From: an uncultured delta proteobacterium
GTDB taxonomy: Bacteria > Myxococcota_A > Polyangia > Polyangiales > Polyangiaceae
Direction of reading: 5' to 3'
DNA length: 64,000 nt
Assembly (NCBI GenBank): GCA_963696385.1
Contig: CAVOKF010000007.1
Coordinates: 160,001 to 224,000, forward strand
Each line of letters starts with the position of its first letter. Within the stretch, counting starts at the first letter, position 1. The notes below the pieces were generated by a model. That model did not search any database, was not told the origin of the DNA, and saw only the letters and a program-made list of their open reading frames with translations. Both the position numbers and the translations under genes were made by a program. Below are positions 1 through 64,000 of this stretch, piece by piece.

Positions 1-554
1 CGCTGCAATCGCGGACCCTCGGCGTACCGCTCACGGGAGCCCTGAAGGGTCATCGCAAGATCGTCCTGACCGACGGCGGTGTCCTCGAAAACCTCGGGGT
101 GCAAACGCTTCTGCGAAGCGACCGATTCGGCGCCCGGGACATCGTCCGCAGCGATGCGGGGACGGCCGATCAGTCCTGGCAACCGAGTTGGCTCGGCAAT
201 CTGACGAACTTTGCGGCCTTTGCGCTCACGGCCGATACGCTCGCGCAGCTCGTGTCCGTCATGAACACCAAGCAGAATCGGTCGATGCGCGAGCTTGCCG
301 TTCAGGAAATCGGTGCCGTCGATCCGCCCGAGGGCGGTCGCTGCTTGCTTTTCGTGCGCATCGACCAGACATGGGATCGCTTCGTTCGCGACATCCCGTC
401 GCATCGCTTGCGTCAGCTGGGCGGCGGTGCGGGGCTACCCGCGAGCGACTCGGTGCAGGCGCGCGAGGCCTTCCTCGCCAAGGTCGGCGTGGACCTCGCT
501 CCGGCGAAACAGAAGTTCGTGGCGATGGGGGGCGAGCCGGCCGTCGCGCGCGCG
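1..554 (+). pseudogene. Patatin-like phospholipase, part upstream of the IS66 insertion (gene begins before the window)
   Basis: Open frame from the window start reads KIVLTDGGVLENLG (patatin DGG motif) and runs into the IS66 left IR at 555. Confidence 0.7.
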
Positions 555-615
555 GTAACCGTCCGGCCGGGCCCGCACTTGATTTAGGGGCAGAAAGCGC
601 GGTGCGATCGGGGGC

Positions 616-936
616 GTGGGACGCGAGCGTCGGTCGCGAGTCTGGTGGTCAAGCCGAGTGGCGCGTTGGCGGCGCAGCGGGCTTACGGCGCGGCAATTCG
701 CAGAGAGCGAAGGGCTTTCGGTGTTCTCGCTTCGGTGGTGGTCGAGCCAGTTGGCTCGTGATAACCGTGCGGAGCACGGTGCGTCGGCGATCGAGCCGAT
801 CGAGATCACCGTCGAGGGGCGTCAGGCCGGCCGCGAACTGGTCGAAGTCGTGGTCGGCGCGGCGACGATCCGCTGCGAGCGGGGGACGGACGTCGGATAC
901 ATTGCGGCGCTGGTTCGTGCGATCGCGGGTGCATGA
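616..936 (+). CDS. tnpA: IS66 accessory protein TnpA
   Basis: W...VARWRRSGLTARQFAESEGLS...LRWW HTH signature; overlaps tnpB. Confidence 0.9.
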   Translation: MGRERRSRVWWSSRVARWRRSGLTARQFAESEGLSVFSLRWWSSQLARDNRAEHGASAIEPIEITVEGRQAGRELVEVVVGAATIRCERGTDVGYIAALVRAIAGA

Positions 937-1298
937 CGGTGTTCGGTTTCTCGCCTCACGTTCGCGTGTACCTCGCGTCGCAGCCGGTCGACATGCGTGC
1001 AGGCCACGACAGTCTGTTCGCGATCGTGAAGAGCTGGGACCTGAATCCGTTCAGCGGGGACCTGTTTGCGTTCGTTGGGAAACGACGAGACCGGGTGAAG
1101 ATTTTGGTGTGGCACCGCGGGGGATTTTTATTGGTCTACAAGCGGTTGGAAAGAAATCGATTTCGGATCCCTGCGATCCAGCCGGGAACGCGGACGGCGA
1201 TGCTCGATGCGACGCAGCTGGCGATGTTGCTCGATGGCATCGACGTCCAACACGTTCAACGCCCCGCGCTGTGGCAGCCTCCGGGTCTGGCGCGCTGA
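933..1298 (+). CDS. tnpB: IS66 accessory protein TnpB
   Basis: PVDMRAGHDSL, DLFAFVGKRRDRVKIL and YKRLE motifs. Confidence 0.95.
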   Translation: MTVFGFSPHVRVYLASQPVDMRAGHDSLFAIVKSWDLNPFSGDLFAFVGKRRDRVKILVWHRGGFLLVYKRLERNRFRIPAIQPGTRTAMLDATQLAMLLDGIDVQHVQRPALWQPPGLAR

Positions 1299-1405
1299 GC
1301 CCCGTCGCGGCCCTGTGTGTCCATTGGACACTTTGTCGCTGAAATCGTCGTCGGCCCCCACGCTAAGCCTTTTAATCTGCGCGGCGATGGTGCACGAAAA
1401 GGATC

Positions 1406-3010
1406 GTGGTTGATGCACGAGACGTCCGCATCGCGAAGCTTGTGGAGCTGCGCAAGCGCGCCGAAGAGCGTGAGCGACAACTGGGCGAGATCGTCGCGCA
1501 GCAGCAGACGCTGATCGCTGCGCAGCAGCAACTCATCGCCGAGCTGCAGCGTCGACTGTCCGAGCAAGATGCGCAGCAGAAGGCGCGCGCCGAAGAGATG
1601 AAGGCCGAGATCGACCGGCTGGAGCGGCAACTGTTGGGCCCGAAGACCGAGCGGACCCACGTTCCGCCGATCGACGCCGAGCTTCGCAACACCGAACCGA
1701 TGACCGACGAAGAGCGCGCGCGCCGTCGCGAAGAGATTGCACGCAAGCGACGCGAACGCGCACTCGCGAAGAACGCCGCGATGGCCGTCGAGGAGGTCGA
1801 GTACCCGGTACCCGAATCGATGAAGCCGTGCGCTCATTGTGGCGGCGTGCATGCGCGAGCTCTCGAGCCCGAGCAGAGCACGACGTACGAGTACAAGCCG
1901 GGTCACTTCATCCGTCGTGTGCACAAGCGGCAGAAGCTCGCATGCAGCTGCGGCCAGTCCATCGTGACGGCGCCGCCGCCTCCGAAGCTCGTCGTCGGTG
2001 GACAGTACGGCTTCGGGTTCGCCGCATTCCTCATCGTGGAGAAGTGCGCCGACTCGATTCCCATTCATCGCATTGAGAAACGATTCGGCCGACTTGGGAT
2101 CCCAATCTCGCGCAGCACGATGAACGATCTCGTTCACAAGGCTGCCGAGATTGTTCGACCGCTCGTCGCTCGACTGCAGACGCGAATCGCGGCTCTCGAA
2201 GTCGTGCTCGCCGACGAGACCTCGATGCGCTTGCAGGACCGTCCCAAGCGCGGCTTTGTCTGGGTGTTTCACGGTCACGATGAAGTCAGCGGCGGCAAGC
2301 TTGTTCTGTATGCCTTCGCCGTCGATCGAAGCGGCGACACGCCGGCGAAGATCCTCGGTGGCACTCGCGGCACTCTCGTGGTGGACGGATACACGGGGTA
2401 CAACCAGGTGACCGACCCGCTCGGACGCGCGCGCGGCGGATGCTGGAGCCACATGCGCAGAAAGCTCTTCGAGGCGCGCTCCACCCGTGCGGCCGAGGAC
2501 ATCGACCCCGCGCTCGGGATCATCCGCGAGATCTTTCGTGTCGAACACGACGCGACCGAGCAGAAGATCGTCCGCACTCCGGCCCATCTCGAGCTGCGAA
2601 ATGCGCGTAGCGCTCCGCTGGTCGAGCAATTCTTTCAGTGGGCCGAACACAAGAAGGTCGAGGTCCTTCCGAAGGGCCCGCTCGGCGAGGCGCTCGGTTA
2701 CGCGATTAACCAACGCGCTCGACTCGAGCTTTTCTTGTCGGATCCGCGTATTCCGATGCACAACAACGGCTCAGAGTCCCGCTTACGCGTTATTGCTCTG
2801 GCTCGCCATACGTACCTTTTCTTCGGACATCCACTCGCGGGCAAAAACTTCGCGGGGCTCTACTCGCTCGTCGGCTCCTGCATCGCCAACGAAGTCGAGC
2901 CGACGGAGTATCTCACCGACGTACTTGCGCGAGTCCGCGACGCAACGACCGACGAGCAGCTCGACGCGCTGCTACCCGATCGGTGGGCGCCCCACGGTCC
3001 AGCGCCCTGA
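1406..3010 (+). CDS. tnpC: IS66 DDE transposase TnpC
   Basis: Coiled coil, CxxC zinc finger, ADET, VDGYTGY, CWSHMRRK, NNGSE and C-terminal YLTDVL...LLPDRW. Confidence 0.95.
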   Translation: MVDARDVRIAKLVELRKRAEERERQLGEIVAQQQTLIAAQQQLIAELQRRLSEQDAQQKARAEEMKAEIDRLERQLLGPKTERTHVPPIDAELRNTEPMTDEERARRREEIARKRRERALAKNAAMAVEEVEYPVPESMKPCAHCGGVHARALEPEQSTTYEYKPGHFIRRVHKRQKLACSCGQSIVTAPPPPKLVVGGQYGFGFAAFLIVEKCADSIPIHRIEKRFGRLGIPISRSTMNDLVHKAAEIVRPLVARLQTRIAALEVVLADETSMRLQDRPKRGFVWVFHGHDEVSGGKLVLYAFAVDRSGDTPAKILGGTRGTLVVDGYTGYNQVTDPLGRARGGCWSHMRRKLFEARSTRAAEDIDPALGIIREIFRVEHDATEQKIVRTPAHLELRNARSAPLVEQFFQWAEHKKVEVLPKGPLGEALGYAINQRARLELFLSDPRIPMHNNGSESRLRVIALARHTYLFFGHPLAGKNFAGLYSLVGSCIANEVEPTEYLTDVLARVRDATTDEQLDALLPDRWAPHGPAP

Positions 3011-3383
3011 ACCACTGGGGCGCAGCGCAACTCCCGCAATCCCCGAACGCGTCGCGCGTCGTCACGTCGATGCAGAGTGTCGCGCGAGTCCGCGACGCGA
3101 CCCCAGCACGACGTGCCGCTATCCATACGAGCGCAGCGCCTCGCCTCTGCCCCCTGAACCACTGGCCTGAAGTCGCCAAGCATGGTCGCGCTCTGTTGCG
3201 GCCGCGGCAACGACGTCAACGCGACGATGCTCTTGGCGTGCTCGCCAACAATCGCGACGAGTACTGGGACAAGAAGCTCGCCGCCGATACTTGGCAGGGG
3301 CCTCATCGCCGGAAAGGCCCGCCCCCTGAACCATTCTTGGACTCAGGTCAACAGCGGGGCGCGCCGGACGCTTACCGCGCGCG

Positions 3384-3509
3384 AACGCCGTCGGAACGAA
3401 TTTCACGGGTCTTTCCCGTGAAGACTGCCAGGTGCTCGACGCGCACTCCGAGTGGCAAGTGTATGCGGCACACGCGGTTTACGGACCGTTATGCGGCGAG
3501 CGGCGATGA
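3384..3509 (+). pseudogene. 3' end of the IS66-interrupted patatin-like gene
   Basis: Removing the IS and one direct repeat restores the frame: ...AVARA|NAVGTNFTGLSREDCQVLDAHSEWQVYAAHAVYGPLCGERR* (TGA 3507-3509). Confidence 0.7.
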
Positions 3510-3546
3510 GTCCACGCCGGCCTGCCCTCCACGCGTTCGGGCGCGC

Positions 3547-5634
3547 TCACCGAGACGTGCGGAGCGGGCACACGCCCCCCGATTTGCGGTACTCGCGCTG
3601 CACGGCCGCCACAAGGTGCCCGTCGGCCATCGGCGTCCGCTCGCCGAACGCGAGCACCTGAGCGTGGAGTACCGCGTTGCGGATCTGCCCCCCGGTTAGC
3701 TGACATCGGCTGGCAACCTCCCGAAGCAGAGGCAGCGACGCGGCGTGAGCGGGCGGCAGGTGCGTCTGCCAAAGCCGAAACCGCTCGGCGACGTCCGGTG
3801 CGTGGAAGTCGACGACGACGTCCATCCGCCGTTGGAACGCGGTATCGATGTGGTCGCCGGCGTTCGTGGTGACCACGACGATTCCCTCGAACGTCTCCAG
3901 GCGCTGCAAGAGGAAGTTCGTCTCGAGGTTGGCGTAGCGGTCCGTCGAACTCTGCACCCCCGTGCGGCGCGCGAGCAGCGCGTCCCCCTCATCGAGAAGA
4001 AGCACGACGTCGAGCTCCTCGGCGAGTTCGAACACGCGCCCGAGGTTCTTCTCGGTCTCTCCGATGTATTTGTTGACGACCGACGAGACGTCGAGTCGAT
4101 AAAGATCCTTGCCGAGTGTCGAAGCGAGGATTCTGGCCGCGAACGTCTTTCCTGTGCCGCTCGGGCCCTGAAAGAGAACGCGAAGGCCGCCGCCGACCTT
4201 CGATCCGAAGGCAGCGCCGAGGTTCTGGCCGAGCTCTTCGCGAGCGCGACAGCGGACCGTAAGCTGATCGAGCTCGCCGCGCGTCTCCGCGCTGACCGAC
4301 AGGTCCCCCCAATCGCCTCCGACATCGAGCCGCGACGCCAGCGTCTCGAGCGCCTGGCGGTGCAGAGACCGGGCGGCCAAGCGGACATCCGCAACTGTGA
4401 CGGGGGGGTCCGTCACGGGGGGCGATAGGGCACCCCTCGAGCGCTCCGCCACGCCGGGAGCGGCGCCCGCCGGTCGGCGCGCCAGGAGTGCGTACGACCG
4501 AGCCATGCGGGCCACCGTCCGAAGGTTGCCGCTCGCCATTCGAAACGCCGTAGCAAGATCGTCGACCGACTCGGCCTGCGCCGGCAGCACCGCGCGCCAG
4601 TGTTCGCGCCGCTCGGCGGGGCTCGGCAGGTCCAGCGTGATCGCAATCGCTCGCTCGACGGCGGTGCCCGTCACGCCCCCCTGTCGCCCCGTCACGACGA
4701 ATATGGGACCGGCGTACGCGCCCGGTCGCTCCAGGTCCACCGACTCTCCGGGCGCGAGGTCCAAGACGACAACCGGCACCGCACCCAGCAGCGTGCAGAG
4801 CGACCCGGCGGTGCGAAGCCGCCTCTCCTCGGGCTTGCCGATCGAGTCGATCTCGAGGACCCCGGCGCAGAGCGCGCAGGCGAGGGCACCGGCGACCGTG
4901 CGTCGGCCGTTGTGTCGTGGGCCCCGGACGATGACGCCCGCGACCTCGCTCGCGGCCAGGAGCTCCGGCAAGCGTTCGATAAGCTCTCGAGCCGCGGGCG
5001 CCAGGACGAGCGCGTCGAGCGACGTGAGCGACGAGGCCGACCGGTACCGAGCCCACGGCAGCGGCGTCTCCGATGCCTCGCCGCGCATCGCGTCCCAGAT
5101 CGGCGCCGCGACTTGCAGGCCCCACTGAGCGCGCGCTGCGTCCAGGTTCGACGTCGTGACCAGCCCGAGTTCGCCGAGCCTGCGAAGGGCCGCGCGCACG
5201 CCCGGAGTTCCGCGACGGGCCGCCCAGTCGTGGAGCAGCCCCGCCGTCGGGCGCTGCTGGCCCGCGATGCCGTGGAGCGCCTCGAAGACGAATCCGAAGC
5301 GAGCGTCCTCGTCGGCGAGGCCGATCATCGCGAGCAGGACAAGGTCGTCGATCTCCAGACCCGCTGCGCGACGGAGGTTGGCGATCGGCAACGGAACAGA
5401 GGCCCACGCCTCGAAGATCGCGATCGCCGAGAGGCAGTCGTCCCGCGTCGCGAGGCCGCTCCGGGAAAGATCCGCCGCGTAGCCCGAGAGAAAGGCGAAC
5501 TGGCGCTCGACGAGATCGCGAGAGCCGATCGTCGCGTCGAGGTGCAGAAGCAGAGAGTGAACGGCCCCGAGGAAGAAGAGGCGGAAGTGCTCTTCGGGAA
5601 GGGATACGGAAGTGGGTTTAGGCAAAACGTTCAC
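3547..5634 (-). CDS. eCIS AAA+ ATPase (Afp15/Pvc15-like)
   Basis: Walker A GPSGTGKT, Walker B LLLDEGD, KYIGETEKNL and RYANLETNFLLQRLE; degenerate first AAA domain (GPRHNGRRT). Confidence 0.92.
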   Translation of the reverse strand: MNVLPKPTSVSLPEEHFRLFFLGAVHSLLLHLDATIGSRDLVERQFAFLSGYAADLSRSGLATRDDCLSAIAIFEAWASVPLPIANLRRAAGLEIDDLVLLAMIGLADEDARFGFVFEALHGIAGQQRPTAGLLHDWAARRGTPGVRAALRRLGELGLVTTSNLDAARAQWGLQVAAPIWDAMRGEASETPLPWARYRSASSLTSLDALVLAPAARELIERLPELLAASEVAGVIVRGPRHNGRRTVAGALACALCAGVLEIDSIGKPEERRLRTAGSLCTLLGAVPVVVLDLAPGESVDLERPGAYAGPIFVVTGRQGGVTGTAVERAIAITLDLPSPAERREHWRAVLPAQAESVDDLATAFRMASGNLRTVARMARSYALLARRPAGAAPGVAERSRGALSPPVTDPPVTVADVRLAARSLHRQALETLASRLDVGGDWGDLSVSAETRGELDQLTVRCRAREELGQNLGAAFGSKVGGGLRVLFQGPSGTGKTFAARILASTLGKDLYRLDVSSVVNKYIGETEKNLGRVFELAEELDVVLLLDEGDALLARRTGVQSSTDRYANLETNFLLQRLETFEGIVVVTTNAGDHIDTAFQRRMDVVVDFHAPDVAERFRLWQTHLPPAHAASLPLLREVASRCQLTGGQIRNAVLHAQVLAFGERTPMADGHLVAAVQREYRKSGGVCPLRTSR

Positions 5635-7616
5635 AGTCCAAGGTCCGTGTGAGGCAGCTTGCCGTTAAAGACCAGCGCCGCAGCCGAGACATTGGAAGTG
5701 CCGTGGAGCAGATGGCTTGTTCGCGAAAGCAACAAAGCATCCACGACAACTTCTCTCGCGCCAAGCCCATACCCGAAATGGGTAGGGCGGCCGTCGTGGG
5801 ATCGACGAGCCGATGTGTGGATCACCCTGTCGCCGTAGGTTGTCTTCATTCGATCGAGAAAGCGCCCGCAGTCAGTTGCGACGAAGACCCGAAGCTCAGG
5901 TCGCGTCGAGATCTGAGCGTCTACCAAAGCCTTGTAGCGGTCGAACGAAGGAGGTATGGCCTCTCCGATTTTGTCGGTGCCCCGGTAGTGGACTCCAATC
6001 ACCGCGCGACCCGCGAACTCGCGCGCAAAGTAGTCGTCCACCTGCGACCGCACCTCTCGGCGCGGATGAATGTAGCGCTCGACAAGGCTCGCAGAAATCT
6101 CACGTTGTCGATTGTTTATGCGCCCGCCATACCCGATGTCCTCCGAAAGGTAGTCGGCGCGCACGACCGCTCGGTCCGCTAGCTTCCGTTGCAGCGTGGG
6201 CGCGTCGAGCGCCTCCAGTGCGACGGGATCCGGATAAATGTCTTCGATGCCGAGACCAAAGACGGGGAGGAATGAATACTCCCATGCGTTTCGAGCGCCA
6301 TTTTGTCCAGCGTCGTCCCAGTAACAAACGTGTCGGTTTAGGTAAACCACCGGGATCAACCCATCGCGCTCCGCCAACTGGAGGTGGCCAAGGACCTGAA
6401 AAAACATGGAAAACATGCCGCAGCCCGGCCGAGCCGCGCTAACCAGAACGCAAGCGTGGCTATTGGCGGGACCCTCCGGATGCGGCGCTTGGCGCTCGCG
6501 GCCCGAGGACTCCCCGGCTCGTGACAGGCGCTTGGCCACCAGCATCACTTGCGTCGGAAAGGTCACCCGATCGCCTGCGGCGCCGTGCAGGGAGAACACC
6601 TCAAATGAGGTGTTGGCAGCAGTAGGCAACGGAATGATCGCTGTCCGATGTCCTAATGAAGCAAGTTGCCGGATCATAGCCTGGCCTCCGTCCCACTCGG
6701 TGCCGCACAGGACGAAGAGCGTTCCTGAGGTCCGAAACTCGACCACAACAGGCGAGACTCGCGACGCCACGACCTGCGTGAACCACTTTCCCAGTAGAGG
6801 GCCCGGGACGGCTCGGAACGGCCGAAGGGTGTTGCAGTGGGAAGAGACGCCAGGGAGCAAGCGCTCGATCAAATACCCCATGGTCTCGCTAAAGGTCACC
6901 TCAGCGCAGGCATCGGCACCGAGCTCGGACGTAGGACGTGGGGGAGAAGTCGCGATATAGTCCTGAATGAAACGCGCTTCGACCTCGCGTACGGGTCCGG
7001 TCAATCGCCGGCCCTCGTCATGCCGCACGCCGCTTAGGTGCAGGTGGTGCATTCGCACCGATCGCGAGGGGTTCTCCAGCGCTAGGCCAGCAGCACCGGC
7101 CTCGTAAGCGAGGCGGTTCTCACAACCCGGCAAGCCGAGATGCCAATCGCTCGGGAAGCTTGGAAGCGGCGTCTGGAAGATCCAAGCGTCCTGGCTCCAT
7201 GGGTGCTCGAAGAAGACCGCGCTCCCGTCGGACTGAACATCCCAGCGTGAAAGGCACAGAAGCTTCCCCCCGAGGTTGAACCCCTCGAGCAACGCAAGCG
7301 TGTGATCGAAGTAGATGTCATTGTTGGCAAGGATCACTCTTCGGTCCGGAAGCCACCGGTTCGCGTGCGCGAAAAGATCGTGATAGGTGAGCCGCCGTCC
7401 ATGGTGCACGAGCCGTGCTTTGGGGTCGCGGAGCACCGGGTAGGCCTTCACGTCGACAGGCTCCTCTAGAAACACGTGCACCTCTGCGATGTGCTCGGTC
7501 GCAAGGTTGCGCCGCAGGCAATCCACGAACTCCTCCGTACGTGCGGCGGATCGGTCCGGATAGAAACCAACCAGCAGGGCAAACTCAAAAAAGGGCATGC
7601 GTTGCCCACTTCCCAT
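5631..7616 (-). CDS. Multi-domain glycosyltransferase: N-terminal GT-A-like domain plus C-terminal NodZ/GT23-like fucosyltransferase
   Basis: N-terminal ILANNDIYFD, LSRW, SQDAWIF, GCENR. C-terminal IGVHYRGTDK, VFVATD, DALLLSRT...GTSNVS. Stop codon overlaps the ATPase GTG start. Confidence 0.75.
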   Translation of the reverse strand: MGSGQRMPFFEFALLVGFYPDRSAARTEEFVDCLRRNLATEHIAEVHVFLEEPVDVKAYPVLRDPKARLVHHGRRLTYHDLFAHANRWLPDRRVILANNDIYFDHTLALLEGFNLGGKLLCLSRWDVQSDGSAVFFEHPWSQDAWIFQTPLPSFPSDWHLGLPGCENRLAYEAGAAGLALENPSRSVRMHHLHLSGVRHDEGRRLTGPVREVEARFIQDYIATSPPRPTSELGADACAEVTFSETMGYLIERLLPGVSSHCNTLRPFRAVPGPLLGKWFTQVVASRVSPVVVEFRTSGTLFVLCGTEWDGGQAMIRQLASLGHRTAIIPLPTAANTSFEVFSLHGAAGDRVTFPTQVMLVAKRLSRAGESSGRERQAPHPEGPANSHACVLVSAARPGCGMFSMFFQVLGHLQLAERDGLIPVVYLNRHVCYWDDAGQNGARNAWEYSFLPVFGLGIEDIYPDPVALEALDAPTLQRKLADRAVVRADYLSEDIGYGGRINNRQREISASLVERYIHPRREVRSQVDDYFAREFAGRAVIGVHYRGTDKIGEAIPPSFDRYKALVDAQISTRPELRVFVATDCGRFLDRMKTTYGDRVIHTSARRSHDGRPTHFGYGLGAREVVVDALLLSRTSHLLHGTSNVSAAALVFNGKLPHTDLGL

Positions 7617-7663
7617 TCCTCGGAGCTCTCCGCATTGTCATCCCGTCTCCGGCACCTTGTTTC

Positions 7664-10600
7664 TCATTTCTTGACTTCGTACGTCTCGAGAGCTTCGTCG
7701 ATTTGGTTGTTTACTGCTTTCTTACTAAACAAAGGCGTTAGAGCGCCTGTCTTCGTATCTATCTCATCTGCGCTGCAGACCATCGCAGAGGGGACGAAAG
7801 CCTCCTGATCGATGATCTTATCGACAATGTCCGCCTTTTTTCTTATTCCCGGATTGAGTGAGTTTTTTGCGTATGCGGCTGTTCGCGCTCTGTCATAACG
7901 AGGCACTACTTCATATCTAATGACCTTTTTCTCATCAAGGACTTTTCTTTTGACCAGCTGTTCCACCTGTATCAAGTGTTGAGCGTTCCCGCTTCGGGAA
8001 AGCGGTGTAAGATTGTTCCACGTATTTCCAGGACCATGCAGTAAACGATTGAGAAGATGACCCAAAACATAGTAACTTCCGTCCTTGTTTCTGCGCAGAT
8101 TCAGAATGTCGAAATTCTCGTTGCTCACGGAGGGGGTACTCCCAGGTGGTCCTTTCTTGGTAAGCCTGAGAACCAACATCGACGTTGCGTAGCCGTGGCT
8201 AGTCAGGCCGCCAAACTGCGGCGCAGTCGACTCGAGGAGCCCACCGAAGATGGAGGGCAGGATACCAGTCAGCACCTCGAGCTTCGTTTGAATTGCCGCC
8301 TTGATCGTCGCCGCTTCATCGTCTTTCAGCGATTTGGACGCTTGCGATCGAATCAGCTTCTCGAGTTCCGTAACGACTTGCAGTGCGCGGACGATCGCCG
8401 GTGAAGACGGTTGCCCCTCGAGCATGGCTCGGAGGCTTCCCGGCGCCTTGCTTGCCATCATGATCTGCGCGCTGCCCGGAGCTCCAGCGACGGAGAGCTC
8501 ATGGCTTTCGTCGTCGATCGTAAGCGACTTGCGGGCGCGCCACCACGCTGCCACCGCCCCTGCTGTAGAGTGTCCCAGGTTTAGGAAGAACGCGTTCGCC
8601 TTTCCAACAATCCACTGGACGGCCGTTTCAAGCGCCTTTTCAACTCGTTCCTGCAGCGCCTTGATCTTCGCGACGATGAAGTCCGTCACGCCCCCGAGGC
8701 CCGCGATCCGCGCTAGGAAGCTGATCACCAGCGTCAGCAGCCCGCTCAGCGTTGACTCCACTCGCGCGGCGGCCGCGCCAATCGCACCCGAGGCAATGGC
8801 GGCGATCGAGTCGATGAACGCAGCCACGACGGCGGCGATCTGCTTCAGGCGCTCGACGAAGAACATGACCGTGTTGTAAATGCCGATGATCGCTTGGATG
8901 AAGGCGCCCACGGGGCTTAGGAGCGAGAGGAGCTTGGTGACGGCCGCCTTCACGACCTTCTCTTCGACGAATCCGAGGATCGCCGAGAGGACCATGTCCT
9001 TCAGGTCGCCGAGCTTGTCCTTGATGACCTCCCACGCCGCCGCGGGCCCGCCCTTGACCAGCGCAACGACGACGTCGAAGCCCGTCTCCATGGCCTTCAT
9101 GATCGTCTCGCCGGTCGGGCCGAGCGCCTTGACGATCATCGCGCGAATCTTGGTCCAGGTGATCCCGAGTACGCTGAGGACGAACTTGCCGATCTCGGCC
9201 AGCGACAGCGCCTGCGGAATGTAGATGCCCGCGCCGCTTAGGGCGCCGGTGAGCCACCCGACGAGCGACGTCTTGAGGTGCGTTCCAAAGTTGGCCGCGA
9301 ACTGCTGGAAGCCGAGTTTGGCGGCGGCCACCAGGTGGCCAGCAAAGGCGATCGGATTCTGGAGGATGGTGTGGAGCGCCCCTCCCGCCTTCTTCAAGTA
9401 AGGCATCACCGCCGGGGCGACGACGTCGAAGATGATCTCCAGGAGGTTCCAGATCGTCCCGCCCGCCCAGGTAATGAACCGCGCGGCAAAGCCGCCGAAC
9501 ACCGCGCCGACCTTGGCGAACGCCCGCGGCACCAGGACGAGGTCGGCGATCTCCAGTGACTTCAAAGCCTGCAGGAACAGAGTCGGCACTTGTCGCACGA
9601 AGCCCAAGAGGTTGTTGAGTGCCGTTTGGAACCAGGCCCAGGCGCGCGCGACGGCGTGGCCCTTCTGGATGTTCTGCCAGATCTCTTCCTGGCCGATCAT
9701 CTTCATGAAGCCGCCGATTAATGTCTCGGCGTTGCGCGGGACCGCCTCCCCCGTGATCGGATTCTTCCCCAGTACGGCGCAGAGCAGATCCCACCCCGCA
9801 CTCTTCGACGCGAGTTCCGCCAAAGGTTGCAGGATGGCATCCTTGACGAAGTGAAGGATGCCGTCGACGAGCCCCTTGCCGAACGCGATGATCTGGTCGA
9901 TCGGCGTCGTGAAGATCGCGACGGCGCGGTTCCAGACGCCCTCCATGTTGAAGACGTCGGACAAGTGGAGCGACTCGATGAAGTCGCTCAACGCTTTCTT
10001 GATGGCACTCCAACTGAGGCCGAGCGAATCGATCTGGCTGCTGATCCAGGTTCCGACCTTGTCGAGGATGCCGTAGGCGTCGAGCGCTTGGGTGATGAGG
10101 GCGCCGCCGGGGAGAAGCTCGATGACGGCGCGCAGGACGTTCGCGGCGGAGCGATCGACCTGGCGAAGATTGATGGGGTTTTTGCCCAGGACGACGGTGA
10201 GCATCCGGAAGCCGGGGACGTCGTTGGCCTTGTTGGCGATCCAGTCGAGGGCATCGTCCTTGCCGAAGCGCTGAATGCCGACGTCGGTTGTGCGCTGGCA
10301 GACGGTGAAGGGGCCCCCCTGCAGCGCGGCGGCGGCGGCTTGACGGGCCTCGCGCTCGTAATGGTCGGCGGCGTCGCGCGAGAGCCTCTGGACGGCGTGA
10401 ACGGCGCCGCGCTGCTGGATGACGTGGGCGACCTCGTGAGCCAAAAGAGCGACGTCGCTGGGGCTCTCGCCGGGACCGAGAAAGATGTGGCGGCCGTGGG
10501 CAAAGGCGCGGGCGCCGACGGCGGTCGCGGCCTTGTGCGCTTTGGCATCGGAGCTCACACGCACGTCGCCGAGTGTGACGCCGAAGGTCGCCTCCAGACG

Positions 10601-10810
10601 CGCCCGGACGGCGGGAGCGAGGGGCTCGCCTCCGCCGGCCCGGTCCGAGATCGCACCGAGAGCCGGCGCCGATGCGGATCGGTGCGCAGGAGGCCCTGCG
10701 CTGAGCATCAACGCGTCCGGCGAGGTGCGCACCGGCCGAGACGTTGCCGGCACGGTTGCGGGCGTGGCGGCGAGCGACGTCAGCGCGGAATGGGCGAGCG
10801 CCGCGGCCAT
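7664..10810 (-). CDS. DUF4157 (eCIS-associated) protein with C-terminal DNA/RNA non-specific endonuclease-like toxin domain
   Basis: GARAFAHGRHIFL...LLAHEVAHVIQQ (HExxH); long helical middle; tip YVLGHLLN...GPGNTWNNLTPLSRSGNAQH (His-Me type). Confidence 0.85.
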   Translation of the reverse strand: MAAALAHSALTSLAATPATVPATSRPVRTSPDALMLSAGPPAHRSASAPALGAISDRAGGGEPLAPAVRARLEATFGVTLGDVRVSSDAKAHKAATAVGARAFAHGRHIFLGPGESPSDVALLAHEVAHVIQQRGAVHAVQRLSRDAADHYEREARQAAAAALQGGPFTVCQRTTDVGIQRFGKDDALDWIANKANDVPGFRMLTVVLGKNPINLRQVDRSAANVLRAVIELLPGGALITQALDAYGILDKVGTWISSQIDSLGLSWSAIKKALSDFIESLHLSDVFNMEGVWNRAVAIFTTPIDQIIAFGKGLVDGILHFVKDAILQPLAELASKSAGWDLLCAVLGKNPITGEAVPRNAETLIGGFMKMIGQEEIWQNIQKGHAVARAWAWFQTALNNLLGFVRQVPTLFLQALKSLEIADLVLVPRAFAKVGAVFGGFAARFITWAGGTIWNLLEIIFDVVAPAVMPYLKKAGGALHTILQNPIAFAGHLVAAAKLGFQQFAANFGTHLKTSLVGWLTGALSGAGIYIPQALSLAEIGKFVLSVLGITWTKIRAMIVKALGPTGETIMKAMETGFDVVVALVKGGPAAAWEVIKDKLGDLKDMVLSAILGFVEEKVVKAAVTKLLSLLSPVGAFIQAIIGIYNTVMFFVERLKQIAAVVAAFIDSIAAIASGAIGAAAARVESTLSGLLTLVISFLARIAGLGGVTDFIVAKIKALQERVEKALETAVQWIVGKANAFFLNLGHSTAGAVAAWWRARKSLTIDDESHELSVAGAPGSAQIMMASKAPGSLRAMLEGQPSSPAIVRALQVVTELEKLIRSQASKSLKDDEAATIKAAIQTKLEVLTGILPSIFGGLLESTAPQFGGLTSHGYATSMLVLRLTKKGPPGSTPSVSNENFDILNLRRNKDGSYYVLGHLLNRLLHGPGNTWNNLTPLSRSGNAQHLIQVEQLVKRKVLDEKKVIRYEVVPRYDRARTAAYAKNSLNPGIRKKADIVDKIIDQEAFVPSAMVCSADEIDTKTGALTPLFSKKAVNNQIDEALETYEVKK

Positions 10811-10822
10811 CGTCGTCCCCGC

Positions 10823-13180
10823 TCAAGCCCCGTTTCCGAGGATGGTACGCCTCCAGGCCGGGTAGACGTTCTTGCCCGCGCCGTTGAAGTGAAGCACCTT
10901 CGCCGGACGGCCGCGCCACGTCGCGCCCTGCCGCCCTCCGAATGCACATGAGATCGCCGGGTCGATGTGAAGTTGCGCGTTGTACGCGCTGTCGAGGGGC
11001 GTGATCGCGCGGGCGCGCGCCAGAGCGATGTTTAGGGCGGCCTTCGTTCGCCACCAGACGTCGCGCCGCGCCGTGACCCAGTCGCGCACGAAAGGCGCGT
11101 CCCGGAGTGTCTCGTCCACCGAGGCGAGCGCCTCGAAGTCCGCGACGAACACGCCGTCGTTCACGACGGTCGGCTCGTCGTCCGTGCCCGGATACGGGGC
11201 GAGCAGCCGATCGGTCTCCGCGGCTGTGGCGAGATAAACGGTTCGCAATCCCTGCCGCAAGTTCGTCACGGGAGTCCGCGTTGCCTCGGGCCCGATGAGC
11301 ACCTGCCCCGCCGGCAGCGCCGCGTGCATCTCGAAGAGCGGAGCGAGCGTATCGAGGACGAGCAAGTCGGCGTCCATACACAGGTATTGCTTCGCTTCGA
11401 CGGCGTGCGTAATCGAGTAAAGCGCGCTCTTGAGCCATGGCCCCGCGCCGCGCACGCTGCCGCACCGCAAGACGGCCGCGCGGTGCCGCGTGGCGATCGC
11501 CTCGCAGCGCGGTGAATGGCCCTCGACGAACACGACCCGCGGCACCTCGGCGATGCCGCCGAAGCGATCGAGCGACGTCAGCGCTCCGTCGAGGTACTCG
11601 ACGCACGACTCGCCGCCGACGAGAGCCACGCACCGCTCGAACCTCAAGGGCGGCGCCGGGCGCACGAACCCCGTGCTGCCCAGGCAATCGATGAGGGACT
11701 GCTCGCGCATGGGCGCTGCTGTGGCAACGGACAAGGCTTGGACGGGCGCGGCAGGGGCCGCCGAAGCCTCGGCAAGGATTGCTCGGTAACGCTGAATCAT
11801 GTCCCCCGGCATGGCCGCGGGTGGCTCGATCCGGGACCACCCGTCGCCCAGAAAAGACCCCGTTTCGAACCGCCACGCGTTCCGACCGTGGCGTATGTAT
11901 ACGAACGTCCCCTCATTGCGGAGCCGTTCGAGGCGTGCCCCGGATCGGAGCATCCCTGTCAACAGCATGGCGTCTTCGGCGATGTTCACGTCCAGGTAGC
12001 GAAGCCCGGCCCCCAGGAGCGACTTGCGATAGGCGAGAGTGCCTCCGTGCACGTTCCCGACAAACATCCGCCTGTGAAGATCGGCGCTGATGGTCCAGAA
12101 ACTCCCGTCCGTCAGGTTCCAGACGTAGCGGTTCTCCATGCCGGTCACGTCCGCACGCCCCGACGCGATGGGCTCGACTTGGACGCGGAGCCGCTCGGAG
12201 CCGAACCAGTCGTCGTCGTCCCAGTGGACGACGACGACGCCACGGGCCTCGGAGCAAGCCAGGTTACGCTTCGTGCCGATCGTAGCTCCTCGCGGCGCGC
12301 GGAAGTAGCGAATGCGCGCGTCGCCCCGGCAGAGATCCTCGACCGCGTCATCTCCGCTGTCGACGACGACGAGCTCTGCGGGCGCGTAATCCTGCGCCTG
12401 AAAATGCTCCACCGCGAGGCTCACATACGCACGGCGGTTGGCCGTCGGCATGATGCAGCTCGCCAAGGGCCGTCCGGGCTGCGGCGCGCTCCGAACCTCG
12501 GGACGAGCGAAATCCGCCCAGTCTGCACCGAGGATCTCGCGGATCCTCTCGATCGGCAGCGGGCGCCACGCCGGACCGCTCGCCACCTTGGGCGTGACGT
12601 TCGCGGGGTGAATACGACCGACGTGAAAGTTTCCGTCGGGCAGCACCACGATGTGTTGCCGGGATCGCGACGCGGCGAACCGGGTATCTTCGCCCACGTC
12701 ACAGTCCGGGAAGGGATCCTTCGCCCACGCCGCACGCCGGTACATCATCGAGCTGCCCCCGACCCAGGGGGCCCCGCCCATGTACACGAACTCCCAGGCG
12801 CGCCCCTCCTCGGGGTTGCAGAAGAGAAGTCGCGTGATCCCACAGAGGTCCGCCGTGCTCGCGAGCAACGCTTGCGCCTGGACTTGGAGCCGATCGGGCG
12901 CGTGCCAGTCGTCGTCGTCCCAGTGTGCGACGATCTCGCCGCGCGCGCGCTCGCACGCGAGGTTGCGCTTCTTTCCGATGCTGGCGCGAGTGTCGAGACG
13001 CACGTAGACGATCTGCGGATCGTCCGGAATAAGGTCTCGCACGCAATCCGAGCCGTCGTCGACGACGATGAGCTCCTTGTCCGGCCAGCCCTGCCGACGA
13101 AAGTGATCGATCGCCGTCGGGACAAACCGGCGGCGATTGAACGTCGGCATGATGCAGGAGACAACGGAGGCAGAATCCAT
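10823..13180 (-). CDS. Triple-domain glycosyltransferase GT2-GT2-GT8-like
   Basis: Two copies of SCIMPTxNRR...VVD...G.KRNLAC...HWDDDDW; C-terminal YLCMDADLLV, VNDGVFV, YN, KVLHFNG. Confidence 0.85.
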   Translation of the reverse strand: MDSASVVSCIMPTFNRRRFVPTAIDHFRRQGWPDKELIVVDDGSDCVRDLIPDDPQIVYVRLDTRASIGKKRNLACERARGEIVAHWDDDDWHAPDRLQVQAQALLASTADLCGITRLLFCNPEEGRAWEFVYMGGAPWVGGSSMMYRRAAWAKDPFPDCDVGEDTRFAASRSRQHIVVLPDGNFHVGRIHPANVTPKVASGPAWRPLPIERIREILGADWADFARPEVRSAPQPGRPLASCIMPTANRRAYVSLAVEHFQAQDYAPAELVVVDSGDDAVEDLCRGDARIRYFRAPRGATIGTKRNLACSEARGVVVVHWDDDDWFGSERLRVQVEPIASGRADVTGMENRYVWNLTDGSFWTISADLHRRMFVGNVHGGTLAYRKSLLGAGLRYLDVNIAEDAMLLTGMLRSGARLERLRNEGTFVYIRHGRNAWRFETGSFLGDGWSRIEPPAAMPGDMIQRYRAILAEASAAPAAPVQALSVATAAPMREQSLIDCLGSTGFVRPAPPLRFERCVALVGGESCVEYLDGALTSLDRFGGIAEVPRVVFVEGHSPRCEAIATRHRAAVLRCGSVRGAGPWLKSALYSITHAVEAKQYLCMDADLLVLDTLAPLFEMHAALPAGQVLIGPEATRTPVTNLRQGLRTVYLATAAETDRLLAPYPGTDDEPTVVNDGVFVADFEALASVDETLRDAPFVRDWVTARRDVWWRTKAALNIALARARAITPLDSAYNAQLHIDPAISCAFGGRQGATWRGRPAKVLHFNGAGKNVYPAWRRTILGNGA

Positions 13181-13195
13181 GCGCTTGCTCCCGGG

Positions 13196-15565
13196 TCAGC
13201 GCGAGCACCCGCGCGCCTTGCGGAGGGCCAAGAGCAATGAGAGCGCCACGAGACCGGCCCCCGCCGCCAACGTGCTCACTGCGCCACTGCGCCCAGGAAC
13301 ATCGCAGTTGCAATTGGTGGGTTTGGGCGCAGACACGACCTGGTCCTGCGCGGTCACTTGTGTTTGGACAGACACCGCGCCGTTGCCCGGGATGGTTACC
13401 TGGTACGAAGCGAAATCAGCCTGGGCGCCATTAGCCTGTTTCGGAATCGAGTAAGCCGCCGCAGAAATCGGTTTGAGCTGAGCCGGCTGGATGCTGACTG
13501 GCGCAACCACAAAGTCTCTGGGGGCTTCCGTTGTGACTGGCGCAGCCCCGGCGGGTAGGCCCGCTATCGCCACGTTCTGCCCAAGCACGGGCAGGCTGGC
13601 GATGGTGGTCACTCCCGGCGTGATGCCGGTCTTCTGCCAGTTGACCGCGATAGTCTCGGTCGGCGACGACGGCGCGGTAATGATTGCGTGGCGGGCGATG
13701 AGATAATAATCCCCCCACGGGACGTAAACTTCTTTCTTGACGCCGTGTAACGGCACGGTTTTCCCGGTATCCAACCATCCGACGACATGCGTCTTCATTG
13801 TCTCGTATGGGTTCGCAGCACCCGGCTGCACGCTGGTCACGCGCACGATTTGCGGCGGCGGCTGCAGATATTGAGGCAGGAAGGCCGTGTCGAGTGCCGC
13901 AGGGAAGGTTTGCGTGAAGCCTGTCAGCTCGAACACGTGATTTCCGGCACCAAGCCCGTTCGCGCTCACGATCGCGGAGTAAGTCGCACTGGACGCGGCG
14001 GTCCACCACGCGTTGACTTGAGCGCTCTGCGCAATCACCGGCACCGCTCCGCTGTCGCCGAAAATGTCCGCCCCCAGACAATAATGGCCTACGCTCGCTC
14101 CGGCGGCGATATCGTTGCAGGCCGTTTGCTCGGACAACTCGAAGTTGTACGCCGCCGTCGCGCTGCTGGGGCTTGCGGCGCTCCCTGCGTTCAGCAATAG
14201 CGGCGGGGAAGGATTCTGATTTGCAGAGTTTGAAACCGGGGCGTTGCTTGGGCTCGGCAGTACCCCGGTGCCACTCTGCAATTGCGCCCACTCGTTGCCG
14301 ACGATGCCGAAATTCGAGATCCGAAAACGCACGCTGACCCCCGGCACCGATGAGCTATATGTATTGTGAACCGTGGCCTGAAAGGTGTTGACGGCACTCG
14401 GATCGGTAACGGTTGTGGGAAGCGACGAGCATGCACTCCCAGTAGGAAACTTCGGGTACAATAACGGTGCCCCGTTCTGCCCGACCACATTGTTGATCAC
14501 GATGTCGTTTTGCGTGATGTAGAGCCCCCCTCCGCACGTGGTGCTGAGGTTCACAGCCGTGCCGATGTTGAGAGTCCCCCAGGATGAACCTGTCGATGGA
14601 AATATTTGTTCGATGTTCGTCGCGCTGTTACTCCCGAGAATTGGATCACTCTGTGGCCATTCGAGCTCCGTCACGCCAGTGCCACTGCCCGGGGGCGCTT
14701 GGTCCTGCCCCAAATCTGTCATAATACCAAAATAGAGCTGCAAATTTCCGGACGCCGGGGCGGTCCAGCTCGGTGTGCCCGATCCATTGATCGGAATGGC
14801 CATTTCGAACGACCATAGATATGTGCCGATCGCGTACGCGAAGCCTCCACCGTTGCTTGATGGATTGGTTGATGAATTGAAGACCCATGACGTACTCGGA
14901 ATCGCGGAGTTGATGCTCCAAGTGCCAGGGTAACTATTGAAAGCTGCTGAGGTGAAAGTCGCCGTCTGATACGAAGCATATTGCATATTCTGGCAGTTCA
15001 CGCCGGAGGGACATTGATTGCCACTTAGCGTTCCTTGGCCAATCGGATTTTGAAGAAACAGCGCATTTGATGGCGGTGCGGCAGATTGCGCTTGACCCTG
15101 AACGAACGGCTGAATAACGAACGCGAGGCCCGACGGGCTTCCGGAATTGCTTACTCCGATCACAATTGTATTGTATAGAGCGGGCGGTAGCCCTGCCGAT
15201 GAGACAATTCCGCCGACGTAAAGAATTGTCGAGGACGGGTTGGTGCCGAGAAGGAGCCAACCCAAGGGTGTCGTCATTCCGCCAGCGCCCAGCGGAATGC
15301 GCGTCCCTGTACCCCACCCGGGGTCGGGTACATTTGTCGCATCGTAGGGGGCAGCGCTCGGAAGACCGCTACCCTGTATAGTGGCGGCGACCCATCCGAA
15401 TGCGGGATCCGGGTCGATGACCCCGTCGATGAAAGGCGGCTGTTGGTGGACAGTTTGAGCGACCGGTGCGCACGTCGTCTGTGCGCGCGCCAAGGCGGGA
15501 GTAAGGACCACGCCGAGACTCAGGCAAAATGCTAACAGTCGCAACTGCATGTTATTGGACTGCAT
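13196..15565 (-). CDS. Secreted cell-surface protein with MYXO-CTERM-like anchor and putative CBM9/DOMON-like domain
   Basis: Signal peptide ending ALARA-Q; PPFIDGVID...W and WSFEMAIP; C-terminus NCNCDVPG + hydrophobic helix + RKAR. Visibly lower GC than neighbours. Confidence 0.7.
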   Translation of the reverse strand: MQSNNMQLRLLAFCLSLGVVLTPALARAQTTCAPVAQTVHQQPPFIDGVIDPDPAFGWVAATIQGSGLPSAAPYDATNVPDPGWGTGTRIPLGAGGMTTPLGWLLLGTNPSSTILYVGGIVSSAGLPPALYNTIVIGVSNSGSPSGLAFVIQPFVQGQAQSAAPPSNALFLQNPIGQGTLSGNQCPSGVNCQNMQYASYQTATFTSAAFNSYPGTWSINSAIPSTSWVFNSSTNPSSNGGGFAYAIGTYLWSFEMAIPINGSGTPSWTAPASGNLQLYFGIMTDLGQDQAPPGSGTGVTELEWPQSDPILGSNSATNIEQIFPSTGSSWGTLNIGTAVNLSTTCGGGLYITQNDIVINNVVGQNGAPLLYPKFPTGSACSSLPTTVTDPSAVNTFQATVHNTYSSSVPGVSVRFRISNFGIVGNEWAQLQSGTGVLPSPSNAPVSNSANQNPSPPLLLNAGSAASPSSATAAYNFELSEQTACNDIAAGASVGHYCLGADIFGDSGAVPVIAQSAQVNAWWTAASSATYSAIVSANGLGAGNHVFELTGFTQTFPAALDTAFLPQYLQPPPQIVRVTSVQPGAANPYETMKTHVVGWLDTGKTVPLHGVKKEVYVPWGDYYLIARHAIITAPSSPTETIAVNWQKTGITPGVTTIASLPVLGQNVAIAGLPAGAAPVTTEAPRDFVVAPVSIQPAQLKPISAAAYSIPKQANGAQADFASYQVTIPGNGAVSVQTQVTAQDQVVSAPKPTNCNCDVPGRSGAVSTLAAGAGLVALSLLLALRKARGCSR

Positions 15566-15616
15566 ATGATGTCTTCCTTTCGAGCGTAATTAAAATGGCA
15601 AATATCGTGCGATCGC

Positions 15617-16834
15617 CTAGGGCGCGATGTTCACGGTGATGGACACCGGAGGATCGCCTGCGTCGTCCGTGATCTGCACGTTCAACGTGCTTGGTCCGGC
15701 GCCTGACTGCGCCTGCACGCGGACCGCTTGGGTTAGGGGACCATAGCCCGATCCGCTTGCGGGGAGATTGGCTGAAGTGACCGACTGCGGAGCCAGGGCG
15801 TAGCTCGTTGCGCCTGAAGCGGCCGCGGGAAAAGTGTAGTTACTGCTGGCAAGCACGAATGTGGTCGTGTAGGTCGCCGCCTTGAAGAACGTCACGTCGA
15901 GAGTGACAATCGTTCCGCCTGCAGCCGCAGATATATCGACGGCGCCGGTCGAATCGACCTGGGTGGCGAGTGATACGACGGCGACGGCCAGGGGGGGGAT
16001 GGATTGGCCAATGGTGATCGGCAGTATCAAAGGGGGGGCCGGCGTGACCGTCCCGCCCGGTGTCACCTCTTGAGCATTCAGCGTGAGTGTGGCTGTACCG
16101 CCCGACACGTTCGGGGGAGTCACCGTCACCGTCAGAGATGTCATCGATCCGGAAGTGTTTGACCCGGGAGCGGGCACGGCAAAAGTTAACTGGCTTCCGC
16201 CCGAGACCTGCTGGCCGCCTTGGATGGCGGCGGTCCATGCGGAGTTCGACATCGTCGCGGTCACCAGGTAATTCCCCGCCTCAAACACGTGAGCCACCAT
16301 TGTGAATCCGAACGCGTAGGGAACCGCGGGATGAATGAGATCGTCCGATGGAGTCGCAGCGGGCGGCCGGACGGAATAACTCAGGTTCAGGGAGCCGCTC
16401 GGATAGACTACTTGGGGGGCGACCGTGAGAAGCCAGACCGCACTGCTTCCAGCCGCATTCGTAATCGTCATCAGCATGGCCGTTCCGGTCGCGGAGAGCT
16501 GCACGCTGGGCGGAAACTGCGGGATCGCGAAGATCAACGTCCCAGGTCCGCTGCCCGGCTCGAAGACACCGACCTGGTAGCCGCCGATGGTCACAGTGTT
16601 GGCGGACGCCGGTGTGGTGAAATTCGCACCGGTCACCGTCACCGTGTCGAGAATATTAAGCAATCCGGTAGGCGTCACGGAATTGATGACGAGCTGACTC
16701 GCCGCGGCTGCGCTCTGACCCGCAAGCAGGGTCACCCTTCGGTCGAGGTCATTGATCGCCGCTACCAGCCTGTCGATGTACGACGCCTGAATGAGATCTC
16801 CGGGGTTCACATTCGCAATGTTGTAGGTTCCCAT
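15617..16834 (-). CDS. IPT/TIG (Ig-like) domain eCIS accessory protein, putative fibre component
   Basis: N-terminal VNPGDLIQAS plus short coiled coil; INSVTP...VTVTGANF...NTVTIGG IPT signature; Thr/Ser-rich beta domains. Confidence 0.6.
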   Translation of the reverse strand: MGTYNIANVNPGDLIQASYIDRLVAAINDLDRRVTLLAGQSAAAASQLVINSVTPTGLLNILDTVTVTGANFTTPASANTVTIGGYQVGVFEPGSGPGTLIFAIPQFPPSVQLSATGTAMLMTITNAAGSSAVWLLTVAPQVVYPSGSLNLSYSVRPPAATPSDDLIHPAVPYAFGFTMVAHVFEAGNYLVTATMSNSAWTAAIQGGQQVSGGSQLTFAVPAPGSNTSGSMTSLTVTVTPPNVSGGTATLTLNAQEVTPGGTVTPAPPLILPITIGQSIPPLAVAVVSLATQVDSTGAVDISAAAGGTIVTLDVTFFKAATYTTTFVLASSNYTFPAAASGATSYALAPQSVTSANLPASGSGYGPLTQAVRVQAQSGAGPSTLNVQITDDAGDPPVSITVNIAP

Positions 16835-16872
16835 GCGCGGCTCTCCTCATCGACTGACTGGACTCGTCGTTC

Positions 16873-19155
16873 TCATTCGAAATGAAAGGCCAAAAATCGC
16901 CCCGCCGCGGGCACCCACCCGGGGTCGCGATCGAGGCCGGCGAGGCGCACCTCGATCGGCAGATCGGCTAGCGCCATGTGGACATCCACGTGCGTGTCCG
17001 TCGTGCGGACCCGTGCCGGGAGGCGCAAGAGCAGGCGGGCGCTCGCATCCGGGTCGCTCGCGCCGAGGGCCCTGTGCACGCGCGCTCGAAGAAAGCCCGC
17101 GAGGGAGTCCAACCAGCCGGTCCCTTCGGGGCTCCCGGCCCCTGCCTCCAACACGTCCGCTGCGCCGTAAGGCGCGAGCTCGCGTTCCCGCTGAGCGGCG
17201 ATGTCCCCTTCGCGCGCCACATCGACCGCGATGAACCCCACGGGATGCAGGATCCGCAAGCGCCCGTCCGTCGCATGCCACGTCCACCCATGGCGGTCCG
17301 GAAAGGGCTTGAGCCATGCCGGGTTCACCCGCCACGCATCGGGCCACGCTTCCCTTGCCTCTTGGGGACCGGCCAGCTCGTCGAGCAGGCCCCAGATGGC
17401 GTCGGCGGCATCGGGCTCGTCACCGAGGAGCCTACGCGCAAGCTCTGCGAGGACCCTCCAGGGCGACGCGCTCAAGGTGCGAGACCGCGGACGGGTGAAG
17501 TCGCCGTAGATCTCGAGGACCAGCAGCGCGTTGATCAGAAAGAGGACGCCGCCATGACGTGTCGAGATCCAGCGATCGAGCGCCGGGACGCCCCCGGCGT
17601 GCTCTCGCGCGGCGGGCGCCGTCTGGACCCCGGCGGAAGGGGACGGGGCGCCGACCGGCGGCACGCCGGGGCGAACGGCCGGCGGCGCGATCGATCGATC
17701 CACGTCCGCCGGGGTCGCCGTGCGATGGAGCGTCGCCGGGACGTCGCGTCCGCGATCCGAAGGCCAAGCGACTGGATGTTGAGCCTCCGCCGGATCGCCT
17801 CGAGCGTCCCGGACTTGCGTCACGGGCCCCGGGGTCGTGACCGTCGTGGGGGATTCCGCGGCGGAGGCCGCCGCCGGGGCGCCTGCGGCGTGCCCAGCCT
17901 CGGTAGGCCCACCCTCGGTCGGTCCGACCTCGGTCGCGAGAACCGCCGTTCGGGTGGCCGCGGAAGATGGATCCGTCCGTTCTGGACTGCGCGACGGGGG
18001 CGCAGCCGGATCGCGGGCCACGTGGACGACGGGCACGTCGGAGGCGGCGTCGTTCGAATCACGCCCGTCTTGTGCCGCTTGCGAAGGGTGTCGGACTGGC
18101 TGGGCCGTTCCCTGGGTCCGTGCGACGGCCCCATGTGCCAGGTCACCGATTGGGATCGACGGCTCCATCCGGTCTCGCGCGTGCGAAGCTCTCTTCGCCG
18201 ATGCAGCGACGGATGACCCGGCGACGGCGTCTTCGCCTCGCCCGACGGATCCCGCGGGGCCATCGAGCTCCGTCCGGACCGCCGAAAGCGCTTCGGGTCC
18301 GCTCGCGGCCCATGCCTGGATCGCCGCGACGACGTCGCGATCGCGCGCAACCGAGGGGGCCCGGGCGAGAGCGAGGCTCAGGACGACCAGCGCGCGCGCC
18401 GGCGCGTGCAGGTCCGCGCTTGCGGCCTCGGGCGCCCAGCGGGCCCATTTCGCTCGCGCCGCCGATCGATTCGCGTCTCTCTCGGCGCGCGATGGCGTCG
18501 TCTCGAGGGGCGCCGCGCCGGTTGACTCGCGTGGGGCCAGATGGATCCCGAACGACTCCGCGACGCTCGCGACGAGATCGCGCGCCTCTACCTCGTCGAG
18601 CGCGGCGGCAAACGCCACAAGCGCGCCGCGATCGGCGAGCCGACGCGCTGCCGCGGGCACGTAGCGCGGCTCGAGTCTCCATTGCGCGGGCGCGACACGG
18701 ATCGTGGCCGCGGGCCATCGGACCAGGTGGCGCCACCACCAGAGGGCGCCGATCTCCCCTCGCGTCCAGTCCCTTGCCAGGCAAGCGAGAAGCTCGGATC
18801 GGTCGTGAAAGATCACGGCCGTCGCGCCCGCGGGCACGCTCCCCTCGAGGGGCCGCGCCGCGGACCGCGCCTCGCGCTCGAGCGCCCGCGCAAGCGCCGC
18901 TTGCCACGCGCTCGACACCCCGGCCTGCCGGTCGAGCCGAAGCGCCTCCGGCAGCGGGTCACGCATCGATCGGATGCAAAGGATGGCGGTGGGCGGTAGA
19001 CCCGCGACGTGAAGCGCCTCACCGGACAGCACGCTCTCGAGCCGCGCCCGCGCGGTGTTCGCGTCGAGGCGACTCGCCGATCGGACGCGCAGCCGCCCGA
19101 CGATCGATCGATCGTCGAGTGCCCCCACGGGGGTGGCTGCTGACCTGCCGTTCAT
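16873..19155 (-). CDS. eCIS-associated protein, possibly tape-measure-like (Afp14-like)
   Basis: C-terminal GGVLFLINALL and RLAGLDRDPGWVP...FHF; long low-complexity Ala/Pro middle; operon position. Function tentative. Confidence 0.45.
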   Translation of the reverse strand: MNGRSAATPVGALDDRSIVGRLRVRSASRLDANTARARLESVLSGEALHVAGLPPTAILCIRSMRDPLPEALRLDRQAGVSSAWQAALARALEREARSAARPLEGSVPAGATAVIFHDRSELLACLARDWTRGEIGALWWWRHLVRWPAATIRVAPAQWRLEPRYVPAAARRLADRGALVAFAAALDEVEARDLVASVAESFGIHLAPRESTGAAPLETTPSRAERDANRSAARAKWARWAPEAASADLHAPARALVVLSLALARAPSVARDRDVVAAIQAWAASGPEALSAVRTELDGPAGSVGRGEDAVAGSSVAASAKRASHARDRMEPSIPIGDLAHGAVARTQGTAQPVRHPSQAAQDGRDSNDAASDVPVVHVARDPAAPPSRSPERTDPSSAATRTAVLATEVGPTEGGPTEAGHAAGAPAAASAAESPTTVTTPGPVTQVRDARGDPAEAQHPVAWPSDRGRDVPATLHRTATPADVDRSIAPPAVRPGVPPVGAPSPSAGVQTAPAAREHAGGVPALDRWISTRHGGVLFLINALLVLEIYGDFTRPRSRTLSASPWRVLAELARRLLGDEPDAADAIWGLLDELAGPQEAREAWPDAWRVNPAWLKPFPDRHGWTWHATDGRLRILHPVGFIAVDVAREGDIAAQRERELAPYGAADVLEAGAGSPEGTGWLDSLAGFLRARVHRALGASDPDASARLLLRLPARVRTTDTHVDVHMALADLPIEVRLAGLDRDPGWVPAAGRFLAFHFE

Positions 19156-19165
19156 GCCATTTCTC

Positions 19166-20503
19166 TCATGACCACGCCGCGTAATCGAAATACGCGGCGT
19201 TGAAGTGCGATTCGCCGAAGTAGGGCATCTGCCCCGTGACGAAGAAGAGAACCGACTGCACCGGCGCAGGCGGGGTCGCCGCCGGGGGCGACGCCACGAG
19301 CGGGGCGGACGCCTGCATGTTCTGGCGGGTCTGAAAGAGCCAGATCATCTCGCCGCTCGACAGGTCAATCAGCGGATAGTCGAACGAGGCGCGGATCATC
19401 GCCTGGGCACGCGCCCCCTCGATGGCGATCGGGGCCTGGGTCATCGTGCCCGCTGCATTCACCACGCACCCCTGCCGAACCGGCAGCCCCTGGAAGAACG
19501 TGGCCAGGACGAATCCGGCCGGGAACGCCGACGAATAGATCGGCAAAAGGCCCAGAGGGGGAAGGTACTGAAACACGCTGGTCGCCACGACCGTGCCCGG
19601 CGTTGCCGCAATCAGCGACTGGACGTGATCCTGAAACTGCAAGAGGACAGCTTCGCCGAGAGCCGTGTAGCGGTCGCCCATGGGAAGCGTCGTGTCGTCG
19701 GTGTTGTCGGCCCGACCGACGCGGCGGCGCGCCGACCACATGTCCACGAAGGTGATGCCCGTGCCCGGGCTCCAGCCGACGACGGCCAGAGGCACTTGCG
19801 CATCGGTCAGGGTCGTCGGGCGGAGGCTCTCGATCAGGCCTTGCGGCGCGGGCGTGCCCTGCGGAAGCGACCCGCCAAACGGATTGACGAGCGGATCGGA
19901 GCCGAACCCGAAACATTGGGCGGCGACGAGGTTGCGCAGTTGCGCCGTATTGGCCAGATCGCTCGCGGAGACCGGGAGCTGCAAGAGCGCGAACTGGACG
20001 CCCTCGACGATGTATTTCGCGTTGCACTTGTCCGTCCCGTCCGAGAGCCCCAAAACCGGCGCCTGCCCGGTCGTCCCCGCGGCGGGGGCGATCGTCAGCA
20101 GATACACCCCGGCGGCCGTCAGGTAGGCGCCCGGCGCCGCCGGGGCGCATGGCGCAAACGGGGTCACGGTGGTTGCATTCGCGGCGGGGGCCGTTGGAGC
20201 GTAGAGGCCCACCACCGTGGTGTTGCCGAGCCGGATGGCGTCCCCGGCACGGTTGAAGGCCAGGCCGGCCCGCACCGTGACGGTGGGGACTGCGGAAGAG
20301 GGCGCAGGCAGCACCGCGGAGACCTCCAGGCCCTGGACCACTCCATCGCCGACGGCCCGTCCGAGGCGCGCGTCCGCGCGACGGTTCGCGGCTTGCTCTG
20401 TGGTCAGATCCTCGCCGCTCAGCAGCCGCCCGTTGAAGAATTTGATCGACTTGAGCGCCGTATCGAAGACGGGCGTCGTCACCGGGGTCACGGTCGCGGT
20501 CAT
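19166..20503 (-). CDS. eCIS accessory protein (fibre/baseplate-attached-type N-terminal domain)
   Basis: IKFFNGRLLSGEDL..EQ...GDGVVQGLEV...VRAGLAFN..G. Confidence 0.55.
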   Translation of the reverse strand: MTATVTPVTTPVFDTALKSIKFFNGRLLSGEDLTTEQAANRRADARLGRAVGDGVVQGLEVSAVLPAPSSAVPTVTVRAGLAFNRAGDAIRLGNTTVVGLYAPTAPAANATTVTPFAPCAPAAPGAYLTAAGVYLLTIAPAAGTTGQAPVLGLSDGTDKCNAKYIVEGVQFALLQLPVSASDLANTAQLRNLVAAQCFGFGSDPLVNPFGGSLPQGTPAPQGLIESLRPTTLTDAQVPLAVVGWSPGTGITFVDMWSARRRVGRADNTDDTTLPMGDRYTALGEAVLLQFQDHVQSLIAATPGTVVATSVFQYLPPLGLLPIYSSAFPAGFVLATFFQGLPVRQGCVVNAAGTMTQAPIAIEGARAQAMIRASFDYPLIDLSSGEMIWLFQTRQNMQASAPLVASPPAATPPAPVQSVLFFVTGQMPYFGESHFNAAYFDYAAWS

Positions 20504-20521
20504 GGCCTTGCCTCCCCTGCC

Positions 20522-21883
20522 TCAGGACCCGACCAGGGCGTTGATTTCAATCAAGAGGTTGAGGCCCGCGACGTTCGTCGGCGTCGGCGCGGCGCCATTC
20601 ACGAAGACCGCGATCGTGCAACCGGGGGGCTGGGTCGAAATCGAAGTCACGACCAGCGTGACCACGTGCGGAAGGGCCACCGGGGAGGTGGCCACGAAGG
20701 GAAGAGCCTTGATGATGTATTGCGTTCCGATCGCCGGATGGTCCGGAAAGCTGACATAAACCTCGCCCGTGGCACCCCACCACGCCTGAAGGCCCGACCC
20801 GGCGGCGGCGGCCGGCGAACCCGATTGGATCGGCACGAGTCCGGCGGCCACGAGTCGGTAGCGCGCGAAGCTCGCCAGGCTCGCAATCCACGCCTCCTTG
20901 AGCATGTCGAGCGGAAGCAGAAACGGCCGTGTGGTGTCGACTCGAACCGCGGTGGTGGAGTCGAGCGCCCAGAGGCCGGTCAACGATTGCGCCACCGGCA
21001 GATCGATCGTCGCAAGCAGAATGCCCGTTTCCCGGGGTACGGCGTCGGCGGAGGATGGGCCGGCGAGCAAGCTGCGCAGGGTCGTCGCGTAAAGCTGCAA
21101 GGCGGCGCGATAGACCTCCGGCGCTGTGGCGGTGCCGATCGTGATCCCGGAAGGCGGCGCCGGCGGGAGCGAGAGCGGGACTGCGGGGGGCGAAGAGGAG
21201 ACACCGAACGACGCCTTCATGGCTGCGATGACGGCGGCGGGTGAGCTGCCCGACCCCACGGCCGCGGGCACCTGGGCGAGCCACCGGATGACCGCCCACA
21301 TGCCCGGCTCCTCGGTCGGGGCGGGGGGCGTGAGACACAAATCGAGGCTGAAGCCGTCGGTCACCCGCGACGGGGCCACGGCCTCGTTCGCCGTGCGGCA
21401 CGGCTCGCCCGGGATTGGGACCTGGTCGGTCAGGCAGGGTTTGTAACGAAGGACTGTGTAGAGGGTGACTGTGCCCCGCCCCGGGGCCGCGGGCGGGGAT
21501 GCGGACGTCGACACGGGAGGCGATCCGGGTGGCGATCCGACGCGGAGGCTCGTCGCGACGGTCGTCTGGTTGTTCTTGACCCAGTCGTCCAGTACGGCGC
21601 ACTGGGCGCTCGGCACGCGGACGATCTGCCCGTGCGGAGTCAGCGCGACCCCGGGCTGCACGACGAGCTCGGTCGTTCCGCTCGCAGGCTGCACGGTCAC
21701 GTCGAGCCCGCGCACCGTCCCGGCGCCGATGAGGTCGCGCGCCGCCCATTGGTCGCGCGCCGCGTGATAGACGAATTCTTGCTGGAAGTCGTCCACCCCG
21801 AGAACCATCCCGAGCGTGTAGTTAACGTGCTTGCTCGGGTTGAGGGGCGCGGGGGTCGGAGTGACTGTCGAGAAGGCCGTCAT
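20522..21883 (-). CDS. eCIS accessory protein, paralog of 19166-20503
   Basis: VNYTLGMVLGVDDFQQE...GTVRGLDV...VQPGVAL..HG; four SPP motifs. Confidence 0.55.
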   Translation of the reverse strand: MTAFSTVTPTPAPLNPSKHVNYTLGMVLGVDDFQQEFVYHAARDQWAARDLIGAGTVRGLDVTVQPASGTTELVVQPGVALTPHGQIVRVPSAQCAVLDDWVKNNQTTVATSLRVGSPPGSPPVSTSASPPAAPGRGTVTLYTVLRYKPCLTDQVPIPGEPCRTANEAVAPSRVTDGFSLDLCLTPPAPTEEPGMWAVIRWLAQVPAAVGSGSSPAAVIAAMKASFGVSSSPPAVPLSLPPAPPSGITIGTATAPEVYRAALQLYATTLRSLLAGPSSADAVPRETGILLATIDLPVAQSLTGLWALDSTTAVRVDTTRPFLLPLDMLKEAWIASLASFARYRLVAAGLVPIQSGSPAAAAGSGLQAWWGATGEVYVSFPDHPAIGTQYIIKALPFVATSPVALPHVVTLVVTSISTQPPGCTIAVFVNGAAPTPTNVAGLNLLIEINALVGS

Positions 21884-21892
21884 CGTCGTCTC

Positions 21893-24658
21893 CTAAGCGT
21901 TCGATCCCGGACCGAGAGGATTGCGACCGGCGACGTCGCGGTGGGTGGCGTCTTGAGGGAATCCCGGCGCCAGGTGGCCTTCGAGCAGGTAGCCGTAACC
22001 GAGCACCATGGACGGGGCGAGATCGGGCATGCGGCTGCCCTGCTGGAGGAGCGTGTCGTAGCCGAGACGGGCCTGACCGATGCTGAACATGGCCCAGTAG
22101 AAGCTCACGTCGAAGACCGTGTGCGCCGGCTTCTCGAGCTTCACCAGCCGCTTGATCAGATCCAGCTGCTGCTTCTGTGCCGGAGTGTCCGACGACATGC
22201 CGGCAGGCAGTGGAATGAGCACCCGGAAGCGGTGCGCGTTCTGTGCGATCGGAAGGACGATGCCCTCGAACTGAAACCAGTCGACGAGCGGCGGGCCGTC
22301 CGGCGGGAGCGTTGTGGGCAGCGAGACGGCGGCCAGCGAAACGTACGACGTTCCGTACGTCGTGTTGAAGTTGGCGAGGCTCGGATACCGCCGCTGCAGA
22401 AAGAGCGTCCAGCGCGCCTGGTCGGTCGTCGTCGCCGAGGGCACGAACCCGAGCGTGGCGGTCGCGAAGGCGGTCCACGCTGCCGCCGTGGCGCTGTCGG
22501 TGGGCGCCGTGACGGGAAAGGTCGTCTGCACGGCCAGACCCGCCGCCGTGGCCGCCGCGCTCCAGAGCGTGACGAGCGCATCGCCACCGAGCGACGGATT
22601 CCACGTGTTCGTGGGCGGCGCCGGGCCGAAGATCGAAGGCGTCGACGGCTCGGCCGCGACCGAGGGCGGCGTGACGCGCGTCGTGAACTGCTCGACGATG
22701 CGCGTACCCGACGGGCGGGGGTTGTCGGTATTCGTGAAGATCGCGTCGCAGGGATTTTGCGATAGCACCAGATCGAGCGCCATCTGGATGCCGCGCACCG
22801 TGCCGCGCCACTGAAAGAAGTCCATCGCGTGCCGGATGAAGAGCCGCTGCCGTACGTTGTCCCACGTGGGGTCCATCGAGACGCCGAACCATGCGGCGAG
22901 CCACGCGAGCGTGTCGTATGGCGCGATGCGCGGGTCGAAGAGCTCCTGGACGGCGGCCACGCGATCTTCAATCGGCGTGAGCAGGCCCTCGAAGTTCGCC
23001 ATGAACCGATCGAGCAGACCGACCGTGTCGTTGTCGGTGTACGCCGCCGGCATGTATTGCTTGACATACGAAAAGCGCGGGTAATAGGCGCGCATCGCGC
23101 GGATGCGCGGAGACGACCGCGCGTTGCCGCTCAGCGTGATCTGGAGCTGCAGGTACCGCCCCCTGGCTTGCTGAAACAGAAGCTCGTACGACGAGAGGCC
23201 CGCCGACAGCACGGTGAACGGCAGCTCGATGCCTTCGGTGCGCAGGTACAGCCGCGGGGGTTCGGGCAGAAAAGGGCTTTCGGATAGCGTTTGCGGGTCG
23301 TCGGCCGCGCGGCTCTGAATCTGGATGCTCGTGCCGAGAGGCATGGCCGCATCCAGAATCAGGCGATGCCACACGCACCCGGGAAGACCTGCGTCGAACA
23401 CCGGTGTGGTGATCGTGCCGCTCGTCACGTATTGCGGCCGCTTCTGCATCACGAGCGGAATAAACCAATCGGTAAAGTCGTAATACGGCGTCCCGTTTGC
23501 GTAGAAGATCGCCCGGCCCCCAAAGCGCCGCATCGGGTAGTAGTCGGGAAGCGGCTGAAGCTCGAGGCCGCCGCCCGACGTCGACGAGGCCGCGAAGGCC
23601 AAGCTCTGGGCGCCGACTGCGAGCGCGACGAGCACCTGGCCGGAGAGCGGATCGGAGCTGCCGGGTGTGGGGACGAAGGCGAGGTCCTGGCCGGTGAAGG
23701 TCATCGTCACGCCCTGGGGCAAGAGCGGGGCGATCGCGTCCACCGGAAACGGGGCGTCGATCCGCACGCTGCCGCGATAGCGTTCGATGCATGACGTCGC
23801 GGCGCCGCCGAGATCGAGGATCAGCACGGTGCCGTCCGGCAGGGCCTCGATCGCGATGGGGTTCGTCGCAGACAGCGGCGACCCGCCGTCTTTCACTTGG
23901 CCCGGCGGCGAATCGAGATCGGGCTTGCCTTGCGGCGGGCTACCCGCGAGCGGCTGGAACGAATCCGTTCGCCCCCGGCTCGCCGGCGCCGGGTCGTCGC
24001 CACGGCACACGGCGAAGTTTGCGTCGAGCGACCAGTATCGCCTGTTGACCGGGTCCAGGATGAAGACCCCGCCACCGGGCGCCGCCGCCATGTCGAAGGG
24101 CGCGAAGGGCACGTCCTCGGGCCACAGCAGAATGCGGGGTTCGCCGCCCCGATACAGGTCGAAGAGGATGAGCGCGGCGGGATCCGTGCCGCCGACGACG
24201 AGGTAATGACGCCTCGTGACGGCGAGCCCGGACAGCATGCGGGGCACCGGAGCCGCCGGAGCGACCAGGTCCCCAAAGCCGCTTGGGCGTGCGGCGGGAG
24301 CTTCCGGCTTGCCGGGGGGCCAGAACGTCGTCAGCGTCTGGTCGCCCGACGACAGGACGAGGATCTGGGTGTTCGTGGGGTCGATGAAATAGAAGTTTCC
24401 GAACCAATCGGCCGCCGCGCCTCGACGGTTGGACGGCAAGAGCCCCGGATCGTCAGGATTCGGGGGGAACGCGTACAGCTGCGGCCAGAGGGTCAACTGG
24501 TGGCGCTTCGGGTCCCAGTAGAAGTCGGTGGCGACCGGAGGCGAGGGCGGTGACCCCAGCGCGTTCCACGCATTCGACAGCGGCGAGCCGCCCTCCAGGC
24601 AGCTCGCCCAGTCGTTCTCCCCCAAGAGGAGCTGATACTGCGTGCCGTTCGCGTCCAC
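21893..24658 (-). CDS. Baseplate wedge / phage tail protein (P2 gpI-like C-terminal domain) with large N-terminal extension
   Basis: YMPAAY...LLDRFMANFE...FDPRIAP...LAWLAAW...W...RGTVRG...KPAHT; GTG start right after the baseplate J stop. Confidence 0.8.
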   Translation of the reverse strand: MDANGTQYQLLLGENDWASCLEGGSPLSNAWNALGSPPSPPVATDFYWDPKRHQLTLWPQLYAFPPNPDDPGLLPSNRRGAAADWFGNFYFIDPTNTQILVLSSGDQTLTTFWPPGKPEAPAARPSGFGDLVAPAAPVPRMLSGLAVTRRHYLVVGGTDPAALILFDLYRGGEPRILLWPEDVPFAPFDMAAAPGGGVFILDPVNRRYWSLDANFAVCRGDDPAPASRGRTDSFQPLAGSPPQGKPDLDSPPGQVKDGGSPLSATNPIAIEALPDGTVLILDLGGAATSCIERYRGSVRIDAPFPVDAIAPLLPQGVTMTFTGQDLAFVPTPGSSDPLSGQVLVALAVGAQSLAFAASSTSGGGLELQPLPDYYPMRRFGGRAIFYANGTPYYDFTDWFIPLVMQKRPQYVTSGTITTPVFDAGLPGCVWHRLILDAAMPLGTSIQIQSRAADDPQTLSESPFLPEPPRLYLRTEGIELPFTVLSAGLSSYELLFQQARGRYLQLQITLSGNARSSPRIRAMRAYYPRFSYVKQYMPAAYTDNDTVGLLDRFMANFEGLLTPIEDRVAAVQELFDPRIAPYDTLAWLAAWFGVSMDPTWDNVRQRLFIRHAMDFFQWRGTVRGIQMALDLVLSQNPCDAIFTNTDNPRPSGTRIVEQFTTRVTPPSVAAEPSTPSIFGPAPPTNTWNPSLGGDALVTLWSAAATAAGLAVQTTFPVTAPTDSATAAAWTAFATATLGFVPSATTTDQARWTLFLQRRYPSLANFNTTYGTSYVSLAAVSLPTTLPPDGPPLVDWFQFEGIVLPIAQNAHRFRVLIPLPAGMSSDTPAQKQQLDLIKRLVKLEKPAHTVFDVSFYWAMFSIGQARLGYDTLLQQGSRMPDLAPSMVLGYGYLLEGHLAPGFPQDATHRDVAGRNPLGPGSNA

Positions 24659-24659
24659 G

Positions 24660-26974
24660 TCAGCAGTCCTTCGGAACGACCGGTACGGCGACGACGAGCG
24701 GGGCGGTCGGCACGGTCCCCGTCGTCACGGGCTGTCCCTGCAACGAGGCAATGGAGATCGGGATCCCCTGTGCCCACGGAGAGGCCTGCGAGACAAGGCA
24801 GAATCCAGGCCCGTCATCGGAACCTGGGTGACGGAGTTCCCGTCGGAGCCGGCGAGCAGCACGCTGTTGACGAGCAGCACGCCGCTCACGCGGCTGGCCA
24901 CGGCCGAGGCCTCGAGAGCCACGACGGCCTTTCCGAGCGGCCAGCCGTTGGTCACCTGAAGCATGGACGGGGACGCCGTCTGGTCGATCGGCACGGTGTC
25001 CGGCAGAAGCGATGTGCCGGGCGGGGGCAGGGGAGAGAAAAACTGGACGAGCGCCGCTTTCACGGCCGCAATCACGTCGGTGAGACTCTGGCCGGGCACG
25101 ACGGCGATGCCAACCGAGACCCAGATGTTGACGTAGGTCGGACCCGAGATGAAGACCTCGGTCGTGACCAGCCGGCGCGGATCGAGCCACGCGGCGATCG
25201 CGCTGAGAAAGCTCTGCGACGGCATGGGCGCGTTGGGGTTGACCGGGTCGTAGCTGGGCAGGACCATCAAGGTCACGACGCCGGGCGCGTCGCCGGGTGC
25301 GTTGGGCGACAGCGAGGGGTCGAACGCGGCGAGCACGTCGATTCGCCCGATCGACACCCCCGGCGTTCTCAGCGCAATGCACTGGAAGTCGGCCTGGGTG
25401 ACGAGCCGGTCGCGGTGCTGCAGATAGCGCGTGATCTGCTTGACGCCGTCGTCGGCTGTCTCGGCGTTCGCGCCTCCCCATGTGCTCACCGGGTTTGCCA
25501 CCGTCACGCCGGCCGGCAGCGCGGGGCCCGTGCTGATCGATCCGGCAGCCACGTTGCCGGCGGCCCCGACCGAGTAGTCGTAGTTGGCCGAGATCGTCGC
25601 GTTCAGGGGCGGCCTCGCCCCGTGGCTACCGTCGCCGAAGGTGATCGTTCCGGCCTCCGGATCCAGCAGGAACACGTCGGTCGGCAGGTTCTGGGGCGTC
25701 TGGGTGCCCGGCGGAAGGCTGGGGTCGACGACCGGAACCTCCGGGCCGGCCGCCATGAGATCGTCGATCGCGGCCCACGTTTCGGATGGGCCCGTCGGGG
25801 GGGTGACGGTGACCTGCACCGACCCCGCGATCACCGGCGGGTTCTTCAGCGTCACGACCTGGCTGGGCATGCCGGTGCCGCCGGGCAGCACCTCCCCCGT
25901 GACGTGCGTCAGCTGCGTCACCCTGGCCGCGTTCGCGCCCATCCACAGGATGTCGACGTCCGTCGGCGAGATCACGCTGACCCGTATCCAGGTGATGAGC
26001 CGAGCCGCGAGCGTCGTGTCGTCGAGGGCCGGCGGATATTGCGCGACTCCGGCCTCCAGTGGATCGAGGTCGGTCCAGGTGTAGAGCTGATCGGCCGACG
26101 GCAGGACCATCTCGATGACGCCGGGCGCGGAGAGCACGTCGCCGTCGGGTGCCACGCTGACCTGGCGATAGGAAGCCGTCCCCGTGGTCACGGGGAGTCC
26201 GCCGCTGAAGGCTGGGAAGTAGAACCCGAGCACCGAGTTCAGATCCGACGCGCCGACGGGGTTCGGTGTCAGATCCACGGCCGCCGAGCTCGGCGCGAGG
26301 ATCCCGGGAACCATCCCCAGGCTCAAGGTCCGACCCGCGATCTGGCTCCGGATGCCGTCGATGTTGCCGGCGTCCACCGCGCGGGCGAAGATCGCGATCC
26401 AGACCGTTCCGTCGACGGTGTCGGCGTTGAGATCGACGCTGGCCGCGCCCCCAGGCCCCAGCGTAGAAACCTCGTAGAGAGCCAGAGTCTGCGGAGGGGC
26501 CATCGTCGGAGCCGTGTACGAGGCGTAGAGCTGGCTGTAGTAGTCCTGGATGGTCGTATCCGTCGCCGTGTAGGGCTGCTTGAAGTAGACGCCCGTCTCG
26601 ATGGGCAGGACGTTGACCCCCTCTGCGGTGCGAAACGGCACCTGGCCGGCGTCCACCTCCATGTCCTGGGTCAGGGGGAAGACGACGGGCGGACCGTTCG
26701 CGTTCGTGAACGCGACCAGGCCTTGCGCGGCCGCCGCCGGCGACAAAGGCATCCCGAGCAGCTGCAAAAACTTGATCTGGTTGCGGTCGGGGATCTGATT
26801 GCAGCGATACAGAAGACTCTCGGTCAGAAACGAAAGGACGCCGACGATCGTGATCCCCGGATCGCTCTGGTTGTAGTTGGTCCACTCCGGCGTGTGCACG
26901 GAGATGCGCGCCACGGCCTCGTTGAAGAGGTCCTGGTACTTGCGCGAATCGAGCGGCGGAGCGGTCAGCGGCAT
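24660..26974 (-). CDS. Baseplate J-like protein (Afp11-like); two apparent +1 frameshifts near the 3' end
   Basis: LDSRKYQDL...PEWTNYNQSDPGIT, FGDGSHGARP, GGANAET, RDRLVTQADF. Removing 1 bp at ~24805 and 1 bp at ~24761 gives ...GLILPCLAGLSVGTGDPISIA...VPVVPKDC* (770 aa). Confidence 0.88.
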
Positions 26975-26981
26975 CGGGCCC

Positions 26982-27371
26982 TCAGGAAAGCGTGACGCTC
27001 AAGCCGATGGTCTGCTGGGTCTGCGTGGCCACCAGCGTGTACGTGACGGTCGCGATGGCGCTCTGCAGATCGTTCGGATCCTGGTTGACGCTCACCGACT
27101 GCACGGCGATGCGCGGCTCCCACTGCGTGAGCGCCTTGGTGATGAGGCTCTGGATGAGCGTGCGCGTGGCGGCCGTGTTCGGCTCGAAGAGGATCGACCG
27201 CAGTCCGCCGCCGAAGGCGGGCAGCATGACCCGCTCGCCCGGTTCGGTCATCAGGATGACCATGATGGCCTCGCGGATGTTCTTTTCTCCCGCCGACCAT
27301 GCGATCTGCCCGTTGGGGCCGACGCGGAACGGGAACGACACGCCGCGACCGAGGACGGTTCCTGCATCCAT
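26982..27371 (-). CDS. gp25/GPW baseplate protein (Afp9-like)
   Basis: LGRGVSFPF, ILMTEPGERVMLPAFG, WEPRI. Confidence 0.93.
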   Translation of the reverse strand: MDAGTVLGRGVSFPFRVGPNGQIAWSAGEKNIREAIMVILMTEPGERVMLPAFGGGLRSILFEPNTAATRTLIQSLITKALTQWEPRIAVQSVSVNQDPNDLQSAIATVTYTLVATQTQQTIGLSVTLS

Positions 27372-27374
27372 GGC

Positions 27375-29090
27375 TCATGCCTCGTCCGAATCCGACCCGC
27401 TCGCGGCGGAGACGACCCCGCTCGGCACCGGAAGACAGATTTTCAAGAACGGAAGCCACCAGAAGACGAAGTTGAGCGCAATGGCGATCATGAACATCAG
27501 GATGAATGAGATGATCACCAGGATCTGAAACGAGAAGCAGCAGATCTCGCCCATGCCGAGGGCCCCCGCGGGGCCGACTTGTCCGTTCACGACGTTCTTC
27601 AGATTGGACGCCTGGTTGACTTGCTGCAAAAACTGGGGGCTCATCAGAAATCCGATGCCCTTCGGGAATTTGCGAAGCGCCGCGGGGCTGGTGTCAAACG
27701 GCATGGCGATCCGAATCTGGCGCGCCGGCGCGTCGGAATCGAAGAAGGGCGCGATCATGAACCGCTGGCTCCGATCGCTGAGGATCGATGGGTAGAGCGC
27801 GGCGAACTGCTCGCGCTTGAGGGCGCAGCGCTGAAAGACGCAGCGCACGACGTACAGCGCGCCGGCGTCGAGCTTGGGCACGACCTGCGTCGCCGCCACG
27901 GCGTCGGGAGGATCGAAGGGCTGATTTTCGTCGACGATGGCGGCGGCAAGCAACGCGCTGAGCAAATAGCCGGTGGCAGGCGCACTGGCGCCGGGCGCAG
28001 GATCAGGCAGGATCGCCTGCGCCGTGCTTCGGTCGCTGTAGTAGAGATTGAACGCGGGGGTCGTGAGCTGCGACGCAGGCGATCCGGGCGCATCGATCGT
28101 GCTTTGGGCGGCCGATGCCGCCCGAAGGGCCGCTGCCCATGTCACTCCCGTCGTCGTGTCCGCGACCGCCGCCACAAGCTGCGTGTAGAGCTGCGTCTGG
28201 GGTGCCCCGGTCGGAGCTGCCGCAGCCGGATTCATAATGGCCGCATAGACGTCGGGTACGTACTTCTGCAGAATCTCGGCCAGGTCGAGCATCAAGAACG
28301 CGGAGGCGTCGATCAAAAGGGCCATGGCCGGATCGGGCGACGGCGGCGGCGATCCGATCGAGGCATTGGCGATGGCCCCGTACGGATCGACCACCCGGGT
28401 GCTCGCCTCGAGCACGCGCGGGTCCACGCCACCCGCGGGCGGCGACGACGGCGCGGAGGTCGTCGGTGCCGCGGCGAGCGTGTCGCGGCTCGACGTGGGA
28501 ATGAGCCCCGCGTGCAGCCGTCGCGCGGGGGTTGAGCCCGGAACGAAGACCGGAAAAAGCGGGATCAGCTCCTCGTTCGGCGCGAGCTGGGGCCGTCTGG
28601 GATGCTGCGTCACCAGTTGCCACGCGAACTGCGTCGGGTCCGACGGATACGCGGGATTGGGGACCCACGCCATCTCGCGCCCCTGGGGGTCGAGCTTGCG
28701 AAGCACGAAGAAGGTCCGCTCCTGGTTGGCGACCTTGAGCGCGTGGTCCGGAAGGCCAATCTGCTGGCAGACGAAGCTCGCGGCCACCATGTAGAAACGC
28801 CCGTGGACCGGCTGAAAGAGCTTCAGCGGGAGCGGAGGACTCCCTTGGGAAGGACTGTAAGGCGGGGAGCCGAGCCGCGGGGTTCCCGCCGGAGGCACCC
28901 GCGCGCTCTCCCATTGGGCCACGGGCAGGGTGGGCGGGGTTTGCGCGAGCGCCTGGGTGAGCTCGGTCACGAACTGATCGGACTTGAACTCGAGCAGCGC
29001 CGGGCGGCGCATGGTCACCGAGTCGACCGGCCCCGACGGCCAGAGCGGAGCCGGCGCAACCCACTCGAGCTTGTGCGGCTGCGTGTTCAT
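27375..29090 (-). CDS. eCIS-associated hypothetical protein with C-terminal transmembrane segment
   Basis: LKLFQPVHGRFY; C-terminal FQILVIISFILMFMIAIALNFVFWWLPFLKIC; overlaps the spike gene stop. Confidence 0.7.
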   Translation of the reverse strand: MNTQPHKLEWVAPAPLWPSGPVDSVTMRRPALLEFKSDQFVTELTQALAQTPPTLPVAQWESARVPPAGTPRLGSPPYSPSQGSPPLPLKLFQPVHGRFYMVAASFVCQQIGLPDHALKVANQERTFFVLRKLDPQGREMAWVPNPAYPSDPTQFAWQLVTQHPRRPQLAPNEELIPLFPVFVPGSTPARRLHAGLIPTSSRDTLAAAPTTSAPSSPPAGGVDPRVLEASTRVVDPYGAIANASIGSPPPSPDPAMALLIDASAFLMLDLAEILQKYVPDVYAAIMNPAAAAPTGAPQTQLYTQLVAAVADTTTGVTWAAALRAASAAQSTIDAPGSPASQLTTPAFNLYYSDRSTAQAILPDPAPGASAPATGYLLSALLAAAIVDENQPFDPPDAVAATQVVPKLDAGALYVVRCVFQRCALKREQFAALYPSILSDRSQRFMIAPFFDSDAPARQIRIAMPFDTSPAALRKFPKGIGFLMSPQFLQQVNQASNLKNVVNGQVGPAGALGMGEICCFSFQILVIISFILMFMIAIALNFVFWWLPFLKICLPVPSGVVSAASGSDSDEA

Positions 29091-29806
29091 AGGAGGTTTC
29101 CCAACCCCGGCGTGTACGACCCGCCGACCACCGACGGCGTGATGAGCGTGACGTTGCCGTTGACCGCGCCGCTGAACGTCGACATCGCAGCGTTGTGGCT
29201 AATCGCTGTGGCCGAAAGCTCGATTTGGCTCGCCTGGATCGTGACGGTGCCGCTCGAGGTGATCGTGACGCCCGACGGACCCGTCTCGACCGTGTTGCCG
29301 TTGCTGTCTTCGATCGTGATGGTTGCGGCCCCGTCTTGCAGCGTGATCTGCTGACCGCCCGGCGTCTGGACGATCAGCGCCTCGCTGCCGGTTGTGTCGT
29401 CGAGCGTGATCTTCACGCCGTTTCGGGAGCAGAAAAGCTTGGTGTTGTTGCTCCCGGCCGAGTCCATCGACGCCGGCGGGGCGTCCTGCCCGTTCCAGAG
29501 GCCTCCGATCACGTAGGGCCTGCGCGGGTCGCCGGCTTCGAACGCCACGAGCACTTCATCGTTCACGTCCGGGACGAAGAAGCTGCCGCGGTTGTTTCCG
29601 CCCATCATCGTGGCCAGACGGGCCCAGGTCTCGTAGCGCGCACCGCTCGAATCGGGCGACCACGGCAGCGCGACCTTCACGCGCGCCTGCCCGTCGGGAT
29701 CCACAATGTGGGTCACCTGCGCCGGGAACACGCCGAAAAACCGTCCCCCGAGGCCGTGTTCCGAGCGATCCCCCAGGATCGTTTCGACCAGCGACTTCTC
29801 GATCAT
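29087..29806 (-). CDS. Baseplate spike protein V (gp5/VgrG C-terminal half)
   Basis: DPDGQARVKV..PW, WARLAT, FVPDVNDEVLVAFEAGDPRRPYVIGGLWNG; ATG at 29806 preferred. Confidence 0.93.
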   Translation of the reverse strand: MIEKSLVETILGDRSEHGLGGRFFGVFPAQVTHIVDPDGQARVKVALPWSPDSSGARYETWARLATMMGGNNRGSFFVPDVNDEVLVAFEAGDPRRPYVIGGLWNGQDAPPASMDSAGSNNTKLFCSRNGVKITLDDTTGSEALIVQTPGGQQITLQDGAATITIEDSNGNTVETGPSGVTITSSGTVTIQASQIELSATAISHNAAMSTFSGAVNGNVTLITPSVVGGSYTPGLGNLL

Positions 29807-29828
29807 CGCGAGGCGCCTTTCGCCGTCT

Positions 29829-30899
29829 TCATGACGAACCCAACCCGGGTCGCTCGGCACAAAACTCCGTGCGCAGGCCCTTGACACCGTCGAACATGTG
29901 GGTGACCTCCGTCACGTAATACGTGCCCTCGAAGAGCGGCCCGAGGCCGGTGAGATCCACGTAGGCTCCGACGCGCAGACCAGGGTCGGTGTCGGCCACG
30001 CCGCGCACGCTCAAGAACGTCCTCGCGAAGGCCCGGAAATGGGCCTCGGCACGCGCCTGCGCTTCGGCCTGCGTCCAGGGCACCGTGTGCACGATCGTGT
30101 CGTTTCGAGTGCCGAAGCTGCTCTGGACCACGCTGGCTCCGCTGGTATTGCCGCCGAGCTCGCTCCCGAGCACCGAATCGGTCGCCTGGGACTGGATGGC
30201 CTGCTTGGCCGACACGTCCCATCCGCTGACGGTGAGTGCCGTTCGTTGGTTGGCCAGATCGGCGCTGACGACCACTTCCCGGAGCTCGTGCTTATAGCCC
30301 AGCGTGAGCGAGGCCCCCCGCCTGTGCTCGCGCGCCTGCGCGTGAAGTGTCGTTCCGTCCATCCAGACCTCGGCATCGACGGCCCGGGCGCGGTCGCGAA
30401 TCAGCGCCAGATCGCTCTGGTTGACCTGCGCGATGACGCGGTACTGCGGCCCCTGCACGTCGATGCTCGGGGTGAGGCCGTGCGCGCTCGCGATCGTGCT
30501 GAACAGGTCCGCGTCCGTGATGTTCTCGAACGTTTGCGTCCGGCGCGTCATGCGAAGCTCCTGGAACCGATCCTCGGCCAGAACGCCGATCTCGATCTGG
30601 GTGTCCTCGGGGAAGCGTCCCTCGAGCGCCGAGATCGTCCCTTCGAACATGGATTGACCGGCCAGCGAAATTTGAAGCGACTTGCCGAAGTCCAGAAGCG
30701 ACCGATCGAAGTAGAGAAACCCCGTGCCGCCCTGACCCAGGGGGCCCCAGTTGCCGACGACGAGCTCGCACCGGTAAAGGCCCAGGATCGTCTCGGTGAT
30801 GCTCATACCCAGAAGCCCCTGCGTGAGCGAGGGCTGGTTTTGCCCTGCGATCGAGACGGTCGGCCGCAGGGCGCTGATGCTGGTGGAGTCGGTGGTCAT
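29829..30899 (-). CDS. Phage late-control D / gp27-like hub (VgrG N-terminal half)
   Basis: QVNQSDLALIRDRA, VSGWDV..KQ, GLGPLFEGTYYVTEVTH.FD; ATG at 30899. Confidence 0.9.
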   Translation of the reverse strand: MTTDSTSISALRPTVSIAGQNQPSLTQGLLGMSITETILGLYRCELVVGNWGPLGQGGTGFLYFDRSLLDFGKSLQISLAGQSMFEGTISALEGRFPEDTQIEIGVLAEDRFQELRMTRRTQTFENITDADLFSTIASAHGLTPSIDVQGPQYRVIAQVNQSDLALIRDRARAVDAEVWMDGTTLHAQAREHRRGASLTLGYKHELREVVVSADLANQRTALTVSGWDVSAKQAIQSQATDSVLGSELGGNTSGASVVQSSFGTRNDTIVHTVPWTQAEAQARAEAHFRAFARTFLSVRGVADTDPGLRVGAYVDLTGLGPLFEGTYYVTEVTHMFDGVKGLRTEFCAERPGLGSS

Positions 30900-30922
30900 G
30901 GGATCTTCGCTTTCGCCCGCGA

Positions 30923-31099
30923 TCAGTGCGCCCAGACGCGCAAGCCGCGCTCGCGCAGGTGGCGCTGGATCCGAAAGACGTCCCGGGCGCCGACCGAGCT
31001 CGGCGGATCGCTCGGTTTCGCTTGGGGCCCCGACGCCTTGCCCGCGGCCGCCTGGTCCGGCCCCGGCACGACCTCGATTTCGTGGATGATGACCGGCAT
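30923..31099 (-). CDS. Small 58-aa eCIS protein (Afp6-like by size and position), absent from the ORF track
   Basis: MPVIIHEIEVVPGPDQ...QRHLRERGLRVWAH*; fills the operon gap. Confidence 0.7.
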   Translation of the reverse strand: MPVIIHEIEVVPGPDQAAAGKASGPQAKPSDPPSSVGARDVFRIQRHLRERGLRVWAH

Positions 31100-31105
31100 C
31101 GTCTC

Positions 31106-31996
31106 TTACCCGACGGTGAAGGCCGTGCTCGCGCTCGCGGACACGCTCCCGCTGATGCCCCCCCCGACGGTCCCGCCGACAGTTGCGCCGACCGTGCCGC
31201 TGGCGTCGACGCTCGCCGCCGCGGAGACGCTCCCGCCGACGCCCCCGCCCAGCACGCCGTTCACCCCGACGGCGACCGCGCCCAGCGCACCGGTGCTTGC
31301 GCCCACGCTGATGCCGCCGGTCAAATCGGCGCTCATGTCGATGAGCTGCCCGGTCGCCAGCATGCGCGGGTTGTCGATCCCGTTGGCCGCGGCGATCGAT
31401 TGCCAGTCGCTCCCACGGCCGGCAGCCGTCGCCATCGATTGAATCGAAGCGCCCTGCGGGCTCGCCGTGAGCGGGGCGTTGCCCGGCGCCGTCGGATCGC
31501 TCTGCTGGCCGGTCGTGATGAATTGAATGGTTTGGTCGACGAGCGAAAAGGACACGCTCGCACGCTGGGGTTTGCCGTCGGGCGAGAAGTACTCGATGTT
31601 CTCTTCGATCGAATCCATGATCCCTTGAAATACGAAGGTGCCCCACTGGAATCGGACAAAAAGGGGGCTGAAGCTCCCCGGCGTAGCGCCGGCCGTCTGG
31701 ACGGGAGCGGGAATCATGAAGTTGACCACGGTCTTCGTGAGCGTTCGCACGTCGGTGGTCCCCGTGAGACTGGTCCCGGCGTCGAACCAGATCTGCCCCG
31801 ACATCTTCGTCGTTCCCGACCCGATGAACTGAAGCGCCGCCGGGCCGCGCTGGTCGCCTGCACCCTTCGGAGGCTGGATCTGATTCGCATAACTGACCTT
31901 GAGCGACTCGGGGTTGAACTGAACGGGGACTCGGGCCGCCAGCTCCTTTTGGAACGCCGAGTTCATCTGGACGAAATAGGCCTTCTCCAGGTTCAT
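31106..31996 (-). CDS. CIS tube initiator / LysM-like protein (Afp7-like) with Gly-rich C-terminal tail
   Basis: VQFNPESL, FQWG.F.F.G, FSPDGKPQRA.V, WQSIAAANGIDNPR; ATG at 31996. Confidence 0.88.
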   Translation of the reverse strand: MNLEKAYFVQMNSAFQKELAARVPVQFNPESLKVSYANQIQPPKGAGDQRGPAALQFIGSGTTKMSGQIWFDAGTSLTGTTDVRTLTKTVVNFMIPAPVQTAGATPGSFSPLFVRFQWGTFVFQGIMDSIEENIEYFSPDGKPQRASVSFSLVDQTIQFITTGQQSDPTAPGNAPLTASPQGASIQSMATAAGRGSDWQSIAAANGIDNPRMLATGQLIDMSADLTGGISVGASTGALGAVAVGVNGVLGGGVGGSVSAAASVDASGTVGATVGGTVGGGISGSVSASASTAFTVG

Positions 31997-32460
31997 CAGG
32001 ACTGCCCACGGAACGTCAGCGACTCGTATGCGACTTGAAGCTCCTCGATCGCGACCCCGCCGTCCTTGGCATTGAGGGGTGGGGCCTTGAGCTTTTGCGG
32101 CAGGCAGCGCGCGAGCACGAAATGCGCCAGGGTCGTGCCGTTTTGGGGGCTCGTGACGACGACGCTCGCGTCGTAGCGAAGTCCGGGATTCGCAAGAGCG
32201 GCGGAGACCCAAGTCCACAAGTCGAAGTTGCTGCTCATGCCCCGCTTGAGGGTGAGCGTCCCGAGCACCGTCGGTCCGGCGAGGCGAACCTGCGACATGT
32301 TGTTGCCGCCCTCACGGATCGTCTTGACCTCCATGCCGACCTCGAGCCCGTCGCATTCCGAAAAAGCGGCGGCGCACAAGCTCGACGAGGCGCCCGGAGC
32401 GCTGATCTCGACCGAGAAGCTGAAGGCGACGAACGGATAACCCGGGATGGAGTTGGCCAT
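31996..32460 (-). CDS. Tail tube protein 2 (T4 gp19-like)
   Basis: YPFVAFSFSVEI, FSECDGLE, IREGGNN, LTLKRG, VAIEEL.VAYE. Confidence 0.93.
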   Translation of the reverse strand: MANSIPGYPFVAFSFSVEISAPGASSSLCAAAFSECDGLEVGMEVKTIREGGNNMSQVRLAGPTVLGTLTLKRGMSSNFDLWTWVSAALANPGLRYDASVVVTSPQNGTTLAHFVLARCLPQKLKAPPLNAKDGGVAIEELQVAYESLTFRGQS

Positions 32461-32462
32461 GG

Positions 32463-35263
32463 TCAACTGCTCTGCGCCACGGTGAGCTGATTTCCACTTT
32501 GAATGAGCCGCACCGTCAGAAACGACAGCGGCCAGGAAGGCGCCACCTGAAGCTCGACGACGAAGCGCCCGAGATCCACGGAATTGGGGGGATTGACACT
32601 GGCGTCCGTGATCACACGGTACGCGTCGCTGGCGGTCGCCCCCGCCAGCGCGCCCCGGCTGAACAGGCCGTCGAGCAGCGACGTGAACCGGCGCTGCACC
32701 ATGCGCGCCAGCCGTGGGCCGTTCGGCTCGAACACGTACGCGGTCCCGAGGCTGAGCGCCGAGCGACGCAAGAGCATGAGCAGCCGTCGCACGTTGATCG
32801 GCACCAGGTCCGGATCGTCGGTGAGCGTATCCGCGCTCATGGCCATCAAGCCGCGCGCTTCCGCGCGGATCCGATTGACCGGCTGCTCGTCCAGGACGGC
32901 CCACACGGCGTCGGAAAGGGCCGGCGAAAGCCCGAGAATGCTGGCGTCGAGCGCCTCGTTCGCGGGTGCGATCCAGGCGCCGCGCGCGAGCGTGCGGCGC
33001 GCGTAGACGCCCGCAATCGCCCCGTCCGGCGGCGTGGTGCGGAGCGGCCCCGTCGACACGTCCCGGCCGATGATCCACGGATGGTAGACGGCGCCGTACC
33101 CGAGCGTCCGCGTGGACTGGTTGGCGCACAGGGTGCTGACGTAGGCCGCCGCATCGGCGGCGCTCTGCGATTCGGGCAGCGAAAGGATCGCGAACAGGTC
33201 GCCGCGAGCCGCGCACAGCGTCAAAAGCGCGCCCTGGACGACGGGCAACGCCGGCGCGGGGTTGTCGACGTCTTGCTTCGCCACCCAGCCCGATCCCAGA
33301 AGGACCGAGACGGCGATCGCCGCCGAGTAGCCGCTCGTGAGCGTTCCGGCCGTCGCGCTCGCGCGGACGAAGAACACACCGGGCGTGTGGCTGTAGACGA
33401 CGAGCGTGGTCTGCGCCGTCGTGTAGGTCACGACCCCGCTGCCGAATTGGGGATCCGGCGACTCCTCGACGGAGTATTGCGTGGCTCCGTCGACGGCGCC
33501 CCACGACAGGACGAACGTACCGTTCGCGTCCGGCGGCTGGGCGATGGCGACGTTGGGCAGCGAAAGCGCCCGCTGCGCGCAGGCGTAGAAGGCGCCGTCG
33601 TTGCCGGGAACGACGGGCTGCGCCAGGGCGCCCTCCGGCGCCGACGGCGACGAGGCCGCGGTCCAGCCCGGCAACGTGGCGTCCGGCACGGCGATGATCG
33701 TGGCCTCGTCGACGCCGAGGGCCGCATGGATGCCCCGGAGGCGACGCGGATCGCTCGACTGGTACTGGATGAAGTTGGCCTCGGCGAGAAGCTCGGCAGC
33801 GCCGACGTTGACGAGGTCCGGATCGACGAACAGCGACGCGTCGAACGAGGACAGCCCGTCGCGTTCCAGGCTGCTCCCGGTCTGGGCAAAGGCCGGCAGT
33901 GGATAGTCGGGCGTGTACGGCATGCCGATCGGAAGGAACGTGATGTCCGGTCTGCCGCAGGCCGCGAGATCGAAGCGCGGTTCGGTCACCTCGTTCCAAA
34001 GCGGTGCGAGTTCGTCGGCGCGGTTGCGAAGCTCGACGGCTCGAGCGTCGGTGTCGGTCGTGTCGGATGTGCCGCGAAAGAGCTCCTCGTCGCTCGGCAA
34101 CGCCCAGAAGGCGTACGAATGGGAGGGATCGAACCCGAGGTCGCTGATCGGGGTCGGCGTCTCGGATCCCGTCTGGGTCTGGAGCTCGAGCCGCAGGCGT
34201 TCCACCTCCAGGCCCCCCGGCGGCGACGACACGGGCAAAGGTCCCGGCGCCGGGTCGACGAACAGGCCCTGACCGGTCAAAAGGACGGCGCCGGAAAGGG
34301 GAGGCGAGAAGAGCGCAGGAGGCGAGGCGACGGTCGGGGGGATCCCACGAGGTCCACCGCGACCACCTCCGTGACCGTGACCCACAGGTCGCCCCCGGGG
34401 AACTGGACGCCCAGCATCGTCCCGGCCGCGGGCGCGGCGCTGAGGGGCGCCGCCAAGAGCAGCTGCACGGTCCCTCCGCTGGCCTGTTGGAGCGTGGCCG
34501 CGATCCCGCCGGCGACGGTGGTGCCCATCGCGCCGGGAGGCACGCTCGCAAGGCAGGTGCGAAACCAGTTCACGTTCGGCGTTCCGTCCGCTTGGACGAC
34601 GGTCGAGAGGCTCAGGGTGGCGGCGTTCGTCTCCGTCGGAACGATCGGGTTGACGGCGCTCACCACGAACATGGCGACGCGCGTCGCGATCGCTCCGTCG
34701 TAGAAGGTGAGACGCATCAGGTCGCCGACGACGACGTCGTCGAGCGCGCTCGTGACCACGTCGAGCGAAGCGGGAAATCCCTCGAGTCCCGCCCATCCAG
34801 TCACGCCGAGCGCCAGCGGTCGGCTGACAAGGACGGTGGCCACGAGAAGATCGTCGGACCAGCTGCCTTGCGAACGCGCCATGGCGGTTGCAGGCGCAAT
34901 CGCTCCGTCCGGCGAGAGCGAGACCATCCCGCAGACGGGAAACTCGTTGGTCGCCCCATCGCCCGCGACGCGCACGACCCAGCAGCGCTGCCCGCCGTTC
35001 AGGAAGTAGGATCGCACGGCGGGCGCGAGGTATGCGTTCATCGTTGCGCCCTGGACCGGATCCCAGGCGAGCGCCGCGTCGGCGCCGAAGATCGACTCGA
35101 AGTGCGACGGATCGTCGACGGCCACGGGGATTTGCAGCGGCCCCGACGCGGAAAATCCCACGAAGAGTGCGATATCCATGCGCGGCAACACCTGGGCCAG
35201 CGGCGGCGGCAAAACCTCGAACCGCACACCGGCGGCCCGACGCGGTGAGCGCGCCATGGCCAT
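32463..35263 (-). CDS. Tail sheath protein 2 (about 933 aa), split by a 1-bp frameshift at 34336-34341
   Basis: N-part LPRMDIALFVGFS..GP, YFLNGGQRCWVVRV; C-part YGAVYHPW, GAWIAPAN, INVRRL, VFEPN. One more base in the 6-bp run joins the frames. Confidence 0.88.
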
Positions 35264-35266
35264 GGC

Positions 35267-35734
35267 CTAGGCCACCTTCAGGTACTCGTAGGCGATCGTC
35301 AGCTCCTCCATCGCGACGTCCGTGCCCTTGGCGTTCAAAGGCCCGATCGAGTGCTTGATCGGCCGGGCGTTGCTGAGCGTCCAGGTCAGCACCGCGGAGG
35401 TCTGGTCCGACTCCGTGTTCAACGTGATCGTCACGTTGTAGACGGCCGAGGAGTCGACCGAACCGGTGCGGACCGCGTCAAACCAAGTGTACAGAGAAAG
35501 CATGCCCACGACGCCGCGTTTCAGGGTGACGTCCGTGACCTTGTTCAGGCCCGTGATCTTCTGAACGCGCAGCAAGGGATCGTTGCCGTTGCGGTACTCG
35601 TGGACCGCTACCTCCTGGGCCAGGGCGCTGCACTCCTGAAAGCCCCCGAGGGGCTGCGTGGCATCCACGCCGGAGAGGTTGAGATCGACGGTAAAGTTGA
35701 ATTGCGAGTACGGGGTCGCTCGTTGCAAGGCCAT
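35267..35734 (-). CDS. Tail tube protein 1 (T4 gp19-like)
   Basis: PYSQFNF, GGFQECS, EYRNGN, VTLKRG, VAMEEL.IAYE. Confidence 0.95.
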   Translation of the reverse strand: MALQRATPYSQFNFTVDLNLSGVDATQPLGGFQECSALAQEVAVHEYRNGNDPLLRVQKITGLNKVTDVTLKRGVVGMLSLYTWFDAVRTGSVDSSAVYNVTITLNTESDQTSAVLTWTLSNARPIKHSIGPLNAKGTDVAMEELTIAYEYLKVA

Positions 35735-35786
35735 GGTGGGCTCCTTCCCTCAAGCTGTCACGGGGTCCGCTCTTCCGTGTCGGTGG

Positions 35787-37796
35787 CTACGAAGTCCGAT
35801 CTCCAGTCCACTGGCCGATGCGGAAGATCACGAATTCCGCCGGGCGGAGCGCGGCGACGCCGACGAGACAAACCAGCCTACCGAGGTCGAGATCTTGCTG
35901 GCTCATCGTGGTCTGATCGCACCGGACGAAGAAGGCTTGCTCGGGCTTGGTCCCGGCCAGGGCACCGGACTGCCATTCGCTCGTCAGAAACGCCGCGATC
36001 GACGCCTGCACCTTGGCCCAGAGTCTCACTCCGTTCGGTTCGAACACCGCCCACTGCGTCCCGTCGTCGATCGATCGCTCGAGGTAGGCGAAGTACCGCC
36101 GCAGGTTGACGTAGATCCAGTCGGTGTCCGAGCTGACGGTGCGCGCTCCCCAGACGAGGTACCCGCGCCCCTCGAAGAAGCGCAAGCAATTGATGCCCAG
36201 AGGGTTCAAGATGTCTTGCTGGGCCTTGTTGACGTTGACGTCGAAGCCCTGCGCGAGCGCAATGACTTCGTTGGCGGGCGCCTTGTAGACGCCTCGCGTG
36301 TTGTCGTTGTTCGCGTAGATCCCGCATATGAATCCGCTGGGCGGCAGGTAAATCGGATTGCTCGTGATCGGATCGAGCACGCGAACCCACGGGTAGTAAA
36401 GCGCGGCGTAGCTGCTGTCGAACTGACCCCGCAGCGCGCTGACCTGGTTGAGGTTCTCGCCGTTGCCGCTGTCGAGCACGGCGATCCGGTACTTCATGTT
36501 CTCGCAGTGGGCCACGAGCTCCTGCATGATCCCGAGCGCGACTCCGTAGGCCACGGAACCCGGGCCCCCGAGGTCCATTTGGTAGGTCGAGCCGGGCGCC
36601 GCGACGATCGAAATGTCCTCGATGTCCTCGAACTGAACGAGGCCGGTCTTCGGGCTCGGCACGATGTCGGTCGGATCGCCCGTTCCTTCGTAGTCCGACA
36701 AGGCGGGCAGAGCCCCGTCCGTCCCCCCCTGAAGCTGCACGGTGATCGTCCGCTGGGCCGTCGTGGAGCTGAGGGTCTGAAGCACGTTCGGCAGCGTGGC
36801 GGCGCTGCTCGGGGTGGCGGGCGACGGGTAGGCCGCAAAGAAGGCTTGCAAAAGGCCCAGGCCGTCGAGAGTTCCGTTGGGACCGGGCTGTTCGAATTTG
36901 ATGGGAAGATCCCTTCCGTAAGCTGGGTCGGGCGTGCTCGGGTTGGTTGGGTCGGGCCCGAACACGCCGACGAACGAATCGTACGCGTCGCTGGTCTGGT
37001 GCGACGGATCGAGGGCCAGATCGGTCCACGTCTGCGACGGCTGGTTGATGTCAAGCAGGGCGGTGACCGTGACCGAGAGCGTGATGACGCGGATTTCCTG
37101 ACTGGGGGAAAGCGCACCGATCGCGATCGACGCGGCCGGGCTCGCGGATGATGCGTCTTGGACGAAGAGCCAATTCTGCGCGATCGGGTCCCAGGTGGCG
37201 AGGTACGCCGGAAAGTTACTCGCGGTGGACGTGGTCGAAACGAAGCCCGGCGCCGACGAGGAGGTCGGGCGGATCATGACGACGTCGAACTCCTCGACCG
37301 ACCCCACTTGGGGCGTCCCGCTCTTGTTGAAGGAAAGTACGTTGGGGCCGACCATGAGGGTGATCTGCACCTGCATGTTCCCGTAGAGGCCCGGGTAGCG
37401 CGCGCAGAGGCTGGGACCGGTGGGCGGCGATCCGAAACCCAGCGACGCCCGAGCGAGGGTGGGGGCGGTAGCGGGATTGGAGGAAACGATTCGCGAGACG
37501 TAGAGCTGCGTGCCCCCCTGGGTGAAGAACGCCCGCGCGGCGTGCCACATGAAATTGGTAATCGACGTCGGCGGGCCGCCCGCAGCGCCGGGCTGCACCA
37601 CCTGCAACGGCTGACCGTCCCCGTAGGTGCGCTCGTAGTCATCGAGGCTGGAGATCATCTCCAGTTCGAGGTTGTAGGGGCCGTAGCGTGTGGGCCCTAT
37701 GAAGCCCGTAGTCGTCGTCCCGACGCCGGCGATGGCCTTGGTGCTCCGATAGGAGACTTCTTCGATATAGACGCCGGGAGACAGGTATTCCGCCAT
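35787..37796 (-). CDS. Tail sheath protein 1
   Basis: YLSPGVYIEE, YAALYYPW, RGVYKAPANE, VWGART, WAVFEPN, PAEFVIFRIGQ. Confidence 0.96.
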   Translation of the reverse strand: MAEYLSPGVYIEEVSYRSTKAIAGVGTTTTGFIGPTRYGPYNLELEMISSLDDYERTYGDGQPLQVVQPGAAGGPPTSITNFMWHAARAFFTQGGTQLYVSRIVSSNPATAPTLARASLGFGSPPTGPSLCARYPGLYGNMQVQITLMVGPNVLSFNKSGTPQVGSVEEFDVVMIRPTSSSAPGFVSTTSTASNFPAYLATWDPIAQNWLFVQDASSASPAASIAIGALSPSQEIRVITLSVTVTALLDINQPSQTWTDLALDPSHQTSDAYDSFVGVFGPDPTNPSTPDPAYGRDLPIKFEQPGPNGTLDGLGLLQAFFAAYPSPATPSSAATLPNVLQTLSSTTAQRTITVQLQGGTDGALPALSDYEGTGDPTDIVPSPKTGLVQFEDIEDISIVAAPGSTYQMDLGGPGSVAYGVALGIMQELVAHCENMKYRIAVLDSGNGENLNQVSALRGQFDSSYAALYYPWVRVLDPITSNPIYLPPSGFICGIYANNDNTRGVYKAPANEVIALAQGFDVNVNKAQQDILNPLGINCLRFFEGRGYLVWGARTVSSDTDWIYVNLRRYFAYLERSIDDGTQWAVFEPNGVRLWAKVQASIAAFLTSEWQSGALAGTKPEQAFFVRCDQTTMSQQDLDLGRLVCLVGVAALRPAEFVIFRIGQWTGDRTS

Positions 37797-38401
37797 GAAT
37801 CACCCTCACACGCGGCCAGCCGGTTGCCGCCCGCCCGCATCAATTGCGCCGATCTTTTGCCAAAAATTCGATACGCAACGAAATATCGATTACTCGACGG
37901 ATTTCGCCGCGCCGGCTTGTTGACATTGGCCCGAACCGATGTCCACACCGATGCCCCACGACGTCCTCTCGCTATTCGAGAAACACGTCGTTTCAACTGT
38001 CGACGTTTACGACCACGCCTACTAACGACGGGGCCCAGCCCACCACACACGCGTTTGCTCTGTCAAGCGACAATCCACGGTCGGGGCCGCTTCAAAGGAT
38101 GGAACCAACGAAAGTCAACGAAGACGACCGTTTGCCCGTTCAGCCGGCGCTTTTTCGACGGGCCCTACGCGTGAAAAAATGCGCGTCACGCAAATTCAGC
38201 TGTCAACGCTTTTCCGCCCGCGAGAGGATTCCTTATGTGAAGCACGAGCCGACACATGCTCTCGACTCGTTGGGCATCCTCTTCTTACGCGGGTGGACGT
38301 CTCGCGTTCTTCCGTTGGGATTTGCGAGCGCCTGTGCAATCGTGCACCTCGACGCCGCCGTCCACGCTTGGGAGGCCGGTTGAGTCCAAAGGGGATCCGA
38401 G
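37797..38401. promoter_or_regulatory. Divergent promoter region between the sheath operon and DUF4255
   Basis: 605-bp AT-richer gap between divergently oriented eCIS genes; no individual motif confidently assigned. Confidence 0.55.
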
Positions 38402-38995
38402 TTGGCGACGTATCACGCAATAGCGGCGATCGGTCAGGCGGTTCTCGGACTGCTGGAACAAGCACGCATCGGGTCTGAATTCGATGGCTGTGACTTCGAG
38501 CTCTATCAATCGTCCAACTTTCATGCACCGATGGACGAAGGATTGTCGCTTTTTCTGTACAACACCGTCGTCAGCACGGCACGACGCAACGTTCCAGGGA
38601 GGGTCTCACCCGACGGCCGAAGACACCGTCCGCCGCTCCCTCTCGACCTTTACTACCTACTCACTCCGTGGGCGAAGACGGCGACGGCGCAGCACCGACT
38701 CTTGGGCTGGGCCATGCGGGTGATCGATGATAGTGCGACGCTTCCCGCGTCGCTGCTCAACCACTATGGCCCGGAACCGGACACGTTCTGGCCGGACGAA
38801 ACGGTCACGCTCGTCAACGAGCCCATCTCGTTGCAAGACATCTACAACATCTGGGAGATCAACAAGCAGAACGTGCAGGTGTCGGTCGCCTACGTCGCAC
38901 GCGTCGTCTTCATCGATTCCACGGTCGACGATGTCCAGGTCCTTCCGGCGCAAGCTCGTTCGTTCGAGACCGCGAAGAAGGGCCAATCACGATGA
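38402..38995 (+). CDS. DUF4255 / Pvc16-like tail terminator (cap) protein
   Basis: LSLFLY, PPLPLDLYYLLT.W, LLGWAM, SVAYVARVV; TTG start. Confidence 0.88.
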   Translation: MATYHAIAAIGQAVLGLLEQARIGSEFDGCDFELYQSSNFHAPMDEGLSLFLYNTVVSTARRNVPGRVSPDGRRHRPPLPLDLYYLLTPWAKTATAQHRLLGWAMRVIDDSATLPASLLNHYGPEPDTFWPDETVTLVNEPISLQDIYNIWEINKQNVQVSVAYVARVVFIDSTVDDVQVLPAQARSFETAKKGQSR

Positions 38996-39870
38996 CGAAT
39001 ACGGTCCGTTCCGACACCCTGGATCGCGTCGCTCCGCTGGGCGTGCGCTTTTGGGATCCCGTGGAGCACGTGTTTGTGACCGACGGCTTGGTCGTCCGTG
39101 TGCGACTCGCCGGTTCGCGGGAGAGTCGCGCGGCCAAGGCCAACGCTTCGGGTATCTTCACCGTCCAGAACCTCCCGAGGCTGGGTGCAGCGGAGGTCGG
39201 GCTCGGCGACGCTGCGTACTGGGCGAAAGTCGCGACCCTGAGTTTCGTGGTCGAGGTTCACGACTCGCACGGGCAGTTCATGCCATTTTCCTTCCCTGCG
39301 CAACTGCCCGCGCGCGGGTTGTTCGTTTGGACGTGTGCGCTCGCTTCGCCCCCCGTGTCCGGCTGGTTGGCAGACGGAGCGCCGCTTTTTTCCGCTCCGG
39401 CGCGCGCCATCGCTCCGATGCGGGCCGTGATTCGCGCCCAAATGCAAGACGCGGTCAGCGGGCAGTTCGCTGCCGGCGCGGTGCTCGGGGCCACGGTCGG
39501 CGCGGGGGAGATGGTACGCGGAGTCGCCGACGCCCAGGGGCGCGTCGCGATCGTTCTGCCTTACCCCGAGCCGCTCGATTTTCCGCTGGTCGGCGACGGT
39601 TCGCCGCCGCCCTACGCGCCGGTGGGGGGGCCCTTCTCGAGCTACACGTGGCCGGTCGTGCTTGCGGCGCAATACACGCCGGCGACGGTGCTCCCAAAAT
39701 ATCCGGATCTTTGCACAACGCTGAGCCAACCCACCGCCCAACTTTGGGGGGACACGGTCGGCACGCCTCTCGCCACGCAGACGCTGACGATGGGGGTCGA
39801 TCTGGTCGTCCGCAGCGTCGACGCGACGAACGCCCAGTCGCTGTCCGTCTTGCTCGTGAAATCCAACTGA
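38992..39870 (+). CDS. eCIS-associated protein with carboxypeptidase-regulatory-like beta domains
   Basis: Overlaps the DUF4255 stop; LGVRFWD, ANASGIF, GVADAQGRVAI..PYPE; two SPP motifs. Confidence 0.6.
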   Translation: MTNTVRSDTLDRVAPLGVRFWDPVEHVFVTDGLVVRVRLAGSRESRAAKANASGIFTVQNLPRLGAAEVGLGDAAYWAKVATLSFVVEVHDSHGQFMPFSFPAQLPARGLFVWTCALASPPVSGWLADGAPLFSAPARAIAPMRAVIRAQMQDAVSGQFAAGAVLGATVGAGEMVRGVADAQGRVAIVLPYPEPLDFPLVGDGSPPPYAPVGGPFSSYTWPVVLAAQYTPATVLPKYPDLCTTLSQPTAQLWGDTVGTPLATQTLTMGVDLVVRSVDATNAQSLSVLLVKSN

Positions 39871-40075
39871 TGCACGGCGGCCGCGGGTCAGTGTCTCCGT
39901 TGGTCGCGAAGCGCTGAAAGCGGTCCTTTCACTGTTTGTCCGTGCAGCCCTCGCAACACAAATCGTTCGGCAACGCCCGTGTAGGAGTCCATTTCGTGCA
40001 ATCGACTGTAATTGCATCTTCGACGCGCCCGCAGGAGATTTCGGAGGCGGCGTGTACGTTGGATAGGGTGGAGCG

Positions 40076-40552
40076 ATGAACCTTTCGGCGGCCGGCGTGA
40101 AGTTTCTCGAATCCTGCGAAGGCGTCGTGCTGAGAGTCTATCGAGACGTGTCCGGTATCCCGACGTGCGGCGTGGGCCATGTCGTGCTTCCGGAGGATGG
40201 CCTCTCCGTGGGCGACCCGATCACCCAAGCGCAGTGCGACGCGTTCCTGACCCACGATGTCGGAAAGTGCGAGGCGGCAATCAACGGTAGCGTGACCGTG
40301 CCGCTGACCCAGAATCAGTTTGACGCGCTCGTGAGCCTGACTTTCAACATCGGGGTGGGCGGGTTTCTGTCGAGCACGGTGCTCCATGACTTGAACGCGG
40401 GCAACATCGCGGACGAGAGACGCGCGTTCGAGCTCTGGGACAAGGACAGCCGCAACGGTGTGCTGGTGGTGGACGCGGCTCTGCTGGCCAGGAGGGACCG
40501 CGAAGTGGCCCTGTTCATGTCGCCGGATCCGTCGCCGACCACCGTCGCCTAA
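40076..40552 (+). CDS. GH24 phage-type lysozyme
   Basis: E-x8-D-x5-T pattern (CEGVVLRVYRDVSGIPT), QNQFDALVS..FNIG, L..RR..E..LF. Confidence 0.93.
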   Translation: MNLSAAGVKFLESCEGVVLRVYRDVSGIPTCGVGHVVLPEDGLSVGDPITQAQCDAFLTHDVGKCEAAINGSVTVPLTQNQFDALVSLTFNIGVGGFLSSTVLHDLNAGNIADERRAFELWDKDSRNGVLVVDAALLARRDREVALFMSPDPSPTTVA

Positions 40553-40706
40553 TTACGATCCTCCCTCCTTGCCATTCGACCGGCTCGATCGGACCGTCGG
40601 TTCGACGGGACGGCGCCAAGGCGCCGACGCCACGCGGCGTCGTTCTCCGATGGGGAGCCCTGTCGCGTTGGAGTCGGGCGACGGACGGATCCCAGGATTC
40701 CTCGTT

Positions 40707-41814
40707 TCAGCGTAGACGTCGAGTTTGGTCCTCCGTCAATCGGGTCTCGACGTCCGCGGCAACGAACGACGGCCCGAAACGCTCCCCAAAGAGATGCGTG
40801 TAAAGCGCGATCTCCGCATCCCGGTACCGGATCCACGCGGTCATGGCCTCCGTAACGAGTTGGGCGTGCGTCGCGTCCCCCACGAGAGAGAGAGACGGCA
40901 TGGGCGAGCGAACGGGCCGCCGCGCTGCGATCGCCCTTTTTCGGGGCGTATTGGGCCATGTTCAAGATGGCGTGAGTCCGCTCCGTCGCGAGCGCCGTTT
41001 CGCGCAAGCTGGAAGCGTTCGATTGCATCGATCCGCCGCGGTACCGATCCGCTTCGGCTTGCGCCTGTCGGTGGGCAAACGCTAGCCATGCGGCGCGCGC
41101 CTCGTCCGCCAACTGGATCCCGGTCGCGTCCAAGCGCGACCGGAGTTGCTTCTCCGCCAGCTGTCGTTGCACCTTACCCTCGTCGGCTTGCACCCCGAGG
41201 CATTGGCCGCGCGCCCATGTCGTGCTGGCAAGGTCTCTGCAAACGTCCGTCGTCGCCGAGACGCGCGCGCCGCGGGCTCTCTGCCTGAGCGCGTCCACGT
41301 CGACATCCGCGAAGCAGTCTGCCAGCAAGGATTGGGCTGCCGCCGGATCCGCGGGTCCACCTTCCCCTGCGATCCACATCGCGGCCAGAGCGATCCGATC
41401 CAGCGACGGCGACGAACCGTTGCAGTTGCCTTCGGCCAGGACTTGGCGCTGAAAGCATGCACGCGCACGCGATCGATCCTTGTCAACCCCAACGCCATCG
41501 TAAAACCGAAAGCAAGAAATGCCTGCGGCTCCCGCGTCGTCGGCTAGACGATAGAGACCCATCGCATCGGCCTCAGAACACGTTGGATCGGCGTAGCACC
41601 GCTCGGCGGCGGCCACGCGCTCCTCAGGACCCGGAACAGCCGCCGATGCCGGTGCTGCTGTCGCCGCCCGTCCGACCGTCGCTCCTTCGATGCGCGGTGC
41701 GGCCGCCGGATCCACCGATGGCGTGGCGGTGACGCGCGTACGCGGCTCGCACCTCGCCGACAAAGCACTCAGCACGGCCCCAAGAACGAGTGCCGCCAGC
41801 GGGCGCCTGCTCAT
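40707..41814 (-). CDS. Secreted Sel1-like/LprI (DUF1311) lysozyme-inhibitor-like protein, frameshifted at a (GA)6 tract
   Basis: Signal peptide; GVGVDKD..RA..CF; ARAAWLAF...GGSM; second LprI-like AWIRYRDAE lies in another frame after 40884-40895. Confidence 0.65.
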
Positions 41815-42138
41815 GACGATCGACCGCCAGCTCAGCACCGACCGTCCGAAAGAGCAAGGCATCGTCCGTTATGCGCTGCCCATCCAGGGAATCATCTCGT
41901 CCCGGTGAGGTGTCAATTACACTCGCTTGCAATTCGACGCAGACGGTTCGTGGTCGACGAGTCAGGATGGATCAGAGCCGGGTCTTTCGTTCGGTTATGC
42001 CGGGGCGACGACAAAGTTCAGTTGCGAGCGACTGCTAAACGCACAAAATGTCTTGACGCTCGTCTCTTGAAGAGCTTCTCTCCGCGAGAGTACATCATTC
42101 GTTCAATTGTTCGATCGCTCTTGTTTTTGGGAGGGACC

Positions 42139-42300
42139 ATGCATCGTTACGACTATGAAACGTCGCTCTGGCGCGCAGCTGCGATCGCGCTTTGGGTTGC
42201 TGTCGCATTATCCGCCTGCGGAGGCTCCAGTGGGGGAGAAGGCCGCGGCAGCATCGCGCCGTCGAATTCAACGAAGGCGCCCGATTCCGGCACCGACTAG
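42139..42300 (+). CDS. Short lipoprotein-like ORF or gene remnant (53 aa)
   Basis: RBS GGAGGG; hydrophobic stretch plus lipobox ALSA-C; ends in TAG. Confidence 0.35.
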   Translation: MHRYDYETSLWRAAAIALWVAVALSACGGSSGGEGRGSIAPSNSTKAPDSGTD

Positions 42301-42363
42301 CACCTTGCCGACCGTCTGGCTCATGTCGAGAGTAGAACACTCAACATTGCCGAGGATTCCGCC

Positions 42364-42804
42364 ATGGCTCAAACCAATCCCATGAATGCCTCGATCAGCT
42401 TCCAGGGCAATGTCGCATGTGGAGGGAGCGCGACGCTCGTCCTAAAAGACGACGGAACATGCCTTTTCAACGGGAACTTCCATGACTCGGGCTTCGTACC
42501 ATACGGTGTGGCTTTCGCGATGGTCGTTCAGACCGACAGCGGGAAGGCATTTTCTTTCACCAAGACCGGTAAGGTCAACGGGACGACGGGAATCCTGGCC
42601 GATCCGTCAAGTAGCCGGGATTTCGGTTGGAACGACAGCGTCGTGAATCCGGCCATCCAGGCGGCGTGGCCGGATATCGTCAAGGGTTTCGACTTCCATT
42701 GGAAGGCCGACGTGAACGTAAACGTCGTCCAGGTTCTGCAAGACGTCGTGAACATAGTAAAGGACATTGTTCCCATCGTGGGAGAGGTGACCTCCGTCAT
42801 CTGA
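42364..42804 (+). CDS. Hypothetical beta-rich protein
   Basis: RBS GAGGA; protein-like composition (GGSATLVLKDDG..LFNGNFHDSG). Confidence 0.75.
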   Translation: MAQTNPMNASISFQGNVACGGSATLVLKDDGTCLFNGNFHDSGFVPYGVAFAMVVQTDSGKAFSFTKTGKVNGTTGILADPSSSRDFGWNDSVVNPAIQAAWPDIVKGFDFHWKADVNVNVVQVLQDVVNIVKDIVPIVGEVTSVI

Positions 42805-42953
42805 GATGATTTCGGCGAAAATCAATTCGCGCCAGTTTTCAATCTCTGTGTGACGAATGCCTTTTGGCACGCCCATGCGCATGACATCACAAGCTGTAGC
42901 CTAGGGCGACGTTTTCGATGCAGCTCGCGAGGAACTCCTCGCTTTCTACCGCC

Positions 42954-43703
42954 CTATTCGGCTCTCGATGACCCACGCGCGCCACGTGCGTCCGCCGCCG
43001 ACTCGTCAAGGCGCGCCATCATGGTTCGAAGGCTTCCGACGCCGAGGCTTCCTGGCTGTGCCGTCGGGTTCCGGCGCGGCGTGGCAAGCGGGTTCGGCGT
43101 AGGCTCGCCGATCTTTCGCAGAGTGTTGCGATTCGTATGGTGGAACGGGTCTGCCGCGCCGGGGATGGCCATCACGGTGTCCTGCTCGTACGACCACATG
43201 CCGCCTGGATGAATCGTCACCTCGACAGTGACGCGCAGGGTCTTGAACGCGTGCTCCAAGAACGGATTGGAGACGATCCCGTTCGTCTCCGAGCCACGGA
43301 CGGCCTCGAGCTTGAACGTCTTCGCGCTTGACTCTGCGTTGCCGACCGCCATCGCGACCTGGGCGCGCGGAATGGTCAACGTGTAGAAGACCGTCCCGGT
43401 CGCCGGCTCCCAGAGCCAGTAGCCCACCTGATCGTGGAACGTCTCCACGGAGTCGGGCTTCACAATGTGGGTGTGGTAGCGGAGCCCATAGAGGAGCTGC
43501 GGGCCGTTCGTCTGCGGATCGATTGGCTGGAGCTCGTAGCGCTCGATGAAGATCTGCTGCTCGGGGCCTCCCGCGGTGGGATGAACATCTTCGCCGCGCG
43601 CGCTCGTCCAGATCCCTGCCATGCCGGTCAGCGGACCGAGGTTCTTCAGCGTGTCAACGTCACGGTCGGGCTCCGTGTAGATGTCAGCGGGAAAATCGGC
43701 CAT
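42954..43703 (-). CDS. Nitrobindin/FABP-like (DUF1794) heme-binding beta-barrel protein
   Basis: LGPL..MAGIW, PQTNGPQLLYGLRY, FHDQVGYWLWEP, PFHHT.RNTL; ATG at 43703. Confidence 0.8.
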   Translation of the reverse strand: MADFPADIYTEPDRDVDTLKNLGPLTGMAGIWTSARGEDVHPTAGGPEQQIFIERYELQPIDPQTNGPQLLYGLRYHTHIVKPDSVETFHDQVGYWLWEPATGTVFYTLTIPRAQVAMAVGNAESSAKTFKLEAVRGSETNGIVSNPFLEHAFKTLRVTVEVTIHPGGMWSYEQDTVMAIPGAADPFHHTNRNTLRKIGEPTPNPLATPRRNPTAQPGSLGVGSLRTMMARLDESAADARGARGSSRAE

Positions 43704-44027
43704 GGCTGACGAGAGCTTTACGTCGTCGTCGCCAAAAACGCGAGACCCACCGCGACGCCCTCGCGCGTCTCGGTCCGGACCGCCGTCGCGGAGGCCCCGC
43801 GAGGCCCCGAGACGCAACGGCCGCAGCGATTTTCGGGTGACTGGGATCGCGGCCGGCGCCAACCCCGGCGCGATGCTCGCCATCCTGCAAGCCGCTATCG
43901 GCACGCTGCGCTCCGCGCTGCGGCGTCATGCGAGCCTCGTTGCGGAGAACCTCGGTGTCCGCTCCGCGGCCACGAACTGAGCCTTCTTGAACCGGGGCGT
44001 TCCGTACCCGCGCCGAACCGCCTCCGC

Positions 44028-44084
44028 CTTGAGCCACGCGAACCGCGCCCGGTAAAATCGCGCGTACCGGACCGCTGGCTCAAG
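44028..44084 (-). terminator. Stem-loop downstream of the copper oxidase gene, possible terminator or stabiliser
   Basis: CTTGAGCCA (44028-44036) / TGGCTCAAG (44076-44084) with inner CCGGTA / TACCGG; no U-tract. Confidence 0.3.
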
Positions 44085-44096
44085 CGAGCGTGAGGT

Positions 44097-45335
44097 TTAG
44101 GCCTTCCGGGCGCGGGTCCCCTCCGGATGCTTGTACCAACCGGGGTCGTCGTAGCTCGTGATGCCTTCGCGAACCTTGAGCACGGTGAACATGCCCCCCA
44201 TCTCGATCGCGCCGAACGGCCCCGTGCCGGTCATCATCGGAAGCGTGTTTTTGGGGCGGCCCATATCCATCATGTCGCCCATTCCGGTTTGACCCATCGG
44301 CATCGCACCCGGCAAGGCGGCCCGGAGCTTGGCTTCGGCGTCGGGCGATCGCACCCCGATCAGGTTCGGCAGGTCGTGGTTCATCGCATTCATGGTGTGG
44401 TGCGATTTGTGACAGTGAACGGCCCAATCGCCGGGGTTGTCGGCGATCAATTCGATGTCGCGCGCCGCACCGACAGGCACGTTCGTCGTCACCTCGCGGA
44501 AGCGCGCGCTCGGCTGGATGGGCCCCGCGTCGGTTCCCGTGACCTCAAAGCGGTGTCCGTGAAGATGAATCGGGTGACTGTCCATGCTGAGGTTCGCAAA
44601 GCGAATCCGCACGCGGTCGCCTTTTTTGACGACGAGCGGCGCTGTGCCCGGCCACGCGCGGCTGTTGAACGTGAATGTGTTGAAATCGGTCATGACCGCG
44701 GGGTTGGGGCGTGAGGTCCCCGGTGCGATCGCCCACTCGTGAAGAAGGATGGCGAAGTCGCGATCGACCCGTGGGCCGCCGCGCGGGTGGATGATGAAAA
44801 AGCCCATCATCCCGAGCGCCATCTGCACCATCTCGTCCGAGTGAGGGTGATACAGGAGCGTGCCATGCTGGCGCAGCGTGAACTCGTACACATAGGTCTC
44901 GCCGGGATCGATGTGCGGCTGGACGAGGCCGGCGACGCCGTCCATACCGTTCGGCAACAGCACACCGTGCCAGTGCATGCTCGTTCGCTCGGGGAGCTTG
45001 TTCGTGACATAGAGCCGGACGCGGTCGCCTTCGACGACCTCGATGGTCGGGCCCGGGCATTGGCCATTGTACCCCCAACAGTCGACGACCATGCCCGGCG
45101 CGAACTCTCGCTTGACCGGCTCGGCTACGAGACGGAACTCCTTGACGCCGTCTCTCAGCGTCCAGGGCATCGTGCTGCCATTGGGCGTGATGACCGGCGC
45201 GTAGGCCCCCCCCGTCGCGACGGGCGCCGGGGTCGCGGTCGGCGGCGTTTGCCCCGCGGCGCTACGCGTGCGGAGAAGCCCGAGGCCTCCGGCCAAAAGA
45301 GTCCCGGCAGAAAGCATCCGTCGTCGCGTGATCAC
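44097..45335 (-). CDS. Multicopper oxidase (Tat-exported)
   Basis: RRRML Tat motif; HWHG, YHPH, HPIHLHGH, HCHKSHH copper ligands. Confidence 0.93.
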   Translation of the reverse strand: MITRRRMLSAGTLLAGGLGLLRTRSAAGQTPPTATPAPVATGGAYAPVITPNGSTMPWTLRDGVKEFRLVAEPVKREFAPGMVVDCWGYNGQCPGPTIEVVEGDRVRLYVTNKLPERTSMHWHGVLLPNGMDGVAGLVQPHIDPGETYVYEFTLRQHGTLLYHPHSDEMVQMALGMMGFFIIHPRGGPRVDRDFAILLHEWAIAPGTSRPNPAVMTDFNTFTFNSRAWPGTAPLVVKKGDRVRIRFANLSMDSHPIHLHGHRFEVTGTDAGPIQPSARFREVTTNVPVGAARDIELIADNPGDWAVHCHKSHHTMNAMNHDLPNLIGVRSPDAEAKLRAALPGAMPMGQTGMGDMMDMGRPKNTLPMMTGTGPFGAIEMGGMFTVLKVREGITSYDDPGWYKHPEGTRARKA

Positions 45336-45375
45336 GGCTGCACCTCACGGTTGGGTAAGTGAGTTCGATGCGCGT

Positions 45376-46767
45376 TCATGGCTCGGCCCTCGAAGAAGGA
45401 TCCGGCGAGACGCTGGGGACGGCAGACGCAACGGCGCGCTCGAGATCGGCACGCGCGATCCAATAGTCGCGGAGCGACTCGATGAACTGCCGGTGCGCGT
45501 CGACCTCATTCTGTTTGGCGGTGAGGAGCTGGTAGGCCCCGAGAAGCATCGCGTCGTACTGCTGCTGCGACAATCTCACCGCGCCCTCCCGCAGAGGCAC
45601 CACCACCTTGGCGTACCGTGCGACGACGTCGCGCATCGCGACGAGACGCCCTCGCGCGGCGCGCACCTCGGAGCGAATGTCCACGGCCAGCGCGTTCTCG
45701 CGAGCCTGCGCCTGGCGAAGCTGGCCTTGCAGGCGCGCGATAACCGCTTGCCTCTGATCGAAGATCGGCAGATCGAGCGACACACTCGGAGTGACGGCCG
45801 TGTAGCGCTCCGGCGATCGTTCGAACGTGGCTCCCGCCGCCGGCCTTGCGATGAAGCGAAAGTTCTTCGCCATGGCGACCGCGTGCGAGAGCGCCTGCGT
45901 TTGCTCGTGTGCGGACGCGAGGTCCAAGCGCCCGCGAATCGCCTGCGCCTCGAGATGGTCGAGCGGGGGATCCGCAGGCGCGAGCTCCGGAAGGTTCGGA
46001 GGCACCTGAAACGAGGCCTCCAAACCCCACAGCCCGAGAAGCCGGGTCAGCGCCTCTCGGGCCGTCAGGACGTCCGCTTCGCTCCGGCGCACGTCCGCGC
46101 GAAGCTGCTCGTACAGGGCTTTCTGATTGACGAGGTCGAGGTCGTTGATGTTGCCCGCCGCGTGCTGGGCTTCCGCGAGGGCCACGGCCGCGTCTCCGGT
46201 CTCGAGCACGGTCTGGCGCATCGCCCGCAACTGTTGCGCGGCGACGAGCCTGTAGTACGCGACCTGGACGTCGAACGTCGTCCGAAGAACGGCATCGCCG
46301 ACGCGCAGTTTGGTCGCTTCGAGCTCAGCGGCCGCGACCTTCTTGCGCGCCGAGAGCGTCAAGACGGAGAGAAAGTCCTGGGCTACTCCGAGGCCGAATC
46401 CCGTCTGCACATCCGACCCGGCGATCGGGACGGTCACACCTGCCGAGAACGAGGGGTTCTGCAGCAGCCCGGCCTGGACGAGATCCGCTTGCGCGATGGT
46501 CAGATCCTCGTAGACGGCCTGCAGCTCTTCGTTGTTGAGGAGCGCAATCTGGACGGCTCCGTCGACCGAAAGGTCGCGGCTCGTCAGCTCGCGGATGCGG
46601 CGCGCAACCGCCTCGTCGGCGGCACCTCCCTGATTCCAGAAGATGCGGCGCCCCGTGCGCGCCTCGACGAGCTGCGCCGTATCGCGGAAGGCAGGCGCGG
46701 CCGAGGTCGAGAGGCACGCCGGCGCCAGGGCCACGATTGGCCAGAGGGCCAGCAGACCGTGACGCAT
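45376..46767 (-). CDS. TolC-family outer-membrane lipoprotein (copper operon)
   Basis: Lipobox LAPA-C; AVQIALLNN, QAGLLQNP, LPIFD, YWIARADLERA. Confidence 0.9.
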   Translation of the reverse strand: MRHGLLALWPIVALAPACLSTSAAPAFRDTAQLVEARTGRRIFWNQGGAADEAVARRIRELTSRDLSVDGAVQIALLNNEELQAVYEDLTIAQADLVQAGLLQNPSFSAGVTVPIAGSDVQTGFGLGVAQDFLSVLTLSARKKVAAAELEATKLRVGDAVLRTTFDVQVAYYRLVAAQQLRAMRQTVLETGDAAVALAEAQHAAGNINDLDLVNQKALYEQLRADVRRSEADVLTAREALTRLLGLWGLEASFQVPPNLPELAPADPPLDHLEAQAIRGRLDLASAHEQTQALSHAVAMAKNFRFIARPAAGATFERSPERYTAVTPSVSLDLPIFDQRQAVIARLQGQLRQAQARENALAVDIRSEVRAARGRLVAMRDVVARYAKVVVPLREGAVRLSQQQYDAMLLGAYQLLTAKQNEVDAHRQFIESLRDYWIARADLERAVASAVPSVSPDPSSRAEP

Positions 46768-47015
46768 CAGTGCGATGCTCCGGAGTTGGCCGAGGCGGGC
46801 GCCTGACCCTCGGGGTAAACCGCGGGCGCCGGCGGACTCGGACCGCCGGCGTCCCCGTTGGCGGTAGGTCGAGCGGCCGGTGAGACCTCACCCGGGGGTG
46901 GTGTTTCGGGCGCGTCCGGGTTCGACGGATTGCGCGCAGTTCGCGCGGGCAACGTTCCGTCGGCGCAGGCAGCTGCGAAGGCCCCGACGATGGCAAAAGG
47001 AAAAAGGGCGTTCAT
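46767..47015 (-). CDS. Small Pro-rich lipoprotein, first gene of the copper operon
   Basis: MNALFPFAIVGAFAAA-C; stop overlaps the TolC start. Confidence 0.55.
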   Translation of the reverse strand: MNALFPFAIVGAFAAACADGTLPARTARNPSNPDAPETPPPGEVSPAARPTANGDAGGPSPPAPAVYPEGQAPASANSGASH

Positions 47016-47140
47016 GGCGTGGATTCCTGAGAAAGGGGGCCGCGAGCGTCGCAACGACGAAGACTGGGGCGCGCCAAAGGCGGGAGTCTAACGCGAGCAA
47101 CGAACGGAAGCGCCGAGGGACGGACGGGGGATGGGATGCG

Positions 47141-47280
47141 TCAGGTGGTCGCGACGAGCAGGTCTTGCCGCTCGACGGCCGCAGGCCATCCGACCGAGCC
47201 GCGGAGTAGCGTTCGGCGAGCGTGCTCGGCGACACGTGCCGGACTTCTCGGAAGCCGGCTTCGCGGGCCAGCGCCAACCT
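47141..47280 (-). pseudogene. C-terminal remnant of a class I SAM-dependent methyltransferase
   Basis: LAREAGFREVRHVS...LAERY...RSDGLRP, then frameshift to DLLVATT*; no N-terminus. Confidence 0.55.
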
Positions 47281-47508
47281 CTCGCTATCGCCGGTGCAGT
47301 GACGAAAAAACGAGGCCGGCAGGACCGGCGCAGGGGGGGAACGCGCATCGTCCCCGCCAGCCTCATCTTACACTGTAAGGCTCGTCCGAGAGATGTCAAA
47401 GGCCGCTACGTTGGAGCGCGGGTGAGCGCATCGTGGGCGAGTCGCTTGCGCATCCTCTCGACCACCGCGAGAATCGCGCCACCTGCGGCCGCGGCCCCGG
47501 CGGCTCGT

Positions 47509-47600
47509 GGCAAGCGCGCGCACTTCACTGCGGCATCGAAGTCGTCCACCTCGAACCACAGAAGGACCCCGTGCCCCGCTGTGCCAGTCCGGACGGCGAG
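47509..47600 (-). pseudogene. Remnant of a VOC/glyoxalase-family gene
   Basis: GHGVLLWFEVDDFDAAV motif without an intact ORF. Confidence 0.45.
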
Positions 47601-47651
47601 GCGTTAGGCTCGTGACACGCGCGGAGCCGGCGGCGGGTCCGGTGGTTCGGT

Positions 47652-48038
47652 CTAGGGGGATGCGGTGCAGCCTGCCAGCACGCCACAAACCTGAAGAGCC
47701 AAAGACGACCCGCCCACGGCGCACGACTGTGTGCCGCAGGTACCTGCGTCTCCACACTCTGCATTCGTTCTGCATAGTTGCACAGGGAATGCACCGCCGC
47801 ACGACTCCTGGCAGGCCGTGCCGATCCCGACGGAAGTGTTCGTGACAAGGCAACACACGGCGCTGCCGTCATCGCAGTCCACCGCGGAAACACAAGCAAA
47901 CGCCAGGCACCCGCCGTCCCCGCCGTCACTGCACCCTGGACCCGCGTCCCTTGCGGAGTAGCCGTCGGTGCCTCCCGTGACAAGAATGCAGCCCGCGGCC
48001 ATCGAAGCCGCGAACGACATAGCCACCCCTTTTTTCAT
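47652..48038 (-). CDS. Cys-rich lipoprotein
   Basis: AAG-C lipobox; C..AVDC....VCC, QLC....EC; start overlaps the upstream stop. Confidence 0.6.
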   Translation of the reverse strand: MKKGVAMSFAASMAAGCILVTGGTDGYSARDAGPGCSDGGDGGCLAFACVSAVDCDDGSAVCCLVTNTSVGIGTACQESCGGAFPVQLCRTNAECGDAGTCGTQSCAVGGSSLALQVCGVLAGCTASP

Positions 48039-48544
48039 CAAAAACCAGTCCGCAGGGAGAGCCCCCCGCCAGACCCGATCGGCGCGACCCCGATCTGCGT
48101 TTCCGGCTGGAGGTCGCCCTGGTTGGAAAGCAGTAAAAACGCGCCCACGCCGAGGCCCACCGCGGCGAGGGCCCATGTCCCGATGTTCCATCCGGAGGTG
48201 TTCGCGATGCCAGCGTCGGCATTCAGTCCGGCGGGGGAGCAAGCCTTGCTGGCGTCGCAGTGGGCGTCCCTTACGCTCTTGTCGTGCAGCATGATGACCG
48301 ATGTCACGGCGGCGACGAACCCGGCTGACGTTCCGACCCCCATGGCGAACCAACCGCCTAGAAGCGCTCTATCGCGCGCGTCCTGAGCCCGTCGCGTCTC
48401 GACCCGGGCCGGCGAAGCGGCCGATGAAGAGGCACCCTCGGCGACCCACGTGCGCGCTGGAGCGACAGCCGGGAGGGACCCTCGAGGTGCACACGCGGCC
48501 AGCCAAGTGCAGGTCACTATCGTGCTAGAAAGGCGCTGTTTCAT
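48038..48544 (-). CDS. Myxobacterial membrane/lipoprotein
   Basis: LAA-C, two hydrophobic helices, C-terminal GGGLSLRTGF; same architecture as the C-terminus of 62300-63244. Confidence 0.6.
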   Translation of the reverse strand: MKQRLSSTIVTCTWLAACAPRGSLPAVAPARTWVAEGASSSAASPARVETRRAQDARDRALLGGWFAMGVGTSAGFVAAVTSVIMLHDKSVRDAHCDASKACSPAGLNADAGIANTSGWNIGTWALAAVGLGVGAFLLLSNQGDLQPETQIGVAPIGSGGGLSLRTGF

Positions 48545-48681
48545 GGGGCCAGGCCGCGCAAGTTAGCACGCGAGCGCGCGCTGCCCGACCCGAGGCGACG
48601 ACTACCGCCTCGTCGGATCCAGCCTAGACGGCGTGGGCAGAAAAGCTCGCCCACGAGCTGTCGACCGACGGGGCGGGCCCG

Positions 48682-50379
48682 TCAGGCGGAAGGGGCGACG
48701 TCGGGCCGCTCGCGTTCGGCGCTCTTGGTCTCGAAGCTGCGGCGCAGTTCGGGCAAGTTGGCGGCGAGGACGCTGAACTCTCGCTTGGGCAGGGCGAGCA
48801 CGTCCATCGCCTCGGCGCACCGCACCGTGGCATTGCGCGTCGCCATGTGAAGCAGCGCCATCTCGCCGAAGTATTCTCCGCGGGCAAGCGTAGCGAGTTT
48901 CGATCCGCCCCGGAGGACGTCGGCCTTGCCGCTCAAGATGATGTACACACGGTCTCCCACGTCGCCCTCGTGAAAGACCTCTTGGCCCGGCTCGAAGTGC
49001 TCTTGGGTGACCCCCACCGAGCTGCCGAGCCGAAGCTGAACGAGCTCGGGCGGCAGGAAGAGGTCGAGCGTCCACGAGGCGGCGATTTTCACGCGCCGCG
49101 CCCAGCCGGGGACCTTCAACAGATAGATCGTCCTCCAGAGAAACCATGCGACGAATCCGGACACCGGAATCCCGAAGACTTCGGCGACCGCCGACCGATG
49201 CCCGAGCGACCCCATTTTGCCGAGCCCCTTGAACGCGAACGCCTTGAGCGGGCCGCCGCGCAGGCGGGCGACGATGTTTTCGGCCGCCGTGCTCGCCTGG
49301 CGGATCGCGTGCTGCGCCGTCGGCGGTGCGAACCCGCCGCCGGGAGCCGGCACCATCGCGCAGTCGCCGACGGCCCAGAGGTGGTCGCTCCCTTTGAGCG
49401 CGAGCATCGCGTCGACTTCGATGCGTCCGTTCTTGGTCTTGGGCAGGGGCAGCGCGTCGACGAGCGGGTGGGCCGACGAAGGAACGGTGGAAATGATCGT
49501 CTTCGTCTCGAGGACCGTCCCGTCCGCGAGCAGCGCGCCGTCGCCGGTCGCGGCCGTCAGCCGGGCGTGCAGCAGGATTTCGACCCCGCGCTCGGTCAGA
49601 ATCCGCGCAGCGAACGCCGCCAGTTTGGCGCCCATCTCCGGCAGGATGCGATCTTGCGAGTGCACGAGCACGACGCGGATCTCCTTGGGGTCGATCCCGC
49701 GGTATTGCGCCGCCACTTCGCGCACGAAGTCGTTGAGCTCGGCGCACACCTCCACGCCCGAGAAGCCGCCGCCCGCGACGACGAACGTGAGCAGCCGCTT
49801 GCGAAGAGCCCGGTCGTGCTGCTCGATCGCGGCCTCTTCGAGGGCGCGGATCACGTGGTTGCGAAGCGTCAGCGCGTCGCTCAGCGTCTTGAACGGGAAG
49901 GCGTGCTCGGGTAGCCCTCGCAGCCCCCGAAAGTCGGTGACGGTTCCGAGCGCGAAGACCAAGTGGTCGTACGGCAAGACGTGCGGGTGCGGGTGAAAAC
50001 CGGTGCTCGTCGTGATCGTCTTGTTCTTCAGGTCGATCGATTCCACTTCCCGCACGTGGAGCTCTGTCTTCGGCAAGATGCGCCGGATCGGGCTGACGAC
50101 GTCGACGAGGCCGATCTGCCCGGAAATCACTTCGGGCAGCAGCGGCTGGAAGACGAAGTGATTTTCCTTGTTGATGAGGACGATTTCGAAGTCGTCCCGC
50201 TCGAGCGCCTCGAGCGCCGCGCACGTGTAGACGCCCGCGAACCCGCCGCCCAACACGACGACGCGCTTCTTGTTGGGGTCGTGCACGCGCACCATGACGG
50301 CGGGGCGGCGGCGTGCGCCGAGGACGAGAGCCGCGAACGCGGTGGCGACGGCGATCGTGGCGAGGACGGCGTAGGGCAT
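48682..50379 (-). CDS. Type II NADH dehydrogenase-like FAD oxidoreductase with C-terminal cNMP-binding domain
   Basis: GGGFAG, FQPLLPEV, VAGGGFSGVE, WAVGDCA, PTAQHA; C-terminal VFHEGDVGD.VYII..G, GEYFGEMALL...RNATV. Confidence 0.9.
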   Translation of the reverse strand: MPYAVLATIAVATAFAALVLGARRRPAVMVRVHDPNKKRVVVLGGGFAGVYTCAALEALERDDFEIVLINKENHFVFQPLLPEVISGQIGLVDVVSPIRRILPKTELHVREVESIDLKNKTITTSTGFHPHPHVLPYDHLVFALGTVTDFRGLRGLPEHAFPFKTLSDALTLRNHVIRALEEAAIEQHDRALRKRLLTFVVAGGGFSGVEVCAELNDFVREVAAQYRGIDPKEIRVVLVHSQDRILPEMGAKLAAFAARILTERGVEILLHARLTAATGDGALLADGTVLETKTIISTVPSSAHPLVDALPLPKTKNGRIEVDAMLALKGSDHLWAVGDCAMVPAPGGGFAPPTAQHAIRQASTAAENIVARLRGGPLKAFAFKGLGKMGSLGHRSAVAEVFGIPVSGFVAWFLWRTIYLLKVPGWARRVKIAASWTLDLFLPPELVQLRLGSSVGVTQEHFEPGQEVFHEGDVGDRVYIILSGKADVLRGGSKLATLARGEYFGEMALLHMATRNATVRCAEAMDVLALPKREFSVLAANLPELRRSFETKSAERERPDVAPSA

Positions 50380-50433
50380 GGGCTTCCCGTGGAGTGCGTG
50401 GTGGCGCGAGGGTGGGCTCGCAGGGCGTGCGGG

Positions 50434-53073
<2,640 letters not shown>

Positions 53074-53339
53074 CGGGGCAGGATCTCCATCACGTGACCA
53101 TCGGGGTCAAGCCGCTCGCGATCGCCGGGCGGCCCGAGGTTCGCTTGCTCTCTCATCTTGGTCCCGTCTGCTCTGACCGGGCCTACGTGTCGGCGACGAC
53201 GCGGTTACCGGCGATCGCCCGCGTAACTTTTCCGCCCGAAAGTCGTACCCGGGCTGCACGCCTGCATCGGTAGACGGGGCGAGCCCGCAAGGACGTTCGG
53301 CGAGCCACGCCCGAAACCCGAAATGAGGAGACGAGAGGG

Positions 53340-54107
53340 ATGAAGCTCCGAGGAAAAGTAGCGATCGTGACCGGCAGCAGCCAAGGCATCGGCCGGGGAA
53401 TCGCCAAGCGTTTCGCGCAAGAAGGCGCGAACGTCGTCATCAACTACAGCAAGAACCCGGAACCGGCGCGCGAAGCGCTGGCCGACGTCGAGGCGGCAGG
53501 CGGCGCCGGGTTGATGCTCAAAGCGAACCTGGGCGACGTTCCGGAGATCCAGAAGCTCGTCGAAGACGCCATCGCGCACTTCGGCGGTGTCGACATCCTC
53601 GTCAACAACGCGGGTGTCGAGAGGCACGCCGCTTTCTGGGACGTCACGGAGCAAGACTACGACGCCGTCGTCGACGTGAACTTGAAAGGCGTCTTCTTCG
53701 CGACGCAGGCGGTGGTTCGGCACCTGCGCGACGCGAAGAAGCCCGGCCGGATCGTGACCGTGAGCTCCGTGCACGAGGAGCTGCCGTTTCCGAACTTCGC
53801 CGCATATTGCGCGAGCAAGGGCGGCGTGAAGATGCTCACGCGCAACCTCGCGATCGAGCTCGCCCCGTTCGGGATCACGGTCAATGCCGTCGCTCCCGGC
53901 GCGATCGAGACACCGATCAACCGCGCCCTCTTGAACGACCCGAAGAAACTCGGCCCGCTCCTCGAGCAGATCCCGCTCGGGCGCCTCGGTCAGCCGGAAG
54001 ACGTGGCCGGCGTCGTCGCCTTCCTCGCGTCGTCGGAGGCGAGTTACGTGACGGGGAGCACGTACTTCGTCGATGGCGGACTCACCTGGAATTACCAAGA
54101 ACAATGA
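53340..54107 (+). CDS. SDR oxidoreductase (glucose 1-dehydrogenase-like)
   Basis: TGSSQGIG, NNAG, SSVHE, YCASK. Confidence 0.92.
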   Translation: MKLRGKVAIVTGSSQGIGRGIAKRFAQEGANVVINYSKNPEPAREALADVEAAGGAGLMLKANLGDVPEIQKLVEDAIAHFGGVDILVNNAGVERHAAFWDVTEQDYDAVVDVNLKGVFFATQAVVRHLRDAKKPGRIVTVSSVHEELPFPNFAAYCASKGGVKMLTRNLAIELAPFGITVNAVAPGAIETPINRALLNDPKKLGPLLEQIPLGRLGQPEDVAGVVAFLASSEASYVTGSTYFVDGGLTWNYQEQ

Positions 54108-54471
54108 CCGCCCATGCGGGCGAGCTCGGATGCCGTCGACTTGGAGATCCGAACGCCACCTGCCCATGATGCCTACTCGCCTTGCGGCCGCTCGTGGCCG
54201 CCGGCGACCTTTCATCCTCGTCTTGCGACCGTCCATCGGAAATGACGGGAGCCCGCGACGAAGCGGTGGGACAAAGGGCGCAAAGGAGTTCTCGCCATGT
54301 CCCGTCCCCGTCTCCTCGATGGGTCCGTCGGCGGCGGAGGCGCGGCGGTCGCCGGCGTGACGTTCTACCCGTTCGCGTCGTTCGAGCCTGCCGTGCGCGA
54401 GGCTGCGCGCTGAGTCACGCTCGCCCGTCCGAGCCCGTGACAGCGCTCGCGTCTTGCATCAGAGTGCGCCG

Positions 54472-55582
54472 ATGCCCGCCGAACCAGACCCCAGCGCCCG
54501 GCCGCGGGCCGTCCGCGCGGCGGCCCTGCACGCGCTGGGCATCGGGACCGTCCTCGCCCTGCTGTCGGGGGCCATCGTCACGCTGGCGAGCAGCGCCCCG
54601 AGCGGCGCGACGTTCGCGATCGGCGTCAGCATCGGGATGACCCAGGTCGTGGTCGTCGGAGTTACGTCGGCGGCGCTGTTCACGGCGATCGATCCGCGGC
54701 TCAAACGCATGCCAAGGCTACGCCGCTGGGCGATCCTCGTCCCCACGCTGTTCGCCCTGTCGCTTTTGGGGAGCCTGGGTGCGGGGGCCATCCTGCTCGC
54801 GACCGGTGGCTCGGGCGGCGCCGGCGCCTTCGTCGTCCGGTGGCTTCCGGGCGCCGCGATCACGTGCGTGCTGACGCTGCTGATCGGCCTGTTGGTGCTG
54901 TCGTTCGACCGATTGCGGCAGCTCCAGCGCGCGACGGCGGCCACGCTCCACCAGGCCGAGATCGACCGGGTGCGGGCCCAGCGCCTCGCGTTCGAGGCGC
55001 GCCTGGCGTCGCTCGAGTCGCGCGTGCGTCCGCACTTTCTCTTCAACTGCCTCAACGCCGCCCTCGCGCTCATCCCCGACGACGCCGGAGCGGCCGAGCG
55101 CGTCATCGAGAGGCTCTCGTCTTTGCTGCACGCATCGCTCGAAGCCGATCCGAAGCTTTTGGTACCGCTCGGGCGGGAGATGGAGCTCGTCGCCGACTAC
55201 CTCGAGATCGAGCGCGTCCGGTTCGGCGAGCGGCTGCGCTTCTCGTTCAACGTCCCCGCCGGGCTCGAGTCGACCGAGGTGCCGCTCTTCGCGGTGCAGT
55301 CCCTCGTCGAGAACAGCGTGAAGCACGCCGTCGCCCTGAGCCCCGACGGCGGCTCGGTCCGCGTCGACGCGCACGCGCGCGAGGGCCGCATCACGATCGC
55401 CGTGGGCGACGACGGCCCCGGCTTCCCGGCCGAAGCGATCGACCCGGGGCATGGACTCCACACCCTGCGCGAGCGCCTCGCGGCCCTCTTCGGCGACCGC
55501 GCGAATTTCGACTGTGGGACTCGACGAGCGCGGCAGGAGCCGGGTCGCATTCGAGGTGCCGGCCGCAGCGGAGGCGCGATGA
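54472..55582 (+). CDS. LytS-type sensor histidine kinase; +1 indel at 55516-55518 fuses it to the response regulator in the ORF track
   Basis: TM helices, RPHFLFNCLN, YLEIE..RF..RL, LVENSVKH, D.G.G. Corrected end GLDERGRSRVAFEVP...* overlaps the regulator ATG (ATGA). Confidence 0.85.
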
Positions 55583-56352
55583 GCCGCGTGCTGCGCGCGT
55601 TCGTGGTCGACGACGAGGCGCTCGCGGTCCGGAGGCTGCGTCGCATGCTCGAGGCGACCGGCCGCGTCACGGTGGCGGGCGACGCGACGGATCCGCGCCA
55701 GGCCGCGCGCGCCATCCGGGACGCCCGTCCCGACGTCGCGTTCCTCGATGTTGAGATGCCGGCGTTGAGCGGCCTCGTCCTGGCCTCGTCGCTCGACGTT
55801 CTTCCATGGATCGTGTTCGTCACGGCCCATGCGCGCTACGCGCTCGACGCGTTCGGCGTGGCCGCGCTCGACTACCTCGTCAAGCCCGTGCGCAAGGCCG
55901 ATCTCGACCGCGCGCTCGACAAGGTCGACCGGGCGGTCGCGGTGCCCAAGGCGGCCGCCCCGTCCGTCGCGCTCGGAGCGTCCTTGTCCACGCCGGCCCC
56001 CGCCCAGCCGGGCCGCATCGCCGCGCGCTCCGGCGCGAAGCACATCGTGCTCGATCTGGCTCACGTCACCCACTTCGGTGCCGACGCCGGGCAGACCGTC
56101 GCCTTCTGCGGCGGGGCCGGCCTCGACGTCGACGCGACCCTCAACGCCCTCGAGGCCCGGCTCGGGCCGGGCTTCCTACGCATCCACCGCGCGGTGCTCG
56201 TGAACCTGGCCTGGGTGCGCGAGGTCGAGGCGCGATCGAGCGTTGGCGCGTGCGTGCGTCTGAGCGACGACCGCGCCACGGAATTGCCCGTGGCACGCGA
56301 CCGCATCCGCGATCTGAAGGACAAGCTGGGGATCGGCGATCCGAGGGGTTGA
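55579..56352 (+). CDS. LytTR-family response regulator
   Basis: GGAGG RBS; VVDDE, FLDVEMP, FVTAH, DYLVKP, FLRIHR..LVN. Confidence 0.92.
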   Translation: MSRVLRAFVVDDEALAVRRLRRMLEATGRVTVAGDATDPRQAARAIRDARPDVAFLDVEMPALSGLVLASSLDVLPWIVFVTAHARYALDAFGVAALDYLVKPVRKADLDRALDKVDRAVAVPKAAAPSVALGASLSTPAPAQPGRIAARSGAKHIVLDLAHVTHFGADAGQTVAFCGGAGLDVDATLNALEARLGPGFLRIHRAVLVNLAWVREVEARSSVGACVRLSDDRATELPVARDRIRDLKDKLGIGDPRG

Positions 56353-56364
56353 CGGGACACACGC

Positions 56365-58677
56365 ATGATCATGAGGAGCATGCGAGGAAGTTTCACGCTC
56401 GCCGCCGCGGTCGCCGTCGGAGCGCTCGCGATGGGCTGGGCGCTCCGGCGGCCTCGGTCCCCGACCCCCGTCGGTGCCCCTCCGAATGATCCGGCGTACG
56501 CGACGGCCATTCAACCCGTCCTCGATCGCCGCTGTGTCCCTTGCCACGCTTGCTTCGACTCGCCTTGCCAGCTGACGATGCAGTCGTTCGAGGGCCTCGA
56601 TCGCGGCGGCAACAAGGCCGTCGTGTACCACCCCGAGCGCCCGGTTCAGGCCGCGCCGACGCGCATGTTCCAAGACGCACAGACCACGGCAGCGTGGCGG
56701 GAGCAGTTCGGATTCTTTCCGGTCGTCGATCGCGCGAGCCCCGAAGATCTCGGTCGCTCGATTCTGTGGCGCTTCGTGAAACAGCGCGTCGACGATCCCC
56801 GTGGGGGCTTCTTCGACGTCGACCACACGACAGCGTGCCCCAGCAGCGTTTCGGAGCTCGATCGCGAGCTCCACGATCACCCGGAGCGCGGGATGCCCTT
56901 CGGCCTTCCACCGCTCGATCCGAACGAGCGGGAGGCGCTCTCCGCGTGGCTGCGTCGCGGTGCGGGCGGGCTGCCGGGCCACCCCCCTGAAGACGAGGAG
57001 GCGAAGCGGGCCATGACCACGTGGGAGGCGTTCTTCAACGGAAGCGACCCGCGCTCGCCGCTCGTCTCGGCGTACCTCTTCGAGCACCTCTTCTACGCGC
57101 ACCTTTACTTCCCCGACGTGCCGGATCAGTGGTTCCGTCTCGTGCGATCGCGCACACCGAGCGGCGCGCCCATCGACGAGATCCCGACGAGACGCCCGTA
57201 CGACGACCCGGGCGCCGTACCCTTCTACTACCGCCTTCGGCGAATTCGGGAGACGCTTGTGCTCAAGACGCACGCCCCCTACGCGCTGAGCGACGAGAAG
57301 CTCGCGCGCCTTCGCGCACTGTTCTACGACTCGCCGTGGGTGGGGCACGGGTCGTGGACGCTCGATCGAGCGAGCGGGAACCCCTTCGTGACCTTCGCGG
57401 CGATTCCGACACGCGCGCGATACCAGTTTCTCCTCGACGACGCGCACTACCACGTGCAGACGTTCATTCACGGCCCCGTGTGCCGAGGACAAGCAGCACT
57501 CGACGTCATCGACGAGCACTTTCTCATCTTCTTTCTCACGCCAGAGAGCGATCCGGCGATCACGGACCCTGGGTACCTCGCGCAGATCGCCCCCGATCTC
57601 GAGCTGCCCGCCGAGAAGGGGCAGAGCATTGCCGCCTTGTCGCCCGGCTTCGATGCGAAGGAGCTCCGATACCTGCGCGCCGAGGTACCCCACGCGCGGC
57701 CTCGGACGCTCGCCGACGTGTGGCATGGGGATGGCTCAAACCCCGACGCGGTCCTCACCGTCTTTCGTCACTACGACAACGCGTTCGTGCTGCGCGGCGC
57801 CGTCGGGGGCATGCCGAAGACGGCGTGGGTGCTCGACTACCCGACGTTCGAGCGCATGTACTACGACCTCGTCGCGGGCTTCGACGTGTACGGCAACGTG
57901 ACCCACCAAGTGGCCACGCGCCAGTACATGAACTACCTGCGCATCGAGGCCGAGGGGCAGTTCTTGCGACTTCTGCCGGCGAGCGAGCGCGATCGCGTCT
58001 TCGGTGAGTGGTACCGGGGGCGCGTCGCGCGCACGCTCGGCGGCATCCACGAACGGGCCGGCGCGGGGCCCGAGACGGCCATCGCGTTCGCCGACCGCGC
58101 GCGTGCGAAAGAGGGGCTCGTCACGTTGCTGCTGACGAAGGAGCTGCCGGCGGCCGTCGTCGGTCCGCGCGAGCCGATCCAGTGGCCCGACGCGGCCTTG
58201 GCGAGCGACCCGCTCCGCGCGCGCTTCGAGCGTGCGATGCGCGACGTCGCCGGGAAGCCAGGGCCCAGTGTCGCGCCCTTTCCCGATACGGCGCTGCTTC
58301 GCGTAAAGGGCGCGAGCCAGGAGGACCTCGTGTACACGATCGCGCGAAACCGCTCGCACACCAGCGTCGAGTACATCTTCGCCGAAGGGGTCGAGCTCAA
58401 GCCCTCGGAAGACACGCTCCAGATCGTGAGCGGCATCGCGTCGAGCCGGCCGAACCTGCTGCTCGTCGTAGACGAGCTGGATCTCGACGCATTCGTCGCA
58501 GCGTGGAAGGCGCTCCGGCCGGGCGACGGAACCTGGGGCCGATTCGTCGCACGATGGGGTGCGCGACGGAGTGATCCGGCGTTCTGGAGTGCGTTCGACT
58601 TCTTCACCGCAGCAGCGCGCGCGCTCGATCCCATCGGCGCCGCCGTGTTGGACCTGTCCCGCTACGTCAATGACTGA
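56365..58677 (+). CDS. cti: Fatty acid cis/trans isomerase
   Basis: RCVPCHACFDSPCQL heme motif, YLFEHLF.AHL, FIHGPVCRGQ.AL, VFRHYDNA, YYDLVAGFDVYGN. Confidence 0.9.
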   Translation: MIMRSMRGSFTLAAAVAVGALAMGWALRRPRSPTPVGAPPNDPAYATAIQPVLDRRCVPCHACFDSPCQLTMQSFEGLDRGGNKAVVYHPERPVQAAPTRMFQDAQTTAAWREQFGFFPVVDRASPEDLGRSILWRFVKQRVDDPRGGFFDVDHTTACPSSVSELDRELHDHPERGMPFGLPPLDPNEREALSAWLRRGAGGLPGHPPEDEEAKRAMTTWEAFFNGSDPRSPLVSAYLFEHLFYAHLYFPDVPDQWFRLVRSRTPSGAPIDEIPTRRPYDDPGAVPFYYRLRRIRETLVLKTHAPYALSDEKLARLRALFYDSPWVGHGSWTLDRASGNPFVTFAAIPTRARYQFLLDDAHYHVQTFIHGPVCRGQAALDVIDEHFLIFFLTPESDPAITDPGYLAQIAPDLELPAEKGQSIAALSPGFDAKELRYLRAEVPHARPRTLADVWHGDGSNPDAVLTVFRHYDNAFVLRGAVGGMPKTAWVLDYPTFERMYYDLVAGFDVYGNVTHQVATRQYMNYLRIEAEGQFLRLLPASERDRVFGEWYRGRVARTLGGIHERAGAGPETAIAFADRARAKEGLVTLLLTKELPAAVVGPREPIQWPDAALASDPLRARFERAMRDVAGKPGPSVAPFPDTALLRVKGASQEDLVYTIARNRSHTSVEYIFAEGVELKPSEDTLQIVSGIASSRPNLLLVVDELDLDAFVAAWKALRPGDGTWGRFVARWGARRSDPAFWSAFDFFTAAARALDPIGAAVLDLSRYVND

Positions 58678-58709
58678 GGGCCCCCTAGAGGCGGCCCGGG
58701 GGAATCTCA

Positions 58710-60302
58710 ATGCGAGTTTGTCCTTGCGATTCGATCCGCGACGCTCTGAGCTGGGCGCTTTTTTTGACCTTCGCCGAGGGCGTCAGCGCGTGCGGCGCGC
58801 CCGCGCGAGATGGGTCCGTATCCTCCGACGCGTCAACGCTCGCCGATGCAACCGTGCCCACCGACGCAGGCGCAACCCACGCGGGAAACGACGGAGGCCC
58901 GGCCTCCCCGGCGGACGCGACGATCGCGGACGCGCAACCGATGTGCGATGCAGGGGCCTGTGCGGCGTGCCCTGCCGGTCTATCGACGACGATCGCCGGC
59001 CGAGTCCTCGACCCCGCTGCCGCCAACCCCGTGAGCGGCGTTGTCGTCTTTGTCCCGGATCCGGCGGCCGCTCTTCCTGACCTATCCACCCCTCCGGCCG
59101 CGACCTGCGGGTGCGATGCACTCTATCCGTCATCGGTGCTCGCAGTCGCTACGACCGGCGTGGACGGGAGCTTCACGCTCGCCGACGTGCCGGCAGCGGC
59201 GATCGGCACGTCGGGATCCCTGTCGGTCGTCGTTCAACTCGGCAAATGGCGGATGGAGTCCCAGGTCCAAGGCGTCACGCCGTGCTCGGGCCAATCGATC
59301 GCCGATTTGCGATTGCCCGCGAGCGACTCCGAGGGGAGTCTCCCCGATATCGCGATCTCGACGGGCGGCGCCGACTCGCTCGAGTGCTTGCTGCTCCGGA
59401 TCGGCATCAGTCCAAGCGAGTACATGGGCGGCGGAGCCGGTGGAAGCCAACACGTCCACATATTTCGCGGATTCAACGGCGCCGACACGCTCCCGGCAGC
59501 GCCCGAGTCGTATGCCGCGCTTTACGACTCGCTGGCAGACCTCACTGCGCACGACCTCGTGCTCCTGTCCTGCGAGGGTCGCGAGACGACTGGGGGAACC
59601 CCAGGCATCCCCATGACCGGGCAAGCTCAGCAGAATCTATACGACTATATCCAAGCGGGCGGCCGAGCGTTCGCCGGTCACTTTCACGACGCCTGGTTCC
59701 GGCCCACGGACGATGGTGGAGCCCAAGGATTTGCGTCGAGCGACGTCGCCGACTCGGGCGTGCGCGTCGGCACATTTCAGGGCAACGCGTCGAACCCGGA
59801 GATGATTAACGACAGCCTGTCGTTTCCGGTCGACATCCTTACCGCCGAACCGGACGGGGCGCCGTTTCCGGAAGGGGTCGCGTTTCTTCAGTGGCTCACC
59901 GGCGTCGACGCGTCGAGCGGCGACCAGGTTGCCGAGTGGTTCGTGCGCGACAACGTCGTCACGCTCAACCAACCGCCCGCGAAGCAGTGGGCTCGCCTCG
60001 ACCCGAGCGTCACCCAGGCCTCCGTGCCAGGCTCCCCGCAGTACTTCTCGATCGATCTCGGCCGCAGCGCGACAAGTGTGCCGTGCGGCCGCATCGTTTA
60101 CAGCGACCTTCACGTGAGCGGCCCTCCCGGGCTTGCCGCGCCCGGCGTGCCGCCCGACTATCCCGATGCCGGCCCCGGCGGAGGCGGCACCGTGCCCGAC
60201 CAGTGCGCGGCGCACCCGCTGACGGCGCAAGAAAAGATGCTGGAGTTCATGTTGTTCAATCTGTCGTCTTGCCTTCAGCCTTCGGCGCCACCGCTGCGCT
60301 AA
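58710..60302 (+). CDS. Myxobacterial lipoprotein with carboxypeptidase-regulatory-like domain
   Basis: VSA-C; GRV.DP, QLGKWR, ADSLECLL..IGI, CGRIVYSD.HV, QEKMLEFMLF.LSSC. Confidence 0.7.
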   Translation: MRVCPCDSIRDALSWALFLTFAEGVSACGAPARDGSVSSDASTLADATVPTDAGATHAGNDGGPASPADATIADAQPMCDAGACAACPAGLSTTIAGRVLDPAAANPVSGVVVFVPDPAAALPDLSTPPAATCGCDALYPSSVLAVATTGVDGSFTLADVPAAAIGTSGSLSVVVQLGKWRMESQVQGVTPCSGQSIADLRLPASDSEGSLPDIAISTGGADSLECLLLRIGISPSEYMGGGAGGSQHVHIFRGFNGADTLPAAPESYAALYDSLADLTAHDLVLLSCEGRETTGGTPGIPMTGQAQQNLYDYIQAGGRAFAGHFHDAWFRPTDDGGAQGFASSDVADSGVRVGTFQGNASNPEMINDSLSFPVDILTAEPDGAPFPEGVAFLQWLTGVDASSGDQVAEWFVRDNVVTLNQPPAKQWARLDPSVTQASVPGSPQYFSIDLGRSATSVPCGRIVYSDLHVSGPPGLAAPGVPPDYPDAGPGGGGTVPDQCAAHPLTAQEKMLEFMLFNLSSCLQPSAPPLR

Positions 60303-60788
60303 AGCGCGTTCGATCCTTCGCGGCGAAACCGTTCAGGGTGGCGCTCCAGGTAGGCCAGCGCCAAGGTGCAGCCCCATGAAGGAGTCCCAGAGGCACAGGT
60401 CGCCCGCACGACGCGTCCGATCGCGACCCATGGATCGCATATCGCATAAGCGAGTTACGACGGCTCAGCCATTGTGGCGCGATTCCGTTTCGGGACGGTT
60501 CGGACCGCCAGGATGGCTACCTCATGGACGAACCGACGCAGCCCGATCGCGTTGTCGAGCCCGGCGCGCTCGCCGAGAAGGCTCACGTCGAACGCTTCCC
60601 ATAGGGGGTTATTTCCTGGGGATTCCCGGACACGACGTGGGCTTGGGCGCCGATTGCGCCAAACGGGCGAATGCGAACATTGTCTGTCGTGGGTCTCGAC
60701 GAGGGTTCAAATTTGTGTTTGCAATAACGGTGCGGGCCGGGGTCGGGCCCATCGCCGCTCCGGACGGTCAGGAAGGTGCAGCAAGGAA

Positions 60789-62309
60789 GTGGCGCAGGAC
60801 GCTCCCGGACAAGTTGCTGGCGTGACCTTGGGCGAGATCCTCGCGGGCAAGTACCGCGTGGAGCGCGTCCTGGGGATCGGGGGTGTGGGAGCCGTCGTCG
60901 CTGCCCATGACCTGCACCTCGATCAGACGGTGGCCCTCAAGTTTCTGCTCCCCGAAGCGCTCGGAAACGCGGACGCGGTGTCGCGCTTCGTCCGCGAGGC
61001 GCGCGCGGCGGTGAAGATCCGAAGCGAACACGTGGCTCGCGTGATCGACGTGAGCACGCTTCCGAACGGCGCCCCGTACATCGTCATGGAGTACCTCGAT
61101 GGCGGGGACCTGGCCCACTGGCTCACCGAGCGCGGCCCTTTGCCTATCGAGCAAGCGGTCGAGTTCGTCCTTTACGCCGCCGTCGCGGTGGCCGAGGCGC
61201 ACGCGCTCGGTATCGTTCATCGGGATCTGAAGCCCGCGAACCTATTTTGCGTGCGGCGTTCGGACGGACAGCTTTCGATCAAGGTCTTGGACTTCGGCAT
61301 CTCGAAGATCACCGGCCGCACGGAATCGGTCGCTAGCAACCTGAGGGCCGAGGGGCACGGCTTGACCCAGGCGTCGACAGTGATGGGGTCGCCTCACTAC
61401 ATGTCGCCCGAACAGATGCGCTCGTCCAAGGACGTCGACGCGCAGACGGATATCTGGGCTCTCGGCGTGACTCTCTTCGAGCTATTGACCGGCCGCCCGC
61501 CCTTCCAGGCGGACTCACTCACCGAGCTGGCGATCACCGTTGCAAACGACCCGCAACCGGCCATGAGGACCTTCCGGCCCGACGCGCCGATCGGGCTGGA
61601 AACGGTCATCGCCCATTGTCTGAAAAAGGACCCTCGCCAGCGTTACCGCAACGTGGCCGAGTTCGCGCGGGCACTTCAGCCGTTCGGTCCCAAGCGGGCC
61701 AAGGCCTGCGTCGAGCGCATCTCCGGGATCATTCAGGCAGCGGGCCTTTCAATGAGCGCGCTGCCGGTTCCGCTCTCTCGACCCGGTTCGGCAGTCCAGG
61801 TGTCGGCGGAATCGGTGGCGCCCCTAGGTAGAACGACGGCCGACAAGGGGCGTCGTCGAGGCTCGTTTGGGCCGCCTCTCGTCGCGGCGGGCGTGGGCCT
61901 CGCGTTGGTCGGCGCGGCGGTCTTCGCACGTCGGCCCAAATACCGCACCGAGCACGCCGCGGCCGCGCAAGCGGAAATCCGCCTCCCCTTGTCGCACACC
62001 GCGGTCGGTCCTGTGGAGCCGTATGACGCTCCGCCTCCGCAAGCCGTGCCAATCGAGACTCTGCCGCCCGCTCCGCCGACGTGGTCCGCAGAGGTCGCCG
62101 CTCCCCCGAGACCCGCTCCGTCCAAGACGAATCCGCCCGCGGGCGGCCGGGCCGTCGTCGTGCCGCCCCCACCCGCGACTGCGTCACGGGCGGCCCCGAC
62201 CGCACCGGCTCCCGCCAAATCGACGCCTTCACCCCCGGCCGCGAAGTGCGACCCGCCCTATTACTTTGACACCCGGGGCAACCGGCTCTTCAAGAAGGAA
62301 TGTCTGTGA
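60789..62309 (+). CDS. Eukaryotic-like Ser/Thr protein kinase with TM segment and Pro-rich tail
   Basis: LGIGGVG, VALK, HRDLKPAN, DFG, GSPHYMSPEQ, DIWALG; GTG start at 60789 with AAGGA RBS. Confidence 0.93.
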   Translation: MAQDAPGQVAGVTLGEILAGKYRVERVLGIGGVGAVVAAHDLHLDQTVALKFLLPEALGNADAVSRFVREARAAVKIRSEHVARVIDVSTLPNGAPYIVMEYLDGGDLAHWLTERGPLPIEQAVEFVLYAAVAVAEAHALGIVHRDLKPANLFCVRRSDGQLSIKVLDFGISKITGRTESVASNLRAEGHGLTQASTVMGSPHYMSPEQMRSSKDVDAQTDIWALGVTLFELLTGRPPFQADSLTELAITVANDPQPAMRTFRPDAPIGLETVIAHCLKKDPRQRYRNVAEFARALQPFGPKRAKACVERISGIIQAAGLSMSALPVPLSRPGSAVQVSAESVAPLGRTTADKGRRRGSFGPPLVAAGVGLALVGAAVFARRPKYRTEHAAAAQAEIRLPLSHTAVGPVEPYDAPPPQAVPIETLPPAPPTWSAEVAAPPRPAPSKTNPPAGGRAVVVPPPPATASRAAPTAPAPAKSTPSPPAAKCDPPYYFDTRGNRLFKKECL

Positions 62310-63244
62310 GAGCGACAAGGCCGGGCTTGCTCCTGGTTGCGCCAATCGCGGTTCTCTCCGCGTTCGGGTCGGCCCCCGTTCGAGCCGACCCGAACCTCAC
62401 CAAGGACCAGTGCGTCGACTCGAATGGCGAGGGACAAGAACTTCGACGGGAAGGCCAGTTCTCGGTCGCAAGAGGAAAGTTTCTCCTCTGCGCGAACCAG
62501 TCTTGCCCGGCGATTGTCCGTGACGACTGCACCAAGCGGCTCGACGAGCTCGAGAAGGCTCAGCCCACCCTCGCTTTCCAAGTCAAGGACGCATCGGGTG
62601 CGGACGTGAGTGCGGTGAAGGTCACGGTCGACCGCAAAGTGTTGACCGACGCCTTGGACGGCACTTCGCTGCGGGTCGATGCCGGACGGCACGTCTTCAC
62701 ATTCGAGATCGCCGGGCAGCCGCCAATCCTCCGAACACTCGTCATCACGGAAGGAGTGAAGGGGCGTCGCGAAGTGGTGACGATGGGTGCGGCCCCCTTC
62801 GTGGCACCGATGCCCACGACCGGCGCTTCCCCGGCCGCGACACCCCGGTCGGATGCCGGGCGGCCTGCGGCGGCCGGAACGATGGGGACGCGGGAAATGC
62901 TGGGGACGGTGACGGGCGGTGTTGGGCTGGCGGGCTTGGCGGTTGGAGGCGTGTTCGGACTGTTGACCCTTTCGGAGAAAAAAAAGCAGCAAAATGACTG
63001 CCCGAACTTTGCCTCCTGCACAAGCAGCGGCCATTCCAGCGCCGTCACCGATCACTCGAACGGGATGACCGACGCGACGATCTCGACGACCGCGTTTATT
63101 GCCGGGGCCGCGCTGCTGGTCGGCGGCGCGGTGCTTGTGTTCACTGCGGGAGGCGCCAGAGATCAGCCAGCAACCACCGGGGTGCTCGTTTCGCCGGGCG
63201 TTGTACCCGGTGGCGGGGGGATGTTGCTCAGGGGAGTGTTCTGA
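62300..63244 (+). CDS. Kinase-associated exported/membrane protein (PEGA-like)
   Basis: Signal peptide, C....CP..VRDDC, VDAGRH.F, two TM helices, terminal LRGVF. Confidence 0.7.
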   Translation: MSVRATRPGLLLVAPIAVLSAFGSAPVRADPNLTKDQCVDSNGEGQELRREGQFSVARGKFLLCANQSCPAIVRDDCTKRLDELEKAQPTLAFQVKDASGADVSAVKVTVDRKVLTDALDGTSLRVDAGRHVFTFEIAGQPPILRTLVITEGVKGRREVVTMGAAPFVAPMPTTGASPAATPRSDAGRPAAAGTMGTREMLGTVTGGVGLAGLAVGGVFGLLTLSEKKKQQNDCPNFASCTSSGHSSAVTDHSNGMTDATISTTAFIAGAALLVGGAVLVFTAGGARDQPATTGVLVSPGVVPGGGGMLLRGVF

Positions 63245-63247
63245 GGC

Positions 63248-64000
63248 ATGGGGCCGCCGCGACTTGTGTTTGCTGCCCCGATGGTCATTGCCGGTTGCGC
63301 GGGCATCATCGGGTTTCCCGACGTGCCGGATAGTGGAGACACCGGCGACGCCAGCGGGACTACCCGTGACACGGCGCACGCCTGCGATGGCGCCGGGTGT
63401 GACGACACCGTCGACGATTCGAGCGGCGCATGGACCGATGCGACGATCGAAGCGCCGGTCACGGGGGGTGGCGACGACTCGGTAGCCGACGCGCCCATGG
63501 GCAACGCGACGAGCAGCGAGTCGAGCGGCGGCGAGTCGGCGACCGGCGTGAGCGTTTCCGACGCGTCGACCGAGCCCGAAGCGACGGCCGACGATGGCGC
63601 CCTCGATGCGGCGGACAGCGCGCCGGAAGAATCCGATGCCACGGCCCAGGACAGCAGCCTCGACCTCGGTCTCGTGGCTCTCTACCACTTCGACGAAACG
63701 AGTGGCACCACCTCGGCCGATTCGTCGGGCAACGGCAATACGGCGACGATGGAGAACGGCGCGACGTTCTCGCCGGGGGTGCGCGGCAACGCGGCAACGT
63801 TCAACGGCACGGACCAATACGTGATGCTGCCGATCGGCATCGTCAGCGCATTGACGAACTTCTCGATCTCGGCGTGGATCTACCAGACCCGAGGCGCCGT
63901 GGGCTTCGGCGACCGCCTCTTCGACTTCGGCACCGGAAAGACCGTCAATATGTTCATCACCACCGATGGAGACGCGTTGCGTTATGCCGTGACCCGGGGC
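63248..64000 (+). CDS. LamG-like (concanavalin A fold) lipoprotein, runs off the window
   Basis: IAG-C lipobox; in-frame GLVALYHFDE.SG...DSSGNG, FSISAWI, RLFDFG. Confidence 0.8.
   Translation, partial: MGPPRLVFAAPMVIAGCAGIIGFPDVPDSGDTGDASGTTRDTAHACDGAGCDDTVDDSSGAWTDATIEAPVTGGGDDSVADAPMGNATSSESSGGESATGVSVSDASTEPEATADDGALDAADSAPEESDATAQDSSLDLGLVALYHFDETSGTTSADSSGNGNTATMENGATFSPGVRGNAATFNGTDQYVMLPIGIVSALTNFSISAWIYQTRGAVGFGDRLFDFGTGKTVNMFITTDGDALRYAVTRG

Follow-up and report, generated by a model that had tools for sequence, protein, structure and literature searches.

An eCIS gene cluster with embedded glycosyltransferase genes

Positions 3547-39870 of the window (the whole stretch of 64,000 nucleotides that was analysed, from a Polyangiaceae genome) hold the gene cluster of an extracellular contractile injection system (eCIS), a phage-tail-like machine, of the Tail_P2_I/TssK-like baseplate type. 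The one cluster encodes the sheath, the inner tube, the spike/hub and the gp25-baseplate J-wedge set (Pfam: Phage_sheath_1/1C, T4_gp19, CIS_tube, Phage_base_V, GPW_gp25, Baseplate_J and Tail_P2_I), and the eCIS markers that separate such loci from phage and T6SS are all found (AAA, 1.2e-23; Pvc16_N, 7.9e-31; eCIS_core, 3.8e-22). No capsid, portal or terminase was found by Pfam (run on some 20 ORFs of the locus and a few beside it) among the 41 genes called across the window. The gene order, i.e. sheath, tube, hub, spike, gp25, baseplate J, Tail_P2_I and then the fibre-anchor genes, ATPase, Pvc16 and DUF4157 cargo, is that of the eBAP3-type eCIS, with a Tail_P2_I/TssG-like adaptor and TssK-like fibre anchors, as far as set out in PMC12923769. 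The features are listed below with coordinates, strand, product, best match and number of Ser-Pro-Pro (SPP) tripeptides.

3547..5634 (-): AAA+ ATPase (Cis15-like); Pfam AAA E 1.2e-23; 1 SPP (LSPP, residue 404)
5631..7616 (-): putative glycosyltransferase, multi-module; NodZ/FUT8-like C-terminal part, Pfam below cut-off; 1 SPP (TSPP)
7664..10810 (-): eCIS_core (DUF4157) protein with nuclease domain, putative cargo; Pfam eCIS_core 3.8e-22, Endonuclea_NS_2 5.8e-6; 0 SPP
10823..13180 (-): double GT2 glycosyltransferase (GT2x2); Pfam Glycos_transf_2 2e-41 in two stretches; 0 SPP
13196..15565 (-): 789-aa ORF, Ser/Pro-rich, family unassigned; weak Ig-like matches; start placed at 14803 by the gene caller; 1 SPP (PSPP)
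15617..16834 (-): IPT/TIG-domain protein, 405 aa; Pfam TIG 1.5e-4; 0 SPP
16873..19155 (-): 760-aa protein, lineage-conserved as a neighbour of the ATPase gene, with homologs in related loci; candidate tape measure (the atlas lead, CIS_TMP, is no higher than 0.78); 0 SPP
19166..20503 (-): second CIS13-like (TssK-like) baseplate protein, 445 aa (f445); N-terminal match to NCBIfam CIS13_fam 1.5e-6, far below cut-off; 1 SPP
20522..21883 (-): CIS13-like fibre-anchor protein, 453 aa; NCBIfam CIS13_fam 8e-10, below cut-off; 4 SPP
21893..24658 (-): CIS12/Tail_P2_I wedge protein, 921 aa; Pfam Tail_P2_I 4.9e-8, NCBIfam CIS12_fam 8.6e-36; 4 SPP
24725..26974 (-): baseplate J; Pfam 7.2e-12; 0 SPP
26982..27371 (-): gp25-like wedge protein; Pfam 1.5e-23; 0 SPP
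27375..29090 (-): 571-aa protein, hydrophobic (TM) stretch at the C-terminus; 4 SPP, in segments that are variable and rich in Pro
29087..29887 (-): spike (Phage_base_V OB domain); Pfam 9e-24; 0 SPP
29829..30899 (-): VgrG-related hub protein; NCBIfam VgrG_rel 9.1e-29; 0 SPP
31106..31996 (-): CIS_tube-domain protein; Pfam CIS_tube 6.1e-21; 0 SPP
31996..32466 (-): tube protein (gp19-like); Pfam 2.6e-27 on the longer ORF; 0 SPP
32463..35263 (-): sheath 2, frame-split into ORFs of 328 aa (34277-35263) and 605 aa (32463-34280); 1 SPP as called, 4 when read through
35267..35734 (-): tube protein; Pfam 5.8e-29; 0 SPP
35787..37796 (-): sheath 1, 669 aa; Pfam sheath domains; 1 SPP (GFGSPPTG, residue 123)
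38402..38995 (+): Pvc16_N cap protein; Pfam 7.9e-31; 0 SPP
38992..39870 (+): 292-aa protein, family unassigned, lineage-conserved beside Pvc16; 2 SPP

The split of sheath 2 is a frame change at a C6 run near 34340; in the related loci G009 and G026 the ortholog is one unbroken ORF (913 and 934 aa, respectively), and homology runs through the frame change. Given the C-terminal TM segment of the 571-aa protein, this eCIS may work in a membrane-anchored mode. The 453-aa protein is called 'CIS13-like' here, a name short of proven membership, as it scores 38.5 bits against CIS13_fam (cut-off 370) over the N-terminal 60 residues only; its best Foldseek matches are three chains (AA-AC, deposited as All3314 protein) of the Anabaena CIS baseplate, PDB 7b5h (E 1e-3, TM 0.13-0.19), followed by TssK (E 8e-3).

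The glycosyltransferase (GT) genes are embedded among structural genes that share their strand, at distances of 4-15 bases from the adjacent genes. GT2x2 reaches 142 bits against Glycos_transf_2 (cut-off 23.3) over two domains, with an ortholog in G009 (51% identity) and homologs in G837, L081, L111 and G188. The product of 5631..7616 consists of an N-terminal module of ~215 aa in common with GT2+Glyco_transf_7C proteins, a middle module and a NodZ/FUT8-like C-terminal part, for which the Pfam matches to FUT8_N_cat (6.5e-5) and NodZ (2.6e-4) stay below cut-off (22.3 and 20.4 bits against 27.6 and 28.3); PDB NodZ matches residues 506-637 (E 1.1e-4), and the atlas lead is GT11/O-FucT (0.88). The GT2, GT8 and GT23-like enzymes named in the preliminary description are accordingly reduced to a firm GT2 and a sub-threshold GT23-like candidate, as Glyco_transf_8 has no Pfam or NCBIfam match at E <= 1 in the unknown ORFs or at 1e-3 in the rest.

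Ser-Pro-Pro enrichment in the window and its lineage

The 23 intact ORFs of the locus (11,731 aa) contain 20 SPP, and reading sheath 2 from frame A into frame B adds three (GSPP, ASPP and FSPP, ~34298-34345), giving a locus total of 23. With the frameshift read through in this way, the original count of 23 SPP in 10 proteins (10 GSPP, 4 ASPP) is reproduced. The varied Ser codons also described there are found again (TCG 13, TCC 3, and TCA, TCT, AGC and AGT 1 each), as are the near absence of SPP from the 40-64 kb flank (1 in 6,290 aa with our own gene calls, against 2 in ~6,900 aa) and its absence from the tubes, hub, spike, gp25, baseplate J and DUF4157 protein (0 in each). The outer particle proteins carry the motif in the form (G/S/A/T)-Ser-Pro-Pro: both sheaths, the 292-aa protein, the CIS13-like anchor, the 571-aa TM protein and the CIS12 wedge.

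SPP is enriched both over shuffled sequences and over the whole proteome, the two comparisons that the preliminary description had proposed. Relative to our own whole-genome gene call (5,208 proteins, 547 SPP, 1.88 M aa), SPP in the locus is 6.2-fold enriched and ranks first of 674 tripeptides tested (Poisson 3e-10), and GSPP is the most enriched tetrapeptide (9 vs 0.445 expected). Whole-protein shuffles of the locus give a mean of 5.36 SPP, with 0/5000 reaching 20, whereas shuffles within 12-residue windows give a mean of 7.96, with 1/5000 reaching the observed count. Ser stands before Pro-Pro in 20 of 80 cases in the locus (25%) versus 547 of 8,327 in the proteome (6.6%; binomial 1.7e-7), and the order SPP (20) is preferred to PSP (9) and PPS (8).

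Enrichment extends to the eCIS lineage as a whole, the density being conserved across phyla while most positions shift. In Myxococcota, Acidobacteriota and Nitrospirota, seven loci that are complete or nearly so together hold 109 SPP against 24.1 expected. The observed/expected values per locus are 19/5.0, 14/4.9, 18/2.1, 15/2.4, 13/2.9, 22/3.4 and 8/3.4, and 0, 1, 0, 0, 0, 0 and 14 per 1000 shuffles, respectively, match the observed count; the weakest, G598, shows its 8 vs 3.4 despite the presence of GTs. At G009, the 9 SPP outside CIS13 (5.2 expected) are not significant (238/3000 shuffles). By protein class, the seven loci have 25 SPP in sheath 2 (observed/expected 6.8), 24 in CIS13 (13.5), 21 in the 292-aa class (10.8; 1.9 expected), 11 in the 571-aa class (3.6), 10 in sheath 1 (6.6) and 9 in CIS12 (3.2). 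SPP is missing from baseplate J, where 3.1 would be expected, and from tube 1, gp25, hub, CIS_tube and cap; tube 2 has a single SPP (in G837), and the 129 ORFs that are accessory to these loci or flank them stay at background (11 vs 10.1 expected). In six unrelated particle protein families Ser precedes Pro-Pro at 16-35%, compared with the 6.6% background. SPP columns differ between G000 and G009 orthologs, and in sheath 1, sheath 2 and the 292-aa protein the positions drift across the seven loci at a maintained density. Close homologs of the 571-aa protein have 24 SPP vs 6.4 expected, and distant ones 5 vs 4.5. Overall, the motif is kept over 48% to 75% GC, three phyla and protein identities of 35-40%.

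Outside the lineage, twelve eCIS loci of this class show no enrichment, with 9 SPP vs 9.5 expected (35,602 aa), or 18 vs 19.1 with all ORFs in their spans included. In 9/12 of these outgroup loci no GT was found within 10 kb beyond the labelled genes (ORFs of at least 180 aa; Pfam on 144 ORFs, BLAST vs 20 GT references). GTs are present near outgroup loci G284 and G256, and G188, where alone among the outgroups a GT2x2 homolog lies inside the locus (E 7e-69), has three SPP in its sheath, including TSPP and an SSPP that aligns to the GSPP loop of the window sheath 1. Within the enriched lineage, GT/methyltransferase (MT) cassettes lie in the operon of 6/6 loci with a visible distal end (G451 and the divergent G893, in which that end is not visible, were left out of the count):

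G000: GT2x2 and the NodZ-like protein
G009: GT2x2, two GT32-like proteins, MT+GT25
G450: 1617-aa GT2+7C+GT32-like+MT protein
G837: FkbM-MT/NodZ-like, triple GT2, two phosphomannomutases
G672: GT2, GT9, GT4+MT, GT9
G598: 7C-like protein, GT2+GalT

GT content varies by locus and no single GT is common to all; in relatives, this end of the locus is occupied by different sets of GT, methyltransferase and sugar-nucleotide genes. The cassettes adjoin toxin-immunity genes, and might act on the producer surface or the cargo instead of the particle, or be payload. The suggested co-occurrence of SPP enrichment with GT genes is positive at the level of the lineage (7 enriched vs 12 unenriched loci), and is an association and not causation, resting on one clade plus G188 with related loci that are not independent.

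Glycosylation and other readings of the motif

The 120 CIS13-like homologs contain 324 SPP vs 30.8 expected, with at least one in 103, and 150 representatives at <=50% identity contain 455 vs 42.1, with at least one in 135; 410 of the 455 fall in the first 350 residues. This family has 4,683 cluster representatives at E <= 1e-3. In the window protein the four SPP occupy two loops (residues 117-131 and 231), and throughout the family they cluster in two loops of the putative, shoulder-like baseplate-binding N-domain. In a model of a canonical member, the best-conserved site, D-F-M-F-G-S-P-P, and the loop-1 SPP lie in connectors (pLDDT 83-86), and low model confidence (pLDDT 54) is limited to the upstream SP[LP] run. 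SPP falls in coil regions of two models.

We consider it possible, with a probability of about 0.4, that Ser-Pro-Pro is an O-glycosylation acceptor site and that the operon GTs build a particle coat. A cytoplasmic operon-encoded GT would start an O-linked glycan on Ser-Pro-Pro, the remaining GT/MT enzymes would extend and then cap it, and the released particle would be glycan-coated at the sheath and baseplate periphery, for shielding, adhesion or identity. We infer that the GTs act on the particle and that the Ser of SPP is the acceptor, and the purpose of the coat is likewise conjectural; we know of no GT family that targets Ser-Pro-Pro. The sequon proposed in the preliminary description gains from the enrichment and the GT co-occurrence, and loses from the missing GT8 and from the best-conserved CIS13-like site, where Ser (85/120) is replaced by Pro (19) or Ala (8) in 27/120 and by Thr in only 3/120, and the central Pro is kept in 113/120. 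As replacement by Pro/Ala far exceeds that by Thr with the central Pro retained, the pattern is closer to a structural constraint than to a need for a hydroxyl.

That substitution pattern suits the main rival, an explanation that we regard as unlikely, yet serious, in which unmodified Ser-Pro-Pro has a structural or docking role and the GT cassettes serve a producer surface glycan, the cargo or a payload. The motif would be a helix-stop/strand-start connector or a stiff polyproline spacer linking extra sheath domains, and in CIS13 it would present the hydrophobic D-F-M-F-G peg for loop-mediated TssG-like/TssK-like baseplate assembly. The well-modelled conserved sites between helix and strand, the grouping of SPP in the two N-domain loops and the alternation of SPL with SPP (115 vs 324 in 120 homologs) are all consistent with this, and the SPP-free proteins are compact single-domain parts with few linkers. 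Loop-mediated attachment is on record for Tail_P2_I/eBAP3 systems in section 8 of PMC12923769, and binding of the baseplate by the N-terminal domain of Cis13 is mentioned in PMC8894136. A fold-specific connector, however, does not explain the Ser preference in six unrelated families or the drift of positions at kept density; the f445 paralog, with its weak, sub-cut-off CIS13-family N-terminus, is without the motif (7 vs 6.0 expected in 80 metagenome loci), as are other eCIS lineages of equal GC richness and with multi-domain sheaths, and the enrichment outlasts 12-residue-window shuffling. The 6/6 GT co-occurrence would moreover be coincidence.

Modification by other host enzymes independent of the GTs, for instance phosphorylation of the Ser by a Hanks-type kinase or hydroxylation of a proline, strikes us as improbable. 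Ser followed by Pro and a turnover of positions resembling that of regulated sites would suit it, and some loci have genes for a Ser/Thr kinase, PP2C or FHA protein nearby (a 1191-aa kinase at G009, Pkinase-TPR at G837, FHA and PP2C at G450); such genes, however, are very common in these phyla and also adjoin SPP-free outgroups (Pkinase, PP2C and three FHA at G244, a kinase at G040), whereas the operon has no conserved kinase and a prolyl hydroxylase is seen in none of the loci scanned. We give equally little credence to a functionless lineage habit, e.g. repeated slippage or recombination in Pro-rich loops, with GT cassettes that co-travel for unrelated reasons. SPP and GTs are indeed both traits of what is essentially a single clade, the Pro/Ser/Ala-rich segments that hold most sites are poorly conserved, and G009 loses significance once CIS13 is left out; on the other hand, a habit of this kind sits poorly with persistence over such a range of GC, phyla and identity, varied Ser codons, a preferred residue order, same-operon accessory genes at background and an independent GT2x2 lineage (G188) with SPP at the same sheath loop.

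Returning to glycosylation, we propose, more tentatively than for the acceptor site itself, that a widespread soil-bacterial eCIS lineage makes glycan-coated particles. An initiating GT of the operon would recognise a conserved (G/S/A/T)-Ser-Pro-Pro sequon on the sheath, wedge and fibre-anchor proteins and on the protein encoded beside the cap gene, and a swappable GT/methyltransferase set beside the toxin would give a strain-specific glycan. If true, contractile injection systems would gain their first glycosylated member, and bacterial cytoplasmic O-glycosylation a new sequon.

Comparison with known systems

The O-glycosylation islands of flagellin, pilin and S-layer proteins feature exposed acceptor serines, site turnover and strain-variable glycans. 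Like the window locus, they place variable GT/methyltransferase/sugar-nucleotide sets beside surface-polymer genes, although their substrates are exported filaments or layers and, to our knowledge, no SPP sequon is used in them. In plant extensins, Ser followed by prolines, as Ser-(Hyp)n, is an O-glycosylation signal, which is eukaryotic, secretory and dependent on prolyl hydroxylation, whereas no hydroxylase is seen in the loci scanned. Closer to the present system, the main text on eBAP3-type eCIS in PMC12923769 is without 'glycosyl' or 'proline', and describes in that main text neither an SPP motif nor GT cassettes. The Afp18-like toxin of Yersinia ruckeri is referred to in PMC10598620 as an eCIS-delivered glycosyltransferase toxin. 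As in the window, its GT is encoded in an eCIS locus near cargo genes, but it is a payload acting on host Rho, whereas the GT2x2 of the window starts its GT2 domain at residue 8 and has no DUF4157 domain by Pfam. Glycosylated mycobacteriophage virions were reportedly described by Freeman et al. 2023 (Cell Host Microbe), with the modification demonstrated. 'Extensive glycosylation' of virion proteins is also mentioned in PMC12582341. Mycobacteriophages are infectious phages of Actinobacteria, whereas the window encodes a headless injection device with a putative acceptor motif; in both cases, glycosyltransferases encoded on the element itself would decorate structural proteins of a phage-derived particle that assembles in the cytoplasm.

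Composition of the locus and its SPP motifs

The gene content of the locus is that of an ordinary Tail_P2_I/eBAP3-type extracellular contractile injection system (eCIS), carried by a 6.94-Mb genome of 66% GC (G000).

Features of the eCIS locus and its borders, in window coordinates
3547-39870: the eCIS locus
minus strand, order 1: sheath 1, tube, sheath 2, tube
minus strand, order 2: CIS_tube protein, VgrG-related hub, spike
minus strand, order 3: 571-aa protein with a C-terminal TM segment (27375-29090), gp25, baseplate J
minus strand, order 4: Tail_P2_I/CIS12 wedge, two CIS13-like (TssK-like) proteins (the 453-aa fibre anchor CIS13, 20522-21883, and the 445-aa f445)
minus strand, order 5: 760-aa protein, TIG protein, 789-aa ORF, double GT2 (GT2x2)
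minus strand, order 6: DUF4157-nuclease protein, NodZ/FUT8-like multi-module protein, AAA+ ATPase
plus strand: Pvc16 and the 292-aa protein
34277-34360, minus strand: frame change in sheath 2
1406-3010, plus strand: IS66-family transposase
40076-40552, plus strand: phage-type lysozyme gene

Sheath 2 is broken into ORFs of 328 and 605 aa at a C6 run near 34340. Its orthologs in G009 and G026 are unbroken single ORFs (913 and 934 aa), and homology crosses from one frame to the other; the frame change is either an assembly error at the homopolymer or a real frameshift, inactivating or phase-variable. The transposase lies ∼540 bases past the ATPase end of the locus. The NodZ-like gene and the 789-aa ORF are also lower in GC (0.59), and the two observations together hint that genes have recently moved at that end. 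The lysozyme gene directly adjoins the 292-aa gene and is a candidate for particle release through lysis. The 571-aa protein carries a conserved, strongly hydrophobic C-terminal stretch (residues ∼515-555, ..NFVFWWLPFLKICLP..), an unexpected feature that is out of keeping with a soluble released particle.

The Ser-Pro-Pro (SPP) motif occurs 20 times in the intact ORFs of the locus and 23 times when sheath 2 is read through, and the latter figure, with 10 GSPP and 4 ASPP in 10 proteins, bears out the manual count of the preliminary description. Genes were called roughly across the genome with a codon-score caller of our own, giving 5,208 proteins with 547 SPP in 1.88 M aa. Relative to this proteome the motif is enriched 6.2-fold in the locus; among 674 tripeptides tested it ranks first in enrichment (Poisson 3e-10), as GSPP does among tetrapeptides (9 versus 0.445 expected). 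Shuffles of whole proteins give a mean of 5.36 SPP and reach 20 in 0 of 5000 trials, shuffles within 12-residue windows give a mean of 7.96 and reach 20 in 1 of 5000, and the GSPP count is never reached. The enrichment, for which shuffles and the whole proteome had been proposed as yardsticks, holds against both, and composition alone is thereby ruled out as its source. Residue order matters, with 20 SPP versus 9 PSP and 8 PPS, and PP is preceded by Ser in 20 of 80 cases in the locus versus 6.6% in the proteome (p 1.7e-7). The right flank holds 1 SPP in 6,290 aa. Seven proteins of the whole genome have at least three SPP, three of them in the locus; the other four include one tandem-repeat protein and two low-complexity Pro-rich linker proteins. 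A DNA repeat or GC bias is ruled out, as the Ser codons vary and the motif is kept in loci of 48-75% GC, and wrong reading frames in a GC-rich genome are ruled out by protein-level orthologs for every SPP-bearing ORF checked (CIS13, CIS12, f445, the 571-aa and 292-aa proteins and both sheaths).

The sole protein of the genome exceeding the eCIS proteins in SPP is a 979-aa Cys-rich, secreted-looking repeat protein (G000:C3:410744-413683, minus strand) with 10 SPP. Nine lie in near-identical units (eight N-S-P-P-A-S-C-Y, one N-S-P-P-S-S-C-Y) and one in a C-terminal SSPP, a number owed to repeat descent. After SPP and GSPP, the strongest enrichment among tri- and tetrapeptides of the locus is that of TVT and TVTP (19 versus 3.7); these sit in beta-strand-like runs, mostly of the TIG protein, and resemble normal Ig-fold sequence.

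SPP in related loci and in the CIS13-like family

Seven complete or near-complete loci of the lineage were compared, with proteins labelled via BLAST to the structural genes of the window: two from Polyangiaceae (G000, G009), one from Nitrospirae by annotation (G451) and four from Acidobacteriota (G450, G598, G672, G837), G450 and G837 being Pyrinomonadaceae, likewise by annotation. Together they contain 109 SPP versus 24.1 expected in 57,863 aa (observed/expected per locus, with G598 last, 19/5.0, 14/4.9, 18/2.1, 15/2.4, 13/2.9, 22/3.4 and 8/3.4), and the observed count is reached, for the same loci in turn, in 0, 1, 0, 0, 0, 0 and 14 of 1000 shuffles. The 129 other ORFs of the same stretches carry 11 SPP versus 10.1 expected. 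The SPP observation is confirmed as real in the window and extends to a lineage-wide trait, and the motif is specific to a set of proteins on the outer parts of the particle.

SPP by protein over the seven loci
Sheath 2: 25 SPP, observed/expected 6.8
CIS13: 24 SPP, observed/expected 13.5
292-aa protein: 21 SPP, observed/expected 10.8
571-aa protein: 11 SPP, observed/expected 3.6
Sheath 1: 10 SPP, observed/expected 6.6
CIS12: 9 SPP, observed/expected 3.2
Spike: 3 SPP
Tube 2: 1 SPP (in G837)
Baseplate J: 0 SPP, 3.1 expected
Tube 1, gp25, hub, CIS_tube, cap and TIG protein: 0 SPP

Positions are mostly unconserved: the orthologs of G000 and G009 use different alignment columns, and sites in both sheaths and in the 292-aa protein share regions but not residues. 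Homologs of the 292-aa protein end exactly in SPP in three of the seven loci (AVSPP at L124:15590-16570, AGSPP at L131:3905-4867, AVSPP at L136:13667-14611). The same proteins are tagged in complete loci of other phyla, which rules out that SPP beyond CIS13 is special to the sublineage of the window; metagenome loci seldom extended to the sheaths or the 292-aa gene. A phylum search for close relatives returned only the divergent G893, which has the same gene order and 4 SPP versus 3.1 expected, with its distal end outside view. A search of 401 genomes of the class (G000 included) gave no further match to the 571-aa protein and, for the NodZ-like protein, only a partial C-terminal match in G350; viral contigs searched for close relatives gave one distant match.

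Of 321 genomes of the class, 134 have contractile systems marked by Pvc16_N, a tally that takes in two genomes flagged unpublished (G415 and G385). In one family the figure is 75 of 81, and several genomes have up to six copies. Twelve Pvc16_N loci on long contigs, with 60 kb fetched around each, served as outgroups. Their labelled structural proteins hold 9 SPP versus 9.5 expected (35,602 aa), and all ORFs in the spans 18 versus 19.1.

The motif is also a trait of the CIS13-like family. The 453-aa protein matches NCBIfam at its N-terminus with a score far short of the cut-off, and its best fold matches are 7b5h chains AA-AC (E 1e-3), deposited as All3314 protein, with TssK next; the Anabaena paper gives the name Cis13 to All3316, not All3314. 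A set of 120 homologs drawn from many phyla contains 324 SPP in 61,177 aa versus 30.8 expected, and 103 of the homologs have at least one. A homolog (P0064) is annotated in the cultured Sorangium sp. So ce448. Ser precedes PP in 324 of 767 cases, and the residue after SP is mostly Pro (324) or Leu (115). The sites concentrate in the N-terminal domain at two loops, one often reading SPPxSPPGDFMFGSPP. A profile search returned 4,683 cluster representatives (E ≤ 1e-3), and the best 150 of these (at most 50% identical to one another) contain 455 SPP versus 42.1 expected, with at least one in 135; 410 fall within the first 350 residues (7.8 per 1000 aa versus 1.2 elsewhere), Gly preceding 154 of these 410. 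The C-terminal parts of the homologs (L029, L030, L031, L032) are highly variable and include collagen-like G-x-y repeats, long K/E/T/D-rich repeats and small beta-rich heads.

Glycosyltransferase cassettes

Glycosyltransferase (GT) cassettes are present in 6/6 loci with the distal end in view; the contig of G451 stops at the ATPase.

Cassettes of the six loci
G000: GT2x2, NodZ-like protein
G009: GT2x2, two Gly_transf_sug (GT32-like) proteins, methyltransferase-GT25
G450: 1617-aa GT2 + Glyco_transf_7C + GT32-like + methyltransferase protein
G837: FkbM-methyltransferase/NodZ-like protein, triple-GT2 protein, two phosphomannomutases
G672: GT2, GT9, GT4-methyltransferase, GT9
G598: 7C-like protein, GT2-galactosyltransferase-like protein

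In the window the GT genes sit inside the operon, co-directional with the adjoining genes and separated from them by 4-15 bases. In complete loci they come after the ATPase, the toxin and, in loci that have one, the immunity gene, at 12-18 kb beyond CIS13. In G450 (L123:2020-2571) and G837 (L135:2173-2727) the DUF4157 toxin is followed by a GAD-like/Tdi1-type immunity gene, which suggests antibacterial cargo in these eCIS. From the GT2/GT8/GT23-like set first named for the locus, GT2 stands, the GT23-like member is a NodZ/FUT8 match below threshold, and GT8 was not found; PDB sequence searches of the locus GTs yielded nothing beyond NodZ and generic GT2 relatives. The NodZ-like protein is built of modules, with its N-terminal ∼215 residues recurring fused to GT2+7C proteins and its C-terminal half alone (about 365 aa) or fused to an FkbM methyltransferase (about 815 aa); the two halves recombine widely in soil bacteria (proteins P0170-P0266). 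NodZ-like and CIS13 homologs stand side by side in G837, as confirmed in DNA. A wider co-location of the two, taken from records without DNA, was discarded, with four coincidences against ∼1.4 expected by chance and one of them physically impossible.

The twelve outgroups were searched within 10 kb of labelled genes (Pfam on 144 unlabelled ORFs of at least 180 aa, plus BLAST against 20 GT references), and within these limits no GT was found in nine. G284 has a GT4 2.5 kb past Pvc16, amid unrelated genes, and G256 a weak GT2-like ORF, upstream and on the opposite strand. Within its locus G188 encodes a clear homolog of GT2x2 (E 7e-69), with an FkbM methyltransferase nearby, and it is the only one of the twelve with SPP in the sheath (3); two of the three lie at the loop matching the GSPP of the window's sheath 1, BLAST aligning SSPP to GSPP. 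Neither SPP enrichment nor a GT cassette is seen in three partial eCIS loci (one in G040, two in G059) or in a prophage (G041). The co-occurrence of SPP with GT genes, put forward earlier as a test across eCIS loci, is found in the lineage and in G188, and amounts to one clade plus G188 because related loci are not independent.

A second comparison used 80 metagenome loci, each spanning a CIS13 homolog and 10 kb on either side of it. They were classed as GT+ (4) or GT− (16) by BLAST and by Pfam, the latter covering 47 of the 67 unlabelled ORFs (L090 duplicates L091; L082 was classed without Pfam). Recognisable GTs appeared in just four (L040, L043, L081, L111), and CIS13 SPP density was equal in the two classes (4.70 versus 5.22 per 1000 aa, Mann-Whitney p 0.89). 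Independence of SPP from GTs, as read from these loci, was withdrawn: the equal densities are uninformative because GT genes lie 12-18 kb downstream of CIS13, outside the flanks.

Possible roles of the motif

We place at roughly 0.4 the probability that SPP is an O-glycosylation acceptor for an operon-encoded GT, giving a coated particle. The particle would assemble in the cytoplasm, where the GT would add a sugar at exposed (G/S/A/T)-S-P-P sites, with Ser as the acceptor. The sites concerned would be those on the extra domains of the sheath, on the fibre anchor and wedge, and on the 292-aa and TM proteins. The initiating enzyme would most plausibly be of GT2 type, as every cassette has one; other GT and methyltransferase enzymes would lengthen the glycan and cap it, and as these enzymes turn over from one locus to another, the coats would be strain-specific. 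What the data show is the motif, its specificity, its placement on outer proteins and its company of GT genes; the link to an enzyme, the acceptor and the purpose of a coat are inferred. The glycosylation proposed in the preliminary description gains partial comparative support here and stays a hypothesis. Counted against it are the weak enrichment in G598, the 9 SPP versus 5.2 of G009 outside CIS13 (not significant, 238 of 3000 shuffles) and the lack of any single GT common to all cassettes. Standing beside toxin-immunity pairs, the GTs could alternatively alter the producer's own surface or be payload, for which PMC10598620 offers a precedent in Afp18-like toxins.

The main alternative, which we regard as somewhat less likely, is that SPP is a structural or docking element, either a helix-stop/strand-start connector or a stiff spacer presenting a hydrophobic peg for TssG-like/TssK-like baseplate assembly. 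Loop-mediated assembly of that kind is described for this baseplate type in section 8 of PMC12923769 and in parts of PMC8894136. In its favour, and against glycosylation, at the best-conserved site, D-F-M-F-G-S-P-P, the central Pro is kept in 113 of 120 homologs and Ser in 85, Ser being replaced by Pro (19) or Ala (8) and rarely by Thr (3). A model of the canonical member P0085 (mean pLDDT 79) likewise places PPGDFMFGSP (pLDDT 83) and the loop-1 SPP (83-86) between helix and strand, only the upstream SPLSSPLSS run being poorly modelled (54). In the model of the window's own 453-aa protein both SPP loops are coil (pLDDT 57-65). Other modifications of SPP and a neutral habit of the lineage are lesser alternatives.

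In the literature searched (supplements and subscription papers aside), neither glycosylation of eCIS particles nor an SPP motif is described. The same holds for the SPP/GSPP signature, for its confinement to outer proteins and for the consistent GT/methyltransferase cassettes. Even without sugar, SPP is a previously undescribed, very strong signature of a large protein family (∼10-fold over composition), usable to recognise this eCIS lineage, and it marks loops of importance for something. If the lineage does glycosylate its own sheath and baseplate, this would add a new layer to particle building and recognition. It would also offer a short, portable tag, and the enzymes to go with it, by which cytoplasmic protein assemblies could be decorated. 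Current engineering work adapts eCIS particles for protein delivery, and both stability and targeting depend on the particle surface. The closest functional analogue is the reported glycosylation of mycobacteriophage virions, and the glycosylation islands of flagellin and S-layers provide a further one.

Follow-up and report, generated by a model that had tools for sequence, protein, structure and literature searches.

Virions of the mycobacteriophages Che8, Corndog, and Myrna are reportedly glycosylated by phage-encoded glycosyltransferases (GTs). In the chlorovirus PBCV-1, the capsid glycan is built by A064R, a three-domain glycosyltransferase/methyltransferase. Particles of extracellular contractile injection systems (eCIS), which are phage-tail-like injection machines, are under engineering as protein-delivery devices, with a surface assumed to be bare protein. 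A GT also occurs as an eCIS toxin: in Yersinia ruckeri Afp18 (Jank et al. 2015; PMC10598620), the GT makes up a single domain of a very large toxin and targets host RhoA. Supplementary file 4 of the Geller 2021 eCIS survey lists Glycos_transf_2 as depleted background, at an odds ratio of 0.28. The literature that we searched contained no report of an eCIS-linked module of the kind described here.

A three-domain glycosyltransferase gene within an eCIS operon

The window (the whole stretch of DNA analyzed, 64,000 nucleotides) contains a complete eCIS operon of the Afp/PVC type, and the GT gene P0001 lies inside it. Core eCIS genes surrounding P0001 on the minus strand were identified by Pfam (sheath, gp19-type tubes, Phage_base_V spike, Baseplate_J, Tail_P2_I, AAA, and eCIS_core), and a Pvc16_N gene adjoins the operon on the plus strand. 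The part of the operon upstream of P0001 spans 13196..37796 (-).

3547..5634 (-): AAA ATPase in the Afp15/Pvc15 position (Pfam AAA E 1.2e-23; orthologs with 43-55% identity in related loci)
5631..7616 (-): P0002, 661 aa, probable second GT (tentative; sub-threshold Pfam matches, Foldseek, and a low-confidence model)
7664..10810 (-): eCIS_core (DUF4157), long linker, and Endonuclease_NS_2 (Pfam); likely payload toxin, without an SPP tag
10823..13180 (-): P0001, GT2a-GT2b-D3, 785 aa, ATG start (ORF list; two stretches matching Pfam PF00535, E 2e-41; 19 full-length homologs)
13196..15565 (-): secreted protein, 789 aa, directly upstream of P0001
15617..16834 (-): TIG protein
16873..19155 (-): gene in the Afp14 position
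19166..20503 (-): second fiber
20522..21883 (-): fib453, CIS13-like fiber or baseplate-distal protein with candidate acceptor tags (NCBIfam CIS13_fam E 8e-10, below cutoff)
21893..24658 (-): Tail_P2_I baseplate protein
24725..26974 (-): Baseplate_J
27375..29090 (-): operon gene
29087..29887 (-): spike
29829..32009 (-): VgrG-related
about 31996..32460 (-): tube 2
32463..34796 (-): sheath-like
35267..35734 (-): tube
35787..37796 (-): sheath

Orthologs of fib453 likewise come after P2_I in related loci. P0001 is separated by 15 bp from its upstream neighbor (which ends at 13196) and by 12 bp from its downstream neighbor (which starts at 10810); a scan of these two gaps gave no promoter-like or terminator-like site, the signal being at the level of shuffled sequence, a result that bears only weakly on co-transcription with the eCIS genes.

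P0001 is a soluble protein. Its first two domains are GT2 units paralogous to each other, and the C-terminal one, D3, is a retaining GT-A domain.

12476..13180 (-): GT2 domain a (approximately residues 1-235); invariant positions D41, D88-D91, and E164-D165
11741..12475 (-): GT2 domain b (approximately residues 236-480); invariant positions D274, D321-D324, and E402-D403
10826..11740 (-): D3, residues 481-785, retaining GT-A domain of GT8-like fold (predicted model, LgtC Z 18.7, conserved columns)

The GT2 units match Pfam Glycos_transf_2 (PF00535) in two stretches, one of them residues 8-116, at 142.2 bits (cutoff, 23.3; E 2e-41), and the second unit is also matched by PF13641 (residues 241-364). 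They share 40% identity over 168 residues (E 1e-29) and repeat the motifs SCIMPT (residues 8 and 241), KRNLAC (71 and 304), and HWDDDDW (86 and 319). Both retain a DxD-type acidic run and a downstream ED, the nucleotide-sugar and metal motifs of GT2 enzymes, which are invariant in all full-length homologs (n = 19; 46-76% identity). Hydropathy analysis indicated neither a signal peptide nor a membrane segment (maximum 19-residue Kyte-Doolittle mean, 1.31).

D3 scored 14.5 bits against Pfam Glyco_transf_8 (PF01501; cutoff, 24.3; E 0.026), and sequence searches found no PDB relative for it, whether queried as a single protein or as a 19-row profile; a relative was found by fold search alone. The predicted structure (pLDDT 88.4, pTM 0.88) aligned by VIA-align with LgtC at a Z score of 18.7 (rmsd 3.4 A over 228 residues), and with LARGE1 (18.3), WbbM (18.2), GlyE (17.6), and glycogenin (17.5). 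XXYLT1 was the best Foldseek match (E 7.8e-10), and the fold matches among those listed by Foldseek and VIA-align include GT8, GT6, and GT24 enzymes. The motifs DADLLV (residue 603), NDGVFV (674), and LHFNG (763) contain the DxD and C-terminal His recognized in the LgtC/glycogenin-type retaining GT-A fold. D603-x-D605, N674-D-G, and F765/G767 are invariant in alignments of 19 and 23 rows, and H764 is invariant in the latter and at least 90% conserved in the former. Judged by predicted fold and motifs, D3 is thus GT8-like, below the Pfam GT8 cutoff.

Most of the original prediction for this gene agrees with these data: its place in an eCIS operon (sheath, tube, spike, baseplate, ATPase, and toxin genes surround it), the 15- and 12-bp distances, the missing signal peptide, and the repeated GT2 units, whose quoted motifs are all exact. 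The Pfam check it proposed upheld the GT2 call and not the GT8 call, for which the fold and motifs speak instead.

The next-but-one gene downstream, P0002, probably contributes two more GT domains, one GT-A-like and one GT23-like; its model is of low quality (pLDDT 59.3, pTM 0.37; 70-90 pLDDT in the N-domain). Its tentative layout is a GT-A-like N-domain, a beta-rich middle, and a FUT8/NodZ-like C-domain. Pfam returned FUT8_N_cat (E 1.4e-5) and NodZ, both under the cutoff, and Foldseek returned RmlA/ppGalNAc-T/K4CP and FUT8/NodZ (E about 1e-5 to 1e-4), which given the poor model are leads only. The N-domain is present at 14 of 80 related loci (tblastn E <= 1e-20; 16 loci at 1e-5). An Atlas search of P0002 also gave a lead, and only a lead, to viral "glycosyltransferase" clusters. 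NCBIfam contained no equivalog for P0001 or P0002.

Linkage of the GT module to eCIS in relatives

Linkage of the GT module to eCIS is general. At least one eCIS marker was found at 53 of 80 genome loci with tandem GT2 relatives, and at 48 of the 62 with at least 5 kb of upstream sequence. In a metagenome replicate, eCIS genes occurred at 22 of 26 loci with that much upstream flank (28/80 overall). The eCIS-linked relatives are spread across several phyla. A neighborhood survey had been proposed alongside the original prediction, with homologs lying mostly in polysaccharide loci unlinked to eCIS as the outcome that would speak against it; the survey favors linkage, and only 14/62 genome and 4/26 metagenome loci lack eCIS genes despite sufficient flank. 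Relatives without eCIS genes include the closest three-domain metagenome relative (L138), which follows an RND pump, and two others with sufficient flank (L078 and L028).

In the acidobacterial order of genome G401, 18 of 201 genomes encode the module. The eCIS marker Pvc16_N occurs in all 18 of these versus 46 of 183 module-free genomes (Fisher 1.8e-10, a value that ignores kinship), such that 18 of the 64 marker-bearing genomes, about a quarter, have the module. Module and Pvc16_N share a contig in 9 cases; in 8 of these, the two genes are on one strand at a distance of 24-42 kb. At 16 loci, the GT gene is the last gene of the operon and directly follows a DUF6519 tail-fiber gene. Sorangium sp. 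So ce726 and Pendulispora albinea are among the sources of three-domain homologs, and at the Sorangium locus (L002) AAA and DUF4157 genes lie upstream. GT2-GT2 distances correlate with AAA ATPase distances (r 0.82, equaled by 0 of 2000 permutations), and mean identities are near equal (0.55 and 0.54, respectively). D3 is a separate gene in some relatives, and fused or adjacent companions include sugar O-methyltransferases (Methyltransf_24/CmcI and FkbM), the carbohydrate-binding module NPCBM, and extra GT2 domains.

The GT proteins might instead synthesize or alter a glycan of the producer cell, either a surface polysaccharide or a lipid-linked one, which could mask the eCIS receptor on sister cells or tether particles that are themselves unglycosylated; we consider this unlikely. 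In its favor, the polysaccharide enzymes WcaA, TuaG, PglI, and EpsD are the nearest NCBIfam matches to the GT2 domains (all far under the cutoff), and PDB sequence matches include K4CP (the best for P0001; E 2.9e-12, profile search), heparosan synthase, TarS, and SpsA. WbbM, an O-antigen enzyme, is among the best fold matches of D3, and ABC-dependent O-antigen synthesis typically involves two-GT polymerases with methyltransferase terminators and carbohydrate-binding modules. Soluble GTs could also act on lipid-linked acceptors. Among relatives lacking eCIS genes, one (L058) adjoins RmlD-like and other GT2 genes, and three (L072-L074) adjoin SusC/D and rhamnosidase genes. Against these points, the window ORFs scanned with Pfam included no initiating phosphoglycosyltransferase, flippase, polymerase, ABC or other transporter, ligase, or nucleotide-sugar gene, in line with the claim that flippase, polymerase, and nucleotide-sugar genes are missing nearby. 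Genes typical of polysaccharide loci (initiating transferase, flippase/transporter, and polymerase/ligase) are likewise absent from the recurrent gene clusters of the 80 related loci. A surface polysaccharide would also leave unexplained why tags on particle proteins track with the GT genes, as described below.

A candidate acceptor tag on particle proteins

Two operon proteins carry a short Ser-Pro-rich tag, SP[P/L]-x-SP[P/L].

21482..21535 (-): tag 1 of fib453, residues 117-134, GSPPGSPPVSTSASPPAAP (a relative, L001, has GSPLSPP at the same position)
21146..21199 (-): tag 2 of fib453, residues about 229-246, SSSPPAVPLSLPPAPPSG (the ortholog loop reads TSPPxSP[PL]xSPP)
24536..24553 (-): SPPSPP tag, residues 36-41, near the N-terminus of the Tail_P2_I protein

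In the window's own genome, the tag occurs in 11 of 4839 ORFs; the two operon proteins compare with 0.06 expected. The window's sheath has no tag, only an S/T-rich stretch at the corresponding loop.

The tag is a regular expression defined post hoc, after the first data set was seen. It replaced an earlier composition-window criterion because the latter also flagged loose S/P-rich stretches in GT-negative fibers (L085 and L096). With this post hoc motif, tags were found in 12 of 14 GT-adjacent DUF6519 fibers versus 0 of 20 fibers from GT-negative genomes; the two exceptions were L041 and L044, and a further genome (G558) gave a weak match only. At the level of loci, all 10 GT-bearing eCIS loci and none of the 8 GT-free loci carried a tag, a division in which two genomes (G477 and G411) were reassigned from control to GT bearing after their tags were seen. 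Both had been chosen as GT negative, showed tags, and were then found to encode a multi-GT/methyltransferase protein of 1620-1655 aa at the operon end. The tags here acted as a prediction that held, as a different multi-GT protein is indeed present. Our own narrow GT2 HMM missed the G477 protein, in which Pfam detects a GT. A separate measure, three tandem units, was positive at 5 of 8 GT-positive loci versus 0 of 10 controls. P-values overstate the associations because related loci are not independent. A candidate acceptor motif, though one chosen post hoc, does co-occur with the GT enzymes.

By protein class, tags were present in fibers (12/15) and rare or absent in DUF4157 toxins (0/32), ATPases (0/15), GT and accessory proteins (1/116), and other ORFs (2/574, one of them a sheath). 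The replicate set contained 8 ORFs with a tag, every one encoding a fiber or Baseplate_J-like protein, with none among 17 toxins and 261 other ORFs; in the metagenome set, 6 of 13 fibers were tagged, some fibers being cut by contig ends. In orthologous loops of Baseplate_J-like and Pvc16_N-fusion proteins, only the GT-bearing members of one lineage have the tag.

This class distribution bears on whether another protein of the locus is the acceptor, either the DUF4157 toxin (kept inactive or stabilized by the sugar) or the secreted 789-aa protein upstream of P0001. GT genes directly follow DUF4157 genes in many loci, the 789-aa protein is S/T rich, and a secreted protein is similarly placed at one related locus (L054). 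We nevertheless judge such an acceptor quite improbable. At the 16 loci where the GT gene follows a fiber gene, no DUF4157 gene lies within the flank examined, and most loci have no counterpart of the 789-aa protein, which would moreover exit the cytoplasm unfolded because it has a signal peptide. The DUF4157 toxin was rejected as an acceptor on its tag counts (0/32 and 0/17).

Proposed function

P0001, most likely together with P0002, would act in the cytoplasm as a glycosylation module and place sugars on the eCIS particle at these tags, a reading to which we assign a probability of roughly 0.6. The particle is probably sugar coated, since the machines that have GTs also carry Ser-Pro-Pro tags on their outer parts. 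Both proteins would be soluble cytoplasmic enzymes drawing on the nucleotide sugars of the cell. Before the particle is released, they would assemble a short O-linked oligosaccharide at serines within the SP[P/L]-x-SP[P/L] tags. The target loops would belong to structural proteins, here fib453 and P2_I and elsewhere also sheath, cap, and Baseplate_J. The glycan might shield or stabilize the particle or alter its adhesion in soil, which is a guess. The data show the domain identities, the intact catalytic motifs, the conserved linkage to eCIS, and the co-occurrence of tags and GT genes; from these we infer the tags as acceptors, serine as the modified residue, the order of transfer, and the role of the glycan.

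Of the two functions first suggested for P0001, a protein-acceptor assembly line is strongly supported, on comparative grounds, by SPP-type tags on fiber, sheath, and baseplate proteins being found only where multi-GT genes are. A GT-type effector is disfavored by the lack of an N-terminal leader, the fusions of relatives to sugar methyltransferases and a carbohydrate-binding module, and a rate of evolution like that of the core ATPase. As a payload, P0001 would enter target cells by injection and act there as a glycosylating toxin; the GT toxin Afp18 offers an eCIS example (PMC10598620). The argument for a payload also draws on fold, as glycosylating toxins share the retaining GT-A fold class of D3. 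Against it, the search for a leader or carrier was negative: the first GT2 beta-strand begins at residue 6, so there is no room for an N-terminal packing leader, and several homologs begin at the MPT of that strand. The sugar methyltransferases and NPCBM of relatives, with as many as three or four GT domains, would be an odd kit for a toxin. Finally, P0001 evolves like the core ATPase, while the neighboring DUF4157 C-termini vary; tblastn matches to the window's DUF4157 toxin were often partial. A payload role therefore appears very unlikely, and both this and the surface-polysaccharide explanation are less likely than glycosylation of the particle.

A wider form of the particle-glycosylation reading is more tentative, its chances a little short of even. 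Here, a widespread and previously undescribed cytoplasmic O-glycosylation system with a short, portable sequon would coat eCIS sheath, baseplate, and fibers, and this one tag would be shared by at least two unrelated multi-GT enzyme sets. Particle stability, stealth, or adhesion to targets would depend on the glycan, and tag and enzymes could be transferred to other proteins.

If particle glycosylation is correct, the targeting, stability, and immune visibility of eCIS particles may hinge on an overlooked glycan, and roughly one in four eCIS-bearing genomes (18/64) of one soil bacterial order would encode enzymes glycosylating fiber, sheath, and baseplate. Virion glycosylation, as in phages, would then also occur in tail-like machines, and there would be an explanation for genes that large eCIS surveys treated as depleted background. 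Tag and enzymes would also supply a compact sequon-enzyme pair for cytoplasmic glyco-engineering.

Comparison with known systems

Like P0001, K4CP, heparosan synthase, LARGE1, and WbbM hold tandem GT-A domains in one chain. These enzymes polymerize long chains on glycan or lipid primers, whereas the likeness to P0001 is at the domain level, from which no polymerase activity can be deduced. With Afp18, too, an eCIS operon encodes a glycosyltransferase at its toxin end; P0001 differs in having no leader, in its three GT domains, and in being accompanied by tags on the particle's own proteins.

A064R resembles the present module in joining successive glycan-building domains in one soluble chain, in including a sugar methyltransferase (on the eCIS side, in relatives), in targeting a particle protein, and in using no host membrane pathway. 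It differs in making an N-linked glycan in a eukaryotic host, and the likeness is one of description, not of sequence.

The cytoplasmic glycosylation of serine-rich repeat adhesins (by GtfA/B, GalT1, and GT8 enzymes such as GlyE of Streptococcus pneumoniae) is comparable in that soluble GT2 and GT8 enzymes act one after another to lengthen O-glycans on Ser-rich protein tags. Two of these enzymes recur in our searches, GlyE (5gvv) with D3 (Z 17.6) and GalT1 (5hea) with the GT2 domains by sequence. Unlike that system, the eCIS locus has no GtfA/B-type GT4 initiator or accessory Sec, and its tags are short rather than hundreds of repeats.

In the mycobacteriophages, soluble GT2-type enzymes are also encoded beside structural genes, and they reportedly O-glycosylate capsid and tail-tube proteins in the cytoplasm before release. 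The eCIS described here is headless, and its enzymes are multidomain, the two proteins together having as many as five GT domains. Its candidate acceptors are short SP[P/L]-x-SP[P/L] loops inside several different proteins, whereas those of the phages are C-terminal extensions, and the eCIS module spans several phyla.

Domain architecture of P0001 and its operon

P0001, a 785-aa glycosyltransferase (GT) with an ATG start by ORF call, carries all of the GT2 and GT8-like motifs quoted in the original prediction, at the spacing given there. Pfam Glycos_transf_2 matched the protein twice (E = 2e-41), in agreement with the two GT2 units claimed, which are paralogs (40% identity; E = 1e-29). Acidic motifs are invariant in all three domains across 19 full-length homologs (46 to 76% identity). 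The third domain (D3, residues 481 to 785) matched Pfam GT8 below the cutoff (E = 0.026), and sequence searches, even with a 19-sequence profile, found no PDB relative. With a D3 model predicted from an alignment of 23 copies taken from related loci (pLDDT, 88.4; pTM, 0.88), the top Foldseek matches were retaining GT-A enzymes of GT8, GT24, and GT6; matches included XXYLT1, WbbM, UGGT, ABO transferases, LARGE1, glycogenin, and LgtC. VIA-align superposed the model on LgtC with a Z score of 18.7 (rmsd, 3.4 Å; 228 residues), followed by LARGE1 (18.3), WbbM (18.2), GlyE (17.6), and glycogenin (17.5). Because the Pfam match is subthreshold and the structural matches are of the LgtC type, "GT8-like" is valid as a statement of fold but not of Pfam membership. 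Hydropathy analysis of P0001 showed no signal peptide, in agreement with the original prediction, and no membrane segment.

The gene lies within a complete predicted eCIS operon, 15 and 12 bp from its neighbors as originally reported (upstream gene end, 13196; downstream gene start, 10810).

Predicted eCIS operon of the window, in gene order from 37796 down to 3547 (all minus strand)
From 37796: sheath
Tube
Sheath-like protein
Second tube
VgrG-related protein
Spike
27375-29090: 571-aa protein
Baseplate_J
Tail_P2_I (P2_I)
20522-21883: CIS13-like fiber protein fib453
CIS13-like fiber protein fib445
760-aa protein (Afp14 position)
TIG-domain protein
13196-15565: secreted 789-aa protein
10823-13180: P0001
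7664-10810: eCIS_core(DUF4157)-linker-Endonuclease_NS_2 protein
5631-7616: P0002
To 3547: AAA ATPase

The Pvc16_N cap gene (38402-38995, plus strand) lies just past the sheath gene and is divergent from the operon; Pyrinomonadales-type loci share this gene order, but there the cap gene points the same way as the operon and lies 5' of the sheath gene. The 789-aa protein directly 5' of P0001 is rich in S, T, N, and G and has a signal peptide; its C terminus is a hydrophobic tail with a Cys and final basic residues, resembling a MYXO-CTERM sorting tag. A secreted protein occupies a similar position at L054:2753-5182. The payload candidate (7664-10810; 1048 aa) comprises an eCIS_core/DUF4157 domain with HExxH, a linker of ∼750 residues, and a C-terminal Endonuclease_NS_2 match that falls exactly at the Pfam cutoff. 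The genes next in order are GTs, with no small immunity-like gene among them. DUF4157 is described as an eCIS core or toxin-associated domain by Geller et al. 2021 (PMC8213781).

P0002 gave subthreshold Pfam matches to FUT8/NodZ. Its structure model was poor, with an N-terminal domain similar to GT-A/nucleotidyltransferase folds and a C-terminal part similar to FUT8/NodZ, and the Atlas lead was to viral "glycosyltransferase" clusters. P0002 is probably a second GT with two catalytic domains.

Linkage of the tandem GT2 module to eCISs

Of 7999 candidates scored in a protein database search, 2119 were P0001 relatives (E ≤ 0.001). Proteins with all three domains are rare, occurring in Myxococcota (e.g., Sorangium, Pendulispora, and Pyxidicoccus) and metagenomes, while the tandem GT2 unit (the module) is common, with other partners attached. 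A gene neighborhood survey, originally suggested as a check on eCIS linkage, was run on the best 80 of 581 relatives from a species-genome scan, using the window operon proteins and gene clusters derived from those loci as queries. At least one eCIS marker was present in 53 of the 80 loci, and in 48 of the 62 whose upstream flank measured 5 kb or more, so the linkage was borne out. An independent metagenome scan found a marker in 28/80 loci (22/26 with at least 5 kb upstream); its closest three-domain relative, L138, was a miss, lying 3' of an RND efflux pump on a contig that ends at the GT.

The surveyed genome loci are labeled as Acidobacteriota (several classes), Verrucomicrobiota, Chloroflexota, Myxococcota, and Proteobacteria. 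One recurrent layout runs from an Afp14-like gene through AAA, DUF4157 toxin(s), and an accessory GT/methyltransferase to GT2-GT2. The other (16 loci) runs from Baseplate_J through a 700-aa protein and a DUF6519 fiber (1400 to 1800 aa) to an operon-terminal GT. DUF6519 is listed as the eBAP5 fiber attachment domain in the 2026 fiber catalogue (PMC12923769).

Within the order of genome G401, the module occurs in 18/201 genomes and Pvc16_N in 64/201 (a tally that includes unpublished genomes G521 and G582). All 18 module genomes encode Pvc16_N, versus 46/183 of the rest (Fisher P = 1.8e-10, with related genomes not independent). Both genes share a contig in 9/18 genomes, 24 to 42 kb apart and on the same strand in 8/9. 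The exception, L006 (G549), has its GT2-GT2 gene and an NPCBM-D3-methyltransferase partner 550 kb or more away from both Pvc16_N genes, and illustrates a module located outside an eCIS. N-acetyltransferase, nitrilase, and PqqD/transglutaminase/asparagine synthase (lasso peptide-like) genes lie 3' of the L006 GT genes. In the order of genome G402, 4/201 genomes encode the module and 27/201 encode DUF6519; in 3/4 module genomes, the module is 4 to 5 kb 3' of the fiber domain on the same strand.

By Pfam, 12 marker-free loci with sufficient flanks had contexts mostly unrelated to eCISs, including glycogen phosphorylase, housekeeping genes, SusC/D with rhamnosidase (Pedobacter), and an RmlD/GT2 cluster. 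In the Pedobacter loci (L072 to L074), one or two 440-aa GT2-GT2 genes (a tandem pair in L072) adjoin SusC/SusD and alpha-L-rhamnosidase genes; Geller supplementary cluster 633 lists GT2 proteins of ∼730 aa from Pedobacter and Arcticibacter as eCIS accessory genes (PMC8213781). This minority outside eCIS loci, together with the ability of soluble GTs to use lipid carriers, makes service to a cell surface polysaccharide a possible but weaker reading. Such a role needs export genes that are missing: consistent with the original prediction, Pfam detected no flippase, polymerase, or nucleotide-sugar gene among the scanned window ORFs, nor a transporter or initiating transferase. It also leaves unexplained the sequence tags described below.

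In the window phylum, the module was found in 2/401 genomes (E ≤ 1e-40), one being the window's own; the genome from the same genus lacked it at this threshold. An IS66-family transposase (1406-3010, plus strand) lies ∼0.5 kb past the ATPase end of the operon. Taken together, this proximity and the rarity of the module hint that the locus is mobile.

Companion domains and core-like evolution

D3 also occurs as the central domain of distinct ∼670-aa NPCBM-D3-Methyltransf_24/CmcI proteins, whose genes adjoin GT2-GT2 genes. The P0002 N-terminal domain occurs elsewhere alone, fused to an FkbM methyltransferase, or behind GT2-GT2, and many ∼770-aa relatives have an extra divergent third GT2 in front. 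Judged by sequence, these shuffled GT, sugar methyltransferase, and carbohydrate-binding domains look like a glycan-building kit, not a toxin. Across 11 loci, pairwise identities of GT2-GT2 correlated with those of the ATPase (Spearman, 0.82; reached in 0/2000 permutations), and mean identities were equal (0.55 and 0.54). The module thus appears to evolve like a core part, although the correlation could instead reflect shared organismal history. The GT-type effector originally offered as one of two roles for P0001 is accordingly disfavored, as the weaker reading, by this core-like rate, by the glycan-tailoring partners of its relatives, and by the lack of a leader at its N terminus.

A candidate acceptor tag on particle proteins

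Fibers encoded 5' of the GT gene contain runs such as SPPKSPLASPPVSPPSSPLTSPPSSPP. A composition filter flagged S/P runs in 12/14 GT-adjacent DUF6519 fibers and only two loose, nonrepeat stretches in 20 DUF6519 fibers from GT-negative genomes of the G402 order. The regular expression SP[PL].{1,2}SP[PL], defined after a first look at the data, matched 12/14 GT-adjacent fibers (all but those of L041 and L044) versus 0/20 GT-negative fibers (Fisher P = 1.7e-7, inflated by related genomes).

Whole eCIS loci of the G401 order were then compared, anchored on Pvc16_N: 8 with the module and 10 chosen as controls. A strict measure (three units in 18 residues) was positive in 5/8 module loci versus 0/10 controls. 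Two-unit tags occurred in two controls, G477 and G411, both of which were then found to end with a giant multidomain protein (1621 and 1655 aa; 47.5% mutual identity). The G477 protein matched Pfam GT2, Glyco_transf_7C, a DXD sugar-binding region, and a methyltransferase; the other eight control loci contained no relative of it. With G477 and G411 moved post hoc to the GT-bearing group after their tags had been seen, the tag was present in 10/10 GT-bearing versus 0/8 GT-free loci (Fisher P = 2.3e-5, inflated by kinship).

Such proteins constitute a second, unrelated eCIS-linked multi-GT type of 1100 to 1655 aa (L125:13397-18259 in G477, L131:2805-7769 in G411, and L076:11574-14954), composed of GT2, a Glyco_transf_7C-like domain, a DXD sugar-binding region, and Methyltransf_25. 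Their genes terminate the operons of loci with SPP tags but no HWDDDDW-type module. In the closest genomic relative of the window, a Polyangiaceae MAG, the gene directly 3' of the three-domain GT (L001:12865-14355) encodes a product that shares 33% identity, over 151 residues, with the methyltransferase end of the G477-type giant.

Tag carriers comprised fib453 orthologs, sheath, Pvc16_N fusion proteins, Baseplate_J-like proteins, P2_I, fibers, and a 314- to 322-aa protein adjoining Pvc16_N. In alignments, the tags fall in orthologous loops. One Baseplate_J-like loop reads ...SSPPVSPP..., ...SPPASPP..., and ...SSSPPLGP... in GT-bearing G411, G440, and G483, respectively, and is shorter and charged in GT-free G486, G564, and G485 of that lineage; this contrast recurs in the Pvc16_N fusion of G411 and G440 and is absent from that of G483. 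In fib453, Pyrinomonadales-type loci have the loop sequence TSPPxSP[PL]xS-PP, the window has SSSPPAVPLSLPP, and a Ktedonobacteraceae locus has HSSPPATFMSSPPP. A looser tag outside the regular expression, SPPYSPSQGSPPLP, occurs at residues 75 to 88 of the 571-aa protein encoded between the spike and Baseplate_J.

Counted by class over the 80 loci and the window (spacer {0,2}), tags were found in DUF6519 fibers (12/15), comp5 (1/17), P2_I (1/2), GT/accessory proteins (1/116), and other ORFs (2/574, namely, the L061 sheath and the ORF directly 5' of the GT in L066), and in no DUF4157 protein (0/32), ATPase (0/15), or Afp14-like protein (0/12). In the metagenome replicate, all 8 tagged ORFs were structural (fibers, 6/13, several incomplete; Baseplate_J-like, 2/7), with none among 17 DUF4157, 87 GT, and 261 other ORFs. 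Glycosylation of the DUF4157 toxin by the GTs is contradicted by two observations: none of the 49 DUF4157 proteins inspected has the tag, and some loci contain no toxin gene within the flank.

In the window genome, 11/4839 ORFs (greedy ORF set) were tagged, or 0.5 per 100,000 residues; the operon contains two, in fib453 (residue 117) and P2_I (residue 36), versus 0.06 expected (Poisson P = 0.0017). About ten more ORFs outside the window match SP[PL]x(0-2)SP[PL], P2_I being one of the 11; the remainder may be additional acceptors or coincidental matches.

The simplest account of the tags and the GT linkage, on sequence comparison, is that the GT proteins O-glycosylate the tags, building the glycan while the particle proteins would still be in the cytoplasm. 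The protein acceptor offered as the first alternative in the original prediction, where SPP peptides were already proposed as substrates for a transfer assay, is to this extent supported, by comparative data in which tags on particle proteins track GT genes. Mycobacteriophage virions are glycosylated; by analogy, we would guess that the glycan provides shielding and stability in soil or alters adhesion.

Comparison with known systems

The main text of Geller et al. 2021 does not mention glycosyltransferases (PMC8213781). In its supplementary material, Glycos_transf_2 is depleted in eCIS operons (file 4; odds ratio, 0.28; 14 of 567,454), and a GT2 accessory cluster from three Sphingobacteriia genera is listed without comment (file 6). 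The portions considered of Danov et al. 2024 and of the 2026 fiber catalogue (PMC12923769) make no mention of such enzymes. Within the eCIS literature covered, the Afp18 toxin is the only glycosyltransferase mentioned, and among papers retrieved for contractile injection systems together with glycosyltransferases or glycosylation, no title or abstract opening describes a particle glycosylation module. Glycosylation of virions or particles is known; what is new relative to this literature is its proposed extension, on comparative grounds, to eCISs, together with a candidate sequon.
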